Origin: Saccostrea echinata
Lineage: Eukaryota
Assembly (NCBI RefSeq): GCF_033153115.1
Contig: NW_026889809.1
Coordinates: forward strand, 5,456,001-5,520,000
Reading direction: 5' to 3'
DNA: 64,000 nucleotides
In this document: in pieces, positions 1 through 64,000 of the stretch
Position numbering within the stretch: position 1 is the stretch's first letter
How the letters are laid out: the number at the start of each line of letters is the position of its first letter
The notes under the pieces: model-generated
Told to the model about the DNA's origin: nothing
The model's input: the letters and a program-made list of their open reading frames with translations, nothing else
Databases searched by the model: none
Program-made: the position numbers and the translations under genes

Positions 1-571
1 AGGAAAAGTTATATTTAATAATATGTATTTTTCTAGACACCAGTTTCCTTAATTGATAAAATTGAAACATGAAAGAAAAAAAAATTAGAGAAAGATTTGT
101 TAACAATGACAAACTTTCCCATTACACATGTGATGTCAATACAAATCGTAACTCAGATGTACATATTAACATGAACAGCAACGTACGCTTTCTGGAAGCA
201 TATGTAAAAAAATGTTTAAATAATTATATAATTACATTTCTCAGTATATATATTTCTAGATATCAGTTTTCATAATAGATAGGATTAGAAACACGAGAGA
301 GAGAGAGAGCGAGCGATAGGGAGGGGGGGGGGGGTTCTAATGATCTGTCAGCTACTGTAATCAGTTGGTAATACATGTACAGTATCCAGATTTTAGTCCC
401 ACAAGAGAGAGTTTTCATTGTACTCAAGGGGCTAATGTCAGCTACTGTAAATGTCATGACAGGGGTTAGCTCCCACAAGTATCTAGGGGCTAGACACTTG
501 TGTCCCTCCAGTACACATACCTGTTTAGGGACCATTTCATTTGTTGCCAACGTATCCTCACTTCTATTCTA

Positions 572-2941
572 CAGTCCCTGAAACGTTCTACTTTCCCATT
601 TTTCCGTTCGCTCACCGTTCGTTCACCGTTCGTTCAGCGTGCGTTCACCGTTCGTTCAGCGTGCGTTCACCGTTCGCTCTCCGTTCACAGTTTTGCGTTC
701 ACCGTTCACCGTGCGCTCGCGTTCAGCGTTCACATAGCGTTCAGCGTTCGCTCTTCGTTCCGTTCACTTTGCGTTCACCTTGCGTTCAGCGTTCACCTAT
801 CGTTCAGTTTTCATTGCCATTCGGAACTCCCAAGTGAAAGGACTTATCTTTTTGTAGGTAAGGAGTTACAGATTTTTTAATTTAATAACTAACATATCGT
901 GTTTGAAGAATCATTATTTCATAGGGGAAAATATCTAAGATATATATTTTTATTATTCTAACTTAGCTATTAGGTTATTTATTAAATTACTCTGGAAAAT
1001 AAATGTTGTTCTGTACTTATGTAGAACGATGCTGAAATATTAAATTTAACTAAGGGCAATGTGCAAATACTTCAAGAATTGCAACATTTTGTTTTGTTAA
1101 AGACGACAAATCGTTAATGGAGATATAATTATCCAAGTCAAATAATTACGTAGCAAAATTACGAAAATATTTATTTCTAACGCGTTTTTTTATTCAGTTA
1201 CTACAGAAAATATGATAGAACTAGTTCTGAGAGTTATACATCTTACTGCGGATATCCCGTTAATTTATTATCTTTGGAGCGAATTAAATTGATAGTGTGT
1301 TTAAAGGAAATATTTATTTAAAATGAAATGCACTACAGAATTTTCGCTACTATAATACATGTATGTAAAGTCTATAGTTATAGAGAAAAAAAATTCTTTC
1401 TTCACCGTAACTTTATATGTTTGCCATTCGATATGATTAATACCCCCCCCCCCCCCCTTTTCCGATAAATCGGTTACTAAGTCAGTACTGTATTTCCAGA
1501 AAATTTTAATTAACCTGTTAAAAAAAGTTAAGGTCTTTTTTAGAACAAAAATTTCAGTCTCAAAACAAACATGCATCTAAAAAAGTCACAAAACAATAGT
1601 AGTTCACAATGTACACGTGTCGGCGGTGGTATTTGAAATTGGCAGAGAGTATGTTTCAAATTCAAGTGTTAATGCCCAATATATTTTATTCATTTATTAT
1701 TCAAATGTTGGTATCAAATCTAGAAATGATAAAAATAAATGTTATAACTTGTTGGAAATACTCGCACTTCGTCTTCGATGTGACGAAACTTTCACACCTG
1801 CACAGTGTCGAATGATTTTGATTGACAGGACAAGCACGTGGACTTCGTGTGAACTTGAAGCAGGAAAATAAAAACGAGTAATACTGTCAAACAGATAGAT
1901 ATGATTTGTTGATAAAAAAAAAGAAGTTACTTTCACTGTCTAATATATTTAGAAAAAAAATTCAGAGTTATTGTTTGATATAGGTACAAACATTTAGTGA
2001 AGCCTGAAAGGAAGGGGGTGGGGCTGAAACGGAATCTCTCTCTCTCTCTCTCTCATTTGTCTGTTTAATAAAAATTATAACAGCATATTACTTAAATATC
2101 AAGTTCTGAAAATTGAATTTATAACAAATAATATGAATATGTATCTTTGTATTATCTTGTCCGAGTATAATCACGGCCATCTACAGATACATGCAGAAGT
2201 CTGCTCAATAAATCATCATGAAAAATAGAAATGACACATAATATATTATTGTATTAAATATTTAAAATACGAGCGTATAAATGCGAAACGTCCACTGACC
2301 ATTGTAATTATTTTTTTTTCATTACTTTACATGAAATCGCCTTGACACGGAGATATATGAATGGGTGTTACAATCGCTTTAATTCATTCTATAAGTCAGA
2401 AGTTTTCTCTGATTTGTTATCAAATAAGAATAAATATTTTTATTTTCCAACTAAAAAAATATCTTTTATACTTCAGCGTTCGGCAACAATTGCAATGTTT
2501 TAATGCGTTAAAAATCGTATTATTAAAAACTCTATGTGCATGAATCGTCTCTCTTAGGACAATTTTGGAGAATTTATTTTATTTACTTATTTATTCATTC
2601 ATTTATTGGTTTACTTATTTATTATTTTTTTTTTTTTTGGGAACCTGACATTATAATACAATAAAATAGTTTCAATGCAAGGAAAAGATCAGAGGCATTC
2701 CGAATATATCGTTCATCTTGCGTTCACCGTTCGTTCACCGTTCACTTTGCGTTCGCGTTTGCGCTCCGTTCGCGTTCTGCGTTCGCTCACCGTTCACCGT
2801 TCACACATCGTTCACCAAGTTGCGTTCAGCGTTCACACATCGTTCACTCACCGTTCGCTCTGCGTTCGTTCAGCGTTCGTTCACCGTTCGTTCAGCGTTC
2901 GCTCACCGTTCAAGTGGGAAAGTAGAACGTTTCAGGGACTG
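572..2941. mobile_element. Non-autonomous Tc1/mariner-like DNA transposon with TIRs and TA target-site duplication
   Basis: CTACAGTCCCTGAAACGTTCTACTTTCCCA (569-598) is the exact reverse complement of 2915-2944. Termini are CAGT...ACTG flanked by TA (570-571, 2942-2943). Subterminal CGTTC(A/G)-rich arrays lie at ~605-810 and ~2710-2912. The interior is AT-rich with no transposase. Confidence 0.85.
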
Positions 2942-2996
2942 TAGCTGTTTGACAAACCTGTTGTGAAAACTTTTACTCGTTATTTCAATTTCAATT

Positions 2997-3563
2997 ATGG
3001 ATACTTTACCGTCTACTCCTAAAACACCAAGGACTCCGGGTAGTGCACGGAAGCGATCCAGTGCGTTCAAATTGGAATTACCGGGAGACGATTCTGTGTC
3101 CTCCAGGATTAGAGAGAAGATTTCGATTGTAAAGGAGAGATACCGAGCAAGAGACCAGTGCCTGAACAATACTGACGTGATAGAGCGAGCCTTGGACTTA
3201 CTGATAGCGAGTGACTGTACAGAATCTGTTGGGTTCAATGCCATGGACATTCCAGCACACGACGAAAAACATGTACATTTTCTGTGTACTGACAGCGCCA
3301 TCGCCCGCCTGTTGAATTCGGTTCAGCACCACAGCGCCGTGTGTCAGCAGCAGCTTGTCTTCAGACAGGACCAGGTTCTGATTTGTGGGTCAGTGGCAGC
3401 GATACATCTGTCGTGCAGTTCTGGATATTCCTTGTCGTGGAACAGTTCGATTTACCTGCCAAATGGGACTTTCCTGTCCAATGCGCTATGGACCCATGCA
3501 TGCCTTAGCACTGGATTGTTATCTAACCAGATGACTATTAAAGTAATAAGGAATATTGGCTGA
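2997..3563 (+). pseudogene. Truncated transposon-derived ORF (possible Kolobok-type transposase N-terminal part)
   Basis: GC-richer 188-aa ORF. The segment CSSGYSLSWNSSIYLPNGTFLSNALWTHACLSTG resembles the C..GH...W.S.P.....N.....A.L.SG pattern I recall from Kolobok-like transposases. Coding character stops abruptly near 3535. The family call is from memory only. Confidence 0.35.
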
Positions 3564-3857
3564 TATTGTAAAGTAATGCTTAATGTTTGGATAAAGTGTA
3601 CACTGTTGATATTGTTTTATGAAGATATTTGCATTTTTTAAAGGGAAAAAATAAGCGTTTGTGGGCATTTTCTTTCCTTTCTCCTTCTTTTTACCTCTAG
3701 TCTATTTCTCCATTTAAATTTTCTCTGACATTTCTTTTTTCCTCCTCCCCTCCATCTTCTCTCGCCTTTTTTCCCTTTCTCCGTCCACGCCCACCTTCCA
3801 ACTATTTCTCCAGATTTTCATTTCCCTTGTTCACTGTTCTTAAAAAAATCCACTTAA

Positions 3858-4185
3858 GGACATACGCAACATAGTTTGTCTTTTTCCTTGGAGTTGAAGA
3901 GTTCCAATACTTAAAGGAACTGTGTGCTAAATTTTAATGTCTATATATGCTATTGTACACTTCTTCTAAAACAAGTTTGGATAAACAAAACATCTAGAAT
4001 ATATGTTTAGTAATTTTTGTATATTTTTCTTTGAATTATAGAAGAATTTTCATCAATTGATATCTTTTCAAAACCCCTGGTAATGCATGCTGATTTTTTT
4101 GTCTACGAACATCTGATAGCACTATAATCTTAAATTAAGAATATCTCGAAAAAGTATCAGTAGGTAAGGTACGTTGCGTATGTCC
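3858..4185. mobile_element. MITE with 13-bp TIR and TTAA TSD (Kolobok-type termini)
   Basis: TTAA|GGACATACGCAAC ... GTTGCGTATGTCC|TTAA (TSD 3854-3857 and 4186-4189). Confidence 0.75.
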
Positions 4186-4479
4186 TTAAGCTTTATAACT
4201 AATGAAAAGTTGAAAAATAATGTAAATCAAACGAATACAAGAAAAAAAAAACATAAAAGAAAACATTTTATTTTATCTATTTTTTGAATCCGTACTATTC
4301 TATTAATCTCTTTAAGGTTTCATTGCTATATCAGTTTAATGTGTTTGTACAATTAGAAACATTTTACTTTTTTTAACATGTATCAGGAAAATGAAACGTA
4401 TAAGTAATCACTAAAATGAATACTCTCTAAAAACAAAATGCTTGATTTTTAATTAAGGTTAATTACTGTAGGATAAAGA

Positions 4480-5090
4480 TCTTGTCACTGTTTTGTTGGA
4501 CGTTTCATTTCAGATATAATAACGACATTTTAACAGTCGACTCGATATATTCCAGTGAACTTAAAATAAAATACACTACAGAATCTGCCACACATATTTC
4601 ATATTTGGATGATTAAATTGACTATTAACGATAATGGCCAAATATCTACTACATATTGTTTTTATATCTACCAACTGATTCGATAAACAAGATCACCGGA
4701 TGCTCTGGATACAGTCAATTTTTAAAAAAGTGACAGGCTATTGAAAAATAGGTATATGATACAAGGAATACAATTAATTTAACAACTCTTTTTGGCAGTT
4801 TTGGCGAATTCTGCCGTCTTCATAATGACCTTGTCCTACTGTTTTTTTTGTCTATGTTTCATGTACCGTTGCTTTTACACTAGTTTGACTACGGAGTACT
4901 CCGTTTTCCTGATCAATAGAAAGGGAAACAACAAGTGTGATCGGTCGACAGGGGATGCTTACTCCTCCTAGGCACCTGATTCCAGCACTGGCGTTTCCAG
5001 GGGTCCGTGTTTTTTGCCCTGTTAGCGATTTGTTTTTTTCCCCCCTAGATTTATGAGATTGATCACTGTTCGTTATCGTCACCTTTTACA
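4480..5090 (+). mobile_element. Decayed Penelope-like retroelement 3' fragment
   Basis: Contains GTGTGATCGGTCGACAGGGGATGCTTACTCCTCCTAGGCACCTGAT, shared with the copies at ~9830 and ~15950, preceded by degraded RT-like sequence. Confidence 0.6.
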
Positions 5091-5253
5091 CTAAAGGACT
5101 GGAGTCAGAATAACATTTATCTCTGTTGCACATCTATAAAATATAATGCAGGTACAAAAACTGGAATTTATAAATACTAAGTATTCTATGTCATATTACA
5201 AAAATCAGTATTAACTTTCTACTTAACTTTTATTGTCTTTCCGAAAAGATAAA

Positions 5254-5840
5254 GAGTAAAGGCATGCAAGGCGAAGACGATCCCCCGCTCTGAGAGAAGA
5301 CATTTTCCAATTCTAAAAGTCAAATTCATGAAGAGTTATTTTTCAGAAATGTTTACACTTTAAGCCTCCTGTATTTCGTTGAATAAATTATTGACAAATA
5401 CATGTAATATGAACGAGTTAACCACTACGCCAAAAGGTCTACTTGTCTTGTTGTTTGTCAGTGTGATTTAAATAAACGAGCTTCTTGAATCATAAATTTT
5501 AAAAGAATTTTTCGATTTTCATATAGAATGGGTCCAGACTCCATTTTTTAAAACATGAAATAGATTTTACATTTACTTTTCCGTCAATTAAATGTAAATG
5601 AAGAATGGAGACTTGACCCATTCATATTAAAAAAAAATTCTTTGTGGTTCTAATATGGCCATTTTCCACTAAATATGCTTTACTGTCAACTTTGAAAATA
5701 AATCATCAATCAATAAGTCATTCAATAAAATAATTGAATAAATGTGTTGAAGATGACATTACTGAAAACATTATTTTAAAAAAATAGAACTTTTCCCTGA
5801 AGTTTGAAAATTGACGGGTGATTGTCCTCGCCTTTTACTC
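5254..5840. mobile_element. Degenerate MITE (imperfect terminal and internal inverted repeats)
   Basis: GAGTAAAGGC..AAGGCGAAGACGATC pairs with GATTGTCCTCGCCTTTTACTC. Internal inverted pair GAATGGGTCCAGACTCCATT / AATGGAGACTTGACCCATTC. Confidence 0.5.
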
Positions 5841-5908
5841 CCTCTTTCTTCAAGCACATTTTTCTCATTTTTTTTTTATTGTTTTACAGTAAACATAACA
5901 TTAATATA

Positions 5909-6077
5909 GTCGCCTGCGCGGCGCAGTTACGTCGCGGGTTCGAATTCACTGAGATCTGTCCTTCGGATGAGACCGTATAAACCGAAGTCCTATGTCGCAG
6001 TACATGTAGGTGCTGGTAGTATCTCAACATGAGTGAAATTTTCTTAATGGGACGTTAAACAAATGAACAAACAAACC
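5909..6077 (+). mobile_element. Internally deleted tRNA-derived SINE (same family as 42780-43080)
   Basis: Shares the start (GTCGCC..GGCGCAGT), B box GGTTCGAAT, core CCTTCGGATGAGACCGTATAAACCGA and tail GGGACGTTAAACAA..(CAAA)n with the full copy. Confidence 0.8.
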
Positions 6078-7280
6078 ATTTGCATGTTTCGGTAAAATTT
6101 TTTCATGTTTACGTATTTTTATGAAGGTGTTCTGAATTAAGAGGATTCATTACTTTTTTATAATAAAAAAAATGTACTTATGAGCTCTGTACATTTGAAA
6201 TTATCATTCTTTACCTTAAAAATCCTCATTTGGATTTTCCTGTTCTTAAAGTTATAGAAGGCGTATCGGGGTATAATTTGTAGGTTAACAAAGCAAACAA
6301 TCATGTTTTAAGCTGTAATTTTTAATGATAAAAATACTAAGAAAAACAGTCATGAACATAGCAGTTTCTAACATATCAGACAAAGAAAATACATTCAGAT
6401 TGCCTAGAGTGACTCAAAAAAAAAAAAAACAAACAAACAAAACAAAAAACAAAACAAAAAAAAAACGGAATTTTTTATGTTCTTAGCCTCTTCTTTAAAA
6501 AAATATTAAAAATACAGGGACCGGGATAACTTTTCACATGATTTCATATTAAATTCCATAAAATAGTTTTATTTTCTACATAATACTAATAGAGTCGTAA
6601 AGTACGTTAACAAGAAAGTTTGAACTGATTATTACGTCTAGCACCAAAAGATAGTCTAAAGTAATTTACTAGATCTTGACCTTTATCCTTTTTTAATTTT
6701 CAAGCTGTGTACATCTTAAGTTAAAATTTTTGTGGATTAATATTTAAAAAAATAGTGACACACATAAAAGAATATGAAAGATTGACTTCAACTTATCTGT
6801 AAAGCACTGAAGCGACTGGTTGTCTTTTTAAATCCTATTTTGCTGCGAACACTCGATCCAGGGTTCTGCTGAAAACAAAATGATTCGAAATCTGCTGCTT
6901 TCTTTCTTTTTTACAATTTGAAAGGTTAAACAGATGTATTTAGTAAGAGTAACATTGATGAGCACGTAGTTATGAAATTTAACATGTAGAAGCATTCCAA
7001 AAATAAAGTTTTTTTGACGCATCGTCTCGACAATGGCTTGCAATGTCGTGCACCTGTTCTAAACTTTAGAACACAGACTATGTATAGTCAAACACGGTAC
7101 TAGCATTTGATGAACAATACAATGGTAGTACAACGAGCCGTTTATTTTGTCAATGCAACAAACTACAGATGCTAAACATGCATTATTTTAATGTTTTTAT
7201 TAACTTCCTGATCGGAATTTGATTAGTGCTGATCATCTTGAAAATTTCACTCACCAAAATTTTATAACGAAAGGAAAACA

Positions 7281-7349
7281 TATAAAAGACCCATCAAGAC
7301 AGTTCATCTTCAGTCCAGTGTCTCTCCAGAAGCTAGAAACACTTAAAAG
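7281..7349 (+). promoter_or_regulatory. TATA box, initiator and non-coding first exon of the Gly-rich gene
   Basis: TATAAAA at 7281-7287, TCAGT initiator at 7310-7314 (~30 bp downstream), donor AAG|GTATT at 7349/7350, acceptor TTTACAG at 7628 just before the ATG. Confidence 0.65.
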
Positions 7350-7633
7350 GTATTTTATTTACATGAAGAGAAGAAAAATCTATCAAAAATACTCTTTTTT
7401 GCGTTCAGAATAATGGATATAAAAATAGAAGTATTTTTCAAATGATTTTAAACTGTAAAATTTTATTTTTAAATTCTTCGAATTTGATTTTGTAAAACAT
7501 TTATGCACTTCAATGAAGTGTAATTATCTCGTAAAAAGCACGGTATAAAGATATTTTATTTCTCTTATTATTATCAAAGAAATTTGATATTCTTAATTTT
7601 TTGTAAAAAAAATTGTTAACATTTACAGAAACC

Positions 7634-9178
7634 ATGCTTAAGGAGGTGTGTTTACTACTGTTAGTCACATACGTGGCTGCCACATATAACACTGGTAAAA
7701 TTTTATCTTTTCTCTATTTTGGAAAAACTACTGATTTTACTTTTCTACATGTATATCAATTAAATGACCAACATCTTCGTCTATCACAGGTTACCCTTCT
7801 ACTCCGACTGGCCCGTCCTCCATCTACCGCAACTATCCTTCTGGTGGATACAGGTATATCGTCTACATCCAGTACCTCTACTATCTGTATGTAACATACG
7901 GACCAGCCTCTGTCCAGTATCTCCAGTATTACCAATACTTGGTCAGACTGCACATCATTCCTGATGGATTTAACTTTAGCAGAGGTGGATATCCAGGATT
8001 TGGTGGTAGTGGAGCTCTTCCATTAGGTGGTGGAAGTGCTATTAGCCCTATCGGTGGCAGTCCAACTGGTGGATTCCCATTAAGCCCTGGATTTGGAGGT
8101 CTTCCGCTTGGAGGATCTGGTTCCCCACTAGGCAGTGGTATTGGAGGTATTCCTTTAGGAGGCGGCAGTCTTGGAGGTGGATTCCCACTTGGAGGTTCTG
8201 GGTTTCCTTCAGGTGGACTCCCAAGTGGTGGTGCTGGGTTCCCTATTGGTGGAGGTAGTCTCACTGGTGGTTTTCCGCTTGGGGGATCAGGTTCTCCATT
8301 AGGTGGTGGCTTTGGAGGGTTGCCTTTGGGAAGCTCCAGCCTTGGAGGAGGACTCCCGTTTGGAGGATCCGGATTGCCTAGTGGAGGATTCCCGAGCGGT
8401 GGTGCTGGCTTCCCTTTAAGCAGTGGAGGTCTAGGAGGATTCCCAATTGGCAGTGGAAGTCTTGGAGGAGGATTCCCTCTTAGTGGTTCTGGATTTCCTA
8501 GTGGAGGATTTCCAACTGGTGGTGCTGGTTTCCCCATTGGAGGTGGTAGTCTCGGAAGTGGATTCCCCATCGGGGGAACAAGTGGAGGCTTCCCTATGGG
8601 AGGATCTGGATTCCCTATTGGTGGCAGTGGTTTAGGTGGATTTCCATCTGGTGGTAGCTCTTTAAGTTTAACTAGAAGTGGTTCTAGTTTCTCATCTGGT
8701 AGTTCCGGATTCCCAAGTAGCGGATTTCCAACCGGTGGTGCTGGTTTCCCCATTGGAGGTGGTAGTCTTGGAAGTGGATTCCCTATAGGGGGAACTGGCG
8801 GAGGCTTCCTTCTTGGAGGATCTGGATTTCCTATTGGGGGCAGTGGAATCGGTGGATTCCCATCTGGTGGCAGGTCTCTAAGTCTTACTAGGAGTGGGTC
8901 TAGTTTCTCATCTGGTAGTTCTGGATTCCCAAGTGGAGGATTATCAGGTACCGGAGGTGGATTTCCAGGATCAGGACTTGGTGGATTTTCTGATTTCTCC
9001 ACTTTGTCTTCCAGTTTGAGTGGTTTTGATGATCTAAATGACGGGTTTTCCGGAGGCTATGGTGGATACAAATCTGGTAAGTTTTTACTGTAAATTAAAA
9101 ACTAAAAAAAATAATTACTTGATAACTTCACCTAATATCGTATCCTATGATCACTGTGATTTTTTAGGTAAATACTAG
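7634..9178 (+). CDS. Secreted glycine-rich low-complexity structural protein (shematrin-like shell/periostracum matrix candidate), ~452 aa
   Basis: Coding exons 7634-7694, 7790-9076 and 9168-9178 joined by phase-1 GT-AG introns. Signal peptide MLKEVCLLLLVTYVAA, then a Tyr-rich block (YRYIVYIQYLYYLYVTYG..QYLQYYQYL), ~340 aa of GGFP/GGSG repeats and the C-terminus GGYGGYKSGKY*. AATAAA at 9277-9282. Confidence 0.85.
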
Positions 9179-9439
9179 TGAGCCATTAGACTGGAGACCA
9201 AATGAAAACACGGAATTGAAGACTTGGAATGACACTGACTTGGATTTTATTTTTGTAAATATACTCGTGGTTATGGAATAAACAGATGACGCCCAAATTG
9301 TTTTTCATGATGTTTTAAGGTTAAATGAAGTACACCATTAGGAACAAATCTTAGATTTTATGTATTGACTATGCTTTAATTTAAGTATGAATTATGAGAA
9401 TAATGAAGATAATCGAATGAAATATTATGTTATATTACT

Positions 9440-9975
9440 AGAAAAAGACGTTAATGGTAACCTAACAACAAATTTTTTATGATAAATGTGCTGACTTCAA
9501 CTTTTCTATCGTCAACTTCCCTAACTTATGTAGCAATATACCCTTATCACCTGCATGTGGGGTTTATTTCTCCCAGCTGATTCGATACGCAAGATTATGC
9601 TCTATGTATGATTAATTTCTAAAACCAGGTAAATTATTAACCAACAATGATGAAACAACAGTCTCGTCTGAAGTCATCATTTTGCAAGTTCTATGGGCTA
9701 CACAAAGACATTGTCAGCAAATATAATCTACTAGTATAATTAGGTCAAATGATGACTGACGTTTTTCATACAAATTGACACACTGAAATTTTTCCGTTTA
9801 CCCGATCATGACAAGGAACACACGCAGGGTGTGACTGATCGACAGGGGATGCTTACACCTCCTTGGCACCTGATCCCGCCTTTGATGTTTTTGGAGGTCC
9901 GTGTGTGCTCTGCTTCCGGTTTGTATTGTTTAAATGGACTATAAATGATGTTCGTTATCTCCATATTTCATTATA
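9440..9975 (+). mobile_element. Penelope-like retroelement RT C-terminal fragment plus 3' repeat (decayed)
   Basis: Translates from 9478 as YDKCADFNFSIVNFPNLCSNIPLSPACGVYFSQLIRYARLCSMYD*, the Penelope-like RT thumb signature, followed by the shared GACAGGGGATGCTTAC..GGCACCTGATCCC block. Confidence 0.75.
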
Positions 9976-11359
9976 TTCAATGCAACTATAAGCAAGTTCA
10001 ATGATGTCAACCTACAGATAAGCATCAGTCATGGCTCAAGAATTACTGATTAAACTGTTGATAAGCCCACCTGGTATCAACTGTTTACAATGATTTAAGT
10101 TTTTACTTGATTTAAGATTTCTTTTAAAAAAAGACTTCGATTTATGTGAAGTATAATAAAGCATTGTGAGGAGATTTTTACGGATCATTTATTCTAGGCT
10201 TATGGCAAAAACTGTAAAAATTCGTGGCCATAGGAACCGGTAGGGCACGTGGTTGCCCCCCCCCCCCAATTTTTCGGAAATATATTGTATACTATAGAAA
10301 ACATCTCTACTTTATGCTTGAACCCCCTCAGTAATGACCTTTTTTTGCAAGGAAATTTTGCTTGGTAGTGCCCAGGGCTCTCAAACTGAAAATGTTTCAC
10401 ATCCAAGTGAAATTGCTTCCCACGGACCTGAAATTAGAACTTGCAAAGCTTTGTATGAATGGAAAACTAAACAGGTAACAGTATTTTACACTGGATTAAA
10501 CCCTGCAACACTGTCATTATTTTATACTGATCAAACTAATGCATGCCGCATTTATGATAAACTTTAATGATTTTTATGAATCAAAACTTTGTGATAAGAA
10601 TATATGAAAAAAGAAAACTGTGTGAGATATGACACAAGAGAGGTTAAGAAAAAGGCGCCAGACATCTATCTGTATTCAAAGACATTGACACTGAAATCAC
10701 AAATATCAGTATATGTTTTCGTGTCTCTCAAACAACTATAAGTTTTCAAAGAATCACAGATATCACCATACGTATTCATGTCTGTCTGACCTCTATTAGT
10801 ATTCATGTCTGTCTGACCTCTATTAGTATTCAAAGATCGATATCGAAACATTTAACACGATATCTTCCATTGATGTAATCATGATAATGTCTATACTTGT
10901 TGTTAATAGATCATAGTTGATACTCAGAAAATTATACTTAAGAATTCATGATAATTAATTAACTTAGAAATACATATATCAAAGCAGCAAAAAATAACTC
11001 ATTCCATGAGGTTAAAAGCGTTAAATTCTGCACATTATTCTAAAAGGAGTAATACTTTGTGTGGTGAATTTAAAATTAAATGAAAGTTTTAAATGAAATT
11101 TCGCGACTAGAATTAGTCGATGAATGGTTTCACAAACATTGTGATTTAAAAGGTCATACGATGTGCAATTCAGAAAGCAGGATAAACTTTTTATGCATCA
11201 GCGGTGAAGTGATTTAATAAAAAATATTATTATTAGGCACTATTATAAGAAAACGATAAGTTTCTAAAAATTGTAAATTGCAGTTTAAATTTATCATCTT
11301 CAAAATTAAAATCATAGAACAGGACTAACATTGATGTTTATGAAATTAAATGTTAATTC

Positions 11360-11663
11360 TACGAAACCCCATTAAGGACCTATCAAAAATATTTTTGAAT
11401 TCGATATAACGAATTGTCGAATTTGTTCTAACGAATTATATTCGTTATAAAAATTTTTTGAATTCGTAATAACGAATTAAATTTGTTATAACAGATTTAT
11501 TGAATTCTTTAAAACGAATTTTAAAATTTGATAAAACAGATTAAATTCGTTTAATCGAACTCTTAAATTTGTTATAATAAATTGAATTTGTTTAAAACAA
11601 ATGTTAAAATTCGTTTTAACGAATTAAAATTGATTAATCAAATTCAATAATCCAAGCTTAAAG

Positions 11664-11741
<78 letters not shown>

Positions 11742-12035
11742 TCGATATAACTAATTGTCAAATTCGTTTTAACGAATTTAATTCGTTATAACAGATTAAA
11801 AAATTCGTTTCAACGAATTTAATTCATTATAACAAGTTTTAGAATTCGTTAAAACGAGTTTTATTCGTTACAACAAATTTTTGAATTTGTTTTACAAATT
11901 TGTTATAACAGATTAAATTCGTTACAACGAATTCAAAGAAATTGTTATAATGAATTAAATTCGTTATAACAAATTCGCTAATCTGTATTATCGAATTCAA
12001 AAATATTTTTGATAGGTCCTAAATGGGCTTCCGTA
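11360..12035. mobile_element. Foldback MITE with long inverted arms, 6-bp TSD and central (TA)n
   Basis: TAATTC|TACGAAACCCCATTAAGGACCTATCAAAAATATTTTTGAATTCGAT ... TCGAATTCAAAAATATTTTTGATAGGTCCTAAATGGGCTTCCGTA|TAATTC. The arms are built of TTCGTTATAACGAA-like units, with (TA)n at ~11667-11738. Confidence 0.8.
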
Positions 12036-13220
12036 TAATTCTGACCCTGTTTTTAAACATTTTTTTGAGGGGGGGGGGGGGGGGGCGGTAGTTAAAGGAA
12101 GGTGCGTAAATTTTCAATCTTTTTTTTTTTACTTAATCTTAATTAAGTATAAAAGCAAACAAGCCCCCTAAACATGTTGCATTTCCGTGTGATCATTTTC
12201 ACATACATGTACTCTTTGAAATAGGATTGCTTTTATGTTACTATCGAGCAGAGAACGAATAATACAATATTATAAAATAAATGATATCTTTATGATAGGA
12301 ACCACAAAATCAGAAATTCATGTGAAAGATTCATGTTATGTACATTTAAATGTTTGACGCATGTAAAGTAAATGATATAGTTATTTAGCATATCTCCTAA
12401 ATGCGTTTACCTGATCGTTCATTGACTGCTATTTCTTTGTGGAACTCCAAATGTTTATAACATGAAATACTGGTCAAACGTTGCGTCTACAAATTAGGCC
12501 AGTTGCAATATCATAATATTACTGTAAATTTACAAACTATATTCAAATACATGAACTAAATTGTAAATATCCAAATATAAACATATATATGGTAAAAGAT
12601 TCTCAATTAATACATATAACGTTAGATTTATAATTATCTTTATCAGTAAGCACAAATATAACTTTTTCCTGTTAAAAGCAATGCAAAAATTCATTTTTAC
12701 CATTATTGGTCTAAATCGCAAGATTATTTACAAAGCGTATCAATTTACTTTGCTCCATTCCTTTCTTTAACTTTTGACACATTAAAATTGTTTTTGATTT
12801 TAAAGTCATAAGACTTAATTTTTGTGAATAAATCAACCGAATAGAGAGTTTTGAATAAAAGTATTTGTATGTAAAAAGTTTGCCAGAATATGTTCATACG
12901 TCACCAGAGCTGAGCCTCTCTGTTCTGTTTAAGGATATCTGTACTTATTACTTAATGATCTGGAAAAGACACATTCTGAAAATACGTATTTTTAAACATT
13001 TAGATTTGATAACCATTTAAAGTAATAATTAAAATTTCTTGTCAAAGCACAGAACCTTCCTATTTAGTCCACTGTGTGTTTACAGTTAAACAGAGTACCA
13101 ATCCTTTTAAACATATTCAATATAATTCAGAATGACGCATGCCTGGTCATTGTAGCAGATGACCATAGCCGCCATGGTGAGTCTTTTACTTTTTAATGCA
13201 TCAAATATGCAATTACATTT

Positions 13221-13412
13221 NNNNNNNNNNNNNNNNNNNNNNNNNNNNNNNNNNNNNNNNNNNNNNNNNNNNNNNNNNNNNNNNNNNNNNNNNNNNNNNN
13301 NNNNNNNNNNNNNNNNNNNNNNNNNNNNNNNNNNNNNNNNNNNNNNNNNNNNNNNNNNNNNNNNNNNNNNNNNNNNNNNNNNNNNNNNNNNNNNNNNNNN
13401 NNNNNNNNNNNN
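13221..13412. other. Assembly gap (192 N)
   Basis: Run of n characters. Confidence 1.
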
Positions 13413-14678
13413 TTTCATTGAATGAATGCAGATTGAATAAGAATGTGCTTTCAGAAAAAGTATGGGGAATTGTGAAGTACTGTGTAATAAAGTTTTTTAT
13501 TTTTAGAAAATAACTGTCACAGGTATATCGATAAGAAAGAAAAATTAAAAAGAAAAAAAAAAGAATCAGTGTAAACATTATATATTGACTGCTACGTCAC
13601 TGTGCTTACAGAGCCAAAAATGCACATAACATTTAAAATAAATATAACAAATGAAACATGAATGTTTTTCACAAGGTTTTAGAGAGACGATGTTACTTTA
13701 CAATTTACCTAAGATGTATTCCAACATTAAAAAAAGAACTATGCTGGTGAAACTTTAATTAAATACACTGTACCTTAAATTTTAAATACTCTTTACTATT
13801 TACCGTCAAAATTTCCCTCAATCAACATTTATTTAAAATTTTAAGCGGACGATTGTGTCATTTGCGAACAAACAACTTTTTTAAATATTAGAAAATAAAT
13901 AAATCCACGAATGGTGAGAGATATCAAAAGTATTTTGTTAATGTTATTGTTGAAATCTAAGTAACAAACCTTGTACATTTACTTAAATAAAAACGAAAAC
14001 ACTAATAGTTTGCCTAGACTTTCTTCTGGATTTGTATGTATGGCAGTCAGGGGGACTGCCTTCAACTGAAAGGAGACTGTGCTTTTAGTAATTCTGTTTA
14101 TCCCAGTTCAATGGCTTTGGGATCAAATGTTTGTAACAGTTTCATAATAAGAAATATAGGTCTAGCTCTCGCAAAATATAAAATACACAGAATCACACAT
14201 ATCGTAAAAAGATTGCATAATAGTTATTGTAAAATAAAACTTATTTAATCTATTCCATTTAATCGATATAATTTTAATAATTAAAAATCTCGCGAGTCTA
14301 AAGCAATGAAGAATCATTCAGATATCCACGATTTCAATGGTAGTTTTCTGAATACTGAGACAAATTGGAATCATCTCTCTGCGAACAAAATCAAAAAGTC
14401 AAGGATTCAAAGTATTGTCGTAAATATTAATCCAGAGGACCATGACCTTCAATCTTTCATTGCAAACACATTGTATGTGTATATGTACATTTCCCTCGCT
14501 CATTGCGAACAATCTTTCATTAATCGATATACAATGAAAAATGTAAGCATCCCTTTGTTATTTTCAAATTAGAAATAGTCCAATTATTAAGTACAATGAT
14601 ATTTCTCACTGTAAGATCTAGAATTCAGATATATGTAGTTGGAGTGGAAAATAAGATTACTGTTATCTACAGGTATTA

Positions 14679-15006
14679 ACAAGATGTATTTGTGAAACAC
14701 TGATACCCCCGTTATGGCAACTTATAGCGAAGGCTAAAATTTCTCAAATGCAAATCAAATATGTTGGTACCCAAAGTAAGGTCTTGTCTCTAGAAATATG
14801 CCAGTGAAATATGAAAGCCCCCGCAGCAACCATTGAATAGATACGGAGAAAGTTAAAGTTTTTCAAAAGTAAGTCAAACATCAAGGCAAGTCAAATGGTC
14901 AAAATTAATGGTGCCCCAGAAGAGGCCTTCTCAAAAGAAATATACACGTGAAATATGAAAGCCCTAGAACAACGTTCAAAAGTAATGGCCAAGGTTAAAA
15001 TTTTTC

Positions 15007-15037
<31 letters not shown>

Positions 15038-15504
15038 AAGGGTCAAAGTTGTTGGTATCCAAAGGAAGGTTTTGTCACAAGAATTACATGTGTGAAGTAT
15101 GAAAGCCATATATCCAACTAATCAAAAGTTATTGTCAATGTTAAAGTTTTTCAAAAGTAGGTCAAACTCCTAGGTGAGGGTCAAAGTAAGGTCTTGTCAA
15201 AAGGATTACACATGTGAAGAATGAAAGCCATAGCACCAATTGGTCAAAAGTTATGGCCAAGGTTAAAGTTAAAATTTTGCAAAACTGGGTCCAACTCCAA
15301 GGTCAAAAGGTCAAATATGATGGTACCCAAAAAAAGGTCTAGTTAAAAGAAATACACATTTGAAATATGAAAGAAATAGCTCCAACAAATCAAAAGTTAT
15401 GGGTAATGTTAAAGTTTTTGCAGAAAAACAGACAGACAGACGGACGGACAAGGCAAAAATTATATACCCTTTTTCTTCAATTCATCCTCGATTACGGGGG
15501 CATA
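14679..15504 (+). mobile_element. Non-autonomous Helentron-associated / CvA-pearl-like element with ~150-bp internal tandem repeats
   Basis: Starts ACAAGATGTATTTGTGAAACAC..CCCCCG. About five repeats containing GTGAAATATGAAAGCC..CAAAAGTTATGGCCAAGGTTAAAGTT. (CAGA)n(CGGA)n microsatellite, then ends ..CGGGGGCATAA. Confidence 0.75.
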
Positions 15505-15739
15505 ATTAATGAAAGTCTCAAAGATGCAAGATGGAAATATCACTAAGTCATGGTGTCAATTAGTTTAATTTGATCGTCGCATTTTAGTAACAAGGTCAGG
15601 TCAAGGTTATTATCTTTTCCATTGTTATCAAGAACTAAACATTACTGTTGCTAGATATCCAATGCCTACTTCTATTTCAAAAAAGATGAAATGTTTCATT
15701 TTTCGCATAAAAAGATAATACCACATAAAGTCCATCAGA

Positions 15740-16100
15740 TGTTATCAACAAGAATATCAACAGCCTCGTTTAATGTTATCATTTTGTAAGTTCTATGGTC
15801 GATACAATGACCTTGTCAGCAAATACAATCTATCATTAAGTCATTTGCTGACGGCGTTTTTCATACGAATTGTTAGATCATTATTTACACACTGAATTAT
15901 CGATGGATTATTCTGTTATTTACCGATCATGACAAGGAGCACACGGCGGGTGTAACCAGTCGGCAGGGGATGCTCACTCCTTCATGGCACCTGATCCCAC
16001 CTATAATGTTTTTTTAGGTCCGTGTTTATTCTGCTCCCGATTTGTATTGTTTTGATGGACTTCGAGCTTGAATACTGTTTGTTATCTCCATATTTCATTA
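15740..16100 (+). mobile_element. Penelope-like retroelement 3' fragment
   Basis: Aligns by eye with 9660-9975 (AAGTTCTATGG..GTCAGCAAATA..CCGATCATGACAAGGA..CAGGGGATGCT..GGCACCTGATCCC..GTTATCTCCATATTTCATTA). Confidence 0.7.
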
Positions 16101-16490
16101 CCAAGCTGAGGCAGATAATTAATTGAAAATAAATATTTTATAATCCGAATTTCCTCTTTTTACCTTCATTTTTGGGAATGTTATTAAACTGTATATGCTA
16201 TGTGTACATGTATTGAAAATTTTCTCATTTTTATATATGGTAAAGTAGTAATATAAAGAAGCAAAATGATACAAATACAAATAAATTGACTATTAGATAA
16301 GACAGAAAAAGTTTAAGCTGATTCTCACTATTCAAAATCTGTTTTAAGTACATGTTGTTACTTTTCAAAAGCTAAGGACTAAAACATTGTAATTTGTTTA
16401 GAAAATTATATTTATTTTACATATTCTAAAACAAGTCTCCAATCATTAATTTCATTAACGTCAGAAAATCTTTGAATTCCCAAACAACTT

Positions 16491-16617
16491 TATATAAAAG
16501 GCATTTCAGCAAATATACTTTAAACTTTTCATTTAGTCAGAAACCAGATAAGAATAATTCCTTACAATAGTTGCAGAAAAATATAGATCGCCAGAGTTCA
16601 CAAGTCGAGAAAAGATG
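16491..16617 (+). promoter_or_regulatory. Candidate TATA box and first exon of the chitinase gene, ending exactly on the start ATG
   Basis: TATATAAAAG at 16491-16500 and AAAGATG|GTAATA with ATG at 16615-16617. This supplies the phase-0 Met missing from the signal-peptide exon at 22344. Confidence 0.5.
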
Positions 16618-19600
16618 GTAATAATTTCTTATTTAAAGTGTCCATTAGGGCATCTAAATCATATTCATTATTTTTAATGCTTCATTCCCATCATACGTTT
16701 TAGTGAATGCTGGTACCCTACGTTTTATTCACTTTATTCAGACGTCAAATCGTCACTGGATCTTCCAAATAAATATTCTTCAAAGGAGGAGTCATAGGCT
16801 TTTCTGGACAGCTAAGTGAGTTCCAAATATCCTCGTTGGACCAAGACATGGTTCCCATCAGAAAGAACATCAGATAAGAAATTATGAAAGGTCGCTATGG
16901 AAGGCTACGAGAAAAGGAAAACGCATCCTAAATAAGCTAAGCGTGAAATCAAAAATACCCTCAACAGCGCGTATGAAACATTGATGGTGGAAATAAAGAC
17001 AATGACGATGCTGCAGCATGTGTCGTATGATTATTCTGGTACTTAATTAATCAGCAAAGACCAAAGAAAGATAAAATATACCCTGTAATTAGACACAGAA
17101 ACCCCGTAGGAAGTTTTTGCTAACTATCTTTAGGAGATCTATCAACAATCAATTTGACGAAATTTTCTGCAGAACTACACAACATGAATATGAACAAATG
17201 AAAGCATTCATCGCAAATGGCATCGTACCAGGAGGCCCTATATTGAGTTCTGAAGTCTGAGAAACCGTCTCATCGCTAAAAAAAAAAACACAGAAAACCC
17301 CAGTAGTAGACTTCATTCAAGCAGAGCATATTAAAACCGTTGGAAGCAAGCAGCACAATTATTTGCAATATATTCAATGCTGTTTTAGAGCTTAAATACG
17401 TACCGTAATAGTGTGGAGAATATCACTGTAACTATGCATAAAGGTGACAACAAACAAAAACAGCCCTCATAGTTATAGAACGATATGTGAACTGTTATGT
17501 AAAATTTTCAAGGTGTTTGAAAAAATAAATATCCACGATCGAAAACAATCATTTATTCTTTGTAATTAACATTTTCCCAATGTTCAACAGGATGGCTACC
17601 AAAAAAGTTTAAGTTGCACTACAGCATCATTTGCATTGCAAGAAAATATATACTACAATATAGAAAGCAAAAACAATGTATATACTGCTTTTTTTGGACA
17701 GTCTATTGAAAGTTTCGACTCCTTGTAGAGAAAGGGTTAGATGGTTAAGTTGTATAAATTAGGGATCAACTGTAAATTATGGTCCATCATAGAAGTTTGT
17801 CGTATAGATACACATAGTGCTATTATTAATGGATATGTGTCAAAGGTTTTGTGTAGAACAAGGAGTACAACAAGGGGGAGGGGCAGTTATCAGGTTTTTT
17901 GTATTCTGTTTTTATAAATGACCTGCTAAGCTTTGTTTGACACCTGCAGGTCTTCAGATGTTACTTAGTGTTACCTATGAATATTCTTGTAAATGGCGTT
18001 TCTCTTTTAGTGCAGAAAAATCAAATATTCTAATATTTAGATATATTGCAAAAAAATATTGCATGTTGGTGACAAAATCATACCAGAATCGAGTTAGTCT
18101 TTACCAAACACTACCCGTACCTTTGAAAAAGAAAGGAAATCCTACTTTGGAATAAATGTAAATATGCTCAAATAACCCCAGAATGTTAGTAAATATTTTA
18201 TAAGAAAATTGTCTTGCCTTCAGTATTATTCAGTTGTGAATTATGGAAAAAATTGAAAACAAAAGACTAACTGGAATATTTTGAATAGATTTCAATATTT
18301 TATTGTAAAAGACATAAAAAAAATTCCAAATATCAACTAGGTCGGCTATTTGCGAACGTATGCTCGGAATAAAACCAATACAGACTGAAATTGGCAAAAA
18401 AAAAAACTTTATTTCTTTGGAGAGTTTTGCTGCATTGATTGTGATCACCTTTCGAAACCAGTTTTTACCATACAGATGTTCAAATACTTTAACTACAACC
18501 AAACATCAAAATTCGTATTCATTATTCGGAAATACTCCTTAAGAAGATTCCTTCACACTAACATAGCTAATGCCAGTTTCCACCCAAATATATTTTGAAG
18601 AACATTGTATAACAAGTGTTTGGGTTAGGGTTAGGAGTAGGGTACAGGATAAAAACAAAAATGAACATGGATTTAAGTGAACATTTAGGTCAATGGGGAT
18701 TAAAGGATTAGGTGAAAGTAAAAGTCAGGGATAGGGGTTAGGGTTAGGAGTTGTAAAACAAGCCATTAAATTCCTACTACAATTCTTCATGGAAAGATTT
18801 AAGTCATTCTGATCCAGATTTCGATGACTTCAAGTTACTTCATACAACTGTACATAAGGTCTCACTATGGACATAATTACTCTCAACAAAAGAAATGCAA
18901 GTAGAGTACATTGCAAACATGTGGACTCTAGTATCGAAGAAAGATACGTATCAGTTCATTATACGTTCGAATCCGTTTACAAAAAGTTTTCAGCATGTCA
19001 TAGCGTCTTGTTCCGTTACTTCCAATGAAATAGGTGAATTTTTGTGTGAATTATCAATTGAATACAAAATTGTTTATATAGATTTTATCACTTTAGGCGA
19101 GAAAACTTTTTACTTATTTGTTCTCAGATTGTCCTCGATTAAGTGTTAAGCAAAGAGAAGTTCATGTTAAGTGTTTTTCATTGGTAGTTTTTAGTATAGC
19201 CACTTTCCCCGACATGATATGTTTATGATAAACACATGCTAAGATGATTGATGTTATAAAACTAAACATGACATGAAGGAGTGAACTGCTTGTATTTCTC
19301 TGCAAGTCTCATCTTCCTTTTCAATGTTTTTCTTCATATTTGGAATTGAAAACATGACATGAACATTCAAAATGTCATTAATTTACAAATCCTTCAAACT
19401 CTTGATTTAAATATTCTTGATTGATTATATAAAAGATCTCACAATTTCCCACTACTCAGTTGAACTATATAGCAGCATGTACAATAAATCTGGCTTTTAA
19501 GCAAATCTTTATTGGTAATTCTTGTTAACAAAACTCATTATTATATTAAGTTAGTAATTACATACTAAATTTATCATATAAGAACATAATGAAACAAATG

Positions 19601-22600
19601 ATATTGTAAATGCTATCTTGTGATCTACTGAACATAAGGAGCTGTAACTGGGAAGAAAGCCCAAGTATTTCTTTACGTGGTTATAAGGACCTTAAGCTTA
19701 AAAAAATTGAAATAAAAAAAAAAAGCTTCAAGATTTGAATGAACAGTTACCACTAGAATAGTAAGAACATACCCTAACAAAATACTTTAGTAAACAAAAG
19801 TTTACTATAGTTAGCTATGATATCCTTATATAGTTTTAACTGTACTAAATCAAAGTATTTTCCAACGAAATTCAAATTGTTAATTTTCATTTTCTCATTC
19901 ATATTCTTTCACGCTTACGTCTGATATTTAAAGGAAATATAAAATGTGTATTCCCATTGAGTTTCCAAAATTTACATAATTGGTATGGATTTTTTTCGAA
20001 TAAACTTTTGGGGTAAAGTTTCATAGTTAATTAATGTATTCCACCCGTAACAGCCTTGAGCTCAGATTCAATAAAATTGAATGAACAACAGATATGTAAG
20101 GATATATATGGATTGTATACTCAATATATTTAGAAATAAATTCAATATTTTACTATTAGAATGTAAGAATAGAATGTGTCCTAATGAATGACCTTAACCT
20201 GTTCTTGAAGAGTTATCTCCTTGGAGTTGAATCAAGAAGCTACTTCGCAGTAGCTAAGTACTTTGTTACTACCTTGAAAATACGGATATATATTTAATTT
20301 ATAATAAATATATTATAATATACCGTATAAAAACTAATGAAAATGAAATCAAATCCGTAAAATGTATACAAAACTTGAGTGCGTTTTTAGATGAAAACCT
20401 AAATTTCAAAGAACATGTAAACAGGAAATGTCGTACAACAATGTTAAATTATCTAAGGATTAAATGTGTTCGAAAATATTGAACAAAGGAACCTACGGAA
20501 ATTTTGGTTTTATCATTAGTTATTTAATATTTAGACCATTGCAATGTTATTTTTTTTAGTACAGCACAATGCGAAATTCAGAATATATGTGCCAAGTTTG
20601 TATTAAATAGGAGAGAATTTGACAGTTCGAAAGGAGCTCTCTTTGATCTCAACTGGCTAGTTATAAAATCTAAGATATCAGTGAAAATTCTGACATTTAT
20701 GTATAACTGTTCAGTGGGCCAAGCACGAGAATATTTAACTTAACTTTTGCCAAAACAAACTTCAAATAAAAAATTGCATAAAAGAAAAACTTTCAGTTTT
20801 AGTACCAGCGGACCAAATTTGTGGACACTTTTGCATATTAAGCAATCAAAATCTATTGATGATTTCAAAAACAACTTAAAAACTTACTTCTTTAGAGACT
20901 TTCATGCTTTATTTTAATAATGACTCTACAATGTACATTTGTATACGTATATATCATATATAAATATCTTACAGTTTTATTGCCATTGAATACGTTTATG
21001 TAAAAATAGGCATTTAAACATAAAATCAGTTTCAGTAATTTCTGTGAAAAAAAAAATAAAAAAAATAATTTCAAAATTAAGGATTTTCTCCCTCATGCAT
21101 AGCTGTGATCCTTCAACGTAATTGGCTCCAGTCTTTGGCACCCCCTTTTTTCAGCTCTTTCAAGTTTTTTTTTATTATTTGAATTTTACGGATTTTCAAC
21201 GTTTCGGCATGAGCATCACTGAAGAGACATAATTTGTCGCATCTGGTGCATCAAAATTGGTACCGTATAAGACTTACATCCATTTTAATAAATCCGGAAA
21301 TCTGGAAAAATATCATTTTCAAGCTTTATTCTAATCCTAATGATTAAAGGCATCTATCCACCATAGCATTTATTGATATTCCTAGTATTTATATTTTTAT
21401 TTTTAAAGAATTTGTTTATCCTATAGATTTCAACGTATTCTTCTTTGATTAATTACTACTTACTAAATTACTTTAAAAAAATATTTTGGTAATACTCTTC
21501 TTCCCCAAAATACTTTAAATTAATACGGCTATATTTTATATGTAACGGATTCTTAATGATAGACAATGAAGTCCTATTAGGGGAACAAATCTAAGTATTA
21601 GTAGTAGCTAACTATAATATCTATGAGATCTATCTATAATGCATCGTAGTTAAGTATAATATCTATAGTTAACTATAGTAATTCTTTGTTTGGGATCTAT
21701 ACAATCTATATTCTAAGACGAATTCACGTTGTTTTTTAATATACAATTCACTTATTTTGTCTCGATATTAAACTTAATTTATGGTAACCGGCTATAGAAA
21801 TATATGATACGTAAAAAAAGAGAGATGTGGACCTTAATGCTCACTTTAAAAAATGCATGTCTGTCTCTTTCTATCCCTTTATGTAACCTGTATTAAGGAC
21901 AACATACTGTCTATATGTTTGAAAAATTGTAGTCTTTTTTTATTTGGATGTCAGCATATTTCTGTTTAATTCTTAGATCCCTTTTCTGCTCCTTCAACCC
22001 AACCCTCAGGTTAAGGGTGAGGATCACGAGAAAGGTGGTCGTGATGACATCGATCCAATTGAAAAAAGATGTTATTTTTATTTTGTTTATTCATATGTAA
22101 ACTTTTAACTTAAACTGTGGTCCCATTTCTAAGATTATGATTTAGATAGATTAAAATCTGCCCAACGTGAAAGTAGATTTATCTTAATAAAACTTCTCTC
22201 TTGTATCAAGGAGACTGTAAAACATTTTCTTTAATTTGAGGTACACAGAAATTATCTGCAATGTTTTCTTTTCAACACACTCTAGCAAACATGTCTGGAA
22301 AAAAATACATATATGCAATTAAATTAAGATTTCTTTTCAACAGAAGAAGGTGGCGGTCTTAGGATTAATAGTCATCATATTTAGAGGTACACAATCATTT
22401 CTTTTTTCTAAAAGATTAATGTCTGAAATCACCAAGTAAGAGAGTACTACCTAATGATCCTTAAATATGAATTCCGTTCATGAGGAGGTATTTGTACATA
22501 AAAATTTTATACATTTTCAATTCAGTCGTACAACCATATAAACGAGTATGCTACTTCACCAACTGGGCACAATACAGAACTGCTCCTATGACCTTCAAAG

Positions 22601-25600
22601 CGGATGATGTGGATCCTTTCCTCTGCACTCATATCATGTACGCTTTCGGTAAAGTCGTGGGCAACACAATCGATGCTTATGAGTGGAACGACAAGGGCAC
22701 CGGTGGTAAGTAACACGTCACCTAGGCCATTGTAGGTAGAATATAGATCATTTTCGGTAACGTGTCAGGTATTCAAGCTCTCGAGGCGACAAAAAAAACA
22801 CTGATGCCTTGCTTGGATTCGTTTGTACTCACATGTTGGACTATTCTCAATGCAGGCCAATACGAGAAGATAATGAACCTGCGATCCGTGAACCCAGACC
22901 TCAAGATCCTGCTGGCCATAGGTGGATGGACTCACGGCACCGCGCCCTTCACTGCCGTGGTAGATGACCCCAATGACATGGCAGCTTTTGCAAACAACGC
23001 CTTGGCCTACTTAAAAACTTACGGATTCGACGGTCTGGATCTGGACTGGGAGTATCCGGGTGGTAATGGAAGCCCTCCAGAGGACAAACAGCGTTTCACG
23101 TCTTTTGTGCAGGTCAGTATAACAAAAACTTCCGTTCCAGGGCAGCTGTATCAAGTCCACAGATCTTGCCACAAGGCTCCCACTATGTCTGTCTTCTCTT
23201 TCAGAAACTTCGCCAAGTGTTTGACGCTGATGGTGTAGCCAACAACCGCGCGCCTCTGTTACTGACGGCAGCTGTTGCAGCTGGCAAAAGTACAATCGAC
23301 AAAGCCTATGAAATTGACCTCATCTCCAAGTAAGTTGCATTCTGGCTGTGCCGGGTGCCTGATTTGCCAAGTGCACTCATGAGTTATTTTATTTCTTCTT
23401 CTGTATTTCAGAGAGCTAGATTTCATCAACCTAATGAGCTACGATCTTCATGGAAGCTGGGAAGCAACCACCGGACATCACAGTGCGCTATTTGGCCGTG
23501 CCGGTGAAGTTGGAACTGCTGCATATATGAATGTGGTAGGTTTGTCAGTTCGGGTATGATTTCCTCGCTAATAGATCTTTTGAATGTACTTGCCTCGCAT
23601 CTTTCATTCATTATTTGCGCAGGATTACGCGGTGAACTACTGGATTAATCTCGGTGCACCTCCAGAAAAACTGGTTTTGGGAATGGGTTTGTATGGCAGA
23701 TCCTTCACCCTCTCTAGTTCAAGTAATACAGGAGTAGGAGCGCCCGCCGTAGGAGCAGGAGCGGCTGGAACGTATACTGGAGAAGCAGGGTTGTTGGCCT
23801 ATTACGAGGCATGTAACGTTTTCCAGTCATTTCAATTAAGAAGTCACTTTTGCTGATCTAACAATTTGAACTCGAATGATTATAGCATTCGAAAAAAAAA
23901 AGAAGAGTACTCATCATTTTTACTAAGATCGGATCAAATGTTGCAGGTGTGTTATAATTTGAAATACAATGGTTGGACAAGACAGTGGCACGGTGAGCAC
24001 AAGGTACCGTATGCGTATCACGGTACCCAGTGGATTGGATATGACGACACAGAGAGTTTCCAAGTAAAGGTAAGCTTAAAGGGGAGAAGTGTCTAGGCCT
24101 AAGCTCCGATACAGTTACACAGCTTGCAATCCCACTGATGAATCTGGTCTGTCTAGACTATAATTTTCACTCGTTCTCTCGTTGAAAGGTTGACTACATC
24201 AAGTCCAAAGGACTGGGTGGCGGTATGGTTTGGTCTCTTGATCAAGACGATTTCAGCAACAGCTGTGGCGATGGGGCGTATCCTCTGATGAACTTATTGC
24301 GAAGTGAGCTGTCTGGATCACCTGTAGCTTCCACTCCTTTGCCACCATCATTGCATTCCTCCTCTCAAACTGTGCCATCCTCCTCCACTAGATTACCTAC
24401 CACCATTCCCAGCACTGCAGTGTCGGGATACAAACGAGTATGTTACTTCACCAACTGGGCACAATACAGAACTGCTCCTATGACCTTCAAAGCGGATGAT
24501 GTGGATCCTTTCCTCTGCACTCATATCATGTACGCTTTCGGTAAAGTCGTGGGCAACACAATCGATGCTTATGAGTGGAACGACAAGGGCACCGGTGGTA
24601 AGTAACACGTCACCTAGGCCATTGTAGGTAGAATATAGATCATTTTTGGTAACGTGTCAGGTATTCAAGCTCTCGAGGCGACAAAAAAAACACTGGTGCC
24701 TTGCTTGGATTCGTTTGTACTCACATGTTGGACTATTCTCAATGCAGGCCAATACGAGAAGATAATGAACCTGCGATCCGTGAACCCAGACCTCAAGATC
24801 CTGCTGGCCATAGGTGGATGGACTCACGGCACCGCGCCCTTCACTGCCGTGGTAGATGACCCCAATGACATGGCAGCTTTTGCAAACAACGCCTTGGCCT
24901 ACTTAAAAACTTACGGATTCGACGGTCTGGATCTGGACTGGGAGTATCCGGGTGGTAATGGAAGCCCTCCAGAGGACAAACAGCGTTTCACGTCTTTTGT
25001 GCAGGTCAGTATAACAAAAACTTCCGTTCCAGGGCAGCTGTATCAAGTCCACAGATCTTGCCACAAGGCTCCCACTATGTCTGTCTTCTCTTTCAGAAAC
25101 TTCGCCAAGTGTTTGACGCTGATGGTGTAGCCAACAACCGCGCGCCTCTGTTACTGACGGCAGCTGTTGCAGCTGGCAAAAGTACAATCGACAAAGCCTA
25201 TGAAATTGACCTCATCTCCAAGTAAGTTGCATTCTGGCTGTGCCGGGTGCCTGATTTGCCAAGTGCACTCATGAGTTATTTTATTTCTTCTTCTGTATTT
25301 CAGAGAGCTAGATTTCATCAACCTAATGAGCTACGATCTTCATGGAAGCTGGGAAGCAACCACCGGACATCACAGTGCGCTATTTGGCCGTGCCGGTGAA
25401 GTTGGAACTGCTGCATATATGAATGTGGTAGGTTTGTCAGTTCGGGTATGATTTCCTCGCTAATAGATCTTTTGAATGTACTTGCCTTGCATCTTTCATT
25501 CATTATTTGCGCAGGATTACGCGGTGAACTACTGGATTAATCTCGGTGCACCTCCAGAAAAACTGGTTTTGGGAATGGGTTTGTATGGCAGATCCTTCAC

Positions 25601-28600
25601 CCTCTCTAGTTCCAGTAATACAGGAGTAGGAGCGCCCGCCGTAGGAGCAGGAGCGGCTGGAACGTATACTGGAGAAGCAGGGTTGTTGGCCTATTACGAG
25701 GCATGTAACGTTTTCCAGTCATTTCAATTAAGAAGTCACTTTTGCTGATCTAACAATTTGAACTCGAATGATTATAGCATTCGAAAAAAAAAAGAAGAGT
25801 ACTCATCATTTTTACTAAGATCGGATCAAATGTTGCAGGTGTGTTATAATTTGAAATACAATGGTTGGACAAGACAGTGGCACGGTGAGCACAAGGTACC
25901 GTATGCGTATCACGGTACCCAGTGGATTGGATATGACGACACAGAGAGTTTCCAAGTAAAGGTAAGCTTAAAGGGGAGAAGTGTCTAGGCCTAAGCTCCG
26001 ATACAGTTACACAGCTTGCAATCCCACTGATGAATCTGGTCTGTCTAGACTATAATTTTCACTCGTCCTCTCGTTGATAGGTTGACTACATCAAGTCCAA
26101 AGGACTGGGTGGCGGTATGGTTTGGTCTCTTGATCAAGACGATTTCAGCAACAGCTGTGGCGATGGGGCGTATCCTCTGATGAACTTATTGCGAAGTGAG
26201 CTGTCTGGATCACCTGTAGCTTCCACTCCTTTGCCACCATCATTGCATTCCTCCTCTCAAACTGTGCCATCCTCCTCCACTAGATTACCTACCACCATTC
26301 CCAGCACTGCAGTGTCGGGATACAAACGAGTATGTTACTTCACCAACTGGGCACAATACAGAACTGCTCCTATGACCTTCAAAGCGGATGATGTGGATCC
26401 TTTCCTCTGCACTCATATCATGTACGCTTTCGGTAAAGTCGTGGGCAACACAATCGATGCTTATGAGTGGAACGACAAGGGCACCGGTGGTAAGTAACAC
26501 GTCACCTAGGCCATTGTAGGTAGAATATAGATCATTTTCGGTAACGTGTCAGGTATTCAAGCTCTCGAGGCGACAAAAAAAACACTGGTGCCTTGCTTGG
26601 ATTCGTTTGTACTCACATGTTGGACTATTCTCAATGCAGGCCAATACGAGAAGATAATGAACCTGCGATCCGTGAACCCAGACCTCAAGATCCTGCTGGC
26701 CATAGGTGGATGGACTCACGGCACCGCGCCCTTCACTGCCGTGGTAGATGACCCCAATGACATGGCAGCTTTTGCAAACAACGCCTTGGCCTACTTAAAA
26801 ACTTACGGATTCGACGGTCTGGATCTGGACTGGGAGTATCCGGGTGGTAATGGAAGCCCTCCAGAGGACAAACAGCGTTTCACGTCTTTTGTGCAGGTCA
26901 GTATAACAAAAACTTCCGTTCCAGGGCAGCTGTATCAAGTCCACAGATCTTGCCACAAGGCTCCCACTATGTCTGTCTTCTCTTTCAGAAACTTCGCCAA
27001 GTGTTTGACGCTGATGGTGTAGCCAACAACCGCGCGCCTCTGTTACTGACGGCAGCTGTTGCAGCTGGCAAAAGTACAATCGACAAAGCCTATGAAATTG
27101 ACCTCATCTCCAAGTAAGTTGCATTCTGGCTGTGCCGGGTGCCTGATTTGCCAAGTGCACTCATGAGTTATTTTATTTCTTCTTCTGTATTTCAGAGAGC
27201 TAGATTTCATCAACCTAATGAGCTACGATCTTCATGGAAGCTGGGAAGCAACCACCGGACATCACAGTGCGCTATTTGGCCGTGCCGGTGAAGTTGGAAC
27301 TGCTGCATATATGAATGTGGTAGGTTTGTCAGTTCGGGTATGATTTCCTCGCTAATAGATCTTTTGAATGTACTTGCCTCGCATCTTTCATTCATTATTT
27401 GCGCAGGATTACGCGGTGAACTACTGGATTAATCTCGGTGCACCTCCAGAAAAACTGGTTTTGGGAATGGGTTTGTATGGCAGATCCTTCACCCTCTCTA
27501 GTTCCAGTAATACAGGAGTAGGAGCGCCCGCCGTAGGAGCAGGAGCGGCTGGAACGTATACTGGAGAAGCAGGGTTGTTGGCCTATTACGAGGCATGTAA
27601 CGTTTTCCAGTCATTTCAATTAAGAAGTCACTTTTGCTGATCTAACAATTTGAACTCGAATGATTATAGCATTCGAAAAAAAAAAGAAGAGTACTCATCA
27701 TTTTTACTAAGATCGGATCAAATGTTGCAGGTGTGTTATAATTTGAAATACAATGGTTGGACAAGACAGTGGCACGGTGAGCACAAGGTACCGTATGCGT
27801 ATCACGGTACCCAGTGGATTGGATATGACGACACAGAGAGTTTCCAAGTAAAGGTAAGCTTAAAGGGGAGAAGTGTCTAGGCCTAAGCTCCGATACAGTT
27901 ACACAGCTTGCAATCCCACTGATGAATCTGGTCTGTCTAGACTATAATTTTCACTCGTCCTCTCGTTGATAGGTTGACTACATCAAGTCCAAAGGACTGG
28001 GTGGCGGTATGGTTTGGTCTCTTGATCAAGACGATTTCAGCAACAGCTGTGGCGATGGGGCGTATCCTCTGATGAACTTATTGCGAAGTGAGCTGTCTGG
28101 ATCACCTGTAGCTTCCACTCCTTTGCCACCATCATTGCATTCCTCCTCTCAAACTGTGCCATCCTCCTCCACTAGATTACCTACCACCATTCCCAGCACT
28201 GCAGTGTCGGGATACAAACGAGTATGTTACTTCACCAACTGGGCACAATACAGAACTGCTCCTATGACCTTCAAAGCGGATGATGTGGATCCTTTCCTCT
28301 GCACTCATATCATGTACGCTTTCGGTAAAGTCGTGGGCAACACAATCGATGCTTATGAGTGGAACGACAAGGGCACCGGTGGTAAGTAACACGTCACCTA
28401 GGCCATTGTAGGTAGAATATAGATCATTTTCGGTAACGTGTCAGGTATTCAAGCTCTCGAGGCGACAAAAAAAACACTGGTGCCTTGCTTGGATTCGTTT
28501 GTACTCACATGTTGGACTATTCTCAATGCAGGCCAATACGAGAAGATAATGAACCTGCGATCCGTGAACCCAGACCTCAAGATCCTGCTGGCCATAGGTG

Positions 28601-31600
28601 GATGGACTCACGGCACCGCGCCCTTCACTGCCGTGGTAGATGACCCCAATGACATGGCAGCTTTTGCAAACAACGCCTTGGCCTACTTAAAAACTTACGG
28701 ATTCGACGGTCTGGATCTGGACTGGGAGTATCCGGGTGGTAATGGAAGCCCTCCAGAGGACAAACAGCGTTTCACGTCTTTTGTGCAGGTCAGTATAACA
28801 AAAACTTCCGTTCCAGGGCAGCTGTATCAAGTCCACAGATCTTGCCACAAGGCTCCCACTATGTCTGTCTTCTCTTTCAGAAACTTCGCCAAGTGTTTGA
28901 CGCTGATGGTGTAGCCAACAACCGCGCGCCTCTGTTACTGACGGCAGCTGTTGCAGCTGGCAAAAGTACAATCGACAAAGCCTATGAAATTGACCTCATC
29001 TCCAAGTAAGTTGCATTCTGGCTGTGCCGGGTGCCTGATTTGCCAAGTGCACTCATGAGTTATTTTATTTCTTCTTCTGTATTTCAGAGAGCTAGATTTC
29101 ATCAACCTAATGAGCTACGATCTTCATGGAAGCTGGGAAGCAACCACCGGACATCACAGTGCGCTATTTGGCCGTGCCGGTGAAGTTGGAACTGCTGCAT
29201 ATATGAATGTGGTAGGTTTGTCAGTTCGGGTATGATTTCCTCGCTAATAGATCTTTTGAATGTACTTGCCTCGCATCTTTCATTCATTATTTGCGCAGGA
29301 TTACGCGGTGAACTACTGGATTAATCTCGGTGCACCTCCAGAAAAACTGGTTTTGGGAATGGGTTTGTATGGCAGATCCTTCACCCTCTCTAGTTCAAGT
29401 AATACAGGAGTAGGAGCGCCCGCCGTAGGAGCAGGAGCGGCTGGAACGTATACTGGAGAAGCAGGGTTGTTGGCCTATTACGAGGCATGTAACGTTTTCC
29501 AGTCATTTCAATTAAGAAGTCACTTTTGCTGATCTAACAATTTGAACTCGAATGATTATAGCATTCGAAAAAAAAAAGAAGAGTACTCATCATTTTTACT
29601 AAGATCGGATCAAATGTTGCAGGTGTGTTATAATTTGAAATACAATGGTTGGACAAGACAGTGGCACGGTGAGCACAAGGTACCGTATGCGTATCACGGT
29701 ACCCAGTGGATTGGATATGACGACACAGAGAGTTTCCAAGTAAAGGTAAGCTTAAAGGGGAGAAGTGTCTAGGCCTAAGCTCCGATACAGTTACACAGCT
29801 TGCAATCCCACTGATGAATCTGGTCTGTCTAGACTATAATTTTCACTCGTTCTCTCGTTGAAAGGTTGACTACATCAAGTCCAAAGGACTGGGTGGCGGT
29901 ATGGTTTGGTCTCTTGATCAAGACGATTTCAGCAACAGCTGTGGCGATGGGGCGTATCCTCTGATGAACTTATTGCGAAGTGAGCTGTCTGGATCACCTG
30001 TAGCTTCCACTCCTTTGCCACCATCATTGCATTCCTCCTCTCAAACTGTGCCATCCTCCTCCACTAGATTACCTACCACCATTCCCAGCACTGCAGTGTC
30101 GGGATACAAACGAGTATGTTACTTCACCAACTGGGCACAATACAGAACTGCTCCTATGACCTTCAAAGCGGATGATGTGGATCCTTTCCTCTGCACTCAT
30201 ATCATGTACGCTTTCGGTAAAGTCGTGGGCAACACAATCGATGCTTATGAGTGGAACGACAAGGGCACCGGTGGTAAGTAACACGTCACCTAGGCCATTG
30301 TAGGTAGAATATAGATCATTTTTGGTAACGTGTCAGGTATTCAAGCTCTCGAGGCGACAAAAAAAACACTGGTGCCTTGCTTGGATTCGTTTGTACTCAC
30401 ATGTTGGACTATTCTCAATGCAGGCCAATACGAGAAGATAATGAACCTGCGATCCGTGAACCCAGACCTCAAGATCCTGCTGGCCATAGGTGGATGGACT
30501 CACGGCACCGCGCCCTTCACTGCCGTGGTAGATGACCCCAATGACATGGCAGCTTTTGCAAACAACGCCTTGGCCTACTTAAAAACTTACGGATTCGACG
30601 GTCTGGATCTGGACTGGGAGTATCCGGGTGGTAATGGAAGCCCTCCAGAGGACAAACAGCGTTTCACGTCTTTTGTGCAGGTCAGTATAACAAAAACTTC
30701 CGTTCCAGGGCAGCTGTATCAAGTCCACAGATCTTGCCACAAGGCTCCCACTATGTCTGTCTTCTCTTTCAGAAACTTCGCCAAGTGTTTGACGCTGATG
30801 GTGTAGCCAACAACCGCGCGCCTCTGTTACTGACGGCAGCTGTTGCAGCTGGCAAAAGTACAATCGACAAAGCCTATGAAATTGACCTCATCTCCAAGTA
30901 AGTTGCATTCTGGCTGTGCCGGGTGCCTGATTTGCCAAGTGCACTCATGAGTTATTTTATTTCTTCTTCTGTATTTCAGAGAGCTAGATTTCATCAACCT
31001 AATGAGCTACGATCTTCATGGAAGCTGGGAAGCAACCACCGGACATCACAGTGCGCTATTTGGCCGTGCCGGTGAAGTTGGAACTGCTGCATATATGAAT
31101 GTGGTAGGTTTGTCAGTTCGGGTATGATTTCCTCGCTAATAGATCTTTTGAATGTACTTGCCTTGCATCTTTCATTCATTATTTGCGCAGGATTACGCGG
31201 TGAACTACTGGATTAATCTCGGTGCACCTCCAGAAAAACTGGTTTTGGGAATGGGTTTGTATGGCAGATCCTTCACCCTCTCTAGTTCCAGTAATACAGG
31301 AGTAGGAGCGCCCGCCGTAGGAGCAGGAGCGGCTGGAACGTATACTGGAGAAGCAGGGTTGTTGGCCTATTACGAGGCATGTAACGTTTTCCAGTCATTT
31401 CAATTAAGAAGTCACTTTTGCTGATCTAACAATTTGAACTCGAATGATTATAGCATTCGAAAAAAAAAAGAAGAGTACTCATCATTTTTACTAAGATCGG
31501 ATCAAATGTTGCAGGTGTGTTATAATTTGAAATACAATGGTTGGACAAGACAGTGGCACGGTGAGCACAAGGTACCGTATGCGTATCACGGTACCCAGTG

Positions 31601-34600
31601 GATTGGATATGACGACACAGAGAGTTTCCAAGTAAAGGTAAGCTTAAAGGGGAGAAGTGTCTAGGCCTAAGCTCCGATACAGTTACACAGCTTGCAATCC
31701 CACTGATGAATCTGGTCTGTCTAGACTATAATTTTCACTCGTCCTCTCGTTGATAGGTTGACTACATCAAGTCCAAAGGACTGGGTGGCGGTATGGTTTG
31801 GTCTCTTGATCAAGACGATTTCAGCAACAGCTGTGGCGATGGGGCGTATCCTCTGATGAACTTATTGCGAAGTGAGCTGTCTGGATCACCTGTAGCTTCC
31901 ACTCCTTTGCCACCATCATTGCATTCCTCCTCTCAAACTGTGCCATCCTCCTCCACTAGATTACCTACCACCATTCCCAGCACTGCAGTGTCGGGATACA
32001 AACGAGTATGTTACTTCACCAACTGGGCACAATACAGAACTGCTCCTATGACCTTCAAAGCGGATGATGTGGATCCTTTCCTCTGCACTCATATCATGTA
32101 CGCTTTCGGTAAAGTCGTGGGCAACACAATCGATGCTTATGAGTGGAACGACAAGGGCACCGGTGGTAAGTAACACGTCACCTAGGCCATTGTAGGTAGA
32201 ATATAGATCATTTTCGGTAACGTGTCAGGTATTCAAGCTCTCGAGGCGACAAAAAAAACACTGGTGCCTTGCTTGGATTCGTTTGTACTCACATGTTGGA
32301 CTATTCTCAATGCAGGCCAATACGAGAAGATAATGAACCTGCGATCCGTGAACCCAGACCTCAAGATCCTGCTGGCCATAGGTGGATGGACTCACGGCAC
32401 CGCGCCCTTCACTGCCGTGGTAGATGACCCCAATGACATGGCAGCTTTTGCAAACAACGCCTTGGCCTACTTAAAAACTTACGGATTCGACGGTCTGGAT
32501 CTGGACTGGGAGTATCCGGGTGGTAATGGAAGCCCTCCAGAGGACAAACAGCGTTTCACGTCTTTTGTGCAGGTCAGTATAACAAAAACTTCCGTTCCAG
32601 GGCAGCTGTATCAAGTCCACAGATCTTGCCACAAGGCTCCCACTATGTCTGTCTTCTCTTTCAGAAACTTCGCCAAGTGTTTGACGCTGATGGTGTAGCC
32701 AACAACCGCGCGCCTCTGTTACTGACGGCAGCTGTTGCAGCTGGCAAAAGTACAATCGACAAAGCCTATGAAATTGACCTCATCTCCAAGTAAGTTGCAT
32801 TCTGGCTGTGCCGGGTGCCTGATTTGCCAAGTGCACTCATGAGTTATTTTATTTCTTCTTCTGTATTTCAGAGAGCTAGATTTCATCAACCTAATGAGCT
32901 ACGATCTTCATGGAAGCTGGGAAGCAACCACCGGACATCACAGTGCGCTATTTGGCCGTGCCGGTGAAGTTGGAACTGCTGCATATATGAATGTGGTAGG
33001 TTTGTCAGTTCGGGTATGATTTCCTCGCTAATAGATCTTTTGAATGTACTTGCCTCGCATCTTTCATTCATTATTTGCGCAGGATTACGCGGTGAACTAC
33101 TGGATTAATCTCGGTGCACCTCCAGAAAAACTGGTTTTGGGAATGGGTTTGTATGGCAGATCCTTCACCCTCTCTAGTTCCAGTAATACAGGAGTAGGAG
33201 CGCCCGCCGTAGGAGCAGGAGCGGCTGGAACGTATACTGGAGAAGCAGGGTTGTTGGCCTATTACGAGGCATGTAACGTTTTCCAGTCATTTCAATTAAG
33301 AAGTCACTTTTGCTGATCTAACAATTTGAACTCGAATGATTATAGCATTCGAAAAAAAAAAGAAGAGTACTCATCATTTTTACTAAGATCGGATCAAATG
33401 TTGCAGGTGTGTTATAATTTGAAATACAATGGTTGGACAAGACAGTGGCACGGTGAGCACAAGGTACCGTATGCGTATCACGGTACCCAGTGGATTGGAT
33501 ATGACGACACAGAGAGTTTCCAAGTAAAGGTAAGCTTAAAGGGGAGAAGTGTCTAGGCCTAAGCTCCGATACAGTTACACAGCTTGCAATCCCACTGATG
33601 AATCTGGTCTGTCTAGACTATAATTTTCACTCGTCCTCTCGTTGATAGGTTGACTACATCAAGTCCAAAGGACTGGGTGGCGGTATGGTTTGGTCTCTTG
33701 ATCAAGACGATTTCAGCAACAGCTGTGGCGATGGGGCGTATCCTCTGATGAACTTATTGCGAAGTGAGCTGTCTGGATCACCTGTAGCTTCCACTCCTTT
33801 GCCACCATCATTGCATTCCTCCTCTCAAACTGTGCCATCCTCCTCCACTAGATTACCTACCACCATTCCCAGCACTGCAGTGTCGGGATACAAACGAGTA
33901 TGTTACTTCACCAACTGGGCACAATACAGAACTGCTCCTATGACCTTCAAAGCGGATGATGTGGATCCTTTCCTCTGCACTCATATCATGTACGCTTTCG
34001 GTAAAGTCGTGGGCAACACAATCGATGCTTATGAGTGGAACGACAAGGGCACCGGTGGTAAGTAACACGTCACCTAGGCCATTGTAGGTAGAATATAGAT
34101 CATTTTCGGTAACGTGTCAGGTATTCAAGCTCTCGAGGCGACAAAAAAAACACTGGTGCCTTGCTTGGATTCGTTTGTACTCACATGTTGGACTATTCTC
34201 AATGCAGGCCAATACGAGAAGATAATGAACCTGCGATCCGTGAACCCAGACCTCAAGATCCTGCTGGCCATAGGTGGATGGACTCACGGCACCGCGCCCT
34301 TCACTGCCGTGGTAGATGACCCCAATGACATGGCAGCTTTTGCAAACAACGCCTTGGCCTACTTAAAAACTTACGGATTCGACGGTCTGGATCTGGACTG
34401 GGAGTATCCGGGTGGTAATGGAAGCCCTCCAGAGGACAAACAGCGTTTCACGTCTTTTGTGCAGGTCAGTATAACAAAAACTTCCGTTCCAGGGCAGCTG
34501 TATCAAGTCCACAGATCTTGCCACAAGGCTCCCACTATGTCTGTCTTCTCTTTCAGAAACTTCGCCAAGTGTTTGACGCTGATGGTGTAGCCAACAACCG

Positions 34601-37600
34601 CGCGCCTCTGTTACTGACGGCAGCTGTTGCAGCTGGCAAAAGTACAATCGACAAAGCCTATGAAATTGACCTCATCTCCAAGTAAGTTGCATTCTGGCTG
34701 TGCCGGGTGCCTGATTTGCCAAGTGCACTCATGAGTTATTTTATTTCTTCTTCTGTATTTCAGAGAGCTAGATTTCATCAACCTAATGAGCTACGATCTT
34801 CATGGAAGCTGGGAAGCAACCACCGGACATCACAGTGCGCTATTTGGCCGTGCCGGTGAAGTTGGAACTGCTGCATATATGAATGTGGTAGGTTTGTCAG
34901 TTCGGGTATGATTTCCTCGCTAATAGATCTTTTGAATGTACTTGCCTCGCATCTTTCATTCATTATTTGCGCAGGATTACGCGGTGAACTACTGGATTAA
35001 TCTCGGTGCACCTCCAGAAAAACTGGTTTTGGGAATGGGTTTGTATGGCAGATCCTTCACCCTCTCTAGTTCCAGTAATACAGGAGTAGGAGCGCCCGCC
35101 GTAGGAGCAGGAGCGGCTGGAACGTATACTGGAGAAGCAGGGTTGTTGGCCTATTACGAGGCATGTAACGTTTTCCAGTCATTTCAATTAAGAAGTCACT
35201 TTTGCTGATCTAACAATTTGAACTCGAATGATTATAGCATTCGAAAAAAAAAAGAAGAGTACTCATCATTTTTACTAAGATCGGATCAAATGTTGCAGGT
35301 GTGTTATAATTTGAAATACAATGGTTGGACAAGACAGTGGCACGGTGAGCACAAGGTACCGTATGCGTATCACGGTACCCAGTGGATTGGATATGACGAC
35401 ACAGAGAGTTTCCAAGTAAAGGTAAGCTTAAAGGGGAGAAGTGTCTAGGCCTAAGCTCCGATACAGTTACACAGCTTGCAATCCCACTGATGAATCTGGT
35501 CTGTCTAGACTATAATTTTCACTCGTCCTCTCGTTGATAGGTTGACTACATCAAGTCCAAAGGACTGGGTGGCGGTATGGTTTGGTCTCTTGATCAAGAC
35601 GATTTCAGCAACAGCTGTGGCGATGGGGCGTATCCTCTGATGAACTTATTGCGAAGTGAGCTGTCTGGATCACCTGTAGCTTCCACTCCTTTGCCACCAT
35701 CATTGCATTCCTCCTCTCAAACTGTGCCATCCTCCTCCACTAGATTACCTACCACCATTCCCAGCACTGCAGTGTCGGGATACAAACGAGTATGTTACTT
35801 CACCAACTGGGCACAATACAGAACTGCTCCTATGACCTTCAAAGCGGATGATGTGGATCCTTTCCTCTGCACTCATATCATGTACGCTTTCGGTAAAGTC
35901 GTGGGCAACACAATCGATGCTTATGAGTGGAACGACAAGGGCACCGGTGGTAAGTAACACGTCACCTAGGCCATTGTAGGTAGAATATAGATCATTTTCG
36001 GTAACGTGTCAGGTATTCAAGCTCTCGAGGCGACAAAAAAAACACTGGTGCCTTGCTTGGATTCGTTTGTACTCACATGTTGGACTATTCTCAATGCAGG
36101 CCAATACGAGAAGATAATGAACCTGCGATCCGTGAACCCAGACCTCAAGATCCTGCTGGCCATAGGTGGATGGACTCACGGCACCGCGCCCTTCACTGCC
36201 GTGGTAGATGACCCCAATGACATGGCAGCTTTTGCAAACAACGCCTTGGCCTACTTAAAAACTTACGGATTCGACGGTCTGGATCTGGACTGGGAGTATC
36301 CGGGTGGTAATGGAAGCCCTCCAGAGGACAAACAGCGTTTCACGTCTTTTGTGCAGGTCAGTATAACAAAAACTTCCGTTCCAGGGCAGCTGTATCAATT
36401 CCACAGATCTTGCCACAAGGCTCCCACTATGTCTGTCTTCTCTTTCAGAAACTTCGCCAAGTGTTTGACGCTGATGGTGTAGCCAACAACCGCGCGCCTC
36501 TGTTACTGACGGCAGCTGTTGCAGCTGGCAAAAGTACAATCGACAAAGCCTATGAAATTGACCTCATCTCCAAGTAAGTTGCATTCTGGCTGTGCCGGGT
36601 GCCTGATTTGCCAAGTGCACTCATGAGTTATTTTATTTCTTCTTCTGTATTTCAGAGAGCTAGATTTCATCAACCTAATGAGCTACGATCTTCATGGAAG
36701 CTGGGAAGCAACCACCGGACATCACAGTGCGCTATTTGGCCGTGCCGGTGAAGTTGGAACTGCTGCATATATGAATGTGGTAGGTTTGTCAGTTCGGGTA
36801 TGATTTCCTCGCTAATAGATCTTTTGAATGTACTTGCCTCGCATCTTTCATTCATTATTTGCGCAGGATTACGCGGTGAACTACTGGATTAATCTCGGTG
36901 CACCTCCAGAAAAACTGGTTTTGGGAATGGGTTTGTATGGCAGATCCTTCACCCTCTCTAGTTCCAGTAATACAGGAGTAGGAGCGCCCGCCGTAGGAGC
37001 AGGAGCGGCTGGAACGTATACTGGAGAAGCAGGGTTGTTGGCCTATTACGAGGCATGTAACGTTTTCCAGTCATTTCAATTAAGAAGTCACTTTTGCTGA
37101 TCTAACAATTTGAACTCGAATGATTATAGCATTCGAAAAAAAAAAAGAAGAGTACTCATCATTTTTACTAAGATCGGATCAAATGTTGCAGGTGTGTTAT
37201 AATTTGAAATACAATGGTTGGACAAGACAGTGGCACGGTGAGCACAAGGTACCGTATGCGTATCACGGTACCCAGTGGATTGGATATGACGACACAGAGA
37301 GTTTCCAAGTAAAGGTAAGCTTAAAGGGGAGAAGTGTCTAGGCCTAAGCTCCGATACAGTTACACAGCTTGCAATCCCACTGATGAATCTGGTCTGTCTA
37401 GACTATAATTTTCACTCGTCCTCTCGTTGATAGGTTGACTACATCAAGTCCAAAGGACTGGGTGGCGGTATGGTTTGGTCTCTTGATCAAGACGATTTCA
37501 GCAACAGCTGTGGCGATGGGGCGTATCCTCTGATGAACTTATTGCGAAGTGAGCTGTCTGGATCACCTGTAGCTTCCACTCCTTTGCCACCATCATTGCA

Positions 37601-40600
37601 TTCCTCCTCTCAAACTGTGCCATCCTCCTCCACTAGATTACCTACCACCATTCCCAGCACTGCAGTGTCGGGATACAAACGAGTATGTTACTTCACCAAC
37701 TGGGCACAATACAGAACTGCTCCTATGACCTTCAAAGCGGATGATGTGGATCCTTTCCTCTGCACTCATATCATGTACGCTTTCGGTAAAGTCGTGGGCA
37801 ACACAATCGATGCTTATGAGTGGAACGACAAGGGCACCGGTGGTAAGTAACACGTCACCTAGGCCATTGTAGGTAGAATATAGATCATTTTCGGTAACGT
37901 GTCAGGTATTCAAGCTCTCGAGGCGACAAAAAAAACACTGGTGCCTTGCTTGGATTCGTTTGTACTCACATGTTGGACTATTCTCAATGCAGGCCAATAC
38001 GAGAAGATAATGAACCTGCGATCCGTGAACCCAGACCTCAAGATCCTGCTGGCCATAGGTGGATGGACTCACGGCACCGCGCCCTTCACTGCCGTGGTAG
38101 ATGACCCCAATGACATGGCAGCTTTTGCAAACAACGCCTTGGCCTACTTAAAAACTTACGGATTCGACGGTCTGGATCTGGACTGGGAGTATCCGGGTGG
38201 TAATGGAAGCCCTCCAGAGGACAAACAGCGTTTCACGTCTTTTGTGCAGGTCAGTATAACAAAAACTTCCGTTCCAGGGCAGCTGTATCAAGTCCACAGA
38301 TCTTGCCACAAGGCTCCCACTATGTCTGTCTTCTCTTTCAGAAACTTCGCCAAGTGTTTGACGCTGATGGTGTAGCCAACAACCGCGCGCCTCTGTTACT
38401 GACGGCAGCTGTTGCAGCTGGCAAAAGTACAATCGACAAAGCCTATGAAATTGACCTCATCTCCAAGTAAGTTGCATTCTGGCTGTGCCGGGTGCCTGAT
38501 TTGCCAAGTGCACTCATGAGTTATTTTATTTCTTCTTCTGTATTTCAGAGAGCTAGATTTCATCAACCTAATGAGCTACGATCTTCATGGAAGCTGGGAA
38601 GCAACCACCGGACATCACAGTGCGCTATTTGGCCGTGCCGGTGAAGTTGGAACTGCTGCATATATGAATGTGGTAGGTTTGTCAGTTCGGGTATGATTTC
38701 CTCGCTAATAGATCTTTTGAATGTACTTGCCTCGCATCTTTCATTCAATATTTGCGCAGGATTACGCGGTGAACTACTGGATTAATCTCGGTGCACCTCC
38801 AGAAAAACTGGTTTTGGGAATGGGTTTGTATGGCAGATCCTTCACCCTCTCTAGTTCCAGTAATACAGGAGTAGGAGCGCCCGCCGTAGGAGCAGGAGCG
38901 GCTGGAACGTATACTGGAGAAGCAGGGTTGTTGGCCTATTACGAGGCATGTAACGTTTTCCAGTCATTTCAATTAAGAAGTCACTTTTGCTGATCTAACA
39001 ATTTGAACTCGAATGATTATAGCATTCGAAAAAAAAAAGAAGAGTACTCATCATTTTTACTAAGATCGGATCAAATGTTGCAGGTGTGTTATAATTTGAA
39101 ATACAATGGTTGGACAAGACAGTGGCACGGTGAGCACAAGGTACCGTATGCGTATCACGGTACCCAGTGGATTGGATATGACGACACAGAGAGTTTCCAA
39201 GTAAAGGTAAGCTTAAAGGGGAGAAGTGTCTAGGCCTAAGCTCCGATACAGTTACACAGCTTGCAATCCCACTGATGAATCTGGTCTGTCTAGACTATAA
39301 TTTTCACTCGTCCTCTCGTTGATAGGTTGACTACATCAAGTCCAAAGGACTGGGTGGCGGTATGGTTTGGTCTCTTGATCAAGACGATTTCAGCAACAGC
39401 TGTGGCGATGGGGCGTATCCTCTGATGAACTTATTGCGAAGTGAGCTGTCTGGATCATCTGTAGTATCTTCAATGATACCTTCAACAAACTCTTCGTCTA
39501 AAGTCTTTACTTCATCTCTTCCTCCACAAGATTCAACCGTTGGAACAACTGGATCTTCTAGTTCAAACTATTATGTATCCACAGATATCCAAGTAAACAG
39601 TGAGGGGACAACGCAGTCCCACACAGTTTCAACAGAGATTGTTTATACAACGAAATCGGCTATCTGTGGAGGTAATCGTTATGACTTCTGCTCTTATAAG
39701 ATATAAAAAAAATTCAGAAAAGCATACTGTGTAGATAATATTCAAAGAAATTTTTACAGCACCAAAGTCATGTGTAGATGGTCAATTTTATGAGGACAGC
39801 TGTGACATTCGCAAGTACTACCAGTGTTCGTCTGGTGTTGCATGGCACTACGAGTGTGCTACTGGAACAGTGTGGGATAAACGAATCCAAAATTGTAACT
39901 GGGATTACCTCGTCCTTACTTCGTCTGCACCCTGTGGCTGTGGTCGTAAGTTCAATCATGATGCATATTTTTACTCGTTTATCCAACATGTTTCGAATTT
40001 TCTCGACGAAAAAGTATATGTCAATGGTATATATTTAACAGTTTGTCTTCTAAATTTCAGCTCCATCAGATTGTATTCATGGAAAGTTTTATGAAGACAA
40101 ATGCGATATGAAACTTTACTACCAATGTGCACATGGTATTCCTTATCCATATGAATGCCATCCTGGAACTCTTTGGGATGTAACAATTACTAATTGTAAT
40201 TGGGAGTATGCAGTAGCCAGCAGAACACTCCCGACTGGATCAGATTGCAGCAGTTATGGTACAACTCATTTACCTGGTCAGCAGACTACTGTTCCATCTA
40301 CACAGACCCAAAAGCAAATTTCTGAAAAGACTTCCCAGCACACAGAACATTCAACTTCTGATTCCACGAATAGAGATTTCTCAACTGTGAAAGTCTCCAC
40401 TTCCTCAAGCACACACACACCGTCTGCTGATCAAACTATAGCCAAAACTCAATCAACCGAAATACCTCCTGCCTCTCAGTCATACACATCCGTAACACTT
40501 GTGTCAACAAGCCAGGTTACTACACTCCAGTCAAGCATATTCACTAAGCAACCCATTGTTTCTTCGACCTTTTTATCTACATCTTCCCCAAAAAGTGAAA

Positions 40601-41434
40601 CTCAAACTAAGGAACAATCCAGGACTTCGTCTCTCTTTACTACAACAGATGGTCCTGTATCACTATCCCGGCAACAAACAACATCATTCCGTACTGTCCC
40701 CACTGATCAGACACAAACCCGTCAACAAGCTACAACGCCTTCCTATATTGCCACTACAGGCCGCACATCATCAAAAATTCAGCACCAAACAACTACGGAT
40801 CTCACTTCGTTACAAACTCACCAAAATACAGCAACTTTGTCATCTGTTACCACAACAGATGGCACACGAACAAGCCATCAGCAGACATCAATGTTGCCCA
40901 ATGTTGCTTCTACAAATGGCTCAGTATCTCAAGTAGAAAAACAGATAACATCATCCCCTGTTGCAACAACAAATGGCGCACTTTCTCAAGTTCAACAACA
41001 GACAACAACATCGCACCATACTGTCACCACGAATGACTCAATATCACAGGCTCAACAACAGTCTACCGCACAAACCCAAACGACAACCGCTTGTGGACGT
41101 GAGTTATACTCTAGGAAATATTACCCGTTTTTATTTTCGACCAAACATATTTGAAACGCTCAGTCCTTTAAAAAAATGAATTTTTCACAATAAATTAATG
41201 CAACTTTTTAAAATAAAGTGAGTATTATTAAATTTAACAACCAAAGAAGGGTTGTTGAATTTTCAACGCATCCAGTATACTTTTTAATGTACATTTACTC
41301 ATTATTACCCTTTATTTTCAGCTCCTGACACTTGTCCATTTCCGGCTTGGGATTCTGGAAGCACAACTATGACGTCACACTATCTTCTAATTCCTTTAGG
41401 AGTTCTATTAGCATTTATTTTCTCATATTTATAG
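16615..41434 (+). CDS. Giant multi-domain GH18 chitinase: signal peptide + 9 x GH18 catalytic domains + 2 x CBM14 + Ser/Thr stalk + GPI-type C-terminus (~4171 aa, ~60 coding exons)
   Basis: Exons: 16615-16617 (ATG, least certain), 22344-22386, 22526-22705. Per unit (unit 1 coordinates, add 1892 each, +1 from within unit 8): 22856-23112, 23205-23329, 23412-23535, 23623-23808, 23947-24069, 24189-24597. Terminal exons: 39326-39671, 39760-39945, 40061-41098, 41322-41434. All phases match. Motifs per unit: [30 protein letters not shown] (intact DxDxE), [46 protein letters not shown]-terminus [19 protein letters not shown]. Confidence 0.88.
16700..19200 (+). mobile_element. Decayed non-LTR retrotransposon (LINE) ORF2 remnant in the presumed first intron of the chitinase
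   Basis: From ~17585: [36 protein letters not shown](fs)LD, later [21 protein letters not shown] (RT motifs). Many stops and frameshifts. Boundaries are approximate. Confidence 0.75.
20360..21030 (+). mobile_element. 5'-truncated L2/CR1-type LINE 3' fragment
   Basis: [56 protein letters not shown]... to [12 protein letters not shown], typical post-RT C-terminal region. Confidence 0.7.
21080..21280 (+). mobile_element. Penelope-type terminal-repeat fragment with a degenerate hammerhead-like core
   Basis: CTCCCTCATGCATAGCT...GAGCATCACTGAAGAGACATAATTTGTCGCATCTGGTGCATCAAAATTGGTACCGTATAA. CTGAAGA and the GACA/TGTC stem are present, GAAA is absent. The family is recognised from memory. Confidence 0.45.
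22537..39464 (+). repeat. Intragenic tandem array: 9 units of 1892 bp (exons and introns), >99% identical
   Basis: Domain starts at 22537, 24429, 26321, 28213, 30105, 31997, 33889, 35781 and 37674. The ORF track repeats with the same period. I found only a handful of intronic or synonymous differences by eye. Confidence 0.98.
39760..40250 (+). other. Two CBM14 (peritrophin-A type) chitin-binding domains of the chitinase
   Basis: [45 protein letters not shown] and [45 protein letters not shown]. Cys spacing and aromatic residues fit CBM14. Confidence 0.85.
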
Positions 41435-41527
41435 TTGTTTAATTGCTTTTCAAAGCTTGACGTGTCTATCACGACGCAGAACCACAATTACATAGACATG
41501 TGCTTAGTAAATTCTTTTATTAACTGT

Positions 41528-41891
41528 CACTGGTGCTTGAGGACAGGACCCCCCCCCCCCCCCAACTATAGACCCCGGGCCTTTTCGACTATTTTCTCAT
41601 AACTTATCTTTCAATGACATATTTGTGATATAATCTATACCAACAATTGGAAAATTACCTAAAGCAAACATTTTATAAAATCCACCCAACTCTCTCTATA
41701 TAAATCAACTTATATATATAGAGAAGGGTAGTAATTTTTATGAAATGTTTGTTTCAGCCAATTTTTCGAATTGATAATATAGATTATATCACAAATGTGT
41801 CATCTATATATAATTTATCAGAAAAAAAGTCGAACAGGCCCGGGGGTCTTTATGGGGGAGGGGGGGGGGATCCTGTCCTCAAGCACCTGTG
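41528..41891. mobile_element. Foldback MITE with 8-bp TSD in the chitinase 3' UTR
   Basis: TTAACTGT|CACTGGTGCTTGAGGACAGGA ... TCCTGTCCTCAAGCACCTGTG|TTAACTGT. The arms pair imperfectly almost to the centre. AATAAA follows at 41921. Confidence 0.85.
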
Positions 41892-42505
41892 TTAACTGTC
41901 TGTGATATTAGTTATTCAAAAATAAAATAATATTTAATACTTGATTCATAATCCTTCTTTATTATAACGTTAAATCACATTATAAATATTCTCTTAAGAA
42001 TAGAACATGTTTGACCAATTGTTAAGAAAAATGCTTTCAACAAAATGTATAACAATTTGTTTCATAAGTCAAAGTGCGCAAATAATTTCATCACTTATCA
42101 AAGACGTGTTTGTGACAGTTTTGCTTCGAAATAATCATAAAAGAATTTTATCTACATTTATTTATATTTTTTAATAATGAATCTGAATTCGTGCCATTTT
42201 TTGAAATTATTAGATGTATGATAAAAGGATTCTTTCCAATGGTGTTAAAATCAGTGGCTGATTCAAGGGGGGATCGGGAAACACATCTCCCCCGGTCTTT
42301 AATTTAATCCGTATTTTATTATGTAAAGTCAAATTACATAATTGGATTGGACATCAGGCATGGCCTATATGTCCTCTCCAAGAAGGTCAAGGTTACAAAT
42401 GTTAAGAATTGACAATGGTTTACAATGATGAAATAGTTCATAACAAATTACATTACTAGTAATTTCTAATGTAAACTAGAAAAGGAAGAAATGAAAAATA
42501 TAAAG

Positions 42506-42735
42506 AAGATGGGCGAACAAGGCGAGCGCAATGCCTATAGTGCGACAATCATGAAGGTGAAAACTTAAATCTCAATTATAACAAATTTTTCCTTGTTATT
42601 TTTAATAGCGGAATAAATTTTTGCCGAGAAAATTTTCCTCAGAAAAGTTTTGTTTATCATAATTTCATAAAATTTAATTGTGATTTTTACATATCTGAAG
42701 CTATAGGCATTCTGCGCGCCTTGTTCACCCATCTT
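42506..42735. mobile_element. MITE with ~35-bp imperfect TIR
   Basis: AAGATGGGCGAACAAGGCGAGCGCAATGCCTATAG ... CTATAGGCATTCTGCGCGCCTTGTTCACCCATCTT. Confidence 0.7.
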
Positions 42736-42779
42736 ATACACAAGAGTTATTACTTAGTATATATTCTCATTATATAATA

Positions 42780-43080
42780 GTCGCCCGCGTGGCGCAGTGG
42801 TTAGAGCGTCTGCTCTAGAGTCGCGGAGTAGGGAGTTGATCCTTACGTCGCGGGTTCGAATCCCACTGTGGGACGTGGAGACCGGTCCTTCGGATGAGAC
42901 CGTATAAACCGAGGCCCCGTGTCGCAGTAGGTGCTGGCACGAAAAAGATCCCTCACAGCTCAATGGCCGTAAGTGCCGAGTATAGGACAAAATTTGCAGC
43001 TCTCCACCGGGAAGTGGTGGCGTCTTTATATGAGTGAAAAATTCTCGAGAGGGACGTTAAACAACATACAAACAAACAAA
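42780..43080 (+). mobile_element. Full-length tRNA-derived SINE (Deu/Nin-like central domain)
   Basis: A box TGGCGCAGTGG (42790-42800), B box GGTTCGAATCC (42853-42863), core GGTCCTTCGGATGAGACCGTATAAACCGAGG, (CAAA)n tail. 12-bp TSD CATTATATAATA / CATTATACAATA with one mismatch. Confidence 0.88.
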
Positions 43081-43803
43081 CATTATACAATATTATGGAA
43101 AGAAAATAGAAGAGTGCAACAAACAGCAAAACTAAATAAGTAAATAAAGTGCAAAAGACACATATGGAAGGAAAAATACAAAAACAAATATTAATAATAA
43201 ATAAATAATATACATATATAAATCTAAAGTTTTAATTTTTAGAAATAAGGACAAAATCAAATCTAGCCAAAAATGGTTTACTGGTAATAATGTTTTGGAA
43301 ATTGTTGAACAATTTACATACTTGGGAATTATTTTCCATTATAATAATAAATTTGCAATAGCTAAATAAAATTGGAACAAGCAACGACACTGAATAAGTC
43401 TTTGATTTTTTAAAAACTTACAATTTTCAGTTTAACAACAAGTTAATGTGAGGTTGACCATTGTTTCACACAATACCTGCACAAAGGTCTACAAGTAACT
43501 GGGAATCCCTTTCCGCTTGAACACAGAAAATACACAGGCAATCAAAAATGATGACACAGGATCATTTAAAAATATTCATTACTACACACAGTTAATCTAT
43601 TGTTGCAGTAATATACAATTATTGCTGTCTTTGAGGTCAATATGATGATTTTGCCACCGAAGAAGTACATTATTCACCGGAATATAAATTCCATTGAAAT
43701 ATGTGTGTATAATAAAACCTAATTAACAGTTACAACTTCGTATGATGAATTGGGTAGAACTTATTTTATGTACATAGAAGCCCTGTCAAGGCAAGAAAGA
43801 AAA

Positions 43804-46603
43804 AACAAGAGGCCCAAGGGCCTTAACGGTCACCTGAGTATAATGTAATGATCCATAGATTAAAACAAAATAAGCTGATAAATAAAGCTTTGTTTTCCAA
43901 AAGCAAGAGAAATAGGATGATCAGGGATCAGAAAAATATTAATTTAGTACTCCATAACAAATCTTAAAGTTGATCTATTTATTTGCCTGTACTTTCCCCA
44001 TTTGTCACTATCCTCATGCGGACAAACAAAACAATAGTTCTAGAGCACTATTAGTTAACACAATTCACCCCCCCCCCCCCTGCACTGGCCTCTCTTGATC
44101 TTTAAAGATTATATATTGTACAAAGATATGATAATTTTGTCCCATTTTCATTTATCTATTATTTAAAAGTTTACCTGACCATTAAAAACTATGAAAGTAC
44201 TTTTGTATTAAATATTATAAAATTTCTTGTATAATTCTGTTATTCAATTGACCTTTTAAGTTACATTATTTACAGTGATTAACTATTATATGTGAATAGC
44301 AAAGGGGAATAACTTCTTTCAGTAGAAATAAATAAATTGACCAAAGGGTACAGAATTTCAAACTTTGGTAAAAACATCCCTGTTTATTACAACTTTGTAT
44401 ACTTTATTTGCCTCCTTCATGCCCAGGAGCAGAGAAGATTTTCAAGGAAATAATCAATTTTCACTATAGATTCAATATAGCCCCACGCTAACACCAATGC
44501 CCCTGACCCAGGGGCCAAGATATTCACAATTTTGGAAGCTGCACTCTTGCTCATTATAACCATGTACATAGTATGTTTCCTTAATAACAATGGGCAAAGA
44601 ACAAGATTTTCAAAGAAATAATGCATTTCTACTATATATTCAAAAGAGCCTCACCCTAACACCAAAATCCCTGACCCCGTGGCTATGTATTTTAACTTTT
44701 AAGAAAAGTTTTCCTTGCTCGTCATAACCATGCAATTAGTTTTTCTGTTAATTACCCCGGGGCAGAGAAGATTTTCAACAAAAAATTGCATTACACTATA
44801 CATTTAATAGACCCCCCCCCCCAAAACATGAACCCCTGGGGCCACAAATTTCACAATTTTGGAAGAGGCATCCTTAATCAACATAAATATGCACTTAATA
44901 GAACCCCTCCCTAACACCAGAACCACTGACCCAGGGACCAAGATATACATAATTTTGAAAGAGATGTCCTTGCTCATCATAACTATATACTTCGATTATC
45001 TGCTAAATATCTAGGAGCAGAGAAGAAGATTTTAAAAGAAATAATGCACTTTCACTATGTAATCAATAGTGCCACCCCCTCCCCTCCCTCGCAGAACCCT
45101 TCACCCTGGGGCCACAAATTTCACAATTTTGGAAGAGGCACCCTTGATCATCATAACTATATATTCGGTTTATCCGCTTAATACCTAGGAGCACAGAAGA
45201 AGATTTTTAAAGAAATAATGCACTTTCACTATATAATCAATAGAGACCCCCCTTCCCGCTGAACCCTCACCCTGGGGCCACAAATTTCACAATTTTGGAA
45301 GAGGCACTATTGATCATCATAACCATTCACTTAGTTTATCTGCTTAATATACAGAGGGAGAGAATAAGATTTTTAAAGAATTTATGCATTTTCGCTATTT
45401 GATCAATAGAGCCCCACCCTAACACCAGAACCCCTGATCCAGGGGCCAAGATATTCACAATTTTGGAAGATGTGACCTTGCTCATAATAACTATATACTT
45501 GGTTTATCTGCTAAATACCTAGGAACACAGAAGAAGATTTTTTTAAAGAAATAATGCACTTTCACAATATAATGAATAGAACCCTCCGTCCCACAGAACC
45601 CCTCACCCTGGGGCCACAAATTTCACATTGATCATCATTACCATATACCTAGTTTATCTTCTTTATATACAGTGGGAGAGAAGAAGGTTTTTAAAGAATT
45701 TATGCATTTTCACTATATAATCAATAGAGCCCCGCCCTAACACTCGAACCCCAGACCCAAGGACCATGAAATTCATAATTTTAGAAGAGGCATCCTTCTT
45801 TATTATAACTATCGACTTAATACACCGACTTAATACCCAGGAGCAGAGAAGAAGATTTTCAAAGAAGTAATGCATTTTCACTATATTACCATTAGAGCCC
45901 CGCCCTAACACCAGAACCCCTAATCCAGGGGCCATGAAATTCACAATTTTAGAAGAGGCACCCCTCCTCATCATAACTATAATTTAGTTCATCGGCTTAA
46001 TACCCAGGACCAGAGGAAAAGATTTTCAAAGAATTAATGCATTTTCACTATATTATCATTAGAGCCCCGCTCCAACACCAGTACCCCTGACCCAGGGGCC
46101 TTGAAATTCACAATTTTAAAAGAGACCCCCCCCCCTTCATCATAACTATGTACTTAGTTCGTCGGCTAAATACCCAGGAGCAGAGGAGAAGATTTTTAAA
46201 GAATTAATGCATTTTCACTATATAATCATTAGAGCCCCGCCCTAGCGCCAGAACCCCTGACCTGGGGCCATAAATTTCACAATTTTGGTAGAGGACTCAA
46301 TGCTTATTACAATCATGCAAACAGTTTGACTGCTTGATGTCCAGGAGTAAAGAAGAAGATTTTTAAAGATTGCATTAATTTTAGTGGTTTGGCCCCATCC
46401 CTCAGGCCCCAGGGGGGTAGGGACCATGAAATTCACAAACTTTGTCCCCCTTCACCCATAGATGCTATATGCCAAAATTGGTTGAAAATGGTTGTGCGGT
46501 TTCAGAAAAGAAGCTGAAAATGTTCTAATGTTAAAGCACGATGCACGCCGACGGAGACGAAAACGGATGGCAATAGGTCACCTGAGTAAACTCAGGTGAC
46601 CTA
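43804..46603 (+). mobile_element. Helentron-associated element (HINE) carrying a ~166-180-bp satellite array
   Basis: Start AACAAGAGGCCCAAGGGCCTTAACGGTCACCTGAGT. About 12 diverged repeats (CCAGGGGCCATGAAATTCACAATTTT..AGAAGATTTT) at 44350-46450. End hairpin TAGGTCACCTGAGT-AA-ACTCAGGTGACCTA (46574-46603) matches the subterminal repeat. Confidence 0.85.
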
Positions 46604-47453
46604 CAAACCTAACAGATTTTGTCTACAATTCACAATTTTGAGCTTTATCTTAAAAACATTTTCCGGGGAGGCCCACGCCCCTCTCAACAGCCCCTCCCAT
46701 CCCCCCCCCCCCCCGGCATCTAACCCTCTACATTAACTTTTGGATCCGCAACTGAAAATTAACATCTCATATAAGAGACTGAGAACTCGTAACCTCTTTA
46801 TTTCAGTAAGCACTTACTATAGGCGAAATGACAAACGAACAAGATAAAATGATACATAGGAGGGATTATACCTGTAATTCTGTTTTGTTAGCAATCTATT
46901 TCACATCAATCAAAAGGGCTAGCGAAGCATGCAATCCATTCTACTACAATTAATTTTTTTTAAATAAATAATAATACAGTATTTCTTACAAGGAAGTGTT
47001 TAGAAAAAAATGAACATTTTAAATAGATTAATATTTATTCATTTTTTTTGGTAGAAAAATACTAAATAAGTATGAGTTTTTCATTAACTTCAAAACCTGC
47101 ATGTTTTGTAGAGTGCATAGAATTTACTTTCATTTTTCACAATATTTGTGTAACTTTGCTGTAAATGTGTAGACCATAATTAGGAGCACGTATAATTGAT
47201 TCGCTCAAGCTCTTCCAAAACTTGTTTTGTTATGTTTGCACAAGTGTTGAGATTTAAATGTTTGCGTTTTTAAAAGGACTTCTTGCTCCAATGCTCGCAA
47301 CAAGATCAGTCTTAGATCTATAAAGGGCGTACCCTTGTAAGCTTCATTCAGGATGTAATATTAGGGTTCTACCCACCTTCTGTGAATTAATGGTCACAGG
47401 ACCTCTATAAACATCTCTCTTACATTGATCCGAATTCACTTCAGGCGGTCATC

Positions 47454-50400
47454 ATGGCGGGAGGATTTCTGCTGCTGAAAACCCTCCTTGTGTTTCTGTC
47501 TTTTTTACCCGGTATGTACGATTTGTAATTACGAATCTCTGAATCGGCTTAAGTTTTGCAATTCTTGTTCAGTTTTATTGCAATATTGTAATTCCACCAT
47601 CAACAACTTAAATATTTTTATGTTGACATCTCTACCTTAGGAATTAAAGAGAATATGGGAACAATCGATTTTTAATCTGACACCAATACACATTACAAAC
47701 CGGTTCCGCGATATTGATCTGGTGCATGTTTATTTATTATTAAAGATTAGGTTGTCTATGTACACTGTCACTAATTCGTTTTCTTTAATGTGTAAAATAT
47801 GGCTGCACTGTCCTTTTCTTTCAAAATACATAACCCAACTGCTTTATCTTACTACCTGTTTATATTTCACTTTTTCTAATTATTCCTACTCCCGACTAGA
47901 TCTATAGAATTTAAATATCAGCAAAAATTGAAATGTGTCGTATGTTTAGAATGACCATTCTTCATTGATTTGAAGAGTTTATCCAAAGTTCATAGAAAAT
48001 TAAATGTAAAGATTTTATCGGAACGATTCTTTGTCCCCTATTCACGAAAACAAATTTTTAAAACATCAGATGAATTTATGATTCTGTATGAATCGGAGGC
48101 CTGGATATCCGCTATGAATGAATAAGTAAATGCGACAGGCCGTGACTACAACAACGTTTTGTCCGACAAACTACTTTATAAAACCATATCATTATTTTTA
48201 TCTCTGCAATGCCCCTAGAAATCTGAAGTCCCAGAAGTAGCTATTAATTGGTGACTATATACTGCATGTTCCATGTAATCTGAGTACGAATAAATTTCAA
48301 TCGTAACGTACTTTAAAATTCTTCACATTGTAACTGTGCATGTACCAACGTTCCAAACAAAGACGCGATTCTTTTAAAGCTCCGAAATAAAGAAAAGCAG
48401 TTTCAATGAAAGAAACTGCTAGAAACAGAGAGAATTAAATGAAACATGATAGAGAGTTCAAAATATTAAATGTTTCCCAAATTTCATTAAATTTTTTACC
48501 TATAGACGAAACAACACATAAAAGAACTATGAACGCTAAACTCTCGATTCTCGCCTACATTTTAAACTCATTTAATTCAATATAGATTGCAATTTGGCCA
48601 TTAAAACTTAACTGAGTGCAAAGAAGAGTTCATTAGTAATTGATTAATAATTTTAAAAACAGTTCATTGCTCTTATTTACAAGTCTTTCCATAAGGGGGG
48701 GGTAGAAATTTTTTTCCGTTGAAATCAGGCCTTTTTAACATCACCAGATTTTCAAATACTCATGAAAATGGATAAATGACCCCTAAATCTATCCGCATGT
48801 TTAACTTATGTAAAATTCAACAAATATAATTAACAAAGTGCCCCACTATTTTTTTTTTATTTGTAATCCCATTTGAAATTGGTAAAAGAATGGCCACTTC
48901 TGCTGTTTTTATCTGTAAACATATGTTCCCCCTTGTGAAACAACAAAAGCTTTGGTATGGATTTGAAATAACAATGTATTATCATGTTGTAAATTTTGAA
49001 TTTACTAGGGGGAGGTAAATGCAAAATTTTGCATTTACCTCCCCCTAGTAAATTCAAAATTTACAACATGATAGTATAATACCTGTAAAAAGGAATTTTT
49101 GTTTCACGGGGGGTGGGGGGGGGGGGAGATGTTTTAAAAATAACGTGCGTTTTTGTTGATTTCTATAGGGAAAAACACAAGTTTTATCAAAATTATAAAG
49201 TTATTTCTCTTTGTTTTCCCAAATAAGTTACGTTTTACGAAAATTCACATTAATATCTACATAAATATGAAAAATCATTCAATTGTGTCAATTTTTGAAA
49301 ATTGACTTGGAGGTAGACGGCAGAACAATACTATCGTTCGCAGTTCCTCGAATATGGATCAAATAATACTGATCAAATACTTGATTTTGTTCTCTTTCCC
49401 GAATGAAAAAATAACGAAGTTTTTTTTTTATGTATACAGAAACTAAAATTGGTTTTGTTTAATAATATCGCTTAATTTAAGGTAATGCAAACTAACTGCA
49501 CATTTGTTGTTAAAAATAGGTGTAGTTTCGGCAATGCATAATAATGGATGCATATTTAAAAATGGTCGGAAAAGTCACATGCATTATAAAAAAACAGGCC
49601 TTAAATTAATCTGTTCATGTTGAAGCTCCATTACATGATGCAAAAGAAGTTGGATGCAAAAATCTGTTGTTTCCAATGACTTTATATATCAATACGAATT
49701 CGCATTTCTTATATTCTCATTTAATATAGCAAGTACATGTTACAGGGTCACGTGGAGACAACTATACTCTGGGTGGACTGGTTGCTTCCTCGATTGTAAC
49801 ATTCTTTGCCTTCATCGCCATGATCGTAATGTTGGTTCTTGTTATAACCTGGTCAGTGGACTTGTTTAATGTTAGACAAAATCTGAATTAGAATTCCTCT
49901 TTCTGTACCTTTCTCAACAAATACATCCATGGTTATATTTTACTGAAAATTTCAATAATTACTATTATATTTTTCAGGAATCATTGGTTTCCAAAATACC
50001 AAGCATGGCAAGGAAAGACCAAATCACCTAGACCAATAAAACCTAAATTTGAGTTTCCTAAGCTGAATGGAGCTCAAAGTATTCCACTATCAACCAAAAC
50101 TACGCCATCGCGACCAGGGTCTCGCCCATCTACACAGCGAGGCGGTACACTAACAATGATACAAAACGGAACCTCTAAAAATGCTATATATAATTCTGTC
50201 TCTACAGGTAAAGCATTTCGAAATGCGTCTTTTATATATTTGTATGTCTTTTGACTGATTCTGTAATAATATGCTATGAAAATAAGATTCTCTTTATGAG
50301 TTTGTCGTTCTCCAATTACAGATCACTGGATACAAGAAATGTGAGTACTGGTGTACAATTACGAGCGCGGATCGTTCCTGGATCTCAATATGAAATATAA

Positions 50401-50873
50401 ACTATCTTTCAATATGAAATGTAAACTATCTTTTTTTATTTACAGTCCAACACCACGTTATGAAGAAAAGGTAGCTTTTTAAATGTGCTTTTCACATAGA
50501 ATCCTAGTTTAATGTTTGCAGTATAATTCAAACTTGAATATATATTATTTAAACTTTCCTTGTAATTTAGAGTAAACAAATAAACTTCGATGAAGAAGAC
50601 GAAGAACAGGTTATAGTAACGGAAATCGTGACAGATTCAAACACAACTCATATTCCGGTGACAACGCCACTTTCAAACCACAACCAGAATATCAGTCTTA
50701 ACGAGACTGTCAAGGCAGAGGAAATTCAGATGACATTAGAAAAACAACCTATAGAAAGTAAGGGAACGACAAACGGGGTCATGAACTTTCATTTCCAAGA
50801 CGACGATGAGGCCGTGGCAAATTTAAGCGCCAGTAGGCGGGCCCAAAACGAGGACGAATTGATACTGTATTAG
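47454..50873 (+). CDS. Uncharacterised single-pass type I membrane protein with minimal ectodomain, ~246 aa
   Basis: Exons 47454-47511, 49746-49851, 49978-50207, 50322-50340, 50446-50470 and 50571-50873, all GT-AG with consistent phases. MAGGFLLLKTLLVFLSFLPGSRG-DNYTL-GGLVASSIVTFFAFIAMIVMLVLVITW, then a basic/Pro-rich and acidic tail ending EDELILY*. TATAAAG at 47319. Confidence 0.75.
48980..49073. repeat. Perfect 94-bp palindrome with no spacer
   Basis: 48980-49026 is the exact reverse complement of 49027-49073 (centre GCAAAA|TTTTGC). Confidence 0.95.
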
Positions 50874-50952
50874 TTGAGTTTGTACAATTTATGTGAGCCA
50901 ATAAGTTTTATAACAGCATTCTGACGGAGAATGGCCTTCTGCTAACTGTAAT

Positions 50953-51191
50953 CACAGGGGCTTGCTTCTGGCGTGTAAAAAATATTTATTAAAAAAACAT
51001 ACACGATTTTCTGTTAACATAGTATATCGTGTATGTTTTTTTTAAACAAATATTTTTTTACACGCCAGGAGCAAGCCCCCGTGTAATCCGAGATTCCTCT
51101 GATTCTAACCCCTGCTTTTATATATATTTTGACATGTGCACAATATAAAAGCAGGGGTTAGAGTCAGAGGAATCTCGGATTAGCCCCTGTG
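50953..51191. mobile_element. Two abutting hairpin MITE-like elements sharing a CACAGGGGC terminus
   Basis: Hairpin 1 at 50953-51083 (CACAGGGGCTTGCTTCTGGCGTGTAAAA..TTTTACACGCCAGGAGCAAGCCCCCGTG). Hairpin 2 at 51084-51182 (TAATCCGAGATTCCTCTGA..TCAGAGGAATCTCGGATTA), followed by GCCCCTGTG. Confidence 0.75.
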
Positions 51192-52029
51192 CTGTACGTA
51201 CATTTGTAATGAAGCTTTTCTGTAATTATAGCAATTTTATGAAGAGGATGAAGATAAAAAAGGAAACATAGTAATGTCAGTAGGAAGAGTGTCCATAACG
51301 CGAGTAAAAGCATTAGAAAAGTCTTTGTTGATGCATGCCGTCCCTTCAAGAATATTTCATATGTTCATTTATGGTCATAGGGGATATCTTTCGTACCGGC
51401 ATCTACTGCGATACCGGATTTTTGTTTTATTATAAACCAACTTTCTCAAAAATATTTTTTTTTATCGAGTTTCAAAATTTATTCCCCCGGTAGTCTCGGT
51501 ATTCGTAAACATTAATCATAGTCAATACAGGTTTTATATAAATATTCAATTGAAAAATGTTCTATATGTATAAATTCATAGAAATATGGGAAATAAGACC
51601 GACTGATTTCGTACATTGTATGAAATGTTTACACGGCTTTACTTTAATCCTTTTGTTTTTACCCTTTTTTGACGTTTTGTCTCATACGATGCGTGTTCAT
51701 AAAGTTTTATTTTAATTACTACACAATATCGTTTTGTTTCCGCAATGCCATTGCTAATTGTGTTTTTAATCGGATACAAACATCGTATGTATATATTTTT
51801 GTATCAAGTTTATATGAGTTTTATATTAAAAAGAACATATATCAGTCTTTTTATTTCTTGCAAAACTTTGATAAAGTGGTGACATTGGTCTTTAGATGAT
51901 ACTTAAAAAGAGCTGGACGAGGAAAAGGCTCTCATTTCAATAGGGAGGAGAGTTATTCTATTGTTGAAGCTAACATGTCCTTTTTGTTTTTTTGTGAATG
52001 TTTGCTTATTCATATGATATAGCGTGGTC

Positions 52030-52706
52030 TTGCAACTCTTGAAAAGACTTCTTCCTATAATAAAATTTGATTCCCTACTGTAGCCTCAAGCTATTCCAGA
52101 CGACCCTTATCTGAACAAACTGGAATCTACACTATCTGAGGATGCTTCCAGATAAAGATGATTAATCAAGGCCTTGCTGTTCTTCTTGAGATTTAAGATT
52201 TTCTCCTATACATTTCTATGTAAAACTTTGATCTATTGTAGCCCACCCTACCCCCAGGGCCCATGATGCTTCCTGATAAATATGACTAATCATGGCTCTG
52301 CTGTTCTTGAGAAGAATATTTTCCTATATAAAAATGGTCTCCTTTTGTGGCTCCACCATACCCTAAGAGGTCAGGATTTGAACAAACTTAAATCTACACT
52401 CTGTAATGAAGTTTTCAAATAACTTTCATCTTTTCTGGCCAAGGGGTTCTTGAGAAGATGTTTAAAAGATGCCATTAAATTTTCACCAATTCCTTATTTT
52501 CTCCCCTTTAAAGGGGTGTGGTCCTTCATTTGAAAAAAAATTGAATTCCCTACACAAGGATGCCTTGTGCCAAGTCTAGTTGAAGTTGTTCCAGTTGTTC
52601 TAGAGAAAACACAAGTAGTTTACATCATCAACTATGACGATGACAGACAACGGCCAAATTTTGATCAGAAAAGCTCACTCAAGCCTTTGGTTCAGGTGAG
52701 CTAAAA
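52030..52706 (+). mobile_element. HINE fragment with degenerate ~166-bp oyster satellite units
   Basis: TGAACAAACTGGAATCTACACTATCTGAGGATGCTTCC-type units. Ends AAAAGCTCACTCAAGCCTTTGGTTCAGGTGAGCTAAAA (terminal hairpin). Confidence 0.75.
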
Positions 52707-55228
52707 TGTCTACAATTCTGATTACAAGCATGTTGAAACCCATGTCACTACATGGATAGATATTCAGTGAGCTAAAATTTGAAAATGATAAAATAATGTA
52801 ATCAGAGAAAGAACTTTTGTCAAAAAAGTACAGATTTTGTAGTCTCTGCATCATGTATCAAACTTTTAATTAATTACTAACACATTTGAATTCATGACAA
52901 GACCCCAAGTCAATAAACTAACAGGAAAACAGCTTTAAATCTTGTACATTTTGACACAAAAGCACTTTCTAGGTTTAATTAGACCCATTTTTTGAGAATG
53001 AGCAAAATTTACCTACAGGTTTCCCCATTTCATGCTGCTCAAGATTTCAGTATATTAATACATGAAATTTTACCGGTGAAATCCTCGATCTGATTTCTCG
53101 GTACACATACATGTATTTCAATGTTTCTTTGTGTGATTCACTCAGGTTCTTCTACTATACACAATATTGATCTTTGAACAAATTACCAAAGGAAAAAAAA
53201 AAAAGGTATAACAATATTTTTTTTATTTTTCAACATCATGTTAAATAGACAAGTGTGTTGAACACTCAAATGGATACAGATTACTACACAATTTCTTTTA
53301 CATTTATTCTGTTTGCCATGAGATAAATATATAGTACATCCAGGACAAATTATAGAAAACCATATCAAATGACAATGCACTTAGGTGCTTATAGTTTAGT
53401 TTATAGGATGTTTTTATCCCAAAGTGATGATTAATCAGTGTCATCATGAGTAACTTCAGATTAACACTGTATAGATCTCTTTAAATAGAAAGGAACAAAA
53501 AAGCTTTGAAGTAAACATTCAGAGTTTTTAGTCTAAATCAATCCAAATTAAAAAGATTTTTAACCCAAAATATATTCAAAAAATAAATGGCTCAATTTGT
53601 TTTACTCATTATTAAATCAGTTCAAAAGTTCTACACAATTCAAAGCAGGCTAATTGTTCTTGAATATATGAGTTCATTGAACTTGTTGACAGAATAATCA
53701 ATACATATATGTTCTTTAGAAGTAACTTTAAAGCTTATTATACAATGACTTTCAATGTAAAAACAATGTAGTGTTTAGTTAACAACTTTCTATCAGATAA
53801 AAACAGGTGAATATTCATTACACAATGAATTCAGATTTTAACAGAGTCTCAGCCACTACTAAGCTCCATGATTTTCATTTTTGTGGTGGTATATTTTCTT
53901 GAAACTAAAATTAAAATCTGAACCCATCTTGATTAATTCTGCTGATTACAGCCAACTCTTGTATCATTCTTATTATGTGGGTGGGTTCTGTTAGGTCAAT
54001 ACACATGTATTTCTCCACTATTGATTTCTTAATCAAAAACTGCACAGCCAGTAATAACATTCAATCCTCTAAGAGCATCCCTTACATTTTCCAACAAATC
54101 TATGAAATAATCACAGTGACCAAGGTCTTTTAACAAAAAAAAAAAAAAAGAAAAAAAAAAAAAAGAAAAAAAAAAAAGATAAGATAAATCATTATTTGTA
54201 CTAAACATAAAGTCCCATGCCTTTATAAAAATGCTTCTTACAATGATATCATAAAAACTTGCAGTTCCTTGAAATTTGGACCCTCTACAAGATTTTAATG
54301 GCAAATTATATATATATATATATATATATTAAGCCTAAAACTAACAAAATTTGTATATATCAAGCCTGTACATATCAATATTTGCAGCTTGTGTTTACGT
54401 CATAGTACATGTAATACATTTGAATGACATTATTATGACCCCCCCCTTTTTTTTTTTAGAAAAAACATTTGCTATATTCTTTTTAAACACTGAAAAACCT
54501 TTTGTATGCTTTTGCATTAAGCCATTCTTAAAACTGAATGAAATACAGTCAACCCTTATATTTCCAACATAGCAGGATTGTCTGACTTCAAGATATCTGA
54601 TGGTTCAAGATAATGATGTTGACAAGTGGATTCATGATTCAACCAGGAATGCTGACTCACTTCAACATATTTGGATATTCAGAAAATTAATGTTCAATAC
54701 AACAAAATTCAACTTATCTAGTGTATTCAAAAAAATCAAAGTTCAAGACAACAAAGTTCAACTGTATTAGAGCAAATCATTACAAAACATTATGCCACTC
54801 AATAGATTTTTACAGTTTAATAATTGCTTCTATAATTATCATTTGTAGTAAAAACAAGGCAATAAGCCTCACAATGGAAAAATTCATGCAATTCTTTTTA
54901 CACATGAAATCATTCATAAATGTCTTATCAAATAATTGCATATATATATATATCTTCTAAAATTTTTATTCCAAGTACAAATTTGAATGTAGGTAGGTAA
55001 ATGAATAAATAATGTACAAAACAATACTTACAGCTAGGAAAAAAGGTAGCAAGAAATTTTTCTCTGATTTACAGGATCTAACAAAGTATTGATGACCAGT
55101 TTTCCACAGTTTGGCATACTATGACTGACCATGTTGTGATCATGTGATACTGTAAACAATTATCATGTTACTATAATTAGATCAGTTTTCATACATTCTT
55201 TCATACACTTTCACACAGGGTTCATAAT

Positions 55229-55356
55229 TTATAAAGCAAACAAGGGATTCTCTTCGTCATCTTTTTGTAGCTTCCGTGACCTTTGACCTGTAGCGGCTGT
55301 TATGCTGGGGAGGGTGTCAGCAGCTTGGGCTCTATCATTCAAGAAGGAATCAAACT
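55229..55356 (-). CDS. TOM1L2: Last coding exon of a TOM1/TOM1L2 (target of Myb1) endosomal adaptor homolog; upstream exons lie beyond the window
   Basis: Minus strand after a polyT-CAG acceptor reads (E)FDSFLNDRAQAADTLPSITAATGQRSRKLQKDDEENPLFAL*. This matches the vertebrate TOM1/TOM1L2 C-terminal pattern EEFDKFLEERAKAA...LFAL. Invertebrates may have a single TOM1/TOM1L2 co-ortholog. Confidence 0.8.
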
Positions 55357-55738
55357 CTGAAAAAAAAAAATCAAAATTATACTAATTTTATTACAATCTA
55401 TGTGCTTCATTATCAAATTATTTGATATTCAAAGTTCATATAATGAAACAAAAAACAAAACAAACAAACAAACAAAAAAAAACAAAACAGTGCTGCATAT
55501 TTATGATCTGGCATGGTTCAAGTCTTCTTGATACATACAATGCATAACGAGAAACAGAATAATAAGGGCATCAGAAAGAACAAATTCCTCTCACATTTTA
55601 TCTTTAATACTGTTTCTAAGTCAAAAGAAATGATTGTCATTATAAATTTTATCTAAAATAAAAACATTTAGCAAACCTTTGACATTAAAAAATAAATTAA
55701 CAAGCTAATTCAGAGAATTTGTGTCCCCTGACTTAAAG

Positions 55739-56375
55739 AACAAGAGGCCCATGGGCCATAATGCTCACCTGAGTAAATTTGGCCCTGCTGTTCTTCACCT
55801 GATTTCCTCCCATGTAATACCTATTGTGACCCTGTCCTACCCCCAGGGGTCATGAATTGAATTTAGAATCTACACTACCCCAGGATGCTTTCACTTAAGT
55901 TTCAGCTTTTCTGGCCCAGTGGTTCTTGAGAAGAAGATTTTTAAAGATTTTTCCTATATATTTTAATGTAAAACTTAGATTCCTTAATGTGACCTCACCC
56001 TACCCCCAGGGGCCATGATTTGAACAAATTAGAATCTACACTACCCCAGGCTGCTTCCACATAAGTTTCAGCTTTTCTGGCCCAGTGGTTCTTGAGAGGA
56101 AGATTTTTTAAAGATTTTTCCTATACATCTCAATGTAAAAATTGAAATCCTCATTGTAGCCTTGCCCTAACCCCAGGGGTCATGATTTGAACAATCTAGA
56201 TTCTTCAGTACCCCAGGATGCTTCCACATAAGTTTCAGCTTTTCTGGCCAATTGGTTCTTGAGAAGAAGATTTTTTAATGACCCCATCCTATTTTTTTTC
56301 TTGATTATCTCCCCTTGGAAGGGGGCTTGGTCCTTTATTTTAATAATTTAACCCCCCTTCACCCAAGGATGCTTT
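55739..56375 (+). mobile_element. Truncated HINE with ~166-bp satellite (Cg170/HindIII-like) units
   Basis: Start AACAAGAGGCCCATGGGCCATAATGCTCACCTGAGT, then three units CCCCAGGGGCCATGATTTGAACAAATTAGAATCTACACTACCCCAGG..TTCTTGAGAAGAAGATTTTT. The 3' hairpin is missing. Confidence 0.8.
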
Positions 56376-56682
56376 TGCAGGTCCAAAGGCTTAAAATGCA
56401 CTAAAAACAAACTGTTTTATTTGGTCTGTGTTGTGATTTCAATTTGAAATTCATGTATATAAGCCAATTTTCCAAGATAGTTTATAAGGTATCAAAATAA
56501 CATATTTTTGTGATGTCACATGACTTCGGTGATCACGTGACGGTCACATAATATTTCCAAAATCTTGCACACAAATTACATTGGCACAAGTGATTAACAA
56601 AATTATTGTGTACTTTTTGTTATATGAATAAATTAATCGTATCACATTGTATATATAGAGTGCTGGGGGCAAGTTTGAATTT

Positions 56683-59600
56683 TATTAGGTCTTCCGTTTT
56701 CAACGGAAGACCTATAGTGATTCTACTGTTTCTTATTAGGTCTTCCGTTTTCAACGGAAGACCTATAGTGATTCTACTGTTTCTTCTTATTAAGGTTTTC
56801 CGTCTCCACGGAAGACCTTATAGTGATTCTATTGTTTCTTATTATTAAGGTCTTCCGTTTCAGACGGAAGACCTTATAGTGATTCTACTGTTTCTTCTTT
56901 TTCTTTTTAAGGTCTTCCGTTTCAGACGGAAGACCTTATAGTGATTCTACTGTTTCTTCTTTTTCTTTTTATTATTATTATTATTATTTTTTTCCCCTTT
57001 TCTTTTCGGACGATTTCTCGGAGATGGCTGGATGGATTTTCTTGAAATTTTCAGGGATAATAGAGAATGAAAATACCTACAAATGCATCTTTCATTTTTT
57101 TCAAAATTCACTTCCGGTCGTCAGATATGTCCGATTTCCGTTTTTTTCAGAAATATTTTGTCCGAGTCATATCTCAGAAACGGTAAGATATTAAGACACC
57201 AAACTTACATGAGTAATAGATCTTGAGGAGTAAGCAAATCCATTTGGGTTAAGATCATCAGTCGTCACTTCCAGTCGTCACAGGAAGTGATCAAAGAAAT
57301 CGAAAATTTCATCTTTTCTTTTTTGAATATTTTTTTGCATCACATTATTGCATCTCATTTGTAGTTTCGAAATATGTTGGTCCCACCGGAAACAAAAACG
57401 TCAACTTCCGGCTATAAGCGAAAAACTGCATAATTTGAGTATTTTACTTTCCCATAAATATTTTTTATAGACAATGTATTTGAACTGATTTTTGAATATT
57501 TTATCAAGACTGCAAATGTCTAGAGTGACGTTAAATATCTTTGTAAAATTCACTTCCGGTCGCGCGTTTAAATGTCCGCAAAATGAGAACTTGTCCGAGT
57601 GATATCTCAGAAACAGGAAGAGATTTAGACACCAAACTTATAGGAGTATTAGACCTTGAGAAGTAGACAAAACCATTTGGGTTAAAAGCATTAGTCGTCA
57701 CTTCCGGTTGTCACAGGAAGTGATCAAAGAAATCAAAAATTTCAACTTTTCTCTTTTGGAATAAGACTTGCATCATATAATTGTATCTTTTTCACAGTTA
57801 CGATATGTGTTGGTCCCACTGGAAACAAAAAACGACAACTTCCGGTTATAAGAGAAAAACTACATAGTAGGGTATTTAATTTTCCGATACATATCGCCTA
57901 TAGATAGAGTTCTTTAAATGATTTTTATATATGTTATTGAGACTGCAGATGTCTAGAGTGATATGAAATATTTTAGTAAAATTCACTTCCGGTCGCGTGT
58001 TTTCTTGTCCTCAAAATGAAAAGTTATTTCAGCGAGATCTCGGAAACGGCATGAAAGTAAGACACCAAACTTATAGGAGTAATACAACTTGGTGAGAAGG
58101 CAAACCACATAGGGTTAAAAGCGTCAGTCGTCACTTCCGGTGATCACAGGAAGTGATCGAAGAAAACAAAAATTTCAACTTTTCTTTTTTAAAACTAAAA
58201 CTTTCATCACTTTATTGCTTCCCTTTCGCTGTTTTGAAATATGTTAGATTCCACCGGGAAAAAAAACTTTAAACTTCCGGTTTTAAGAGATAAACTACGT
58301 TATTTCGTGGTTTAACTTTCTCATAAATATCACTTATAGATAAGTATTTGAAATGTTTTTTACATATGTTGTAGATACTGCAAAAGTCAAGAGAAAATTT
58401 TTATTCTCTTCACTTCTGGTCGCGTGTTTTCCTGTCTTCAAAATTAGAATTTGTTCTCACAATTGTTCGGCAACAGTAAAAGACTGAAGTCTAAAACTTT
58501 GAGGACTTATAGTCAGTCATCAGTTCATTTGCTTCGTGTAAAAATCGTGTGTCGTCATTACTTCCGATCGTGACAGGAAACGAAGCAAAAAAGTATTTTT
58601 TAACTTATTTTGTTTTTACATAAGTTTTAGGCTAATACCGACGTTGGAAAAGACATGTTGATGCAAACAGGAAGTAGTATAACGGAAGACCTTCTCATTA
58701 CTAGTAATGAGTTTCTAGTATTCTTAATATTATTGATAGAGGAAATTTTGTAAAGAACTTTGTCCGCTCCATTTCTCCAGAACAGCTTAAGATATGAAAG
58801 TTAACTCTGTCAAATATCATAGATAATGACTTATAGATGTCACCATGAACATTTTTTCCGTCGTCAATACTTCCGGTCGTCACAGAAAGTGGATTTCAAA
58901 GTCGATTTTTTCAATTTCTTCGTCTTTCTAACTTCTTTTTTCTGTAATATTCACAGGGTATGTAAAGGCCCCTCTTTGAAGATTTTACGTATTGCCAGTT
59001 TCTTGATTTGATTAAGAAGGAATTAAATATCTTTAAATATCTTAGAATTTCTGAAAACGTAGGACCAACGTTTCTTAAACACTACAAAATATTGATTTTT
59101 TTGTCGTATATATAGTTTACGGGGACTGCTCCGAGCTCATTCACTTAGGATGAAGTGTAGAGGTAACACTTCTCTGGTGATTGAGATAGGCCAGAAAAAT
59201 CTTCCTGTTGCCATATAAACAAGTTTATATTAAATAAAAATGGTTGAGTATGATATATATCATGTGTGCACATTTTATTCACCATTCTTTTATTTTGTCA
59301 ACTGTAGAAGACGTTGTCATCTTTACAGACCCCCCCCCCCCCCCCCCCCCCTCTCTTTTATTGTAATGAATGCAAATGTCGCTTTTATGTTTTGGATTAT
59401 AAATAAAATGACCTTGACCTTCATATCACAAGCAACTCTTCTTGAAGTTTTCAAAATGATAAGGCTTAATTCTTTCTACAAAATAATGGTAATTTACATG
59501 TTTATGTTCAAGACATCCCCCCCCCCCTCCCCCACACACCACTCGAAGCAGCGAGGTGGAATAGGCAGATATAATATATACAACTTATAAGGAACTTCTT

Positions 59601-62600
59601 AAGAGTGTCATTAATAAAATTCAGTTCCCCTGATGTGATTTGATATTTTGCTACCATTCATTTTTCTTCTGATTCGTCTAAAGAATTTATAATTATTTTA
59701 TTTAGAATTAATTTATCTTTAGAAAGTAGCGATTGTCAGCTGCATTCCTTAGCATTTTCTTGTATATCTATTACTTGCATATTAATAGTTTCATTAAATA
59801 ATATATATAAGTATTAGAACTTCATTTCCATTGTTTTTATTAAATTCGTAAATCCTTGGATCCGCTCCTGCAGGTGCGCGAAAGCCTCATCACTACTGTA
59901 AACAAATTATTCATCACGCCGAAAATGTTCATGATTCCGCTAAACTAAGAAAGTTTACACATACTTTATCATCTCATAAACAACCATCAGCCCTGTCCAA
60001 TGCAGAAATGCTCGAATTGAAGGGGAAAATTCAGGAATTGTTTTGCGTCAGCCATGTTTTGACGTGAACCTTACACGCCATTCTCTTATTAAGGTCTTCC
60101 ATTTCAGACGGAAGACCTTATAGTGATTCTACTGTTTCTTCTTTTTCTTTTTATTATTATTATTTTTTTCCCTTTCTTGTTTTCACGATTTCTCAGAGAT
60201 AGCTGGACGGATTTTCTTGAAATTTTCAGGGATAATAGAGAAAAGAATTACCTACAAATGTATCTTTCATTTTTTTCAAAATTCACCTCCGGTCGTCAGT
60301 TATGTCCGATTTCCGCTTTTTTCAGAAATATTTTGTCCGAGTCATATCTCAGAAACGGTAAGAGATTAAGACACCAAACTTATCTGAATAATAGATCTTG
60401 AGGAGTAGGCAAATCCATTTGGGTTAAGAGCTTCAGCCGTCACTTCTGGTCGTCACAGGAAGTGATCAAAGAAATCGAAAATTTCAAATTTTCTTTTTTG
60501 AATCTTTTTTTGCATCATATTATTGCATCTTATTTGTAGTTTCGAAATATGTTGGTCCCACCGGAAACAAAAAACGTCAACTTCCGGCTAAAAGCGAAAA
60601 ACTGCATAATTTGAGTATTTTACTTTCCCATAAATATTTTTTGTAGATAATGTATTTGGACTGATATTTGAATATTTTATCAAGACTGCAAATGTCTAGA
60701 GTGACGTTAAATATCTTTGTAAAATTCACTTCCGGTCGCGCGTTTAAATGTCCGCAAAATGAGAACTTGTCCGAGTGATATCTCAGAAACAGGAAGAGAT
60801 TTAGACACCAAACTTATAGGAGTATTAGACCTTGAGAAGTAGACAAAACCATTTGGGTTAAGAGCGTCAGTCGTCACTTCCGGTCATCACAGGAAGTGAT
60901 CAAATAAATTAAAAATTTCATATTTTCTTTTTTGGAATAAGACTTGCATCATATAATTGTATCTTTTTTAGAGTTACGAAATGTGTTGGTCTCACCAGAA
61001 ACAAAAAACGACAACTTCCGGTTATAAGAGAAAAACTACATAATAGGGTATATAATTTGCCCATACATATCGCCTATAGATAGTGTTCTTTGAATGATTT
61101 TTATATATGTTGTTGAGGCTGCAGATGTCTAGAGTGGCGTGAAATATCTTAGTAAAATTCACTTCCGGTCGCCTGTTTTCTTGTCCTCAAAATGAAAACT
61201 TATTTCAAAGAGATCTCAGAAACGACATGAGATTAAGACACTAAACTTATAGGAGTAATAAACCTTGGTGAGTGGGCAAAACATATAGGGTTAAACTCGT
61301 AAGCCGTCACTTCCGGTCGTCACAGGAAGTGATCAAAGAAATAAAAAATTTCAACTTTTCTTTTTAAAATTAAAACTTGCATCACTTTATTGCTTCTCTT
61401 TCGCTGTTTTGAAATATGTTAGATTCTACCGGAAACAAAAACTTTAAACTTCCGGGTTTTAAGAGATAAATTACGTTATTTCGTGGTTTAACTTTCTCAT
61501 AAATATCACTTATATATAAGTATTTGAAATGTTTTTTACATATGTTGTAGATACTGCAAAAGTCAAGAGAAAATTCAGAGATTTTTATTCAGTTCACTTC
61601 CGGTCGTGTGTTTTCCTGTCCTCAAAATTAGAATTTGTTCTCACAATTGTTCGGCAACAATAATTATAATAGACTGAAGTCTAAAACTTTCAGGACTTAT
61701 AGTCAGTCATCAGTTCATTTGCATCGTGTAAAAATCGTGTGTCGTCATTACTTCCGGTCGTGACAGGAAACGAAGCAAAAAAGTAATTTTTTAAAGTTAT
61801 TTTGTTTCTACATAAGTTTTAGGCTAATACCGACGTTGGAAAAGACATGTTGATGCAAACAGGAAGTAGTATAACGGAAGACCTTCTCATTACTAGTAAT
61901 GAGTTTCTAGTTATTATTATTATTTTTGTCCCCTTTCTTGTTTTCACGATTTCTCAGAGATGGCTGGACGGATTTTCTTGAAATTTTCAGGGATAATAGA
62001 GAATGAAAATACCTACAAATGTGTCTTTCATTTTTTCAAAATTCACTTCCGGTCGTCAGATATGTCCGATTTCCGTTTTTTTCAGAAATATTTTGTCCGA
62101 GTCATATCTCAGAAACGGTAAGAGATTAAGACACCAAACTTATATGAGTAATAGATCTTGAGGAGTAGGCAAATCCATTTGGGTTAAAAGCGTCAGCCGT
62201 CACTTCCGGTCGTCACAGGAAGTGATTAAAGAAATCGAAATTTTCAACTTTTCTTTTTTGATTTTTTTCTTTCATCACCTTGTCGCATCTTATTTGTAGA
62301 TTCGAAATATGTTGGTCCCACCGGAAACAAAAACGTCAACTTCCGGCTATAAGCGAAAAACTGCATAATTTGAGTATTTTACTTTCCCATAAATATTTTT
62401 TAACAGATAAAGTATTTGAACTGATTTCTAAATATGTTATCAAGATTGCAAATGTCTAGAGTAACGTCAAATATCTTTGTAAAATTCACTTCCGGTCGCG
62501 CTTTTAAATGTCCGCAAATTGAGAACTTGTCCCAGTGATATTTCAGAAACAGGAAGAGATTTAGACACCAAACTTATAGGAGTATTAGACCTTGAGGAGT

Positions 62601-64000
62601 AGACAAAACCATTTGGGTTAAGAGCGTCAGTCGTCACTTCCGGTCGTCACAGGAAGTGATCAAATAAATTAAAAATTTCATATTTTCTTTTTTGGAATAA
62701 GACTTGCATCATATAATTGTATCTTTTTTAGAGTTACGAAATGTGTTGGTCTCACCAGAAACAAAAAACGACAACTTCCGGTTATAAGAGAAAAACTACA
62801 TAATAGGGTATATAATTTGCCCATACATATCGCCTATAGATAGTGTTCTTTGAATGATTTTTATATATGTTGTTGAGGCTGCAGATGTCTAGAGTGGCGT
62901 GAAATATCTTAGTAAAATTCACTTCCGGTCGCCTGTTTTCTTGTCCTCAAAATGAAAACTTATTTCAAAGAGATCTCAGAAACGACATGAGATTAAGACA
63001 CTAAACTTATAGGAGTAATAAACCTTGGTGAGTGGGCAAAACATATAGGGTTAAACTCGTAAGCCGTCACTTCCGGTCGTCACAGGAAGTGATCAAAGAA
63101 ATAAAAAATTTCAACTTTTCTTTTTAAAATTAAAACTTGCATCACTTTATTGCTTCTCTTTCGCTGTTTTGAAATATGTTAGATTCTACCAGAAACAAAA
63201 ACTTTAAACTTCCGGGTTTTAAGAGATAAATTACGTTATTTCGTGGTTTAACTTTCTCATAAATATCACTTATATATAAGTATTTGAAATGTTTTTTACA
63301 TATGTTGTAGATACTGCAAAAGTCAAGAGAAAATTCAGAGATTTTTATTCAGTTCACTTCCGGTCGTGTGTTTTCCTGTCCTCAAAATTAGAATTTGTTC
63401 TCACAATTGTTCGGCAACAATAATTATAATAGACTGAAGTCTAAAACTTTCAGGACTTATAGTCAGTCATCAGTTCATTTGCATCGTGTAAAAATCGTGT
63501 GTCGTCATTACTTCCGGTCGTGACAGGAAACGAAGCAAAAAAGTAATTTTTTAAGCTATTTTGTTTCTACATAAGTTTTAGGCTAATACCGACGTTAAAA
63601 GACATGTTGATGCAAACAGGAAGTAGTATAACGGAAGACCTTCTCATTACTAGTAATGAGTTTCTAGTTAAGGTCTTCCGTTTCAGACGGAAGACCTTAT
63701 AGTGATTCTACTGTTTCTTTTTATTATTATTTTTATTAAGGTCTTCCGTTTCAGACGGAAGACCTTATAGTGATTCTACTGTTTCTTTTTATTATTATTT
63801 TTTTTTTCCCCTTTTCTTGTCGGAGCGTTTTCTCAGAGATGGCTGGACGGATTTTCTTGAAATTTTCAGGGATGATAGAGAATGAAAATACCCCTAGGCG
63901 TTTTTTTCATTTTTTCAAAATTCACTTCCGGTCGTCAGATATGTCCGATTTCCGTTTTTTTCAAAAATATTTTGTCCCAGTCATATCTCAGAAAAGGTAA
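56683..64000 (-). mobile_element. Cluster of tandem ~1.8-kb Helentron-associated elements with ~435-bp internal repeats and stacked terminal hairpins
   Basis: Copies at ~56907-58718, 60088-61910, 61911-63668 and 63669->64000. Each full copy ends AACGGAAGACCTTCTCATTACTAGTAATGAGTTTCTAGT. The other end carries the hairpin AGGTCTTCCGT..ACGGAAGACCT, which is missing from the third copy. AAAATTCACTTCCGGTCG recurs every ~435 bp. Confidence 0.8.

What the first reader, a model, noticed from the sequence alone, without database searches (positions are those of the whole stretch)
16615..41434. Single ~4170-aa chitinase with nine identical, catalytically intact GH18 domains in series
Seen in sequence: the nine units are not nine genes. 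There is no stop, promoter or signal exon between them. A 409-nt exon (24189-24597 and its copies) carries the end of one domain, a ~39-aa S/T/P linker and the start of the next in one frame. Unit coding length is 1224 nt (408 aa) and every unit keeps DxDxE ([11 protein letters not shown]). One signal peptide sits at the front, with 2 CBM14 and a stalk at the back. Established knowledge: arthropod group II chitinases (Cht10) have about 4-5 GH18 domains that are mutually divergent, some inactive, and interspersed with CBM14. Inference: a beads-on-a-string homopolymeric chitinase like this is a different and, to my knowledge, undescribed architecture. It could give multivalent attack on chitin (shell organic matrix or gut peritrophic matrix) or serve as a polyprotein for enzyme dosage.
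Basis: partly seen in the sequence, partly recalled or inferred. Interest (0 to 1): 0.92.

Follow-up and report, generated by a model that had tools for sequence, protein, structure and literature searches.

The report
Nine-domain chitinase gene array in oyster
A rock-oyster gene strings nine identical, apparently active chitin-cutting enzyme domains into one reading frame on a mucin-like, probably membrane-anchored stalk; the other chromosome copy has seven, scallop genome annotations hold smaller versions, and no RNA data could be reached to confirm one long transcript.

Summary
Window 22526-39206 carries nine tandem 1892-bp units. Each unit has six exons (1224 nt, 408 aa) and encodes one GH18 domain plus an S/T/P linker. 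A 409-nt exon joins each domain to the next in frame. My 60-exon model gives 4171 aa with no internal stop, and all nine domains are identical in protein sequence with all four GH18 motifs.

- **Genome and annotation:** the genome is Saccostrea echinata. Its RefSeq annotation splits this locus into at least eight short models. They lack signal peptides and mostly end in one retained intron, which has a GC donor.
- **Second haplotype:** a colinear locus on another contig (flanks 99.2-99.4% identical) has seven intact units. The scan had already noted that copy (s1-805404). Four intronic sites differ between the haplotypes in every unit, which indicates concerted evolution and makes an assembly artefact unlikely.
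- **Novelty:** the architecture is not unique. A scallop RefSeq protein has five identical GH18 domains at the same 408-aa period. Pecten, an ark shell and a pike have similar arrays. Nine is the most I found, and I found no paper describing such arrays.

The parts
16615..16617 (+). Hypothetical first coding exon: ATG followed by GTAATA; a TATA-like box lies at 16491
   Evidence: Orthologues begin M-K-[KR]-hydrophobic. The signal exon has no in-frame ATG, so the Met must come from an upstream exon in phase 0. This is one of 14 ATG|GT sites in 13.5-22.3 kb. It is conserved on the other haplotype. RefSeq instead uses an exon at 17003-17038. Unresolved.
22344..22386 (+). Signal-peptide exon ([14 protein letters not shown], ends in phase 1)
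   Evidence: AG acceptor and GT donor. The N-terminus matches Crassostrea orthologues in length and pattern. It is 100% identical on haplotype C34.
22526..22705 (+). Exon A0: end of the leader plus the start of GH18 domain 1 ([14 protein letters not shown]...)
   Evidence: Homology to the internal linker exon starts at about 22536.
22526..39206 (+). Array of nine GH18 units of 1892 bp, six exons each, 54 exons in all
   Evidence: Exon coordinates of every unit are listed.
24189..24597 (+). Reference copy of the 409-nt linker exon A: C-terminal end of one GH18 domain, ~39-aa S/T/P linker, and start of the next domain. Copies start at 26081, 27973, 29865, 31757, 33649, 35541 and 37434
   Evidence: Single open frame with AG acceptor and GTAAGT donor. 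Pfam matches both ends. It is a chimera: the 5' ~139 nt equal exon A', and the 3' ~170 nt equal exon A0. RefSeq models read through it.
25701..25838 (+). E-F intron (reference copy) with a GC-AG boundary. An alternative weak GT donor at 25710 adds 3 aa in frame. An A10 run lies at 25784
   Evidence: The junction AYYE|VCYN matches human CHIT1 without an insertion and the O. edulis and C34 RefSeq models. Most RefSeq models of this locus end in this retained intron.
39326..39671 (+). Exon A': end of GH18 domain 9 plus the start of the S/T-rich tail
   Evidence: The part of this exon that RefSeq XP_061166051.1 covers, and its 3' junction, agree with that model.
39760..39945 (+). CBM14 (peritrophin-A) domain 1, a phase 1-1 exon
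   Evidence: PF01607 E=1.3e-9. Splice sites. The junctions agree with the RefSeq tail model and with O. edulis XP_056017877.1.
40061..41098 (+). CBM14 domain 2 followed by a mucin-like S/T-rich stalk
   Evidence: PF01607 E=1.1e-6. The last 346 aa before the final exon, which take in CBM14-2 and the stalk, are 43% S+T+P. Splice sites.
41322..41434 (+). Last exon: [14 protein letters not shown], a short spacer and a 16-aa hydrophobic C-terminus (GPI-type or tail-anchor signal); stop at 41432-41434
   Evidence: The motif and hydrophobic end are conserved in Crassostrea and Ostrea; scallops keep the hydrophobic end, preceded by a different short motif.
41921..41926 (+). First AATAAA after the stop codon; none occurs inside a repeat unit

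Best explanation
This is one gene of the rock oyster Saccostrea echinata. It encodes a giant secreted chitinase of about 4171 aa. The order of parts is a signal peptide, nine identical CHIT1/AMCase-like GH18 catalytic domains joined by ~39-aa S/T/P linkers that are probably O-glycosylated and disordered, two CBM14 chitin-binding domains, a mucin-like stalk, and a C-terminal hydrophobic signal of GPI-anchor type. The array arose by tandem duplication of a six-exon cassette whose breakpoints lay inside two coding exons. This created a chimeric in-frame linker exon. Unequal crossing-over and gene conversion keep the array homogeneous and make copy number polymorphic (9 and 7 units on the two haplotypes of the sequenced animal). 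Shown here: the anatomy, the frame, the intact motifs, the fold, the second haplotype, the pattern of variation and the orthologues. Inferred: transcription as one ~13-kb mRNA, use of the GC donor, the position of the ATG exon, anchoring, enzymatic activity, and the tissue. By analogy with other bivalve chitinases the tissue would be digestive epithelium or mantle.
For: Nine units at 99-100% identity. All splice sites and phases are conserved, and the CDS of 12516 nt has no stop. Pfam coverage is contiguous across exons. The unit is 53% identical to human CHIT1; an AlphaFold model matches it at TM 0.96-0.97 and rmsd 1.3-1.5 A, and the linker has pLDDT about 30. A colinear second locus on contig C34 has 7 units with every exon intact and flanks 99.2-99.4% identical. 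All 7 C34 units are distinguishable, and 6 unit types occur among the 9 window units. Four intronic sites are fixed between the haplotypes in all units. There are 5 exonic versus 13 intronic variable sites, Fisher p=0.0019, and no indel lies in an exon of any of the 16 units. No poly(A) hexamer lies inside the unit. The N-terminus and tail match single-domain Crassostrea orthologues, and the tail also matches an O. edulis model. A scallop RefSeq model chains 5 identical units. RefSeq models of this genome read through the linker exon.
Against: RefSeq annotates the locus as at least eight separate short models, most ending in the retained E-F intron. That intron needs a non-canonical GC donor, or a weak GT donor 9 nt downstream. 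The start codon exon is not located, and RefSeq's first exon (17003-17038) gives an N-terminus without a signal peptide. In the window haplotype three units are identical and two others are identical, so 9 could be off by a few.
Confidence: 0.65

Rival explanations
1. The locus is a cluster of separately expressed short chitinase genes or truncated transcripts, as RefSeq annotates it. Each would start at an internal Met and end in the retained E-F intron.
For: RefSeq models XP_061166042-049 of 318-781 aa cover the array. Four identical 370-aa models end with a stop in the E-F intron. The GC donor may be used inefficiently.
Against: These models have no signal peptide. They start inside the last strands of the previous domain and lack the last ~85 aa of the TIM barrel, so they would not fold as GH18. 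There is no poly(A) hexamer in the unit, and the spaces between units are introns of 119-150 bp with no room for promoters. One RefSeq model spans two units, and the C34 model uses the GC junction. The A10 run in that intron could cause oligo-dT internal priming.
Confidence: 0.1
2. This is a polyprotein. The long precursor is made, then cut in the linkers (for example after the KR that precedes each VCYF) into ~45-kDa monomers, so the array serves enzyme dosage.
For: Every domain is preceded by YKR. S/T/P linkers are exposed and disordered.
Against: YKR also precedes the single domain of Crassostrea and Mytilus orthologues, directly after the signal peptide, so it belongs to the domain's N-terminus and is not array-specific. 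There is no furin-type RxxR. Only the last unit would keep the CBM14 domains and the anchor.
Confidence: 0.12
3. The array is real, but the count of nine is an assembly error (expansion or collapse within identical units).
For: Units W2=W5 and W3=W6=W7 are identical. The a-b-c-a-b-c pattern is a 5.7-kb higher-order repeat that an assembler could loop.
Against: Six distinct unit types in the window and seven distinct units on C34 set floors of 6 and 7. Fixed between-haplotype differences in all units show two independently assembled arrays.
Confidence: 0.13

Closest known systems
Predicted scallop protein XP_060083629.1 (Ylistrum balloti LOC132562873, 3487 aa); also Pecten maximus XP_033737784.1
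   Same: Identical GH18 domains in series at the same 408-aa period (402 aa in Pecten). Each has an intact [10 protein letters not shown] motif and starts with [14 protein letters not shown]. They are joined by S/T-rich linkers and followed by Cys-rich CBM-like modules, an S/T stalk and a hydrophobic C-terminus. They fall in the same pteriomorph clade in the domain tree.
   Different: Five (or three) domains are modelled rather than nine. They are about 50% identical to the oyster unit. They are automatic predictions named 'uncharacterized', and the 5' end of the Ylistrum model looks spurious. Domains cluster by species, so the arrays were homogenised or expanded separately.
Crassostrea/Magallana orthologues (XP_052688145.1 'mucin-4-like', XP_065923772.1, C. 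virginica XP_022318366.1)
   Same: Same signal peptide pattern, same GH18 subfamily (about 70% identity to the Ostrea homologue), S/T stalk, the CGPP[12 protein letters not shown] motif and a hydrophobic end.
   Different: Only one GH18 domain is annotated.
Arthropod group II chitinase (Cht10 / ChtII)
   Same: A large secreted protein with several GH18 domains and CBM14 modules joined by flexible linkers (PMC5827449).
   Different: ChtII has 4-5 mutually divergent GH18 domains (35-73% identity in Tribolium), some inactive, and 4-7 CBM14 interspersed among them. It has no mucin stalk or hydrophobic tail. [quoted passage not shown] Tribolium domains fall outside the bivalve clade.
Ca-Chit of Crassostrea angulata (KJ438173; PMC4457423)
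   Same: A cloned full-length oyster cDNA with two GH18 domains, a Thr-rich region and a C-terminal membrane anchor. It is expressed in digestive tissue and regulated by feeding.
   Different: The authors place it in the 'chitinase 3' family. The S. echinata and M. gigas two- and five-domain proteins of that clade are a separate branch from this gene, and their domains are divergent (71-97%). I did not have the Ca-Chit sequence to test this directly.
Human LPA kringle IV-2 VNTR (from general knowledge)
   Same: A multi-exon coding cassette repeated in frame, with near-identical copies including introns and allelic copy-number variation that changes protein size.
   Different: The repeated module there is a binding kringle, not an enzyme domain. 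This is a resemblance of genomic mechanism only.

Membership tests
GH18 active chitinase (chitotriosidase/AMCase-like) | Match to Pfam PF00704 over the whole domain | tested here: met
   Exons cover profile positions 2-317 contiguously. Exon C alone is not significant.
GH18 active chitinase (chitotriosidase/AMCase-like) | Catalytic DxxDxDxE motif and the other three conserved motifs (KxxxxxGGW, MxYDxxG, GxxxWxxDxDD; PMC5827449) | tested here: met
   [24 protein letters not shown] and [12 protein letters not shown] each occur nine times. They align to the same motifs of human CHIT1.
GH18 active chitinase (chitotriosidase/AMCase-like) | (beta/alpha)8 barrel with an alpha+beta insertion, superposable on solved chitinases | tested here: met
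   AlphaFold model: mean pLDDT 81.8, mostly above 90 within the domain. Foldseek against CHIT1: TMt 0.96-0.97, rmsd 1.3-1.5 A, 53% identity.
GH18 active chitinase (chitotriosidase/AMCase-like) | Hydrolysis of chitin | not testable with these tools
   Needs an enzyme assay.
Arthropod group II chitinase (Cht10/ChtII) | 4-5 mutually divergent GH18 domains, some lacking the catalytic Glu | tested here: not met
   There are nine identical domains, all with the motif. Tribolium Cht10 domains are 35-73% identical to each other.
Arthropod group II chitinase (Cht10/ChtII) | CBM14 modules interspersed among the catalytic domains | tested here: not met
   Only two CBM14 domains, both after the last GH18. 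The linkers have no Cys.
Arthropod group II chitinase (Cht10/ChtII) | Domains group with Cht10 domains in a tree | tested here: not met
   In the quick ML tree the oyster unit lies in a pteriomorph bivalve clade (SH-aLRT 98), apart from Tribolium Cht10. The careful tree search did not finish.
Pteriomorph mucin-stalk chitinase (unnamed orthologue group) | Signal peptide followed directly by [14 protein letters not shown]; C-terminal CBM14 pair, S/T stalk, Cys-Gly-Pro-Pro...DSGS motif and hydrophobic end | tested here: met
   Compared with Crassostrea, Ostrea and scallop proteins. The oyster clade has support 100.
GPI-anchored protein | C-terminal signal: small omega residues, 7-10-aa spacer, hydrophobic stretch ending the protein | tested here: inconclusive
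   DSGS, then TTMTSHY, then a 16-aa hydrophobic end with no charged tail. No GPI predictor or experiment was available. The Ca-Chit authors read the analogous end as a transmembrane anchor.
In-frame multi-exon cassette VNTR (LPA KIV-2 type) | Near-identical cassettes including introns, coding length a multiple of 3, allelic copy-number difference | tested here: met
   1892-bp units with at most 8 differences, 1224 nt coding. There are 9 versus 7 units on colinear loci with flanks 99.2-99.4% identical. That the two loci are alleles is inferred from colinearity.

The most novel reading that the evidence does not exclude
A 'catalytic-domain VNTR': an active enzyme domain encoded by a six-exon cassette behaves like a minisatellite. 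Concerted evolution is fast enough that every unit carries haplotype-private substitutions, and allelic copy number (7 versus 9 in one animal) sets the valency or dose of a surface-tethered chitinase. The same process runs independently in oysters, scallops and ark shells. In this genome's and O. edulis's RefSeq annotation such genes are chopped into fragments, and several of the scallop models also start mid-domain or with a spurious 5' end, so their size and prevalence would be underestimated.
Probability: 0.5. Interest if true: 0.75.

Novelty: new variant of a known kind. Interest (0 to 1): 0.6.

Why it matters
Multi-GH18 chitinases are known, but insect ChtII, with 4-5 divergent and partly dead domains, was described as the maximum (PMC5827449). 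A protein with nine identical, apparently active domains on a mucin stalk would be the most multivalent chitinase proposed so far. It offers a natural series for asking whether valency helps on crystalline chitin: 1 domain in Crassostrea, 3-5 in scallops, 7 and 9 in this oyster. The two haplotypes give a clean small example of concerted evolution and copy-number polymorphism in an enzyme-coding cassette. There is also a practical point. RefSeq fragments the gene in this genome and in O. edulis, so gene-family counts of 'expanded GH18 genes in tandem arrays' in molluscs (PMC7560691) may partly count domains of single genes.

Tried and rejected
- **Own-genome search:** searching with a whole unit failed ('too many letters'). 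A 151-nt linker query worked.
- **Joined model:** Exons were searched one by one by reference, and RefSeq protein ids that cover the unit were used instead. The joined translation was computed only inside a script, to check the frame.
- **Rejected reading, Cht10:** an arthropod-type Cht10 orthologue is ruled out by architecture and tree.
- **Rejected reading, KR site:** KR as an evolved processing site is unlikely, because it is present in single-domain orthologues.
- **Rejected reading, Ca-Chit:** Ca-Chit as the direct orthologue is unlikely, because it appears to belong to the chitinase-3 clade.
- **Literature:** searches for identical or tandem GH18 domains in bivalves found no description.
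- **Neighbouring ORFs:** Pfam on neighbouring ORFs and on first-intron ORFs gave nothing.
Full report
**Observation**

The window holds a tandem array with a start-to-start spacing of 1892 bp (once 1893 bp). There are nine copies at 99-100% identity, and units differ from a reference unit by 0-8 bases. GC content rises to 0.47 in the array against about 0.30-0.34 around it.

Reading one unit base by base gives six exons:

| Exon | Coordinates | Length (nt) |
|---|---|---|
| A | 24189-24597 | 409 |
| B | 24748-25004 | 257 |
| C | 25097-25221 | 125 |
| D | 25304-25427 | 124 |
| E | 25515-25700 | 186 |
| F | 25839-25961 | 123 |

The total is 1224 nt, or 408 aa. The introns are 82-150 bp.

The same acceptors and donors stand in all units. 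Searched exon by exon by reference, the pieces cover Pfam PF00704 in order. The downstream part of exon A covers profile positions 2-48, B covers 51-131, D covers 173-205, E covers 206-256, F covers 258-297, and the upstream part of exon A covers 298-317. Exon C alone is too short to score.

**Whole model**

- The signal exon is 22344-22386 and the first domain exon is 22526-22705.
- The array follows.
- Then come exon A' (39326-39671), CBM14-1 (39760-39945), CBM14-2 plus the S/T-rich stalk (40061-41098) and the last exon (41322-41434).
- With a one-codon ATG exon in front, the 60 exons give 12516 nt and 4171 aa with no internal stop.
- The four GH18 motifs each occur nine times, and the nine domains are identical in protein.
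- The joined translation was made only inside a script as a frame check.

- *GC donor.* The E-F intron of every unit begins with GC, not GT. The junction AYYE|VCYN that the GC donor gives matches human CHIT1 without a gap. It also matches the O. edulis model and one RefSeq model of this genome. A weak GT donor 9 nt downstream also keeps the frame, and another RefSeq model uses it.
- *Start codon.* The ATG at 16615 is only one of 14 ATG|GT sites upstream. It has a TATA-like box at 16491 and an A at -3, and it is conserved on the other haplotype. Orthologue N-termini of the form M-K-[KR][23 protein letters not shown] strongly support the signal exon. They also require a Met directly before it. 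Where that Met lies is not settled.

**Identity of the genome and its annotation**

Protein searches returned RefSeq proteins of Saccostrea echinata. Their source contigs are 5,712,361 and 7,031,926 bases long. The second length equals that of contig C34 of the window's own assembly, and the first fits the window's own contig C60, whose length I was not given.

RefSeq cuts this locus into many models:

- a 318-aa model with an N-terminus from an exon at 17003-17038 and no signal peptide;
- a 781-aa model spanning two units;
- a 426-aa model;
- four identical 370-aa models that start at a Met inside exon A and stop in the retained E-F intron;
- a 511-aa tail model, which agrees with my tail splicing over the part it covers.

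All of these read exon A straight through the linker. The short models lack a signal peptide and the last ~85 aa of the barrel. I therefore read them as fragments, broken mostly at the GC-AG intron among multi-mapping repeats. This is an inference.

**Second haplotype**

A 151-nt linker probe found eight copies in the window and six on contig C34. The C34 region is colinear with the window on both sides at 99.2-99.4% identity, apart from indels. It holds seven units with every exon intact. The scan had noted this copy before (s1-805404).

Aligning all 16 units shows the following:

- Five exonic variable sites (three nonsynonymous, two synonymous) stand against 13 intronic ones, although exons make up 65% of the unit (Fisher p=0.0019). 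No indel lies in an exon of any unit.
- Four intronic sites differ between the haplotypes in every unit: 25087, 25765, 25794 and a deletion at 24683. Units are therefore homogenised within a chromosome faster than the haplotypes coalesce.
- Unit types follow the order a-b-c-a-b-c-c-d-e in the window, which is six types. All seven C34 units are distinct.

This rules out the reading that only 1-2 units exist. It sets floors of six and seven units. The exact nine remains open to a small error.

Array introns have GC 0.41, against 0.25-0.30 in the other introns of the gene. This fits biased gene conversion.

**Origin**

Exon A is a chimera. Its first ~139 nt equal exon A' and its last ~170 nt equal exon A0, with ~100 nt of linker between them. 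A tandem duplication with breakpoints inside these two exons would create exactly this in-frame exon.

**What the protein is**

- One unit aligns end to end with human chitotriosidase (E=3.5e-131).
- An AlphaFold model of one unit plus its linker has pLDDT mostly above 90 in the domain and about 30 in the linker.
- The model superposes on CHIT1 at TM 0.96-0.97, rmsd 1.3-1.5 A and 53% identity.
- The tail has two CBM14 domains, a stalk, and the ending DSGS, spacer, 16 hydrophobic residues. This ending is conserved in Crassostrea and Ostrea; scallops keep the hydrophobic end after a different short motif. It is consistent with a GPI signal but untested.

**Relatives**

| Species / protein | GH18 domains | Identity between domains |
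|---|---|---|
| Crassostrea and Magallana orthologues | 1 | - |
| O. edulis and S. cucullata models | at least 2 units joined by the same kind of linker | - |
| Ylistrum balloti (scallop) | 5, period 408 aa | 96-100% |
| Pecten maximus | 3 | 99-100% |
| Mizuhopecten | 2 | 99% |
| Tegillarca | 3 | 92-96% |
| M. gigas 'chitinase 3' protein | 5 | 71-97% |
| Esox lucius (pike) | 6 | 82-99% |

- The Ylistrum protein also has the same tail design as the oyster gene.
- The Esox domains carry DLAWE in place of DLDWE and are followed by a huge T-rich mucin region.
- Among proteins of 3265-10390 aa that share words with a GH18 domain, only Esox, Artemia and two hymenopteran proteins appeared, and no mollusc.
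- In a quick ML tree the array domains cluster by species within a pteriomorph clade, apart from Tribolium Cht10. The careful tree search did not finish.

**Literature**

- Insect ChtII, with 4-5 catalytic domains and 4-7 CBM14, is called the chitinase with the greatest number of domains. Its two active domains were additive, not synergistic (PMC5827449).
- Molluscan GH18 genes are reported as expanded and lying in tandem gene arrays (PMC7560691).
- Ca-Chit of C. angulata is a cloned cDNA with two GH18 domains, a Thr-rich region and an anchor. It is expressed in digestive tissue (PMC4457423) and seems to belong to the chitinase-3 clade.
- I found no paper describing arrays of identical GH18 domains.

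**Verdict**

The one-gene reading is the best explanation at about 0.65. It rests on sequence logic, two haplotypes and orthologues, not on RNA. The architecture is a more extreme member of a design that already exists, unnamed, in bivalve annotations, so it is a new variant of a known kind. The most interesting solid results are the haplotype-private homogenisation and the 9-versus-7 copy-number difference.

Noticed in passing
window 7939-9093 (+): A 384-codon open frame made of Gly-rich GGFP/GGSG repeats (also seen by TRF at 8094-8942). Local GC is 0.43. There is no Pfam match. It could be an exon of a glycine-rich structural or shell-matrix-like protein.
   Followed up: partly
window 13221-13412: A run of 192 N (assembly gap or masked stretch), left untouched. 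Haplotype C34 is colinear on both sides of it.
   Followed up: no
window 44897-46294, 55836-56278, 57158-58393 and 60346-63399: Satellite-like tandem arrays with periods of about 167-168 bp and 433 bp lie downstream of the gene.
   Followed up: no
window 24598-26080 (introns of a unit) versus 39672-41321: Array introns have GC 0.41, while the other introns of the same gene have 0.25-0.30. This fits GC-biased gene conversion in the array.
   Followed up: yes
window 22856-39464; G000:C34:4349868-4362424: Higher-order patterns of unit variants. The window haplotype shows a three-unit pattern (units 1=4, 2=5, 3=6=7). Haplotype C34 shows an alternating two-unit pattern (units 1, 3, (5) versus 2, 4).
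   Followed up: yes
G000:C34:4347128-4348847 versus window ~21835: A 1.7-kb insertion/deletion difference between the two haplotypes lies in the long first intron, just upstream of the signal exon. A second gap in colinearity lies at window 571-2942.
   Followed up: no
window 25784 (and copies): An A10 run sits in the E-F intron of every unit, and its length varies between units. It could prime oligo-dT on unspliced RNA and mimic 3' ends where most RefSeq models stop.
   Followed up: no
protein P0001 (Esox lucius XP_034146378.1, 5937 aa): A pike protein with CBM14-like modules, six GH18 domains 82-99% identical at a ~488-aa period, the third Asp of the motif replaced (DLAWE), and then ~2800 aa of T-rich mucin repeats. 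It is annotated as uncharacterized and has many isoforms.
   Followed up: partly
proteins P0308, P0009 (Ostrea edulis) and P0411 (Saccostrea cucullata): RefSeq models of the orthologous arrays in these oysters are also truncated. They start at internal Mets or end in retained introns, which suggests the same annotation problem there.
   Followed up: partly

Follow-up and report, generated by a model that had tools for sequence, protein, structure and literature searches.

Polyubiquitin is an example of the concerted evolution of a polyprotein, and in the NBPF Olduvai triplets three diverged monomers form a stable repeated unit within a coding array. The human LPA KIV-2 unit spans 5.6 kb, encodes a non-catalytic kringle and occurs in 1-40 copies (PMC11462820, available part of the text). 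Among chitinases, and again as given in the available parts of the sources, the arthropod group II enzymes (Cht10) carry 4-5 GH18 domains and CBM14 modules in one polypeptide (PMC5827449), the insect group III enzyme OfChtIII has two catalytic domains, and linked domains need not act synergistically (PMC5786006), and the oyster Ca-Chit combines two catalytic domains with a Thr-rich region and a C-terminal anchor (PMC4457423).

Here, we describe an array of nine 1,892-bp units in a window (the whole stretch analysed) of 64,000 nt from Saccostrea echinata, contig NW_026889809.1, positions 5,456,001-5,520,000 of the forward strand. Overall, we favour, with some reserve, a single copy-variable GH18 gene in which a repeated block of rare variants stems from one recent three-unit unequal exchange. 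Like polyubiquitin, the predicted product is a concertedly evolving polyprotein, but no processing site is evident; as in NBPF Olduvai, higher-order units lie inside a coding array, but the oyster triplet would be a single copying event among near-identical units. The locus shares with LPA KIV-2 a multi-kilobase coding unit with introns in near-identical copies, very probably a copy number that changes from allele to allele, and rare variants that define unit haplotypes, and differs in that the oyster unit is a complete enzyme domain and that homogenised arrays appear to extend across oyster genera and scallops (PMC11462820). Several GH18 and CBM14 domains in one chain recall Cht10 (PMC5827449). 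The Cht10 domains are diverged and interleaved with CBM14 (31-74% identity between GH18 domains in the five-domain insect chitinases listed), whereas those of the oyster are identical, adjoin one another, reach a higher number and vary in count. Membership in arthropod group II was rejected, as the domains are identical and contiguous and CBM14 follows only after the array. OfChtIII and Ca-Chit also have multiple catalytic domains per chain, but two only (PMC5786006, PMC4457423); Ca-Chit, compared at family level, additionally has a Thr-rich region and a C-terminal anchor (PMC4457423), to which the Ser/Thr-rich stalk and a putative anchor signal would correspond here. Multi-domain chitinases are thus already known, and a triplet of units alone is the kind of trace that unequal exchange ordinarily leaves; the notable part is the copy-variable, homogenised, concertedly evolving enzyme, of which we found no account in the literature outside subscription journals and supplements.

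Architecture of the array and its gene

The gene comprises the following features:

21781..21783, forward strand: likely start codon, tentatively placed (ATG followed by GT, at the close of a short first exon)
22344..22386, forward strand: signal-peptide exon (14 residues, from translation)
22526..39457, forward strand: array of nine 1,892-bp units (unit alignment, reading frame)
22552, 24444, 26336, 28228, 30120, 32012, 33904, 35796 and 37689, forward strand: unit starts (unit alignment)
23809..23946, forward strand: 138-bp GC-AG intron of unit 1; one is present in every unit
24189..24597, forward strand: fused 409-bp exon with the end of one GH18 domain, the linker (about 24322-24427) and the start of the next GH18 domain
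39760..40215 (right end approximate), forward strand: two CBM14 chitin-binding domains (Pfam PF01607, E 9e-10 and 1e-06)
40216..41098, forward strand: mucin-like stalk rich in Ser/Thr/Gln (translation)
41322..41434, forward strand: last coding exon with small residues, spacer and hydrophobic end (translation); stop codon TAG at 41432

Exon mapping assigned to each unit 1,224 coding bases (408 aa) and six introns, encoding one intact GH18 chitinase domain and a Pro/Ser/Thr linker. The frame stays open across all nine units, and such head-to-tail kilobase units with exons and introns correspond to a coding macro-VNTR of the KIV-2 type. The predicted single reading frame of 4,171 aa contains a signal peptide, nine GH18 and two CBM14 domains, a Ser/Thr stalk and a hydrophobic tail. 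A protein identical to the array domain (P0011) matched Pfam PF00704 (Glyco_hydro_18) with E 6e-104 and 348.6 bits, against a Pfam cut-off of 29.6, and its best match with a solved structure is human chitotriosidase (E 3.5e-131). The catalytic DxxDxDxE motif with its Glu reads DGLDLDWE in 9/9 units.

The signal-peptide exon occurs once, before unit 1 only, and is similar to the N-terminus of the Magallana orthologue P0136; the putative start codon is the closest of nine ATG|GT candidates upstream of it. Between units, the fused 409-bp exon contains neither a stop nor a promoter. The CBM14 pair, encoded by exon 39760-39945 and the beginning of exon 40061-41098, is found downstream of the array only. 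The C-terminal pattern of the last exon, read by eye, is likely a GPI-anchor signal. The predicted product would be secreted, a likely GPI-anchored chain of identical chitinase domains with two chitin-binding modules and a mucin stalk; if it is active as a chitinase, unit number would set the number of catalytic sites per anchor and their reach from the cell surface. The array introns have a GC content of 41% vs 25-29% in four other measured introns of the gene, as expected under GC-biased conversion.

Rare variants and the repeated block

The nine units were aligned over their shared length and variable columns were tabulated from the assembled sequence. Exactly nine columns vary; five minor alleles are seen twice, the copies lying 5,676 bp (3 x 1,892) apart, and the others are private:

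23721 and 29397, forward strand: shared allele A (unit alignment, as for the next four)
24175 and 29851, forward strand: shared allele T
24186 and 29862, forward strand: shared allele A, the acceptor -3 variant (AAG vs TAG) of units 1 and 4
24647 and 30323, forward strand: shared allele T
25488 and 31164, forward strand: shared allele T
23721..25488, forward strand: first copy of the five-allele block, units 1-2
29397..31164, forward strand: second copy of the block, units 4-5
22805..29396, forward strand: 6,592-bp stretch identical to 28481-35072, at an offset of three units
22804 A, 36399 T, one additional A within the run at 37136, and 38748 A: private variants

The five recurrences claimed by the sequence-only reading match base for base, and its four private variants were recovered, with the A-run at 37136. 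Its statement that all variants are intronic or synonymous is accurate for the window, where eight of the nine are intronic and 23721 is a synonymous third position of a Ser codon, but does not extend to a second, seven-unit array on contig C34, which has three amino-acid changes (none inside the DGLDLDWE motif). The alleles at 24175/29851, at -14 of a splice acceptor, and at 24186/29862 are intronic and not certainly neutral.

Offset 3 accounts for all five shared pairs, the remaining seven offsets for none; if the pairs were independent, one common offset would have a probability of 0.001, which indicates that they record one event. The identical run at this offset exceeds what a clean three-unit duplication needs (6,592 vs 5,676 bases), and the junction, if it is a duplication, lies within 22805-23720 / 28481-29396. 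The five alleles span 31% of the supposed duplicate, the comparison of unit 3 with unit 6 being uninformative. Placing the four private alleles uniformly in a simulation of conversion produced a run of the 6,592-bp type in 2.1% of 20,000 trials. Because the variants concentrate near the array edges, the uniform null behind this simulation loses force. Units 5-7 hold a 3,344-bp identical run, enough for a one-unit duplication.

We consider a three-unit duplication rather than conversion to be the probable origin of the block. One long gene conversion of 1.8-6.6 kb that copied the block of units 1-2 onto units 4-5, with unit number unchanged, is an unlikely but serious alternative: the five alleles all fit into 1,768 bp, C34 displays short-patch sharing and the GC-rich introns point to frequent conversion. 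It needs, however, five central units otherwise free of variants (the 2.1% above, under the uniform null) at a locus that demonstrably changes its unit number. Moreover, meiotic conversion tracts are usually a few hundred bases long, and this tract would exceed them. Of the unequal crossover offset by three units that had been proposed, the duplication fits, and so does a single conversion tract of at least 1.8 kb. Growth from six to nine units is one of several histories and requires exchange between identical sisters; the sequence itself shows no more than this: the right-hand donor had six units.

The catalytic domain with its introns is a 1.9-kb tandem repeat in which unequal exchange likely duplicated three units recently. 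The partners in this exchange were likely sister chromatids, or else two chromosomes carrying the same haplotype, because units on both sides of the junction all carry window-type alleles. Repeated misaligned exchange and conversion likely keep units near-identical within each haplotype and species while their number changes, and purifying selection likely keeps the protein fixed. A stable higher-order repeat of the Olduvai or alpha-satellite type was also considered and rejected, since the window monomers differ by ~0.15%, the triplet is present only twice and C34 shows an offset of 2.

A second array on contig C34

A genome search with a 254-bp piece of the unit gave 16 matches, nine on C60 and seven on C34, and the 3' exons of the gene occur in exactly these two places in the genome. 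The flanks of the two arrays differ by substitutions of 0.34-0.48%. C60 and C34 are colinear over ~267 kb, ending in ~22 kb of near-perfect to perfect identity; the arms of C34 are inverted homologues that merge at the C34 end too. The C34 copy is very probably the second allele, carried by the opposite arrangement of a 1.86-Mb inversion that is itself likely heterozygous. Because the fourth junction of this inversion did not turn up, and no second copy was found with two C60 probes placed left of its breakpoint, allelism is read from the shape of the assembly graph. Another long-range synteny probe fell in a transposon.

One animal thus likely carries two domain numbers, 9 and 7, which, given allelism, is the allelic copy-number difference of a macro-VNTR. 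The predicted proteins would have 4,171 and 3,355 aa, from coding sequences of about 12.5 and 10 kb. The earlier suggestion of a macro-VNTR enzyme gains in this way a seven-unit counterpart in the same assembly, to the extent that the two are alleles. That the C34 array is instead a paralogue in a recent ~270-kb segmental duplication, so that 9 vs 7 would separate loci and not be a polymorphism, seems quite improbable: homology does stop 33 kb left of the array, where a 10-kb palindrome lies, with sampled stretches further left unrelated, and the C60 probes lacked a second copy, but both duplicated arms reach 100% identity exactly at the contig end, the mark of a diploid bubble, and the junction layout fits one heterozygous inversion.

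Four intronic sites separate the arrays in 9/9 window units vs 7/7 C34 units, and the five variants shared within the window are all missing from C34. Per 1,770 columns, units differ on average by 2.6 and 2.4 within the arrays and by 6.9 between them. The four fixed sites and the absence of the shared five from C34 exclude haplotype mixing, the alternative that had been raised beforehand (C34 alleles occur in 0/9 window units), and indicate that each array was homogenised separately. C34 has shared alleles of its own, four pairs at offset 2, in a run of 2,846 bp vs the 3,784 bp needed for a clean duplication, and one of them recurs alone in unit 5; the short run and the lone recurrence show that short conversion does occur in the array.

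An assembler that repeated three units of a six-unit haplotype is a very unlikely source of the block. The two block copies are perfectly identical and the unit count comes from the assembly, 0/24 sequencing runs containing half of the window's words. Nevertheless, single-base differences between units are resolved in the assembly, which also separates two haplotype-specific arrays, and mixing of haplotypes is excluded by the comparison with C34. A six-unit array (11 kb) should be spannable by accurate long reads, and a false assembly path would have to rely on an exact overlap shorter than 920 bp. Even so, the copies would differ, 6 vs 7.

Annotation, transcripts and relatives

Public models cut the array into short proteins of 269-781 aa. 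Three of them (P0123-P0125) end inside the 138-bp GC-AG intron, and the gene is split in several public models because of read-through of this intron into a stop. In RNA contig X9, from a relative, a 138-base skip demonstrates splicing of the GC-AG intron, and in RNA contig X8, also from a relative, a GH18 end is followed by the linker and the next GH18 before splicing onward. Both contain RNA joints of the CBM14 exons, and X8 also the joint 41098-41322. RNA run X1, of the same type, did not cover the linker, and raw RNA run X16 yielded 15 reads among 12.8 million, too few for conclusions. The reading implied by those short public models, separate chitinase genes of one or two domains lying in a row, is hardly credible given the single signal-peptide exon, the lack of a stop or intergenic space between units, the models that end by reading into the GC-AG intron, and the relatives' RNAs, one splicing that intron and another crossing the linker.

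Other oysters and scallops carry homogenised arrays with species-specific residues. In S. cucullata, two domains differ from each other by one residue and share six differences from S. echinata; O. edulis pieces are one residue apart from each other and 27 from S. echinata. Units are thus closer within a species or haplotype than between them, the pattern of concerted evolution. A quick tree grouped the domains by species and left oyster-scallop orthology unresolved. Among 176 multi-domain long chitinases examined, four have all domains at least 94% identical. Within-protein identity is 99-100% in the scallop proteins P0195 (Ylistrum, five GH18) and P0216 (Pecten, three GH18) and 94-100% in shrimp P0197 (Palaemon, five GH18); identity to the oyster orthologue is about 54%, and the scallop models have a layout similar to the oyster gene, with periods of 408 and 402 aa.

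The Magallana/Crassostrea orthologues P0136, P0135 and P0129 have a GH18 domain that is 83-85% identical, and also share the CBM14 modules, the Ser/Thr stalk and the C-terminal tail, but they have one GH18 and repeat the CBM14 pair instead (four in P0136). Among 15 matches, none was a Magallana- or Crassostrea-type exon that fuses GH18, linker and GH18, which hints that the single GH18 is real. In the relative X2, a DNA contig loops back 1,890 bases. Contig depths, which are a hint only and no copy number, were 36.4 for the array, 26.3 for the linker and 13.4 and 10.7 for the 3' exons in X5 (about 3 units), and about 37 vs 3.9-6.9 in X2 (about 6 units).

Tentatively, and with considerable doubt, bivalve 'poly-chitinases' may form an old, overlooked class of surface-anchored enzymes with identical catalytic domains, which concerted evolution would have held uniform since before the oyster genera split and perhaps since the oyster-scallop split, in which domain number would be a heritable dial on chitin degradation. 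If so, this dial would span 1 (Magallana/Crassostrea), roughly 3-6 (relatives) and 7 and 9 (one animal); the two arrays would be isolated by the inversion, 33 kb off, and each would evolve as its own lineage, and gene annotation would hide the class by cutting at the GC-AG intron. As a natural series, the two alleles lend themselves to testing whether activity rises when identical catalytic domains are linked; in insect enzymes, synergistic and non-synergistic linked domains both occur. Array turnover is dated by the four variants that swept all units since the haplotypes split. Finally, where bivalve genomes are credited with 'tandem chitinase genes', some of the genes counted may be split models of a single polyprotein.

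Organisation of the array and its predicted product

Nine 1,892-bp units lie head-to-tail at ~22,540-39,457 of the window. Six introns interrupt each unit, whose 1,224 coding bases (408 aa) encode one GH18 domain plus a Pro/Ser/Thr linker; a single exon joins the end of a domain, via its linker, to the beginning of the next. The reading frame is unbroken and the catalytic motif intact in all nine units. With the array preceded by a signal-peptide exon and followed by three more exons, the gene model predicts a protein of 4,171 aa (~453 kDa) with nine GH18 and two CBM14 domains, a Ser/Thr stalk and a hydrophobic C-terminal end that looks like a predicted GPI signal; we infer both the start exon and the membrane anchor. 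The best match among solved structures is human chitotriosidase, and one exon matches, at 100% identity, proteins that carry the label Saccostrea echinata. The public annotation cuts the array into short models; every unit contains a GC-AG intron, and several public models terminate by reading into the intron.

Alignment of the units returned nine variable columns, exactly those listed in the sequence-only reading: five alleles each present in two units separated by 5,676 bp, and four private to one unit. All five shared pairs fall at an offset of three units and none at the remaining seven offsets. The probability of one common offset under independent placement is 0.001, and the pairs are therefore the record of a single copying event. 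One shared variant (24186/29862) converts a splice acceptor from TAG to AAG and for this reason may not be neutral.

A seven-unit copy on a second contig

A genome search with a 254-bp probe gave 16 matches, nine in the window and seven on contig C34 of the same assembly; the CBM14 exons, too, were found solely in these two copies. The C34 array has seven units and a predicted protein of 3,355 aa. C34 and the window are colinear; five flank stretches differ by 0.34-0.48% substitutions, in addition to insertions. Colinearity runs on for ~267 kb up to the end of C60, the contig of the window, whose final ~22 kb are 99.97-100% identical to C34. Leftward, it ends at a ~10-kb palindrome, 33 kb from the array. 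C34 sequence left of this point recurs inverted at 6.18-6.24 Mb (identity 93-98%), the inverted C34 arm at the contig end is 100% identical (3,437 bases compared), and the 5.7 kb to the left of the C60 breakpoint match, in inverted orientation, the C34 segment at its right end. This layout is that expected of a heterozygous inversion of ~1.86 Mb, which is likely from the assembled sequence and would put one array on each arrangement. Two observations speak against it: the fourth junction did not appear, and no second copy was found with two C60 probes. The two arrays are very probably allelic, and nine- and seven-unit copies in one assembly directly support the earlier proposal of a macro-VNTR enzyme.

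Further details concern both contigs. The palindrome (C60:5445315-5455532 and C34:4317069-4327882) marks the left breakpoint of the likely inversion, the other C34 point being 6180651, and C34 appears to switch haplotype inside the inversion, so that the two alleles of one flank lie on it as inverted arms. In what is likely the first intron of the chitinase gene, C34 contains 1.7 kb of inserted sequence (C34 4347129-4348846; window 21833-21838) whose ends are near-inverted and which comes with a TTAA duplication; expression of the seven-unit allele could be altered by it. An intronic A-run interrupted by G (window 23892-23904 and equivalents) differs in length in just one window unit; on C34 each of the seven units has A in place of this G, and run length ranges from 10 to 14, a variation due to slippage or read error.

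Duplication, conversion and homogenisation

Tandem duplication of three units is the probable source of the shared block, in which case both partners would have been window-type chromatids. At offset three, identity extends over 22,805-29,396 (6,592 bp), and such a duplication requires 5,676 bp. That one conversion event copied the block is unlikely: in simulations of conversion with private alleles placed uniformly, a comparably long run arose in 2.1% of trials, a null that favours duplication unduly, as variants cluster towards the array ends and just 1,768 bp make up the informative block. Tracts of meiotic conversion usually span a few hundred bases. An assembly artefact as maker of the triplet is very improbable, and haplotype mixing is ruled out by four intronic differences fixed between the arrays (9/9 window versus 7/7 C34 units) and the absence of common minor alleles; none of the five shared window alleles is present on C34. 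The suggested growth from six to nine units holds if the duplication was between sisters, but the data fix only the six units of the right-hand donor, and a prior one-unit step also fits. We rejected the triplet as a stable higher-order repeat; taken by itself, the copying of three units leaves an unremarkable footprint, its exact mechanism being likely rather than certain.

Mean differences are 2.6 and 2.4 inside the arrays versus 6.9 between them which, with the four fixed differences, shows at the sequence level that each array has been homogenised separately since the haplotypes split. On C34, periodic sharing occurs at offset two (four pairs), where identity never extends far enough for a clean duplication, and a single allele recurs by itself; short conversion thus also acts. 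Array introns have a GC content of 41%, versus 25-29% for introns elsewhere in the gene, consistent with biased conversion. Coding sequence makes up about two thirds of the unit, yet substitutions across both arrays number nine intronic, two synonymous and three non-synonymous, a pattern suggestive of purifying selection; the three amino-acid changes are all on C34 and none is in the window.

Relatives and comparable systems

A DNA contig from a relative (X2) loops back after 1,890 bases. In another relative, a 967-nt RNA contig (X8) runs from a domain end through the linker into the next domain and then splices on; a further RNA contig (X9) skips the 138-base intron, and RNA contigs of X1, which match the window exactly or almost exactly, confirm three of the introns, the linker lying outside their span. 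Gene models of S. cucullata and O. edulis have the same domain junction. Because their domains are one residue apart inside each species and six (S. cucullata) or 27 (O. edulis) residues from the S. echinata domain, the predicted proteins argue for concerted evolution across oyster genera. Magallana and Crassostrea models contain one GH18 domain; in the single-domain orthologues P0136, P0028 and P0128 it is the CBM14 pair, rather than the catalytic domain, that is duplicated. Two further clusters encode the fused exon, sharing 65-70 of 83 residues with the listed oysters versus 73-79 among oysters themselves, which hints at an older array, possibly lost later in Magallana/Crassostrea.

We fetched 186 proteins of at least 900 aa, drawn from the best 120 of 807 and best 120 of 161 matches. 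Two or more domains were present in 176, and in four of the fetched proteins, from two scallops, a shrimp and a fish, all domains were at least 94% identical. In a quick tree domains cluster by species, a result compatible with the oyster and scallop domains being orthologous or not. The near-identical GH18 repeats are those of P0195 (Ylistrum), P0216 (Pecten), P0197 (Palaemon) and P0012 (fish), and the Ylistrum period equals the 408 aa of the oyster. A molluscan survey, in the part available, counts tandem GH18 as separate genes and reports four such genes expressed in scallop eyes (PMC7560691); such an array, divided among several models, might account for them.

In the portions of the literature covered, the LPA KIV-2 VNTR (PMC11462820) works alike, and insect multi-domain chitinases (PMC5827449, PMC5786006) resemble the oyster enzyme, which nevertheless lacks the diverged, interleaved domains of arthropod group II. 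NBPF genes, with higher-order units in a coding array, and polyubiquitin, a polyprotein under concerted evolution, offer further parallels. Oyster Ca-Chit is described, in an excerpt, as an anchored enzyme with two domains (PMC4457423), and a single passage of a 2026 preprint on chitinase architecture bears on other matters (10.64898/2026.01.15.699799). No published account of the oyster array was found, which subscription journals and supplements might alter. What is notable is a chain of identical enzyme domains that is copy-variable, self-homogenising and concealed by annotation.

The window contains further features:

Other features of the window
572-2941: 2.4-kb insertion that has inverted ends, contains 11/18-bp tandem repeats and is accompanied by a TA target duplication, without C34 counterpart
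7768-9090, plus strand: 441-codon Gly/Pro/Tyr-rich frame with internal repeats of 171 and 216 bp
44897-46294, 55836-56278 and 57158-63399: satellite-like arrays of ~167 bp, and a 1,760-bp period within which 433-bp repeats are nested

The insertion is likely a non-autonomous Tc1/mariner-type element. The 441-codon frame presumably resembles shell-matrix proteins, and a second Gly-rich frame lies at L011:2027-3010.

What the first reader, a model, noticed from the sequence alone, without database searches (positions are those of the whole stretch)
41322..41434. Chitinase ends in a GPI-anchor-type signal: a surface-tethered poly-enzyme on a mucin stalk
Seen: the final exon, which the ORF track misses, reads [37 protein letters not shown]. 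That is small residues (DSG/S), a ~10-aa spacer and a hydrophobic tail with no cytoplasmic residues, preceded by ~280 aa of Ser/Thr/Gln-rich sequence. Established: this is the canonical GPI-addition layout. Inference: nine catalytic heads and two CBM14 would be held away from an epithelial surface and possibly shed by phospholipase.
Basis: partly seen in the sequence, partly recalled or inferred. Interest (0 to 1): 0.7.

Follow-up and report, generated by a model that had tools for sequence, protein, structure and literature searches.

The report
Oyster nine-headed chitinase with GPI-type tail
An oyster gene encodes nine near-identical chitin-cutting domains in a row, two chitin-binding domains, a long Ser/Thr/Gln-rich stalk and a spliced, conserved last exon that is predicted to swap its tail for a lipid (GPI) anchor, which would tether the enzyme to the cell surface; membrane-anchored oyster chitinases are known, nine heads is the unusual part.

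Summary
Observation confirmed. Exon 41322-41434 reads as stated, follows a 280-aa stalk (S+T 44%), and the 41098>41322 GT-AG junction is in a spliced contig. RefSeq already uses this exon (P0121). Orthologue models from five oyster species keep [15 protein letters not shown] invariant, then diverge while staying hydrophobic, with no basic cytosolic flank: the pattern of a GPI-addition signal (omega D or S). A scallop relative and a second oyster chitinase lineage end the same way. No trained predictor or experiment was run, so GPI is predicted (about 0.8). The idea is not new in kind: GPI chitinases with Ser/Thr stalks exist in fungi, and oyster Cg-Chit/Ca-Chit were published with C-terminal 'membrane anchors'. 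More unusual is the upstream array: nine 1892-bp GH18 units (99.6-100% identical, introns included) in one 4171-aa frame, seven on the apparent second allele, each allele homogenised on its own. RefSeq splits it at a GC-AG intron in each unit. A full nine-head mRNA is not shown. Phospholipase shedding and tissue are untested.

The parts
16615..16617 (+). Probable one-codon first coding exon (ATG|gtaata)
   Evidence: Inferred: 1 of 12 ATG|GT(A/G) candidates in 9100-22343, 1 of 2 with a TATA-like box within 160 nt upstream; same bases on C34; no read support
22344..22386 (+). Signal-peptide-like exon ([14 protein letters not shown])
   Evidence: Holds the most hydrophobic 15-mer of the model, KD 2.55; matches orthologue N-termini P0122, P0123, P0135
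22526..39460 (+). Nine tandem GH18 units, period 1892 bp (one 1893), 408 aa each with an S/T/P linker; six introns per unit, one of them GC-AG
   Evidence: 0-8 differences between units 1-8, no stop, catalytic motif in 9 of 9
23809..23946 (+). GC-AG intron of unit 1 (repeated in all nine units); RefSeq models stop inside it
   Evidence: GAG|gcatgt donor; a 138-nt skip in one X2 contig, short side only 27 nt; P0141, P0143-P0145 end in its read-through
39461..39671 (+). Unique S/T-rich linker after the ninth GH18
   Evidence: X1 contig joins 39082-39204 to 39324-39552
39760..39945 (+). CBM14 no. 1 exon
   Evidence: PF01607 38.9 bits
40061..40248 (+). CBM14 no. 2
   Evidence: PF01607 29.1 bits; junction 39945>40061 in X1 and X2
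40249..41088 (+). 280-aa Ser/Thr/Gln-rich mucin-like stalk
   Evidence: Composition; O-glycosylation inferred
41099..41321 (+). Last intron, GT-AG, phase 1
   Evidence: Spliced in X1 contig
41322..41434 (+). Last coding exon with GPI-type signal
   Evidence: identical on C34
41351..41362 (+). Predicted omega region D-S-G-S (omega D4145 or S4146 of the model)
   Evidence: Same two candidates in 6 of 6 orthologue models run
41384..41431 (+). 16-aa uncharged hydrophobic tail running to the stop
   Evidence: Mean KD 2.46
41435..41926 (+). Probable 3' UTR with a MITE-like inverted repeat (41528-41891) and AATAAA at 41921
   Evidence: X1 contig reaches 41522; repeat; polyA site inferred

Best explanation
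The exon is the spliced end of an oyster GH18 chitinase gene and encodes a predicted GPI-addition signal, so the enzyme would be held on the outer cell surface by a lipid anchor at the end of a likely O-glycosylated stalk. Inferred mechanism: the N-terminal signal sends the chain into the ER; GPI transamidase cuts after D4145 (or S4146), discards the 26-27-residue tail and attaches GPI; the stalk lifts two CBM14 and up to nine intact GH18 domains off the membrane, where they bind and cut chitin in contact with the cell, most likely at a gut/digestive-gland or mantle epithelium. The number of heads is set by a tandem DNA array that expands, contracts and is homogenised by unequal exchange (nine here, seven on the apparent other allele), raising catalytic dose per anchor.
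For: Shown: splice junction in a contig; open 4171-aa frame with canonical splice sites, 50 GT-AG and 9 GC-AG; 16 of 16 units on C60 and C34 are stop-free and all indels are intronic; invariance across S. echinata, O. edulis, C. virginica, M. angulata and M. gigas models ends at WDSGS, then tails differ in sequence and length (23-29 aa from the Ser) but stay hydrophobic; 6 of 6 such models pass my GPI rule at the same two sites against 3 of 120 GH18 homologues, two of which are these orthologues; scallop P0191 ends Cys-x4-Cys..NSGS+hydrophobic tail after near-identical GH18 pairs, CBM14 and a Thr stalk, and is sister to the oyster clade (local support 94); PIG-T exons in G000. Within species units are 99.4-99.7% identical, between genera about 92%; four intron positions are fixed differently in all units of each allele.
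Against: No trained GPI predictor or experiment; my rule is post hoc and misses P0150/P0183-P0185, whose tails hold an Arg. The best 19-residue window has KD 1.7-2.2, enough for a marginal membrane helix. Splice support is one contig from one run. Mussel relatives with similar CBM14 (P0005-P0007) end without such a tail. RefSeq breaks the array into separate genes. Only one of three scallop models in the cluster carries the tail. Tissue is unknown.
Confidence: 0.75

Rival explanations
1. The tail stays on as a short C-terminal transmembrane helix (type I protein with almost no cytosolic part), as TMHMM-based papers proposed for other oyster chitinases.
For: 19-21-residue windows reach KD 1.6-2.2; Ca-Chit was described with a 23-aa transmembrane anchor after a Thr-rich region (PMC4457423).
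Against: Hydrophobic core only about 13-16 aa, with Pro in three of four genera; 0 residues follow it here and in C. virginica, and no conserved basic flank in any; conserved small-residue DSGS sits 7-8 aa upstream.
Confidence: 0.12
2. The tail is a GPI signal, but most protein has far fewer than nine heads, because the GC-AG introns are retained (stop in each), whole units are skipped in frame, or the array length is an assembly error.
For: RefSeq models end inside the GC-AG intron; identical units make unit skipping invisible to short reads; support for the GC-AG splice is one X2 contig with a 27-nt side.
Against: GC donor is near consensus (GAG|gcatgt); the linker and next domain lie inside one exon with no stop; C60 and C34 carry separate arrays with private variants; O. 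edulis and S. cucullata models also run domain-linker-domain.
Confidence: 0.3
3. The main product is soluble: the last intron is kept (frame stops at 41152-41154 after [20 protein letters not shown]) or GPI is not added and the protein is secreted.
For: Some database models end in the equivalent read-through (P0029, P0136, P0138, P0140); AATAAA occurs inside the intron at 41189 and 41212.
Against: Those read-through peptides are not conserved between genera, while the last exon is; the X1 contig is spliced across the intron; a 7-nt deletion on C34 removes the 41189 hexamer.
Confidence: 0.08

Closest known systems
Oyster membrane-anchored GH18 chitinases Ca-Chit (C. angulata, PMC4457423) and Cg-Chit (C. 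gigas, Badariotti et al., cited there)
   Same: Oyster GH18, Thr-rich region, C-terminal hydrophobic 'membrane anchor'; Ca-Chit has two catalytic domains and is expressed in the digestive system.
   Different: Read as transmembrane, not GPI. Ca-Chit was described without CBM14. This locus has nine near-identical heads and two CBM14. It looks like a paralogue of Ca-Chit (the paper's primer reads HLIYAF, this gene HIMYAF); I did not fetch either published sequence.
Fungal GPI-anchored subgroup B chitinases (A. nidulans ChiA, A. fumigatus ChiA1, Metarhizium ChiMaB7; PMC4169460 passages)
   Same: GH18 + large Ser/Thr-rich region + GPI anchor.
   Different: Plant-type class III fungal enzymes with one catalytic domain (recalled), no CBM14; independent origin inferred.
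Insect group II chitinases (Cht10)
   Same: Several GH18 domains and CBM14 in one chain; 4-5 catalytic domains (PMC9574080 passages).
   Different: Their domains are old and divergent and form a separate clade; here nine copies are identical in protein; no GPI signature was found in the nine Rhodnius chitinases.
Single-head orthologues in Magallana/Crassostrea (P0122, P0123, P0135) and scallop 'chitinase 3' P0191
   Same: Same last-exon signal, CBM14 and stalk; P0191 has two 98.8% identical GH18.
   Different: Magallana/Crassostrea have one GH18 and four CBM14; none of these is described as GPI-anchored in the papers found.

Membership tests
GPI-anchored proteins | N-terminal ER signal peptide | tested here: inconclusive
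   Basic n-region plus 11-aa hydrophobic core, shared with orthologues; no SignalP, first exon inferred, cleavage site unclear
GPI-anchored proteins | Small residues at omega..omega+2, 17-31 aa from the end | tested here: met
   D-S-G (27 from end) or S-G-S (26) in 6 of 6 models run; rule set recalled from textbook description
GPI-anchored proteins | Polar spacer then hydrophobic tail without cytosolic domain | tested here: met
   7-8 aa spacer, 16-aa tail KD 2.46, nothing after it
GPI-anchored proteins | No internal transmembrane segment | tested here: met
   Apart from the two termini the best 15-mer has KD 1.28
GPI-anchored proteins | Trained-predictor call; covalent GPI, PI-PLC release | not testable with these tools
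   No NetGPI/PredGPI or bench data
GH18 chitinases (active) | PF00704 domain with DxxDxDxE | tested here: met
   85.5 bits for one exon; [11 protein letters not shown] in 9 of 9 units; activity not assayed
Insect group II chitinases (Cht10) | GH18 domains fall in the Cht10 clade | tested here: not met
   Window unit sits in a 100-support oyster clade apart from the Phlebotomus/Kerria multi-domain clade (quick and FastTree trees; 'Cht10' labels are mine, from length and domain count)
Insect group II chitinases (Cht10) | 4-5 catalytic domains in one chain | tested here: not met
   Nine here, seven on C34
Type I single-pass membrane proteins | About 20-aa helix followed by basic cytosolic residues | tested here: not met
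   No residue after the tail here or in C. virginica; 5-6 residues with at most one Arg in Magallana/Ostrea

The most novel reading that the evidence does not exclude
A bivalve-wide GPI-anchored chitinase, older than the oyster-scallop split, has in rock oysters become a 450-kDa nine-headed enzyme whose number of active sites is an allelic copy-number polymorphism (9 versus 7) kept identical by concerted evolution and hidden from annotation by a GC-AG intron in every unit; and the 'transmembrane anchors' published for oyster chitinases are in fact GPI signals.
Probability: 0.45. Interest if true: 0.55.

Novelty: new variant of a known kind. Interest (0 to 1): 0.42.

Why it matters
It would add an animal GH18 to the GPI-anchored chitinases known from fungi, re-read the published membrane anchors of oyster chitinases, and give a testable case of enzyme valency varying between alleles. 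It also shows how a repeated GC-AG intron makes annotation split one very large gene into many. It does not open a new mechanism class.

Tried and rejected
No RNA holder on record was listed; X1 and X2 are 'RNA?' contigs of one study. X1 has no cover over the inter-unit linker, the signal exon or the proposed ATG exon: no evidence either way. The X2 contig over linker and next domain lies within one exon and X2 also holds unspliced pieces, so it was not counted as proof of transcription. Search for a GPI-PLD-type domain (PF00882) in G000 found no match; exon-wise search, so absence is not shown and shedding stays open. The last exon alone matches no Pfam family. Alternative acceptors to 50000 gave no better terminal exon among the 25 best-scored listed. 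The Cg-Chit paper is not held; unnamed 555-573-aa proteins P0163/P0164 could not be tied to Cg-Chit. The careful tree did not finish; quick and FastTree trees were used. First splice scripts had offset errors (part of 59), corrected. Papers PMC6822432 and PMC11083476 (passages) had no bearing. P0149 passes my rule but its end looks like intron read-through and was not counted; P0042 and fish P0200 pass and were not followed. Earlier-findings look-ups returned nothing. No structure or complex was predicted.

Full report
Observation. The long ORF 40054-41154 carries the second CBM14 and the stalk. One X1 contig of 933 nt covers 40367-41098 and 41322-41522 across this GT-AG intron. The RefSeq protein P0121 (Saccostrea echinata) equals the last 511 residues of my model, last exon included, so the exon is already annotated, although as an 'uncharacterized' protein cut off from the chitinase domains. 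The exon occurs twice in G000, here and on C34, identical.

Gene anatomy. The model has 60 exons and 4171 residues (about 453 kDa before glycans): an inferred ATG exon at 16615, a signal-like exon, nine GH18 units of 1892 bp, a linker, two CBM14, a 280-aa stalk and the last exon. Of 59 introns 50 are GT-AG and 9 are GC-AG, one per unit. An X1 contig joins the ninth GH18 to the unique C-terminal part (39082-39204 to 39324-39552), so the tail belongs to a chitinase transcript. The junction 39671>39760 was not among the joints listed.

Is it a GPI signal? Orthologue models of O. edulis, C. virginica, M. angulata and M. gigas keep [15 protein letters not shown] and then differ freely, staying hydrophobic to or near the end. 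That is what a cleaved GPI pro-peptide looks like: the retained side and cut site conserved, the discarded tail conserved only in character (established knowledge, recalled). I wrote a rule for the textbook layout after seeing the sequence. It passes 6 of 6 models run (P0121, P0023, P0028, P0135, P0122, P0123) at the same two sites; models that lack the exon (P0029, P0124, P0136, P0138, P0140, P0188) and three more that have it (P0125, P0126, P0134) were not run in that set. It passes 3 of 120 listed GH18 homologues, 0 of 221 and 1 of 371 pseudo-exons, 1.3% of base shuffles and 2.6% of residue shuffles. A transmembrane reading is weaker: short core, no basic flank, nothing after the tail here. 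The genome holds a Gpi16/PIG-T gene. None of this replaces a predictor or an assay.

How widespread. Of 149 representatives scanned, 2 pass. One, P0191, is a Mizuhopecten chitinase: two GH18, CBM14, a Thr-rich stalk, a two-Cys motif and NSGS plus hydrophobic tail; its first two domains are 98.8% identical and group as sister to the oyster clade with local support 94. Of 20 hits to a paralogous exon, 4 pass, three of them a GH18-CBM14 lineage ending N(S/T/A)G plus hydrophobic tail, which favours Asp as omega here. Mytilus relatives end without a tail.

The array. Units 1-8 differ by 0-8 bases. C34 carries a copy with seven units and 99.3-99.6% identical flanks, most likely the other allele. All 16 units splice without a stop; the nine window units are identical over the first 363 residues and C34 shows four substitutions. 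Four intron positions are fixed differently in every unit of each allele. O. edulis and S. cucullata models also run domain-linker-domain with 99.4-99.7% identity within species and about 92% between genera, while Magallana/Crassostrea have one GH18 and four CBM14. This is the signature of concerted evolution (inference). RefSeq splits the array at the GC donors. The GC-AG splice has only weak read support (one X2 contig, 27-nt side), and no read spans the array.

Mechanism. Shown: exon use, frame, domains, conservation. Inferred: ER entry, cut after D4145 or S4146, GPI addition, O-glycosylated extended stalk, chitin binding and cleavage at the cell surface. Tissue is unknown; molluscan chitinases are mostly expressed in hepatopancreas, mantle or eye (PMC7560691, passages). 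Shedding is untested.

Known kin. PMC4457423 (parts 1-3 of 4 read) describes Ca-Chit with two GH18, a Thr-rich region and a C-terminal transmembrane anchor, and says C. gigas Cg-Chit was the first GH18 with one; the Cg-Chit paper itself was seen only as a reference (PMC1945033 passages). PMC4169460 (passages) gives fungal GPI-anchored, Ser/Thr-rich chitinases. PMC9574080 (passages) gives 4-5 catalytic domains for insect group II and no GPI signature in Rhodnius. Searches for a GPI-anchored bivalve chitinase and for chitinases with six to nine catalytic domains listed no paper describing either; I saw only listings and the library lacks most subscription journals. No supplements were read; those of PMC7560691 may show the domain layout of the C. 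gigas orthologue.

Verdict. Real, conserved, probably GPI; a new variant of a known kind. The nine-unit, allele-variable array is the more surprising part and needs long reads.

Noticed in passing
window 22526-39460; G000:C34:4349549-4362682: Nine versus seven GH18 units on two apparent alleles, with allele-fixed intron variants in all units; window units 1/4 and 2/5 share variants, suggesting a three-unit duplication.
   Followed up: yes
window 39760, 40061, 41322: The last exon begins like the two CBM14 exons (phase-1 intron in CG|xPxxC), so it may derive from a CBM14 exon; its two Cys could form a small loop above the anchor, echoed in scallop P0191.
   Followed up: partly
window 41528-41891: MITE-like element with 52-nt arms (85% complementary) in the probable 3' UTR, before AATAAA at 41921; a second inverted-repeat element at 42506-42735.
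   Followed up: partly
window 42783-42874: ARAGORN calls tRNA-Ser(aga); it may be the head of a tRNA-derived SINE.
   Followed up: no
window 7768-9093: 441-aa Gly/Ser/Pro/Phe-rich repetitive ORF with Tyr-rich start and GGYGGY end, no Pfam match; resembles glycine-rich shell-matrix proteins (recalled).
   Followed up: no
G000:C34:5949793-6009186 and C2:3791698-3893687: Two further GH18 clusters; P0165 from the C34 cluster also ends in a GPI-type tail, and P0148 has two near-identical GH18 domains.
   Followed up: partly
window 44897-46294, 55836-56278, 57158-63399: Satellite-like arrays of period 167-168 and 433 bp.
   Followed up: no
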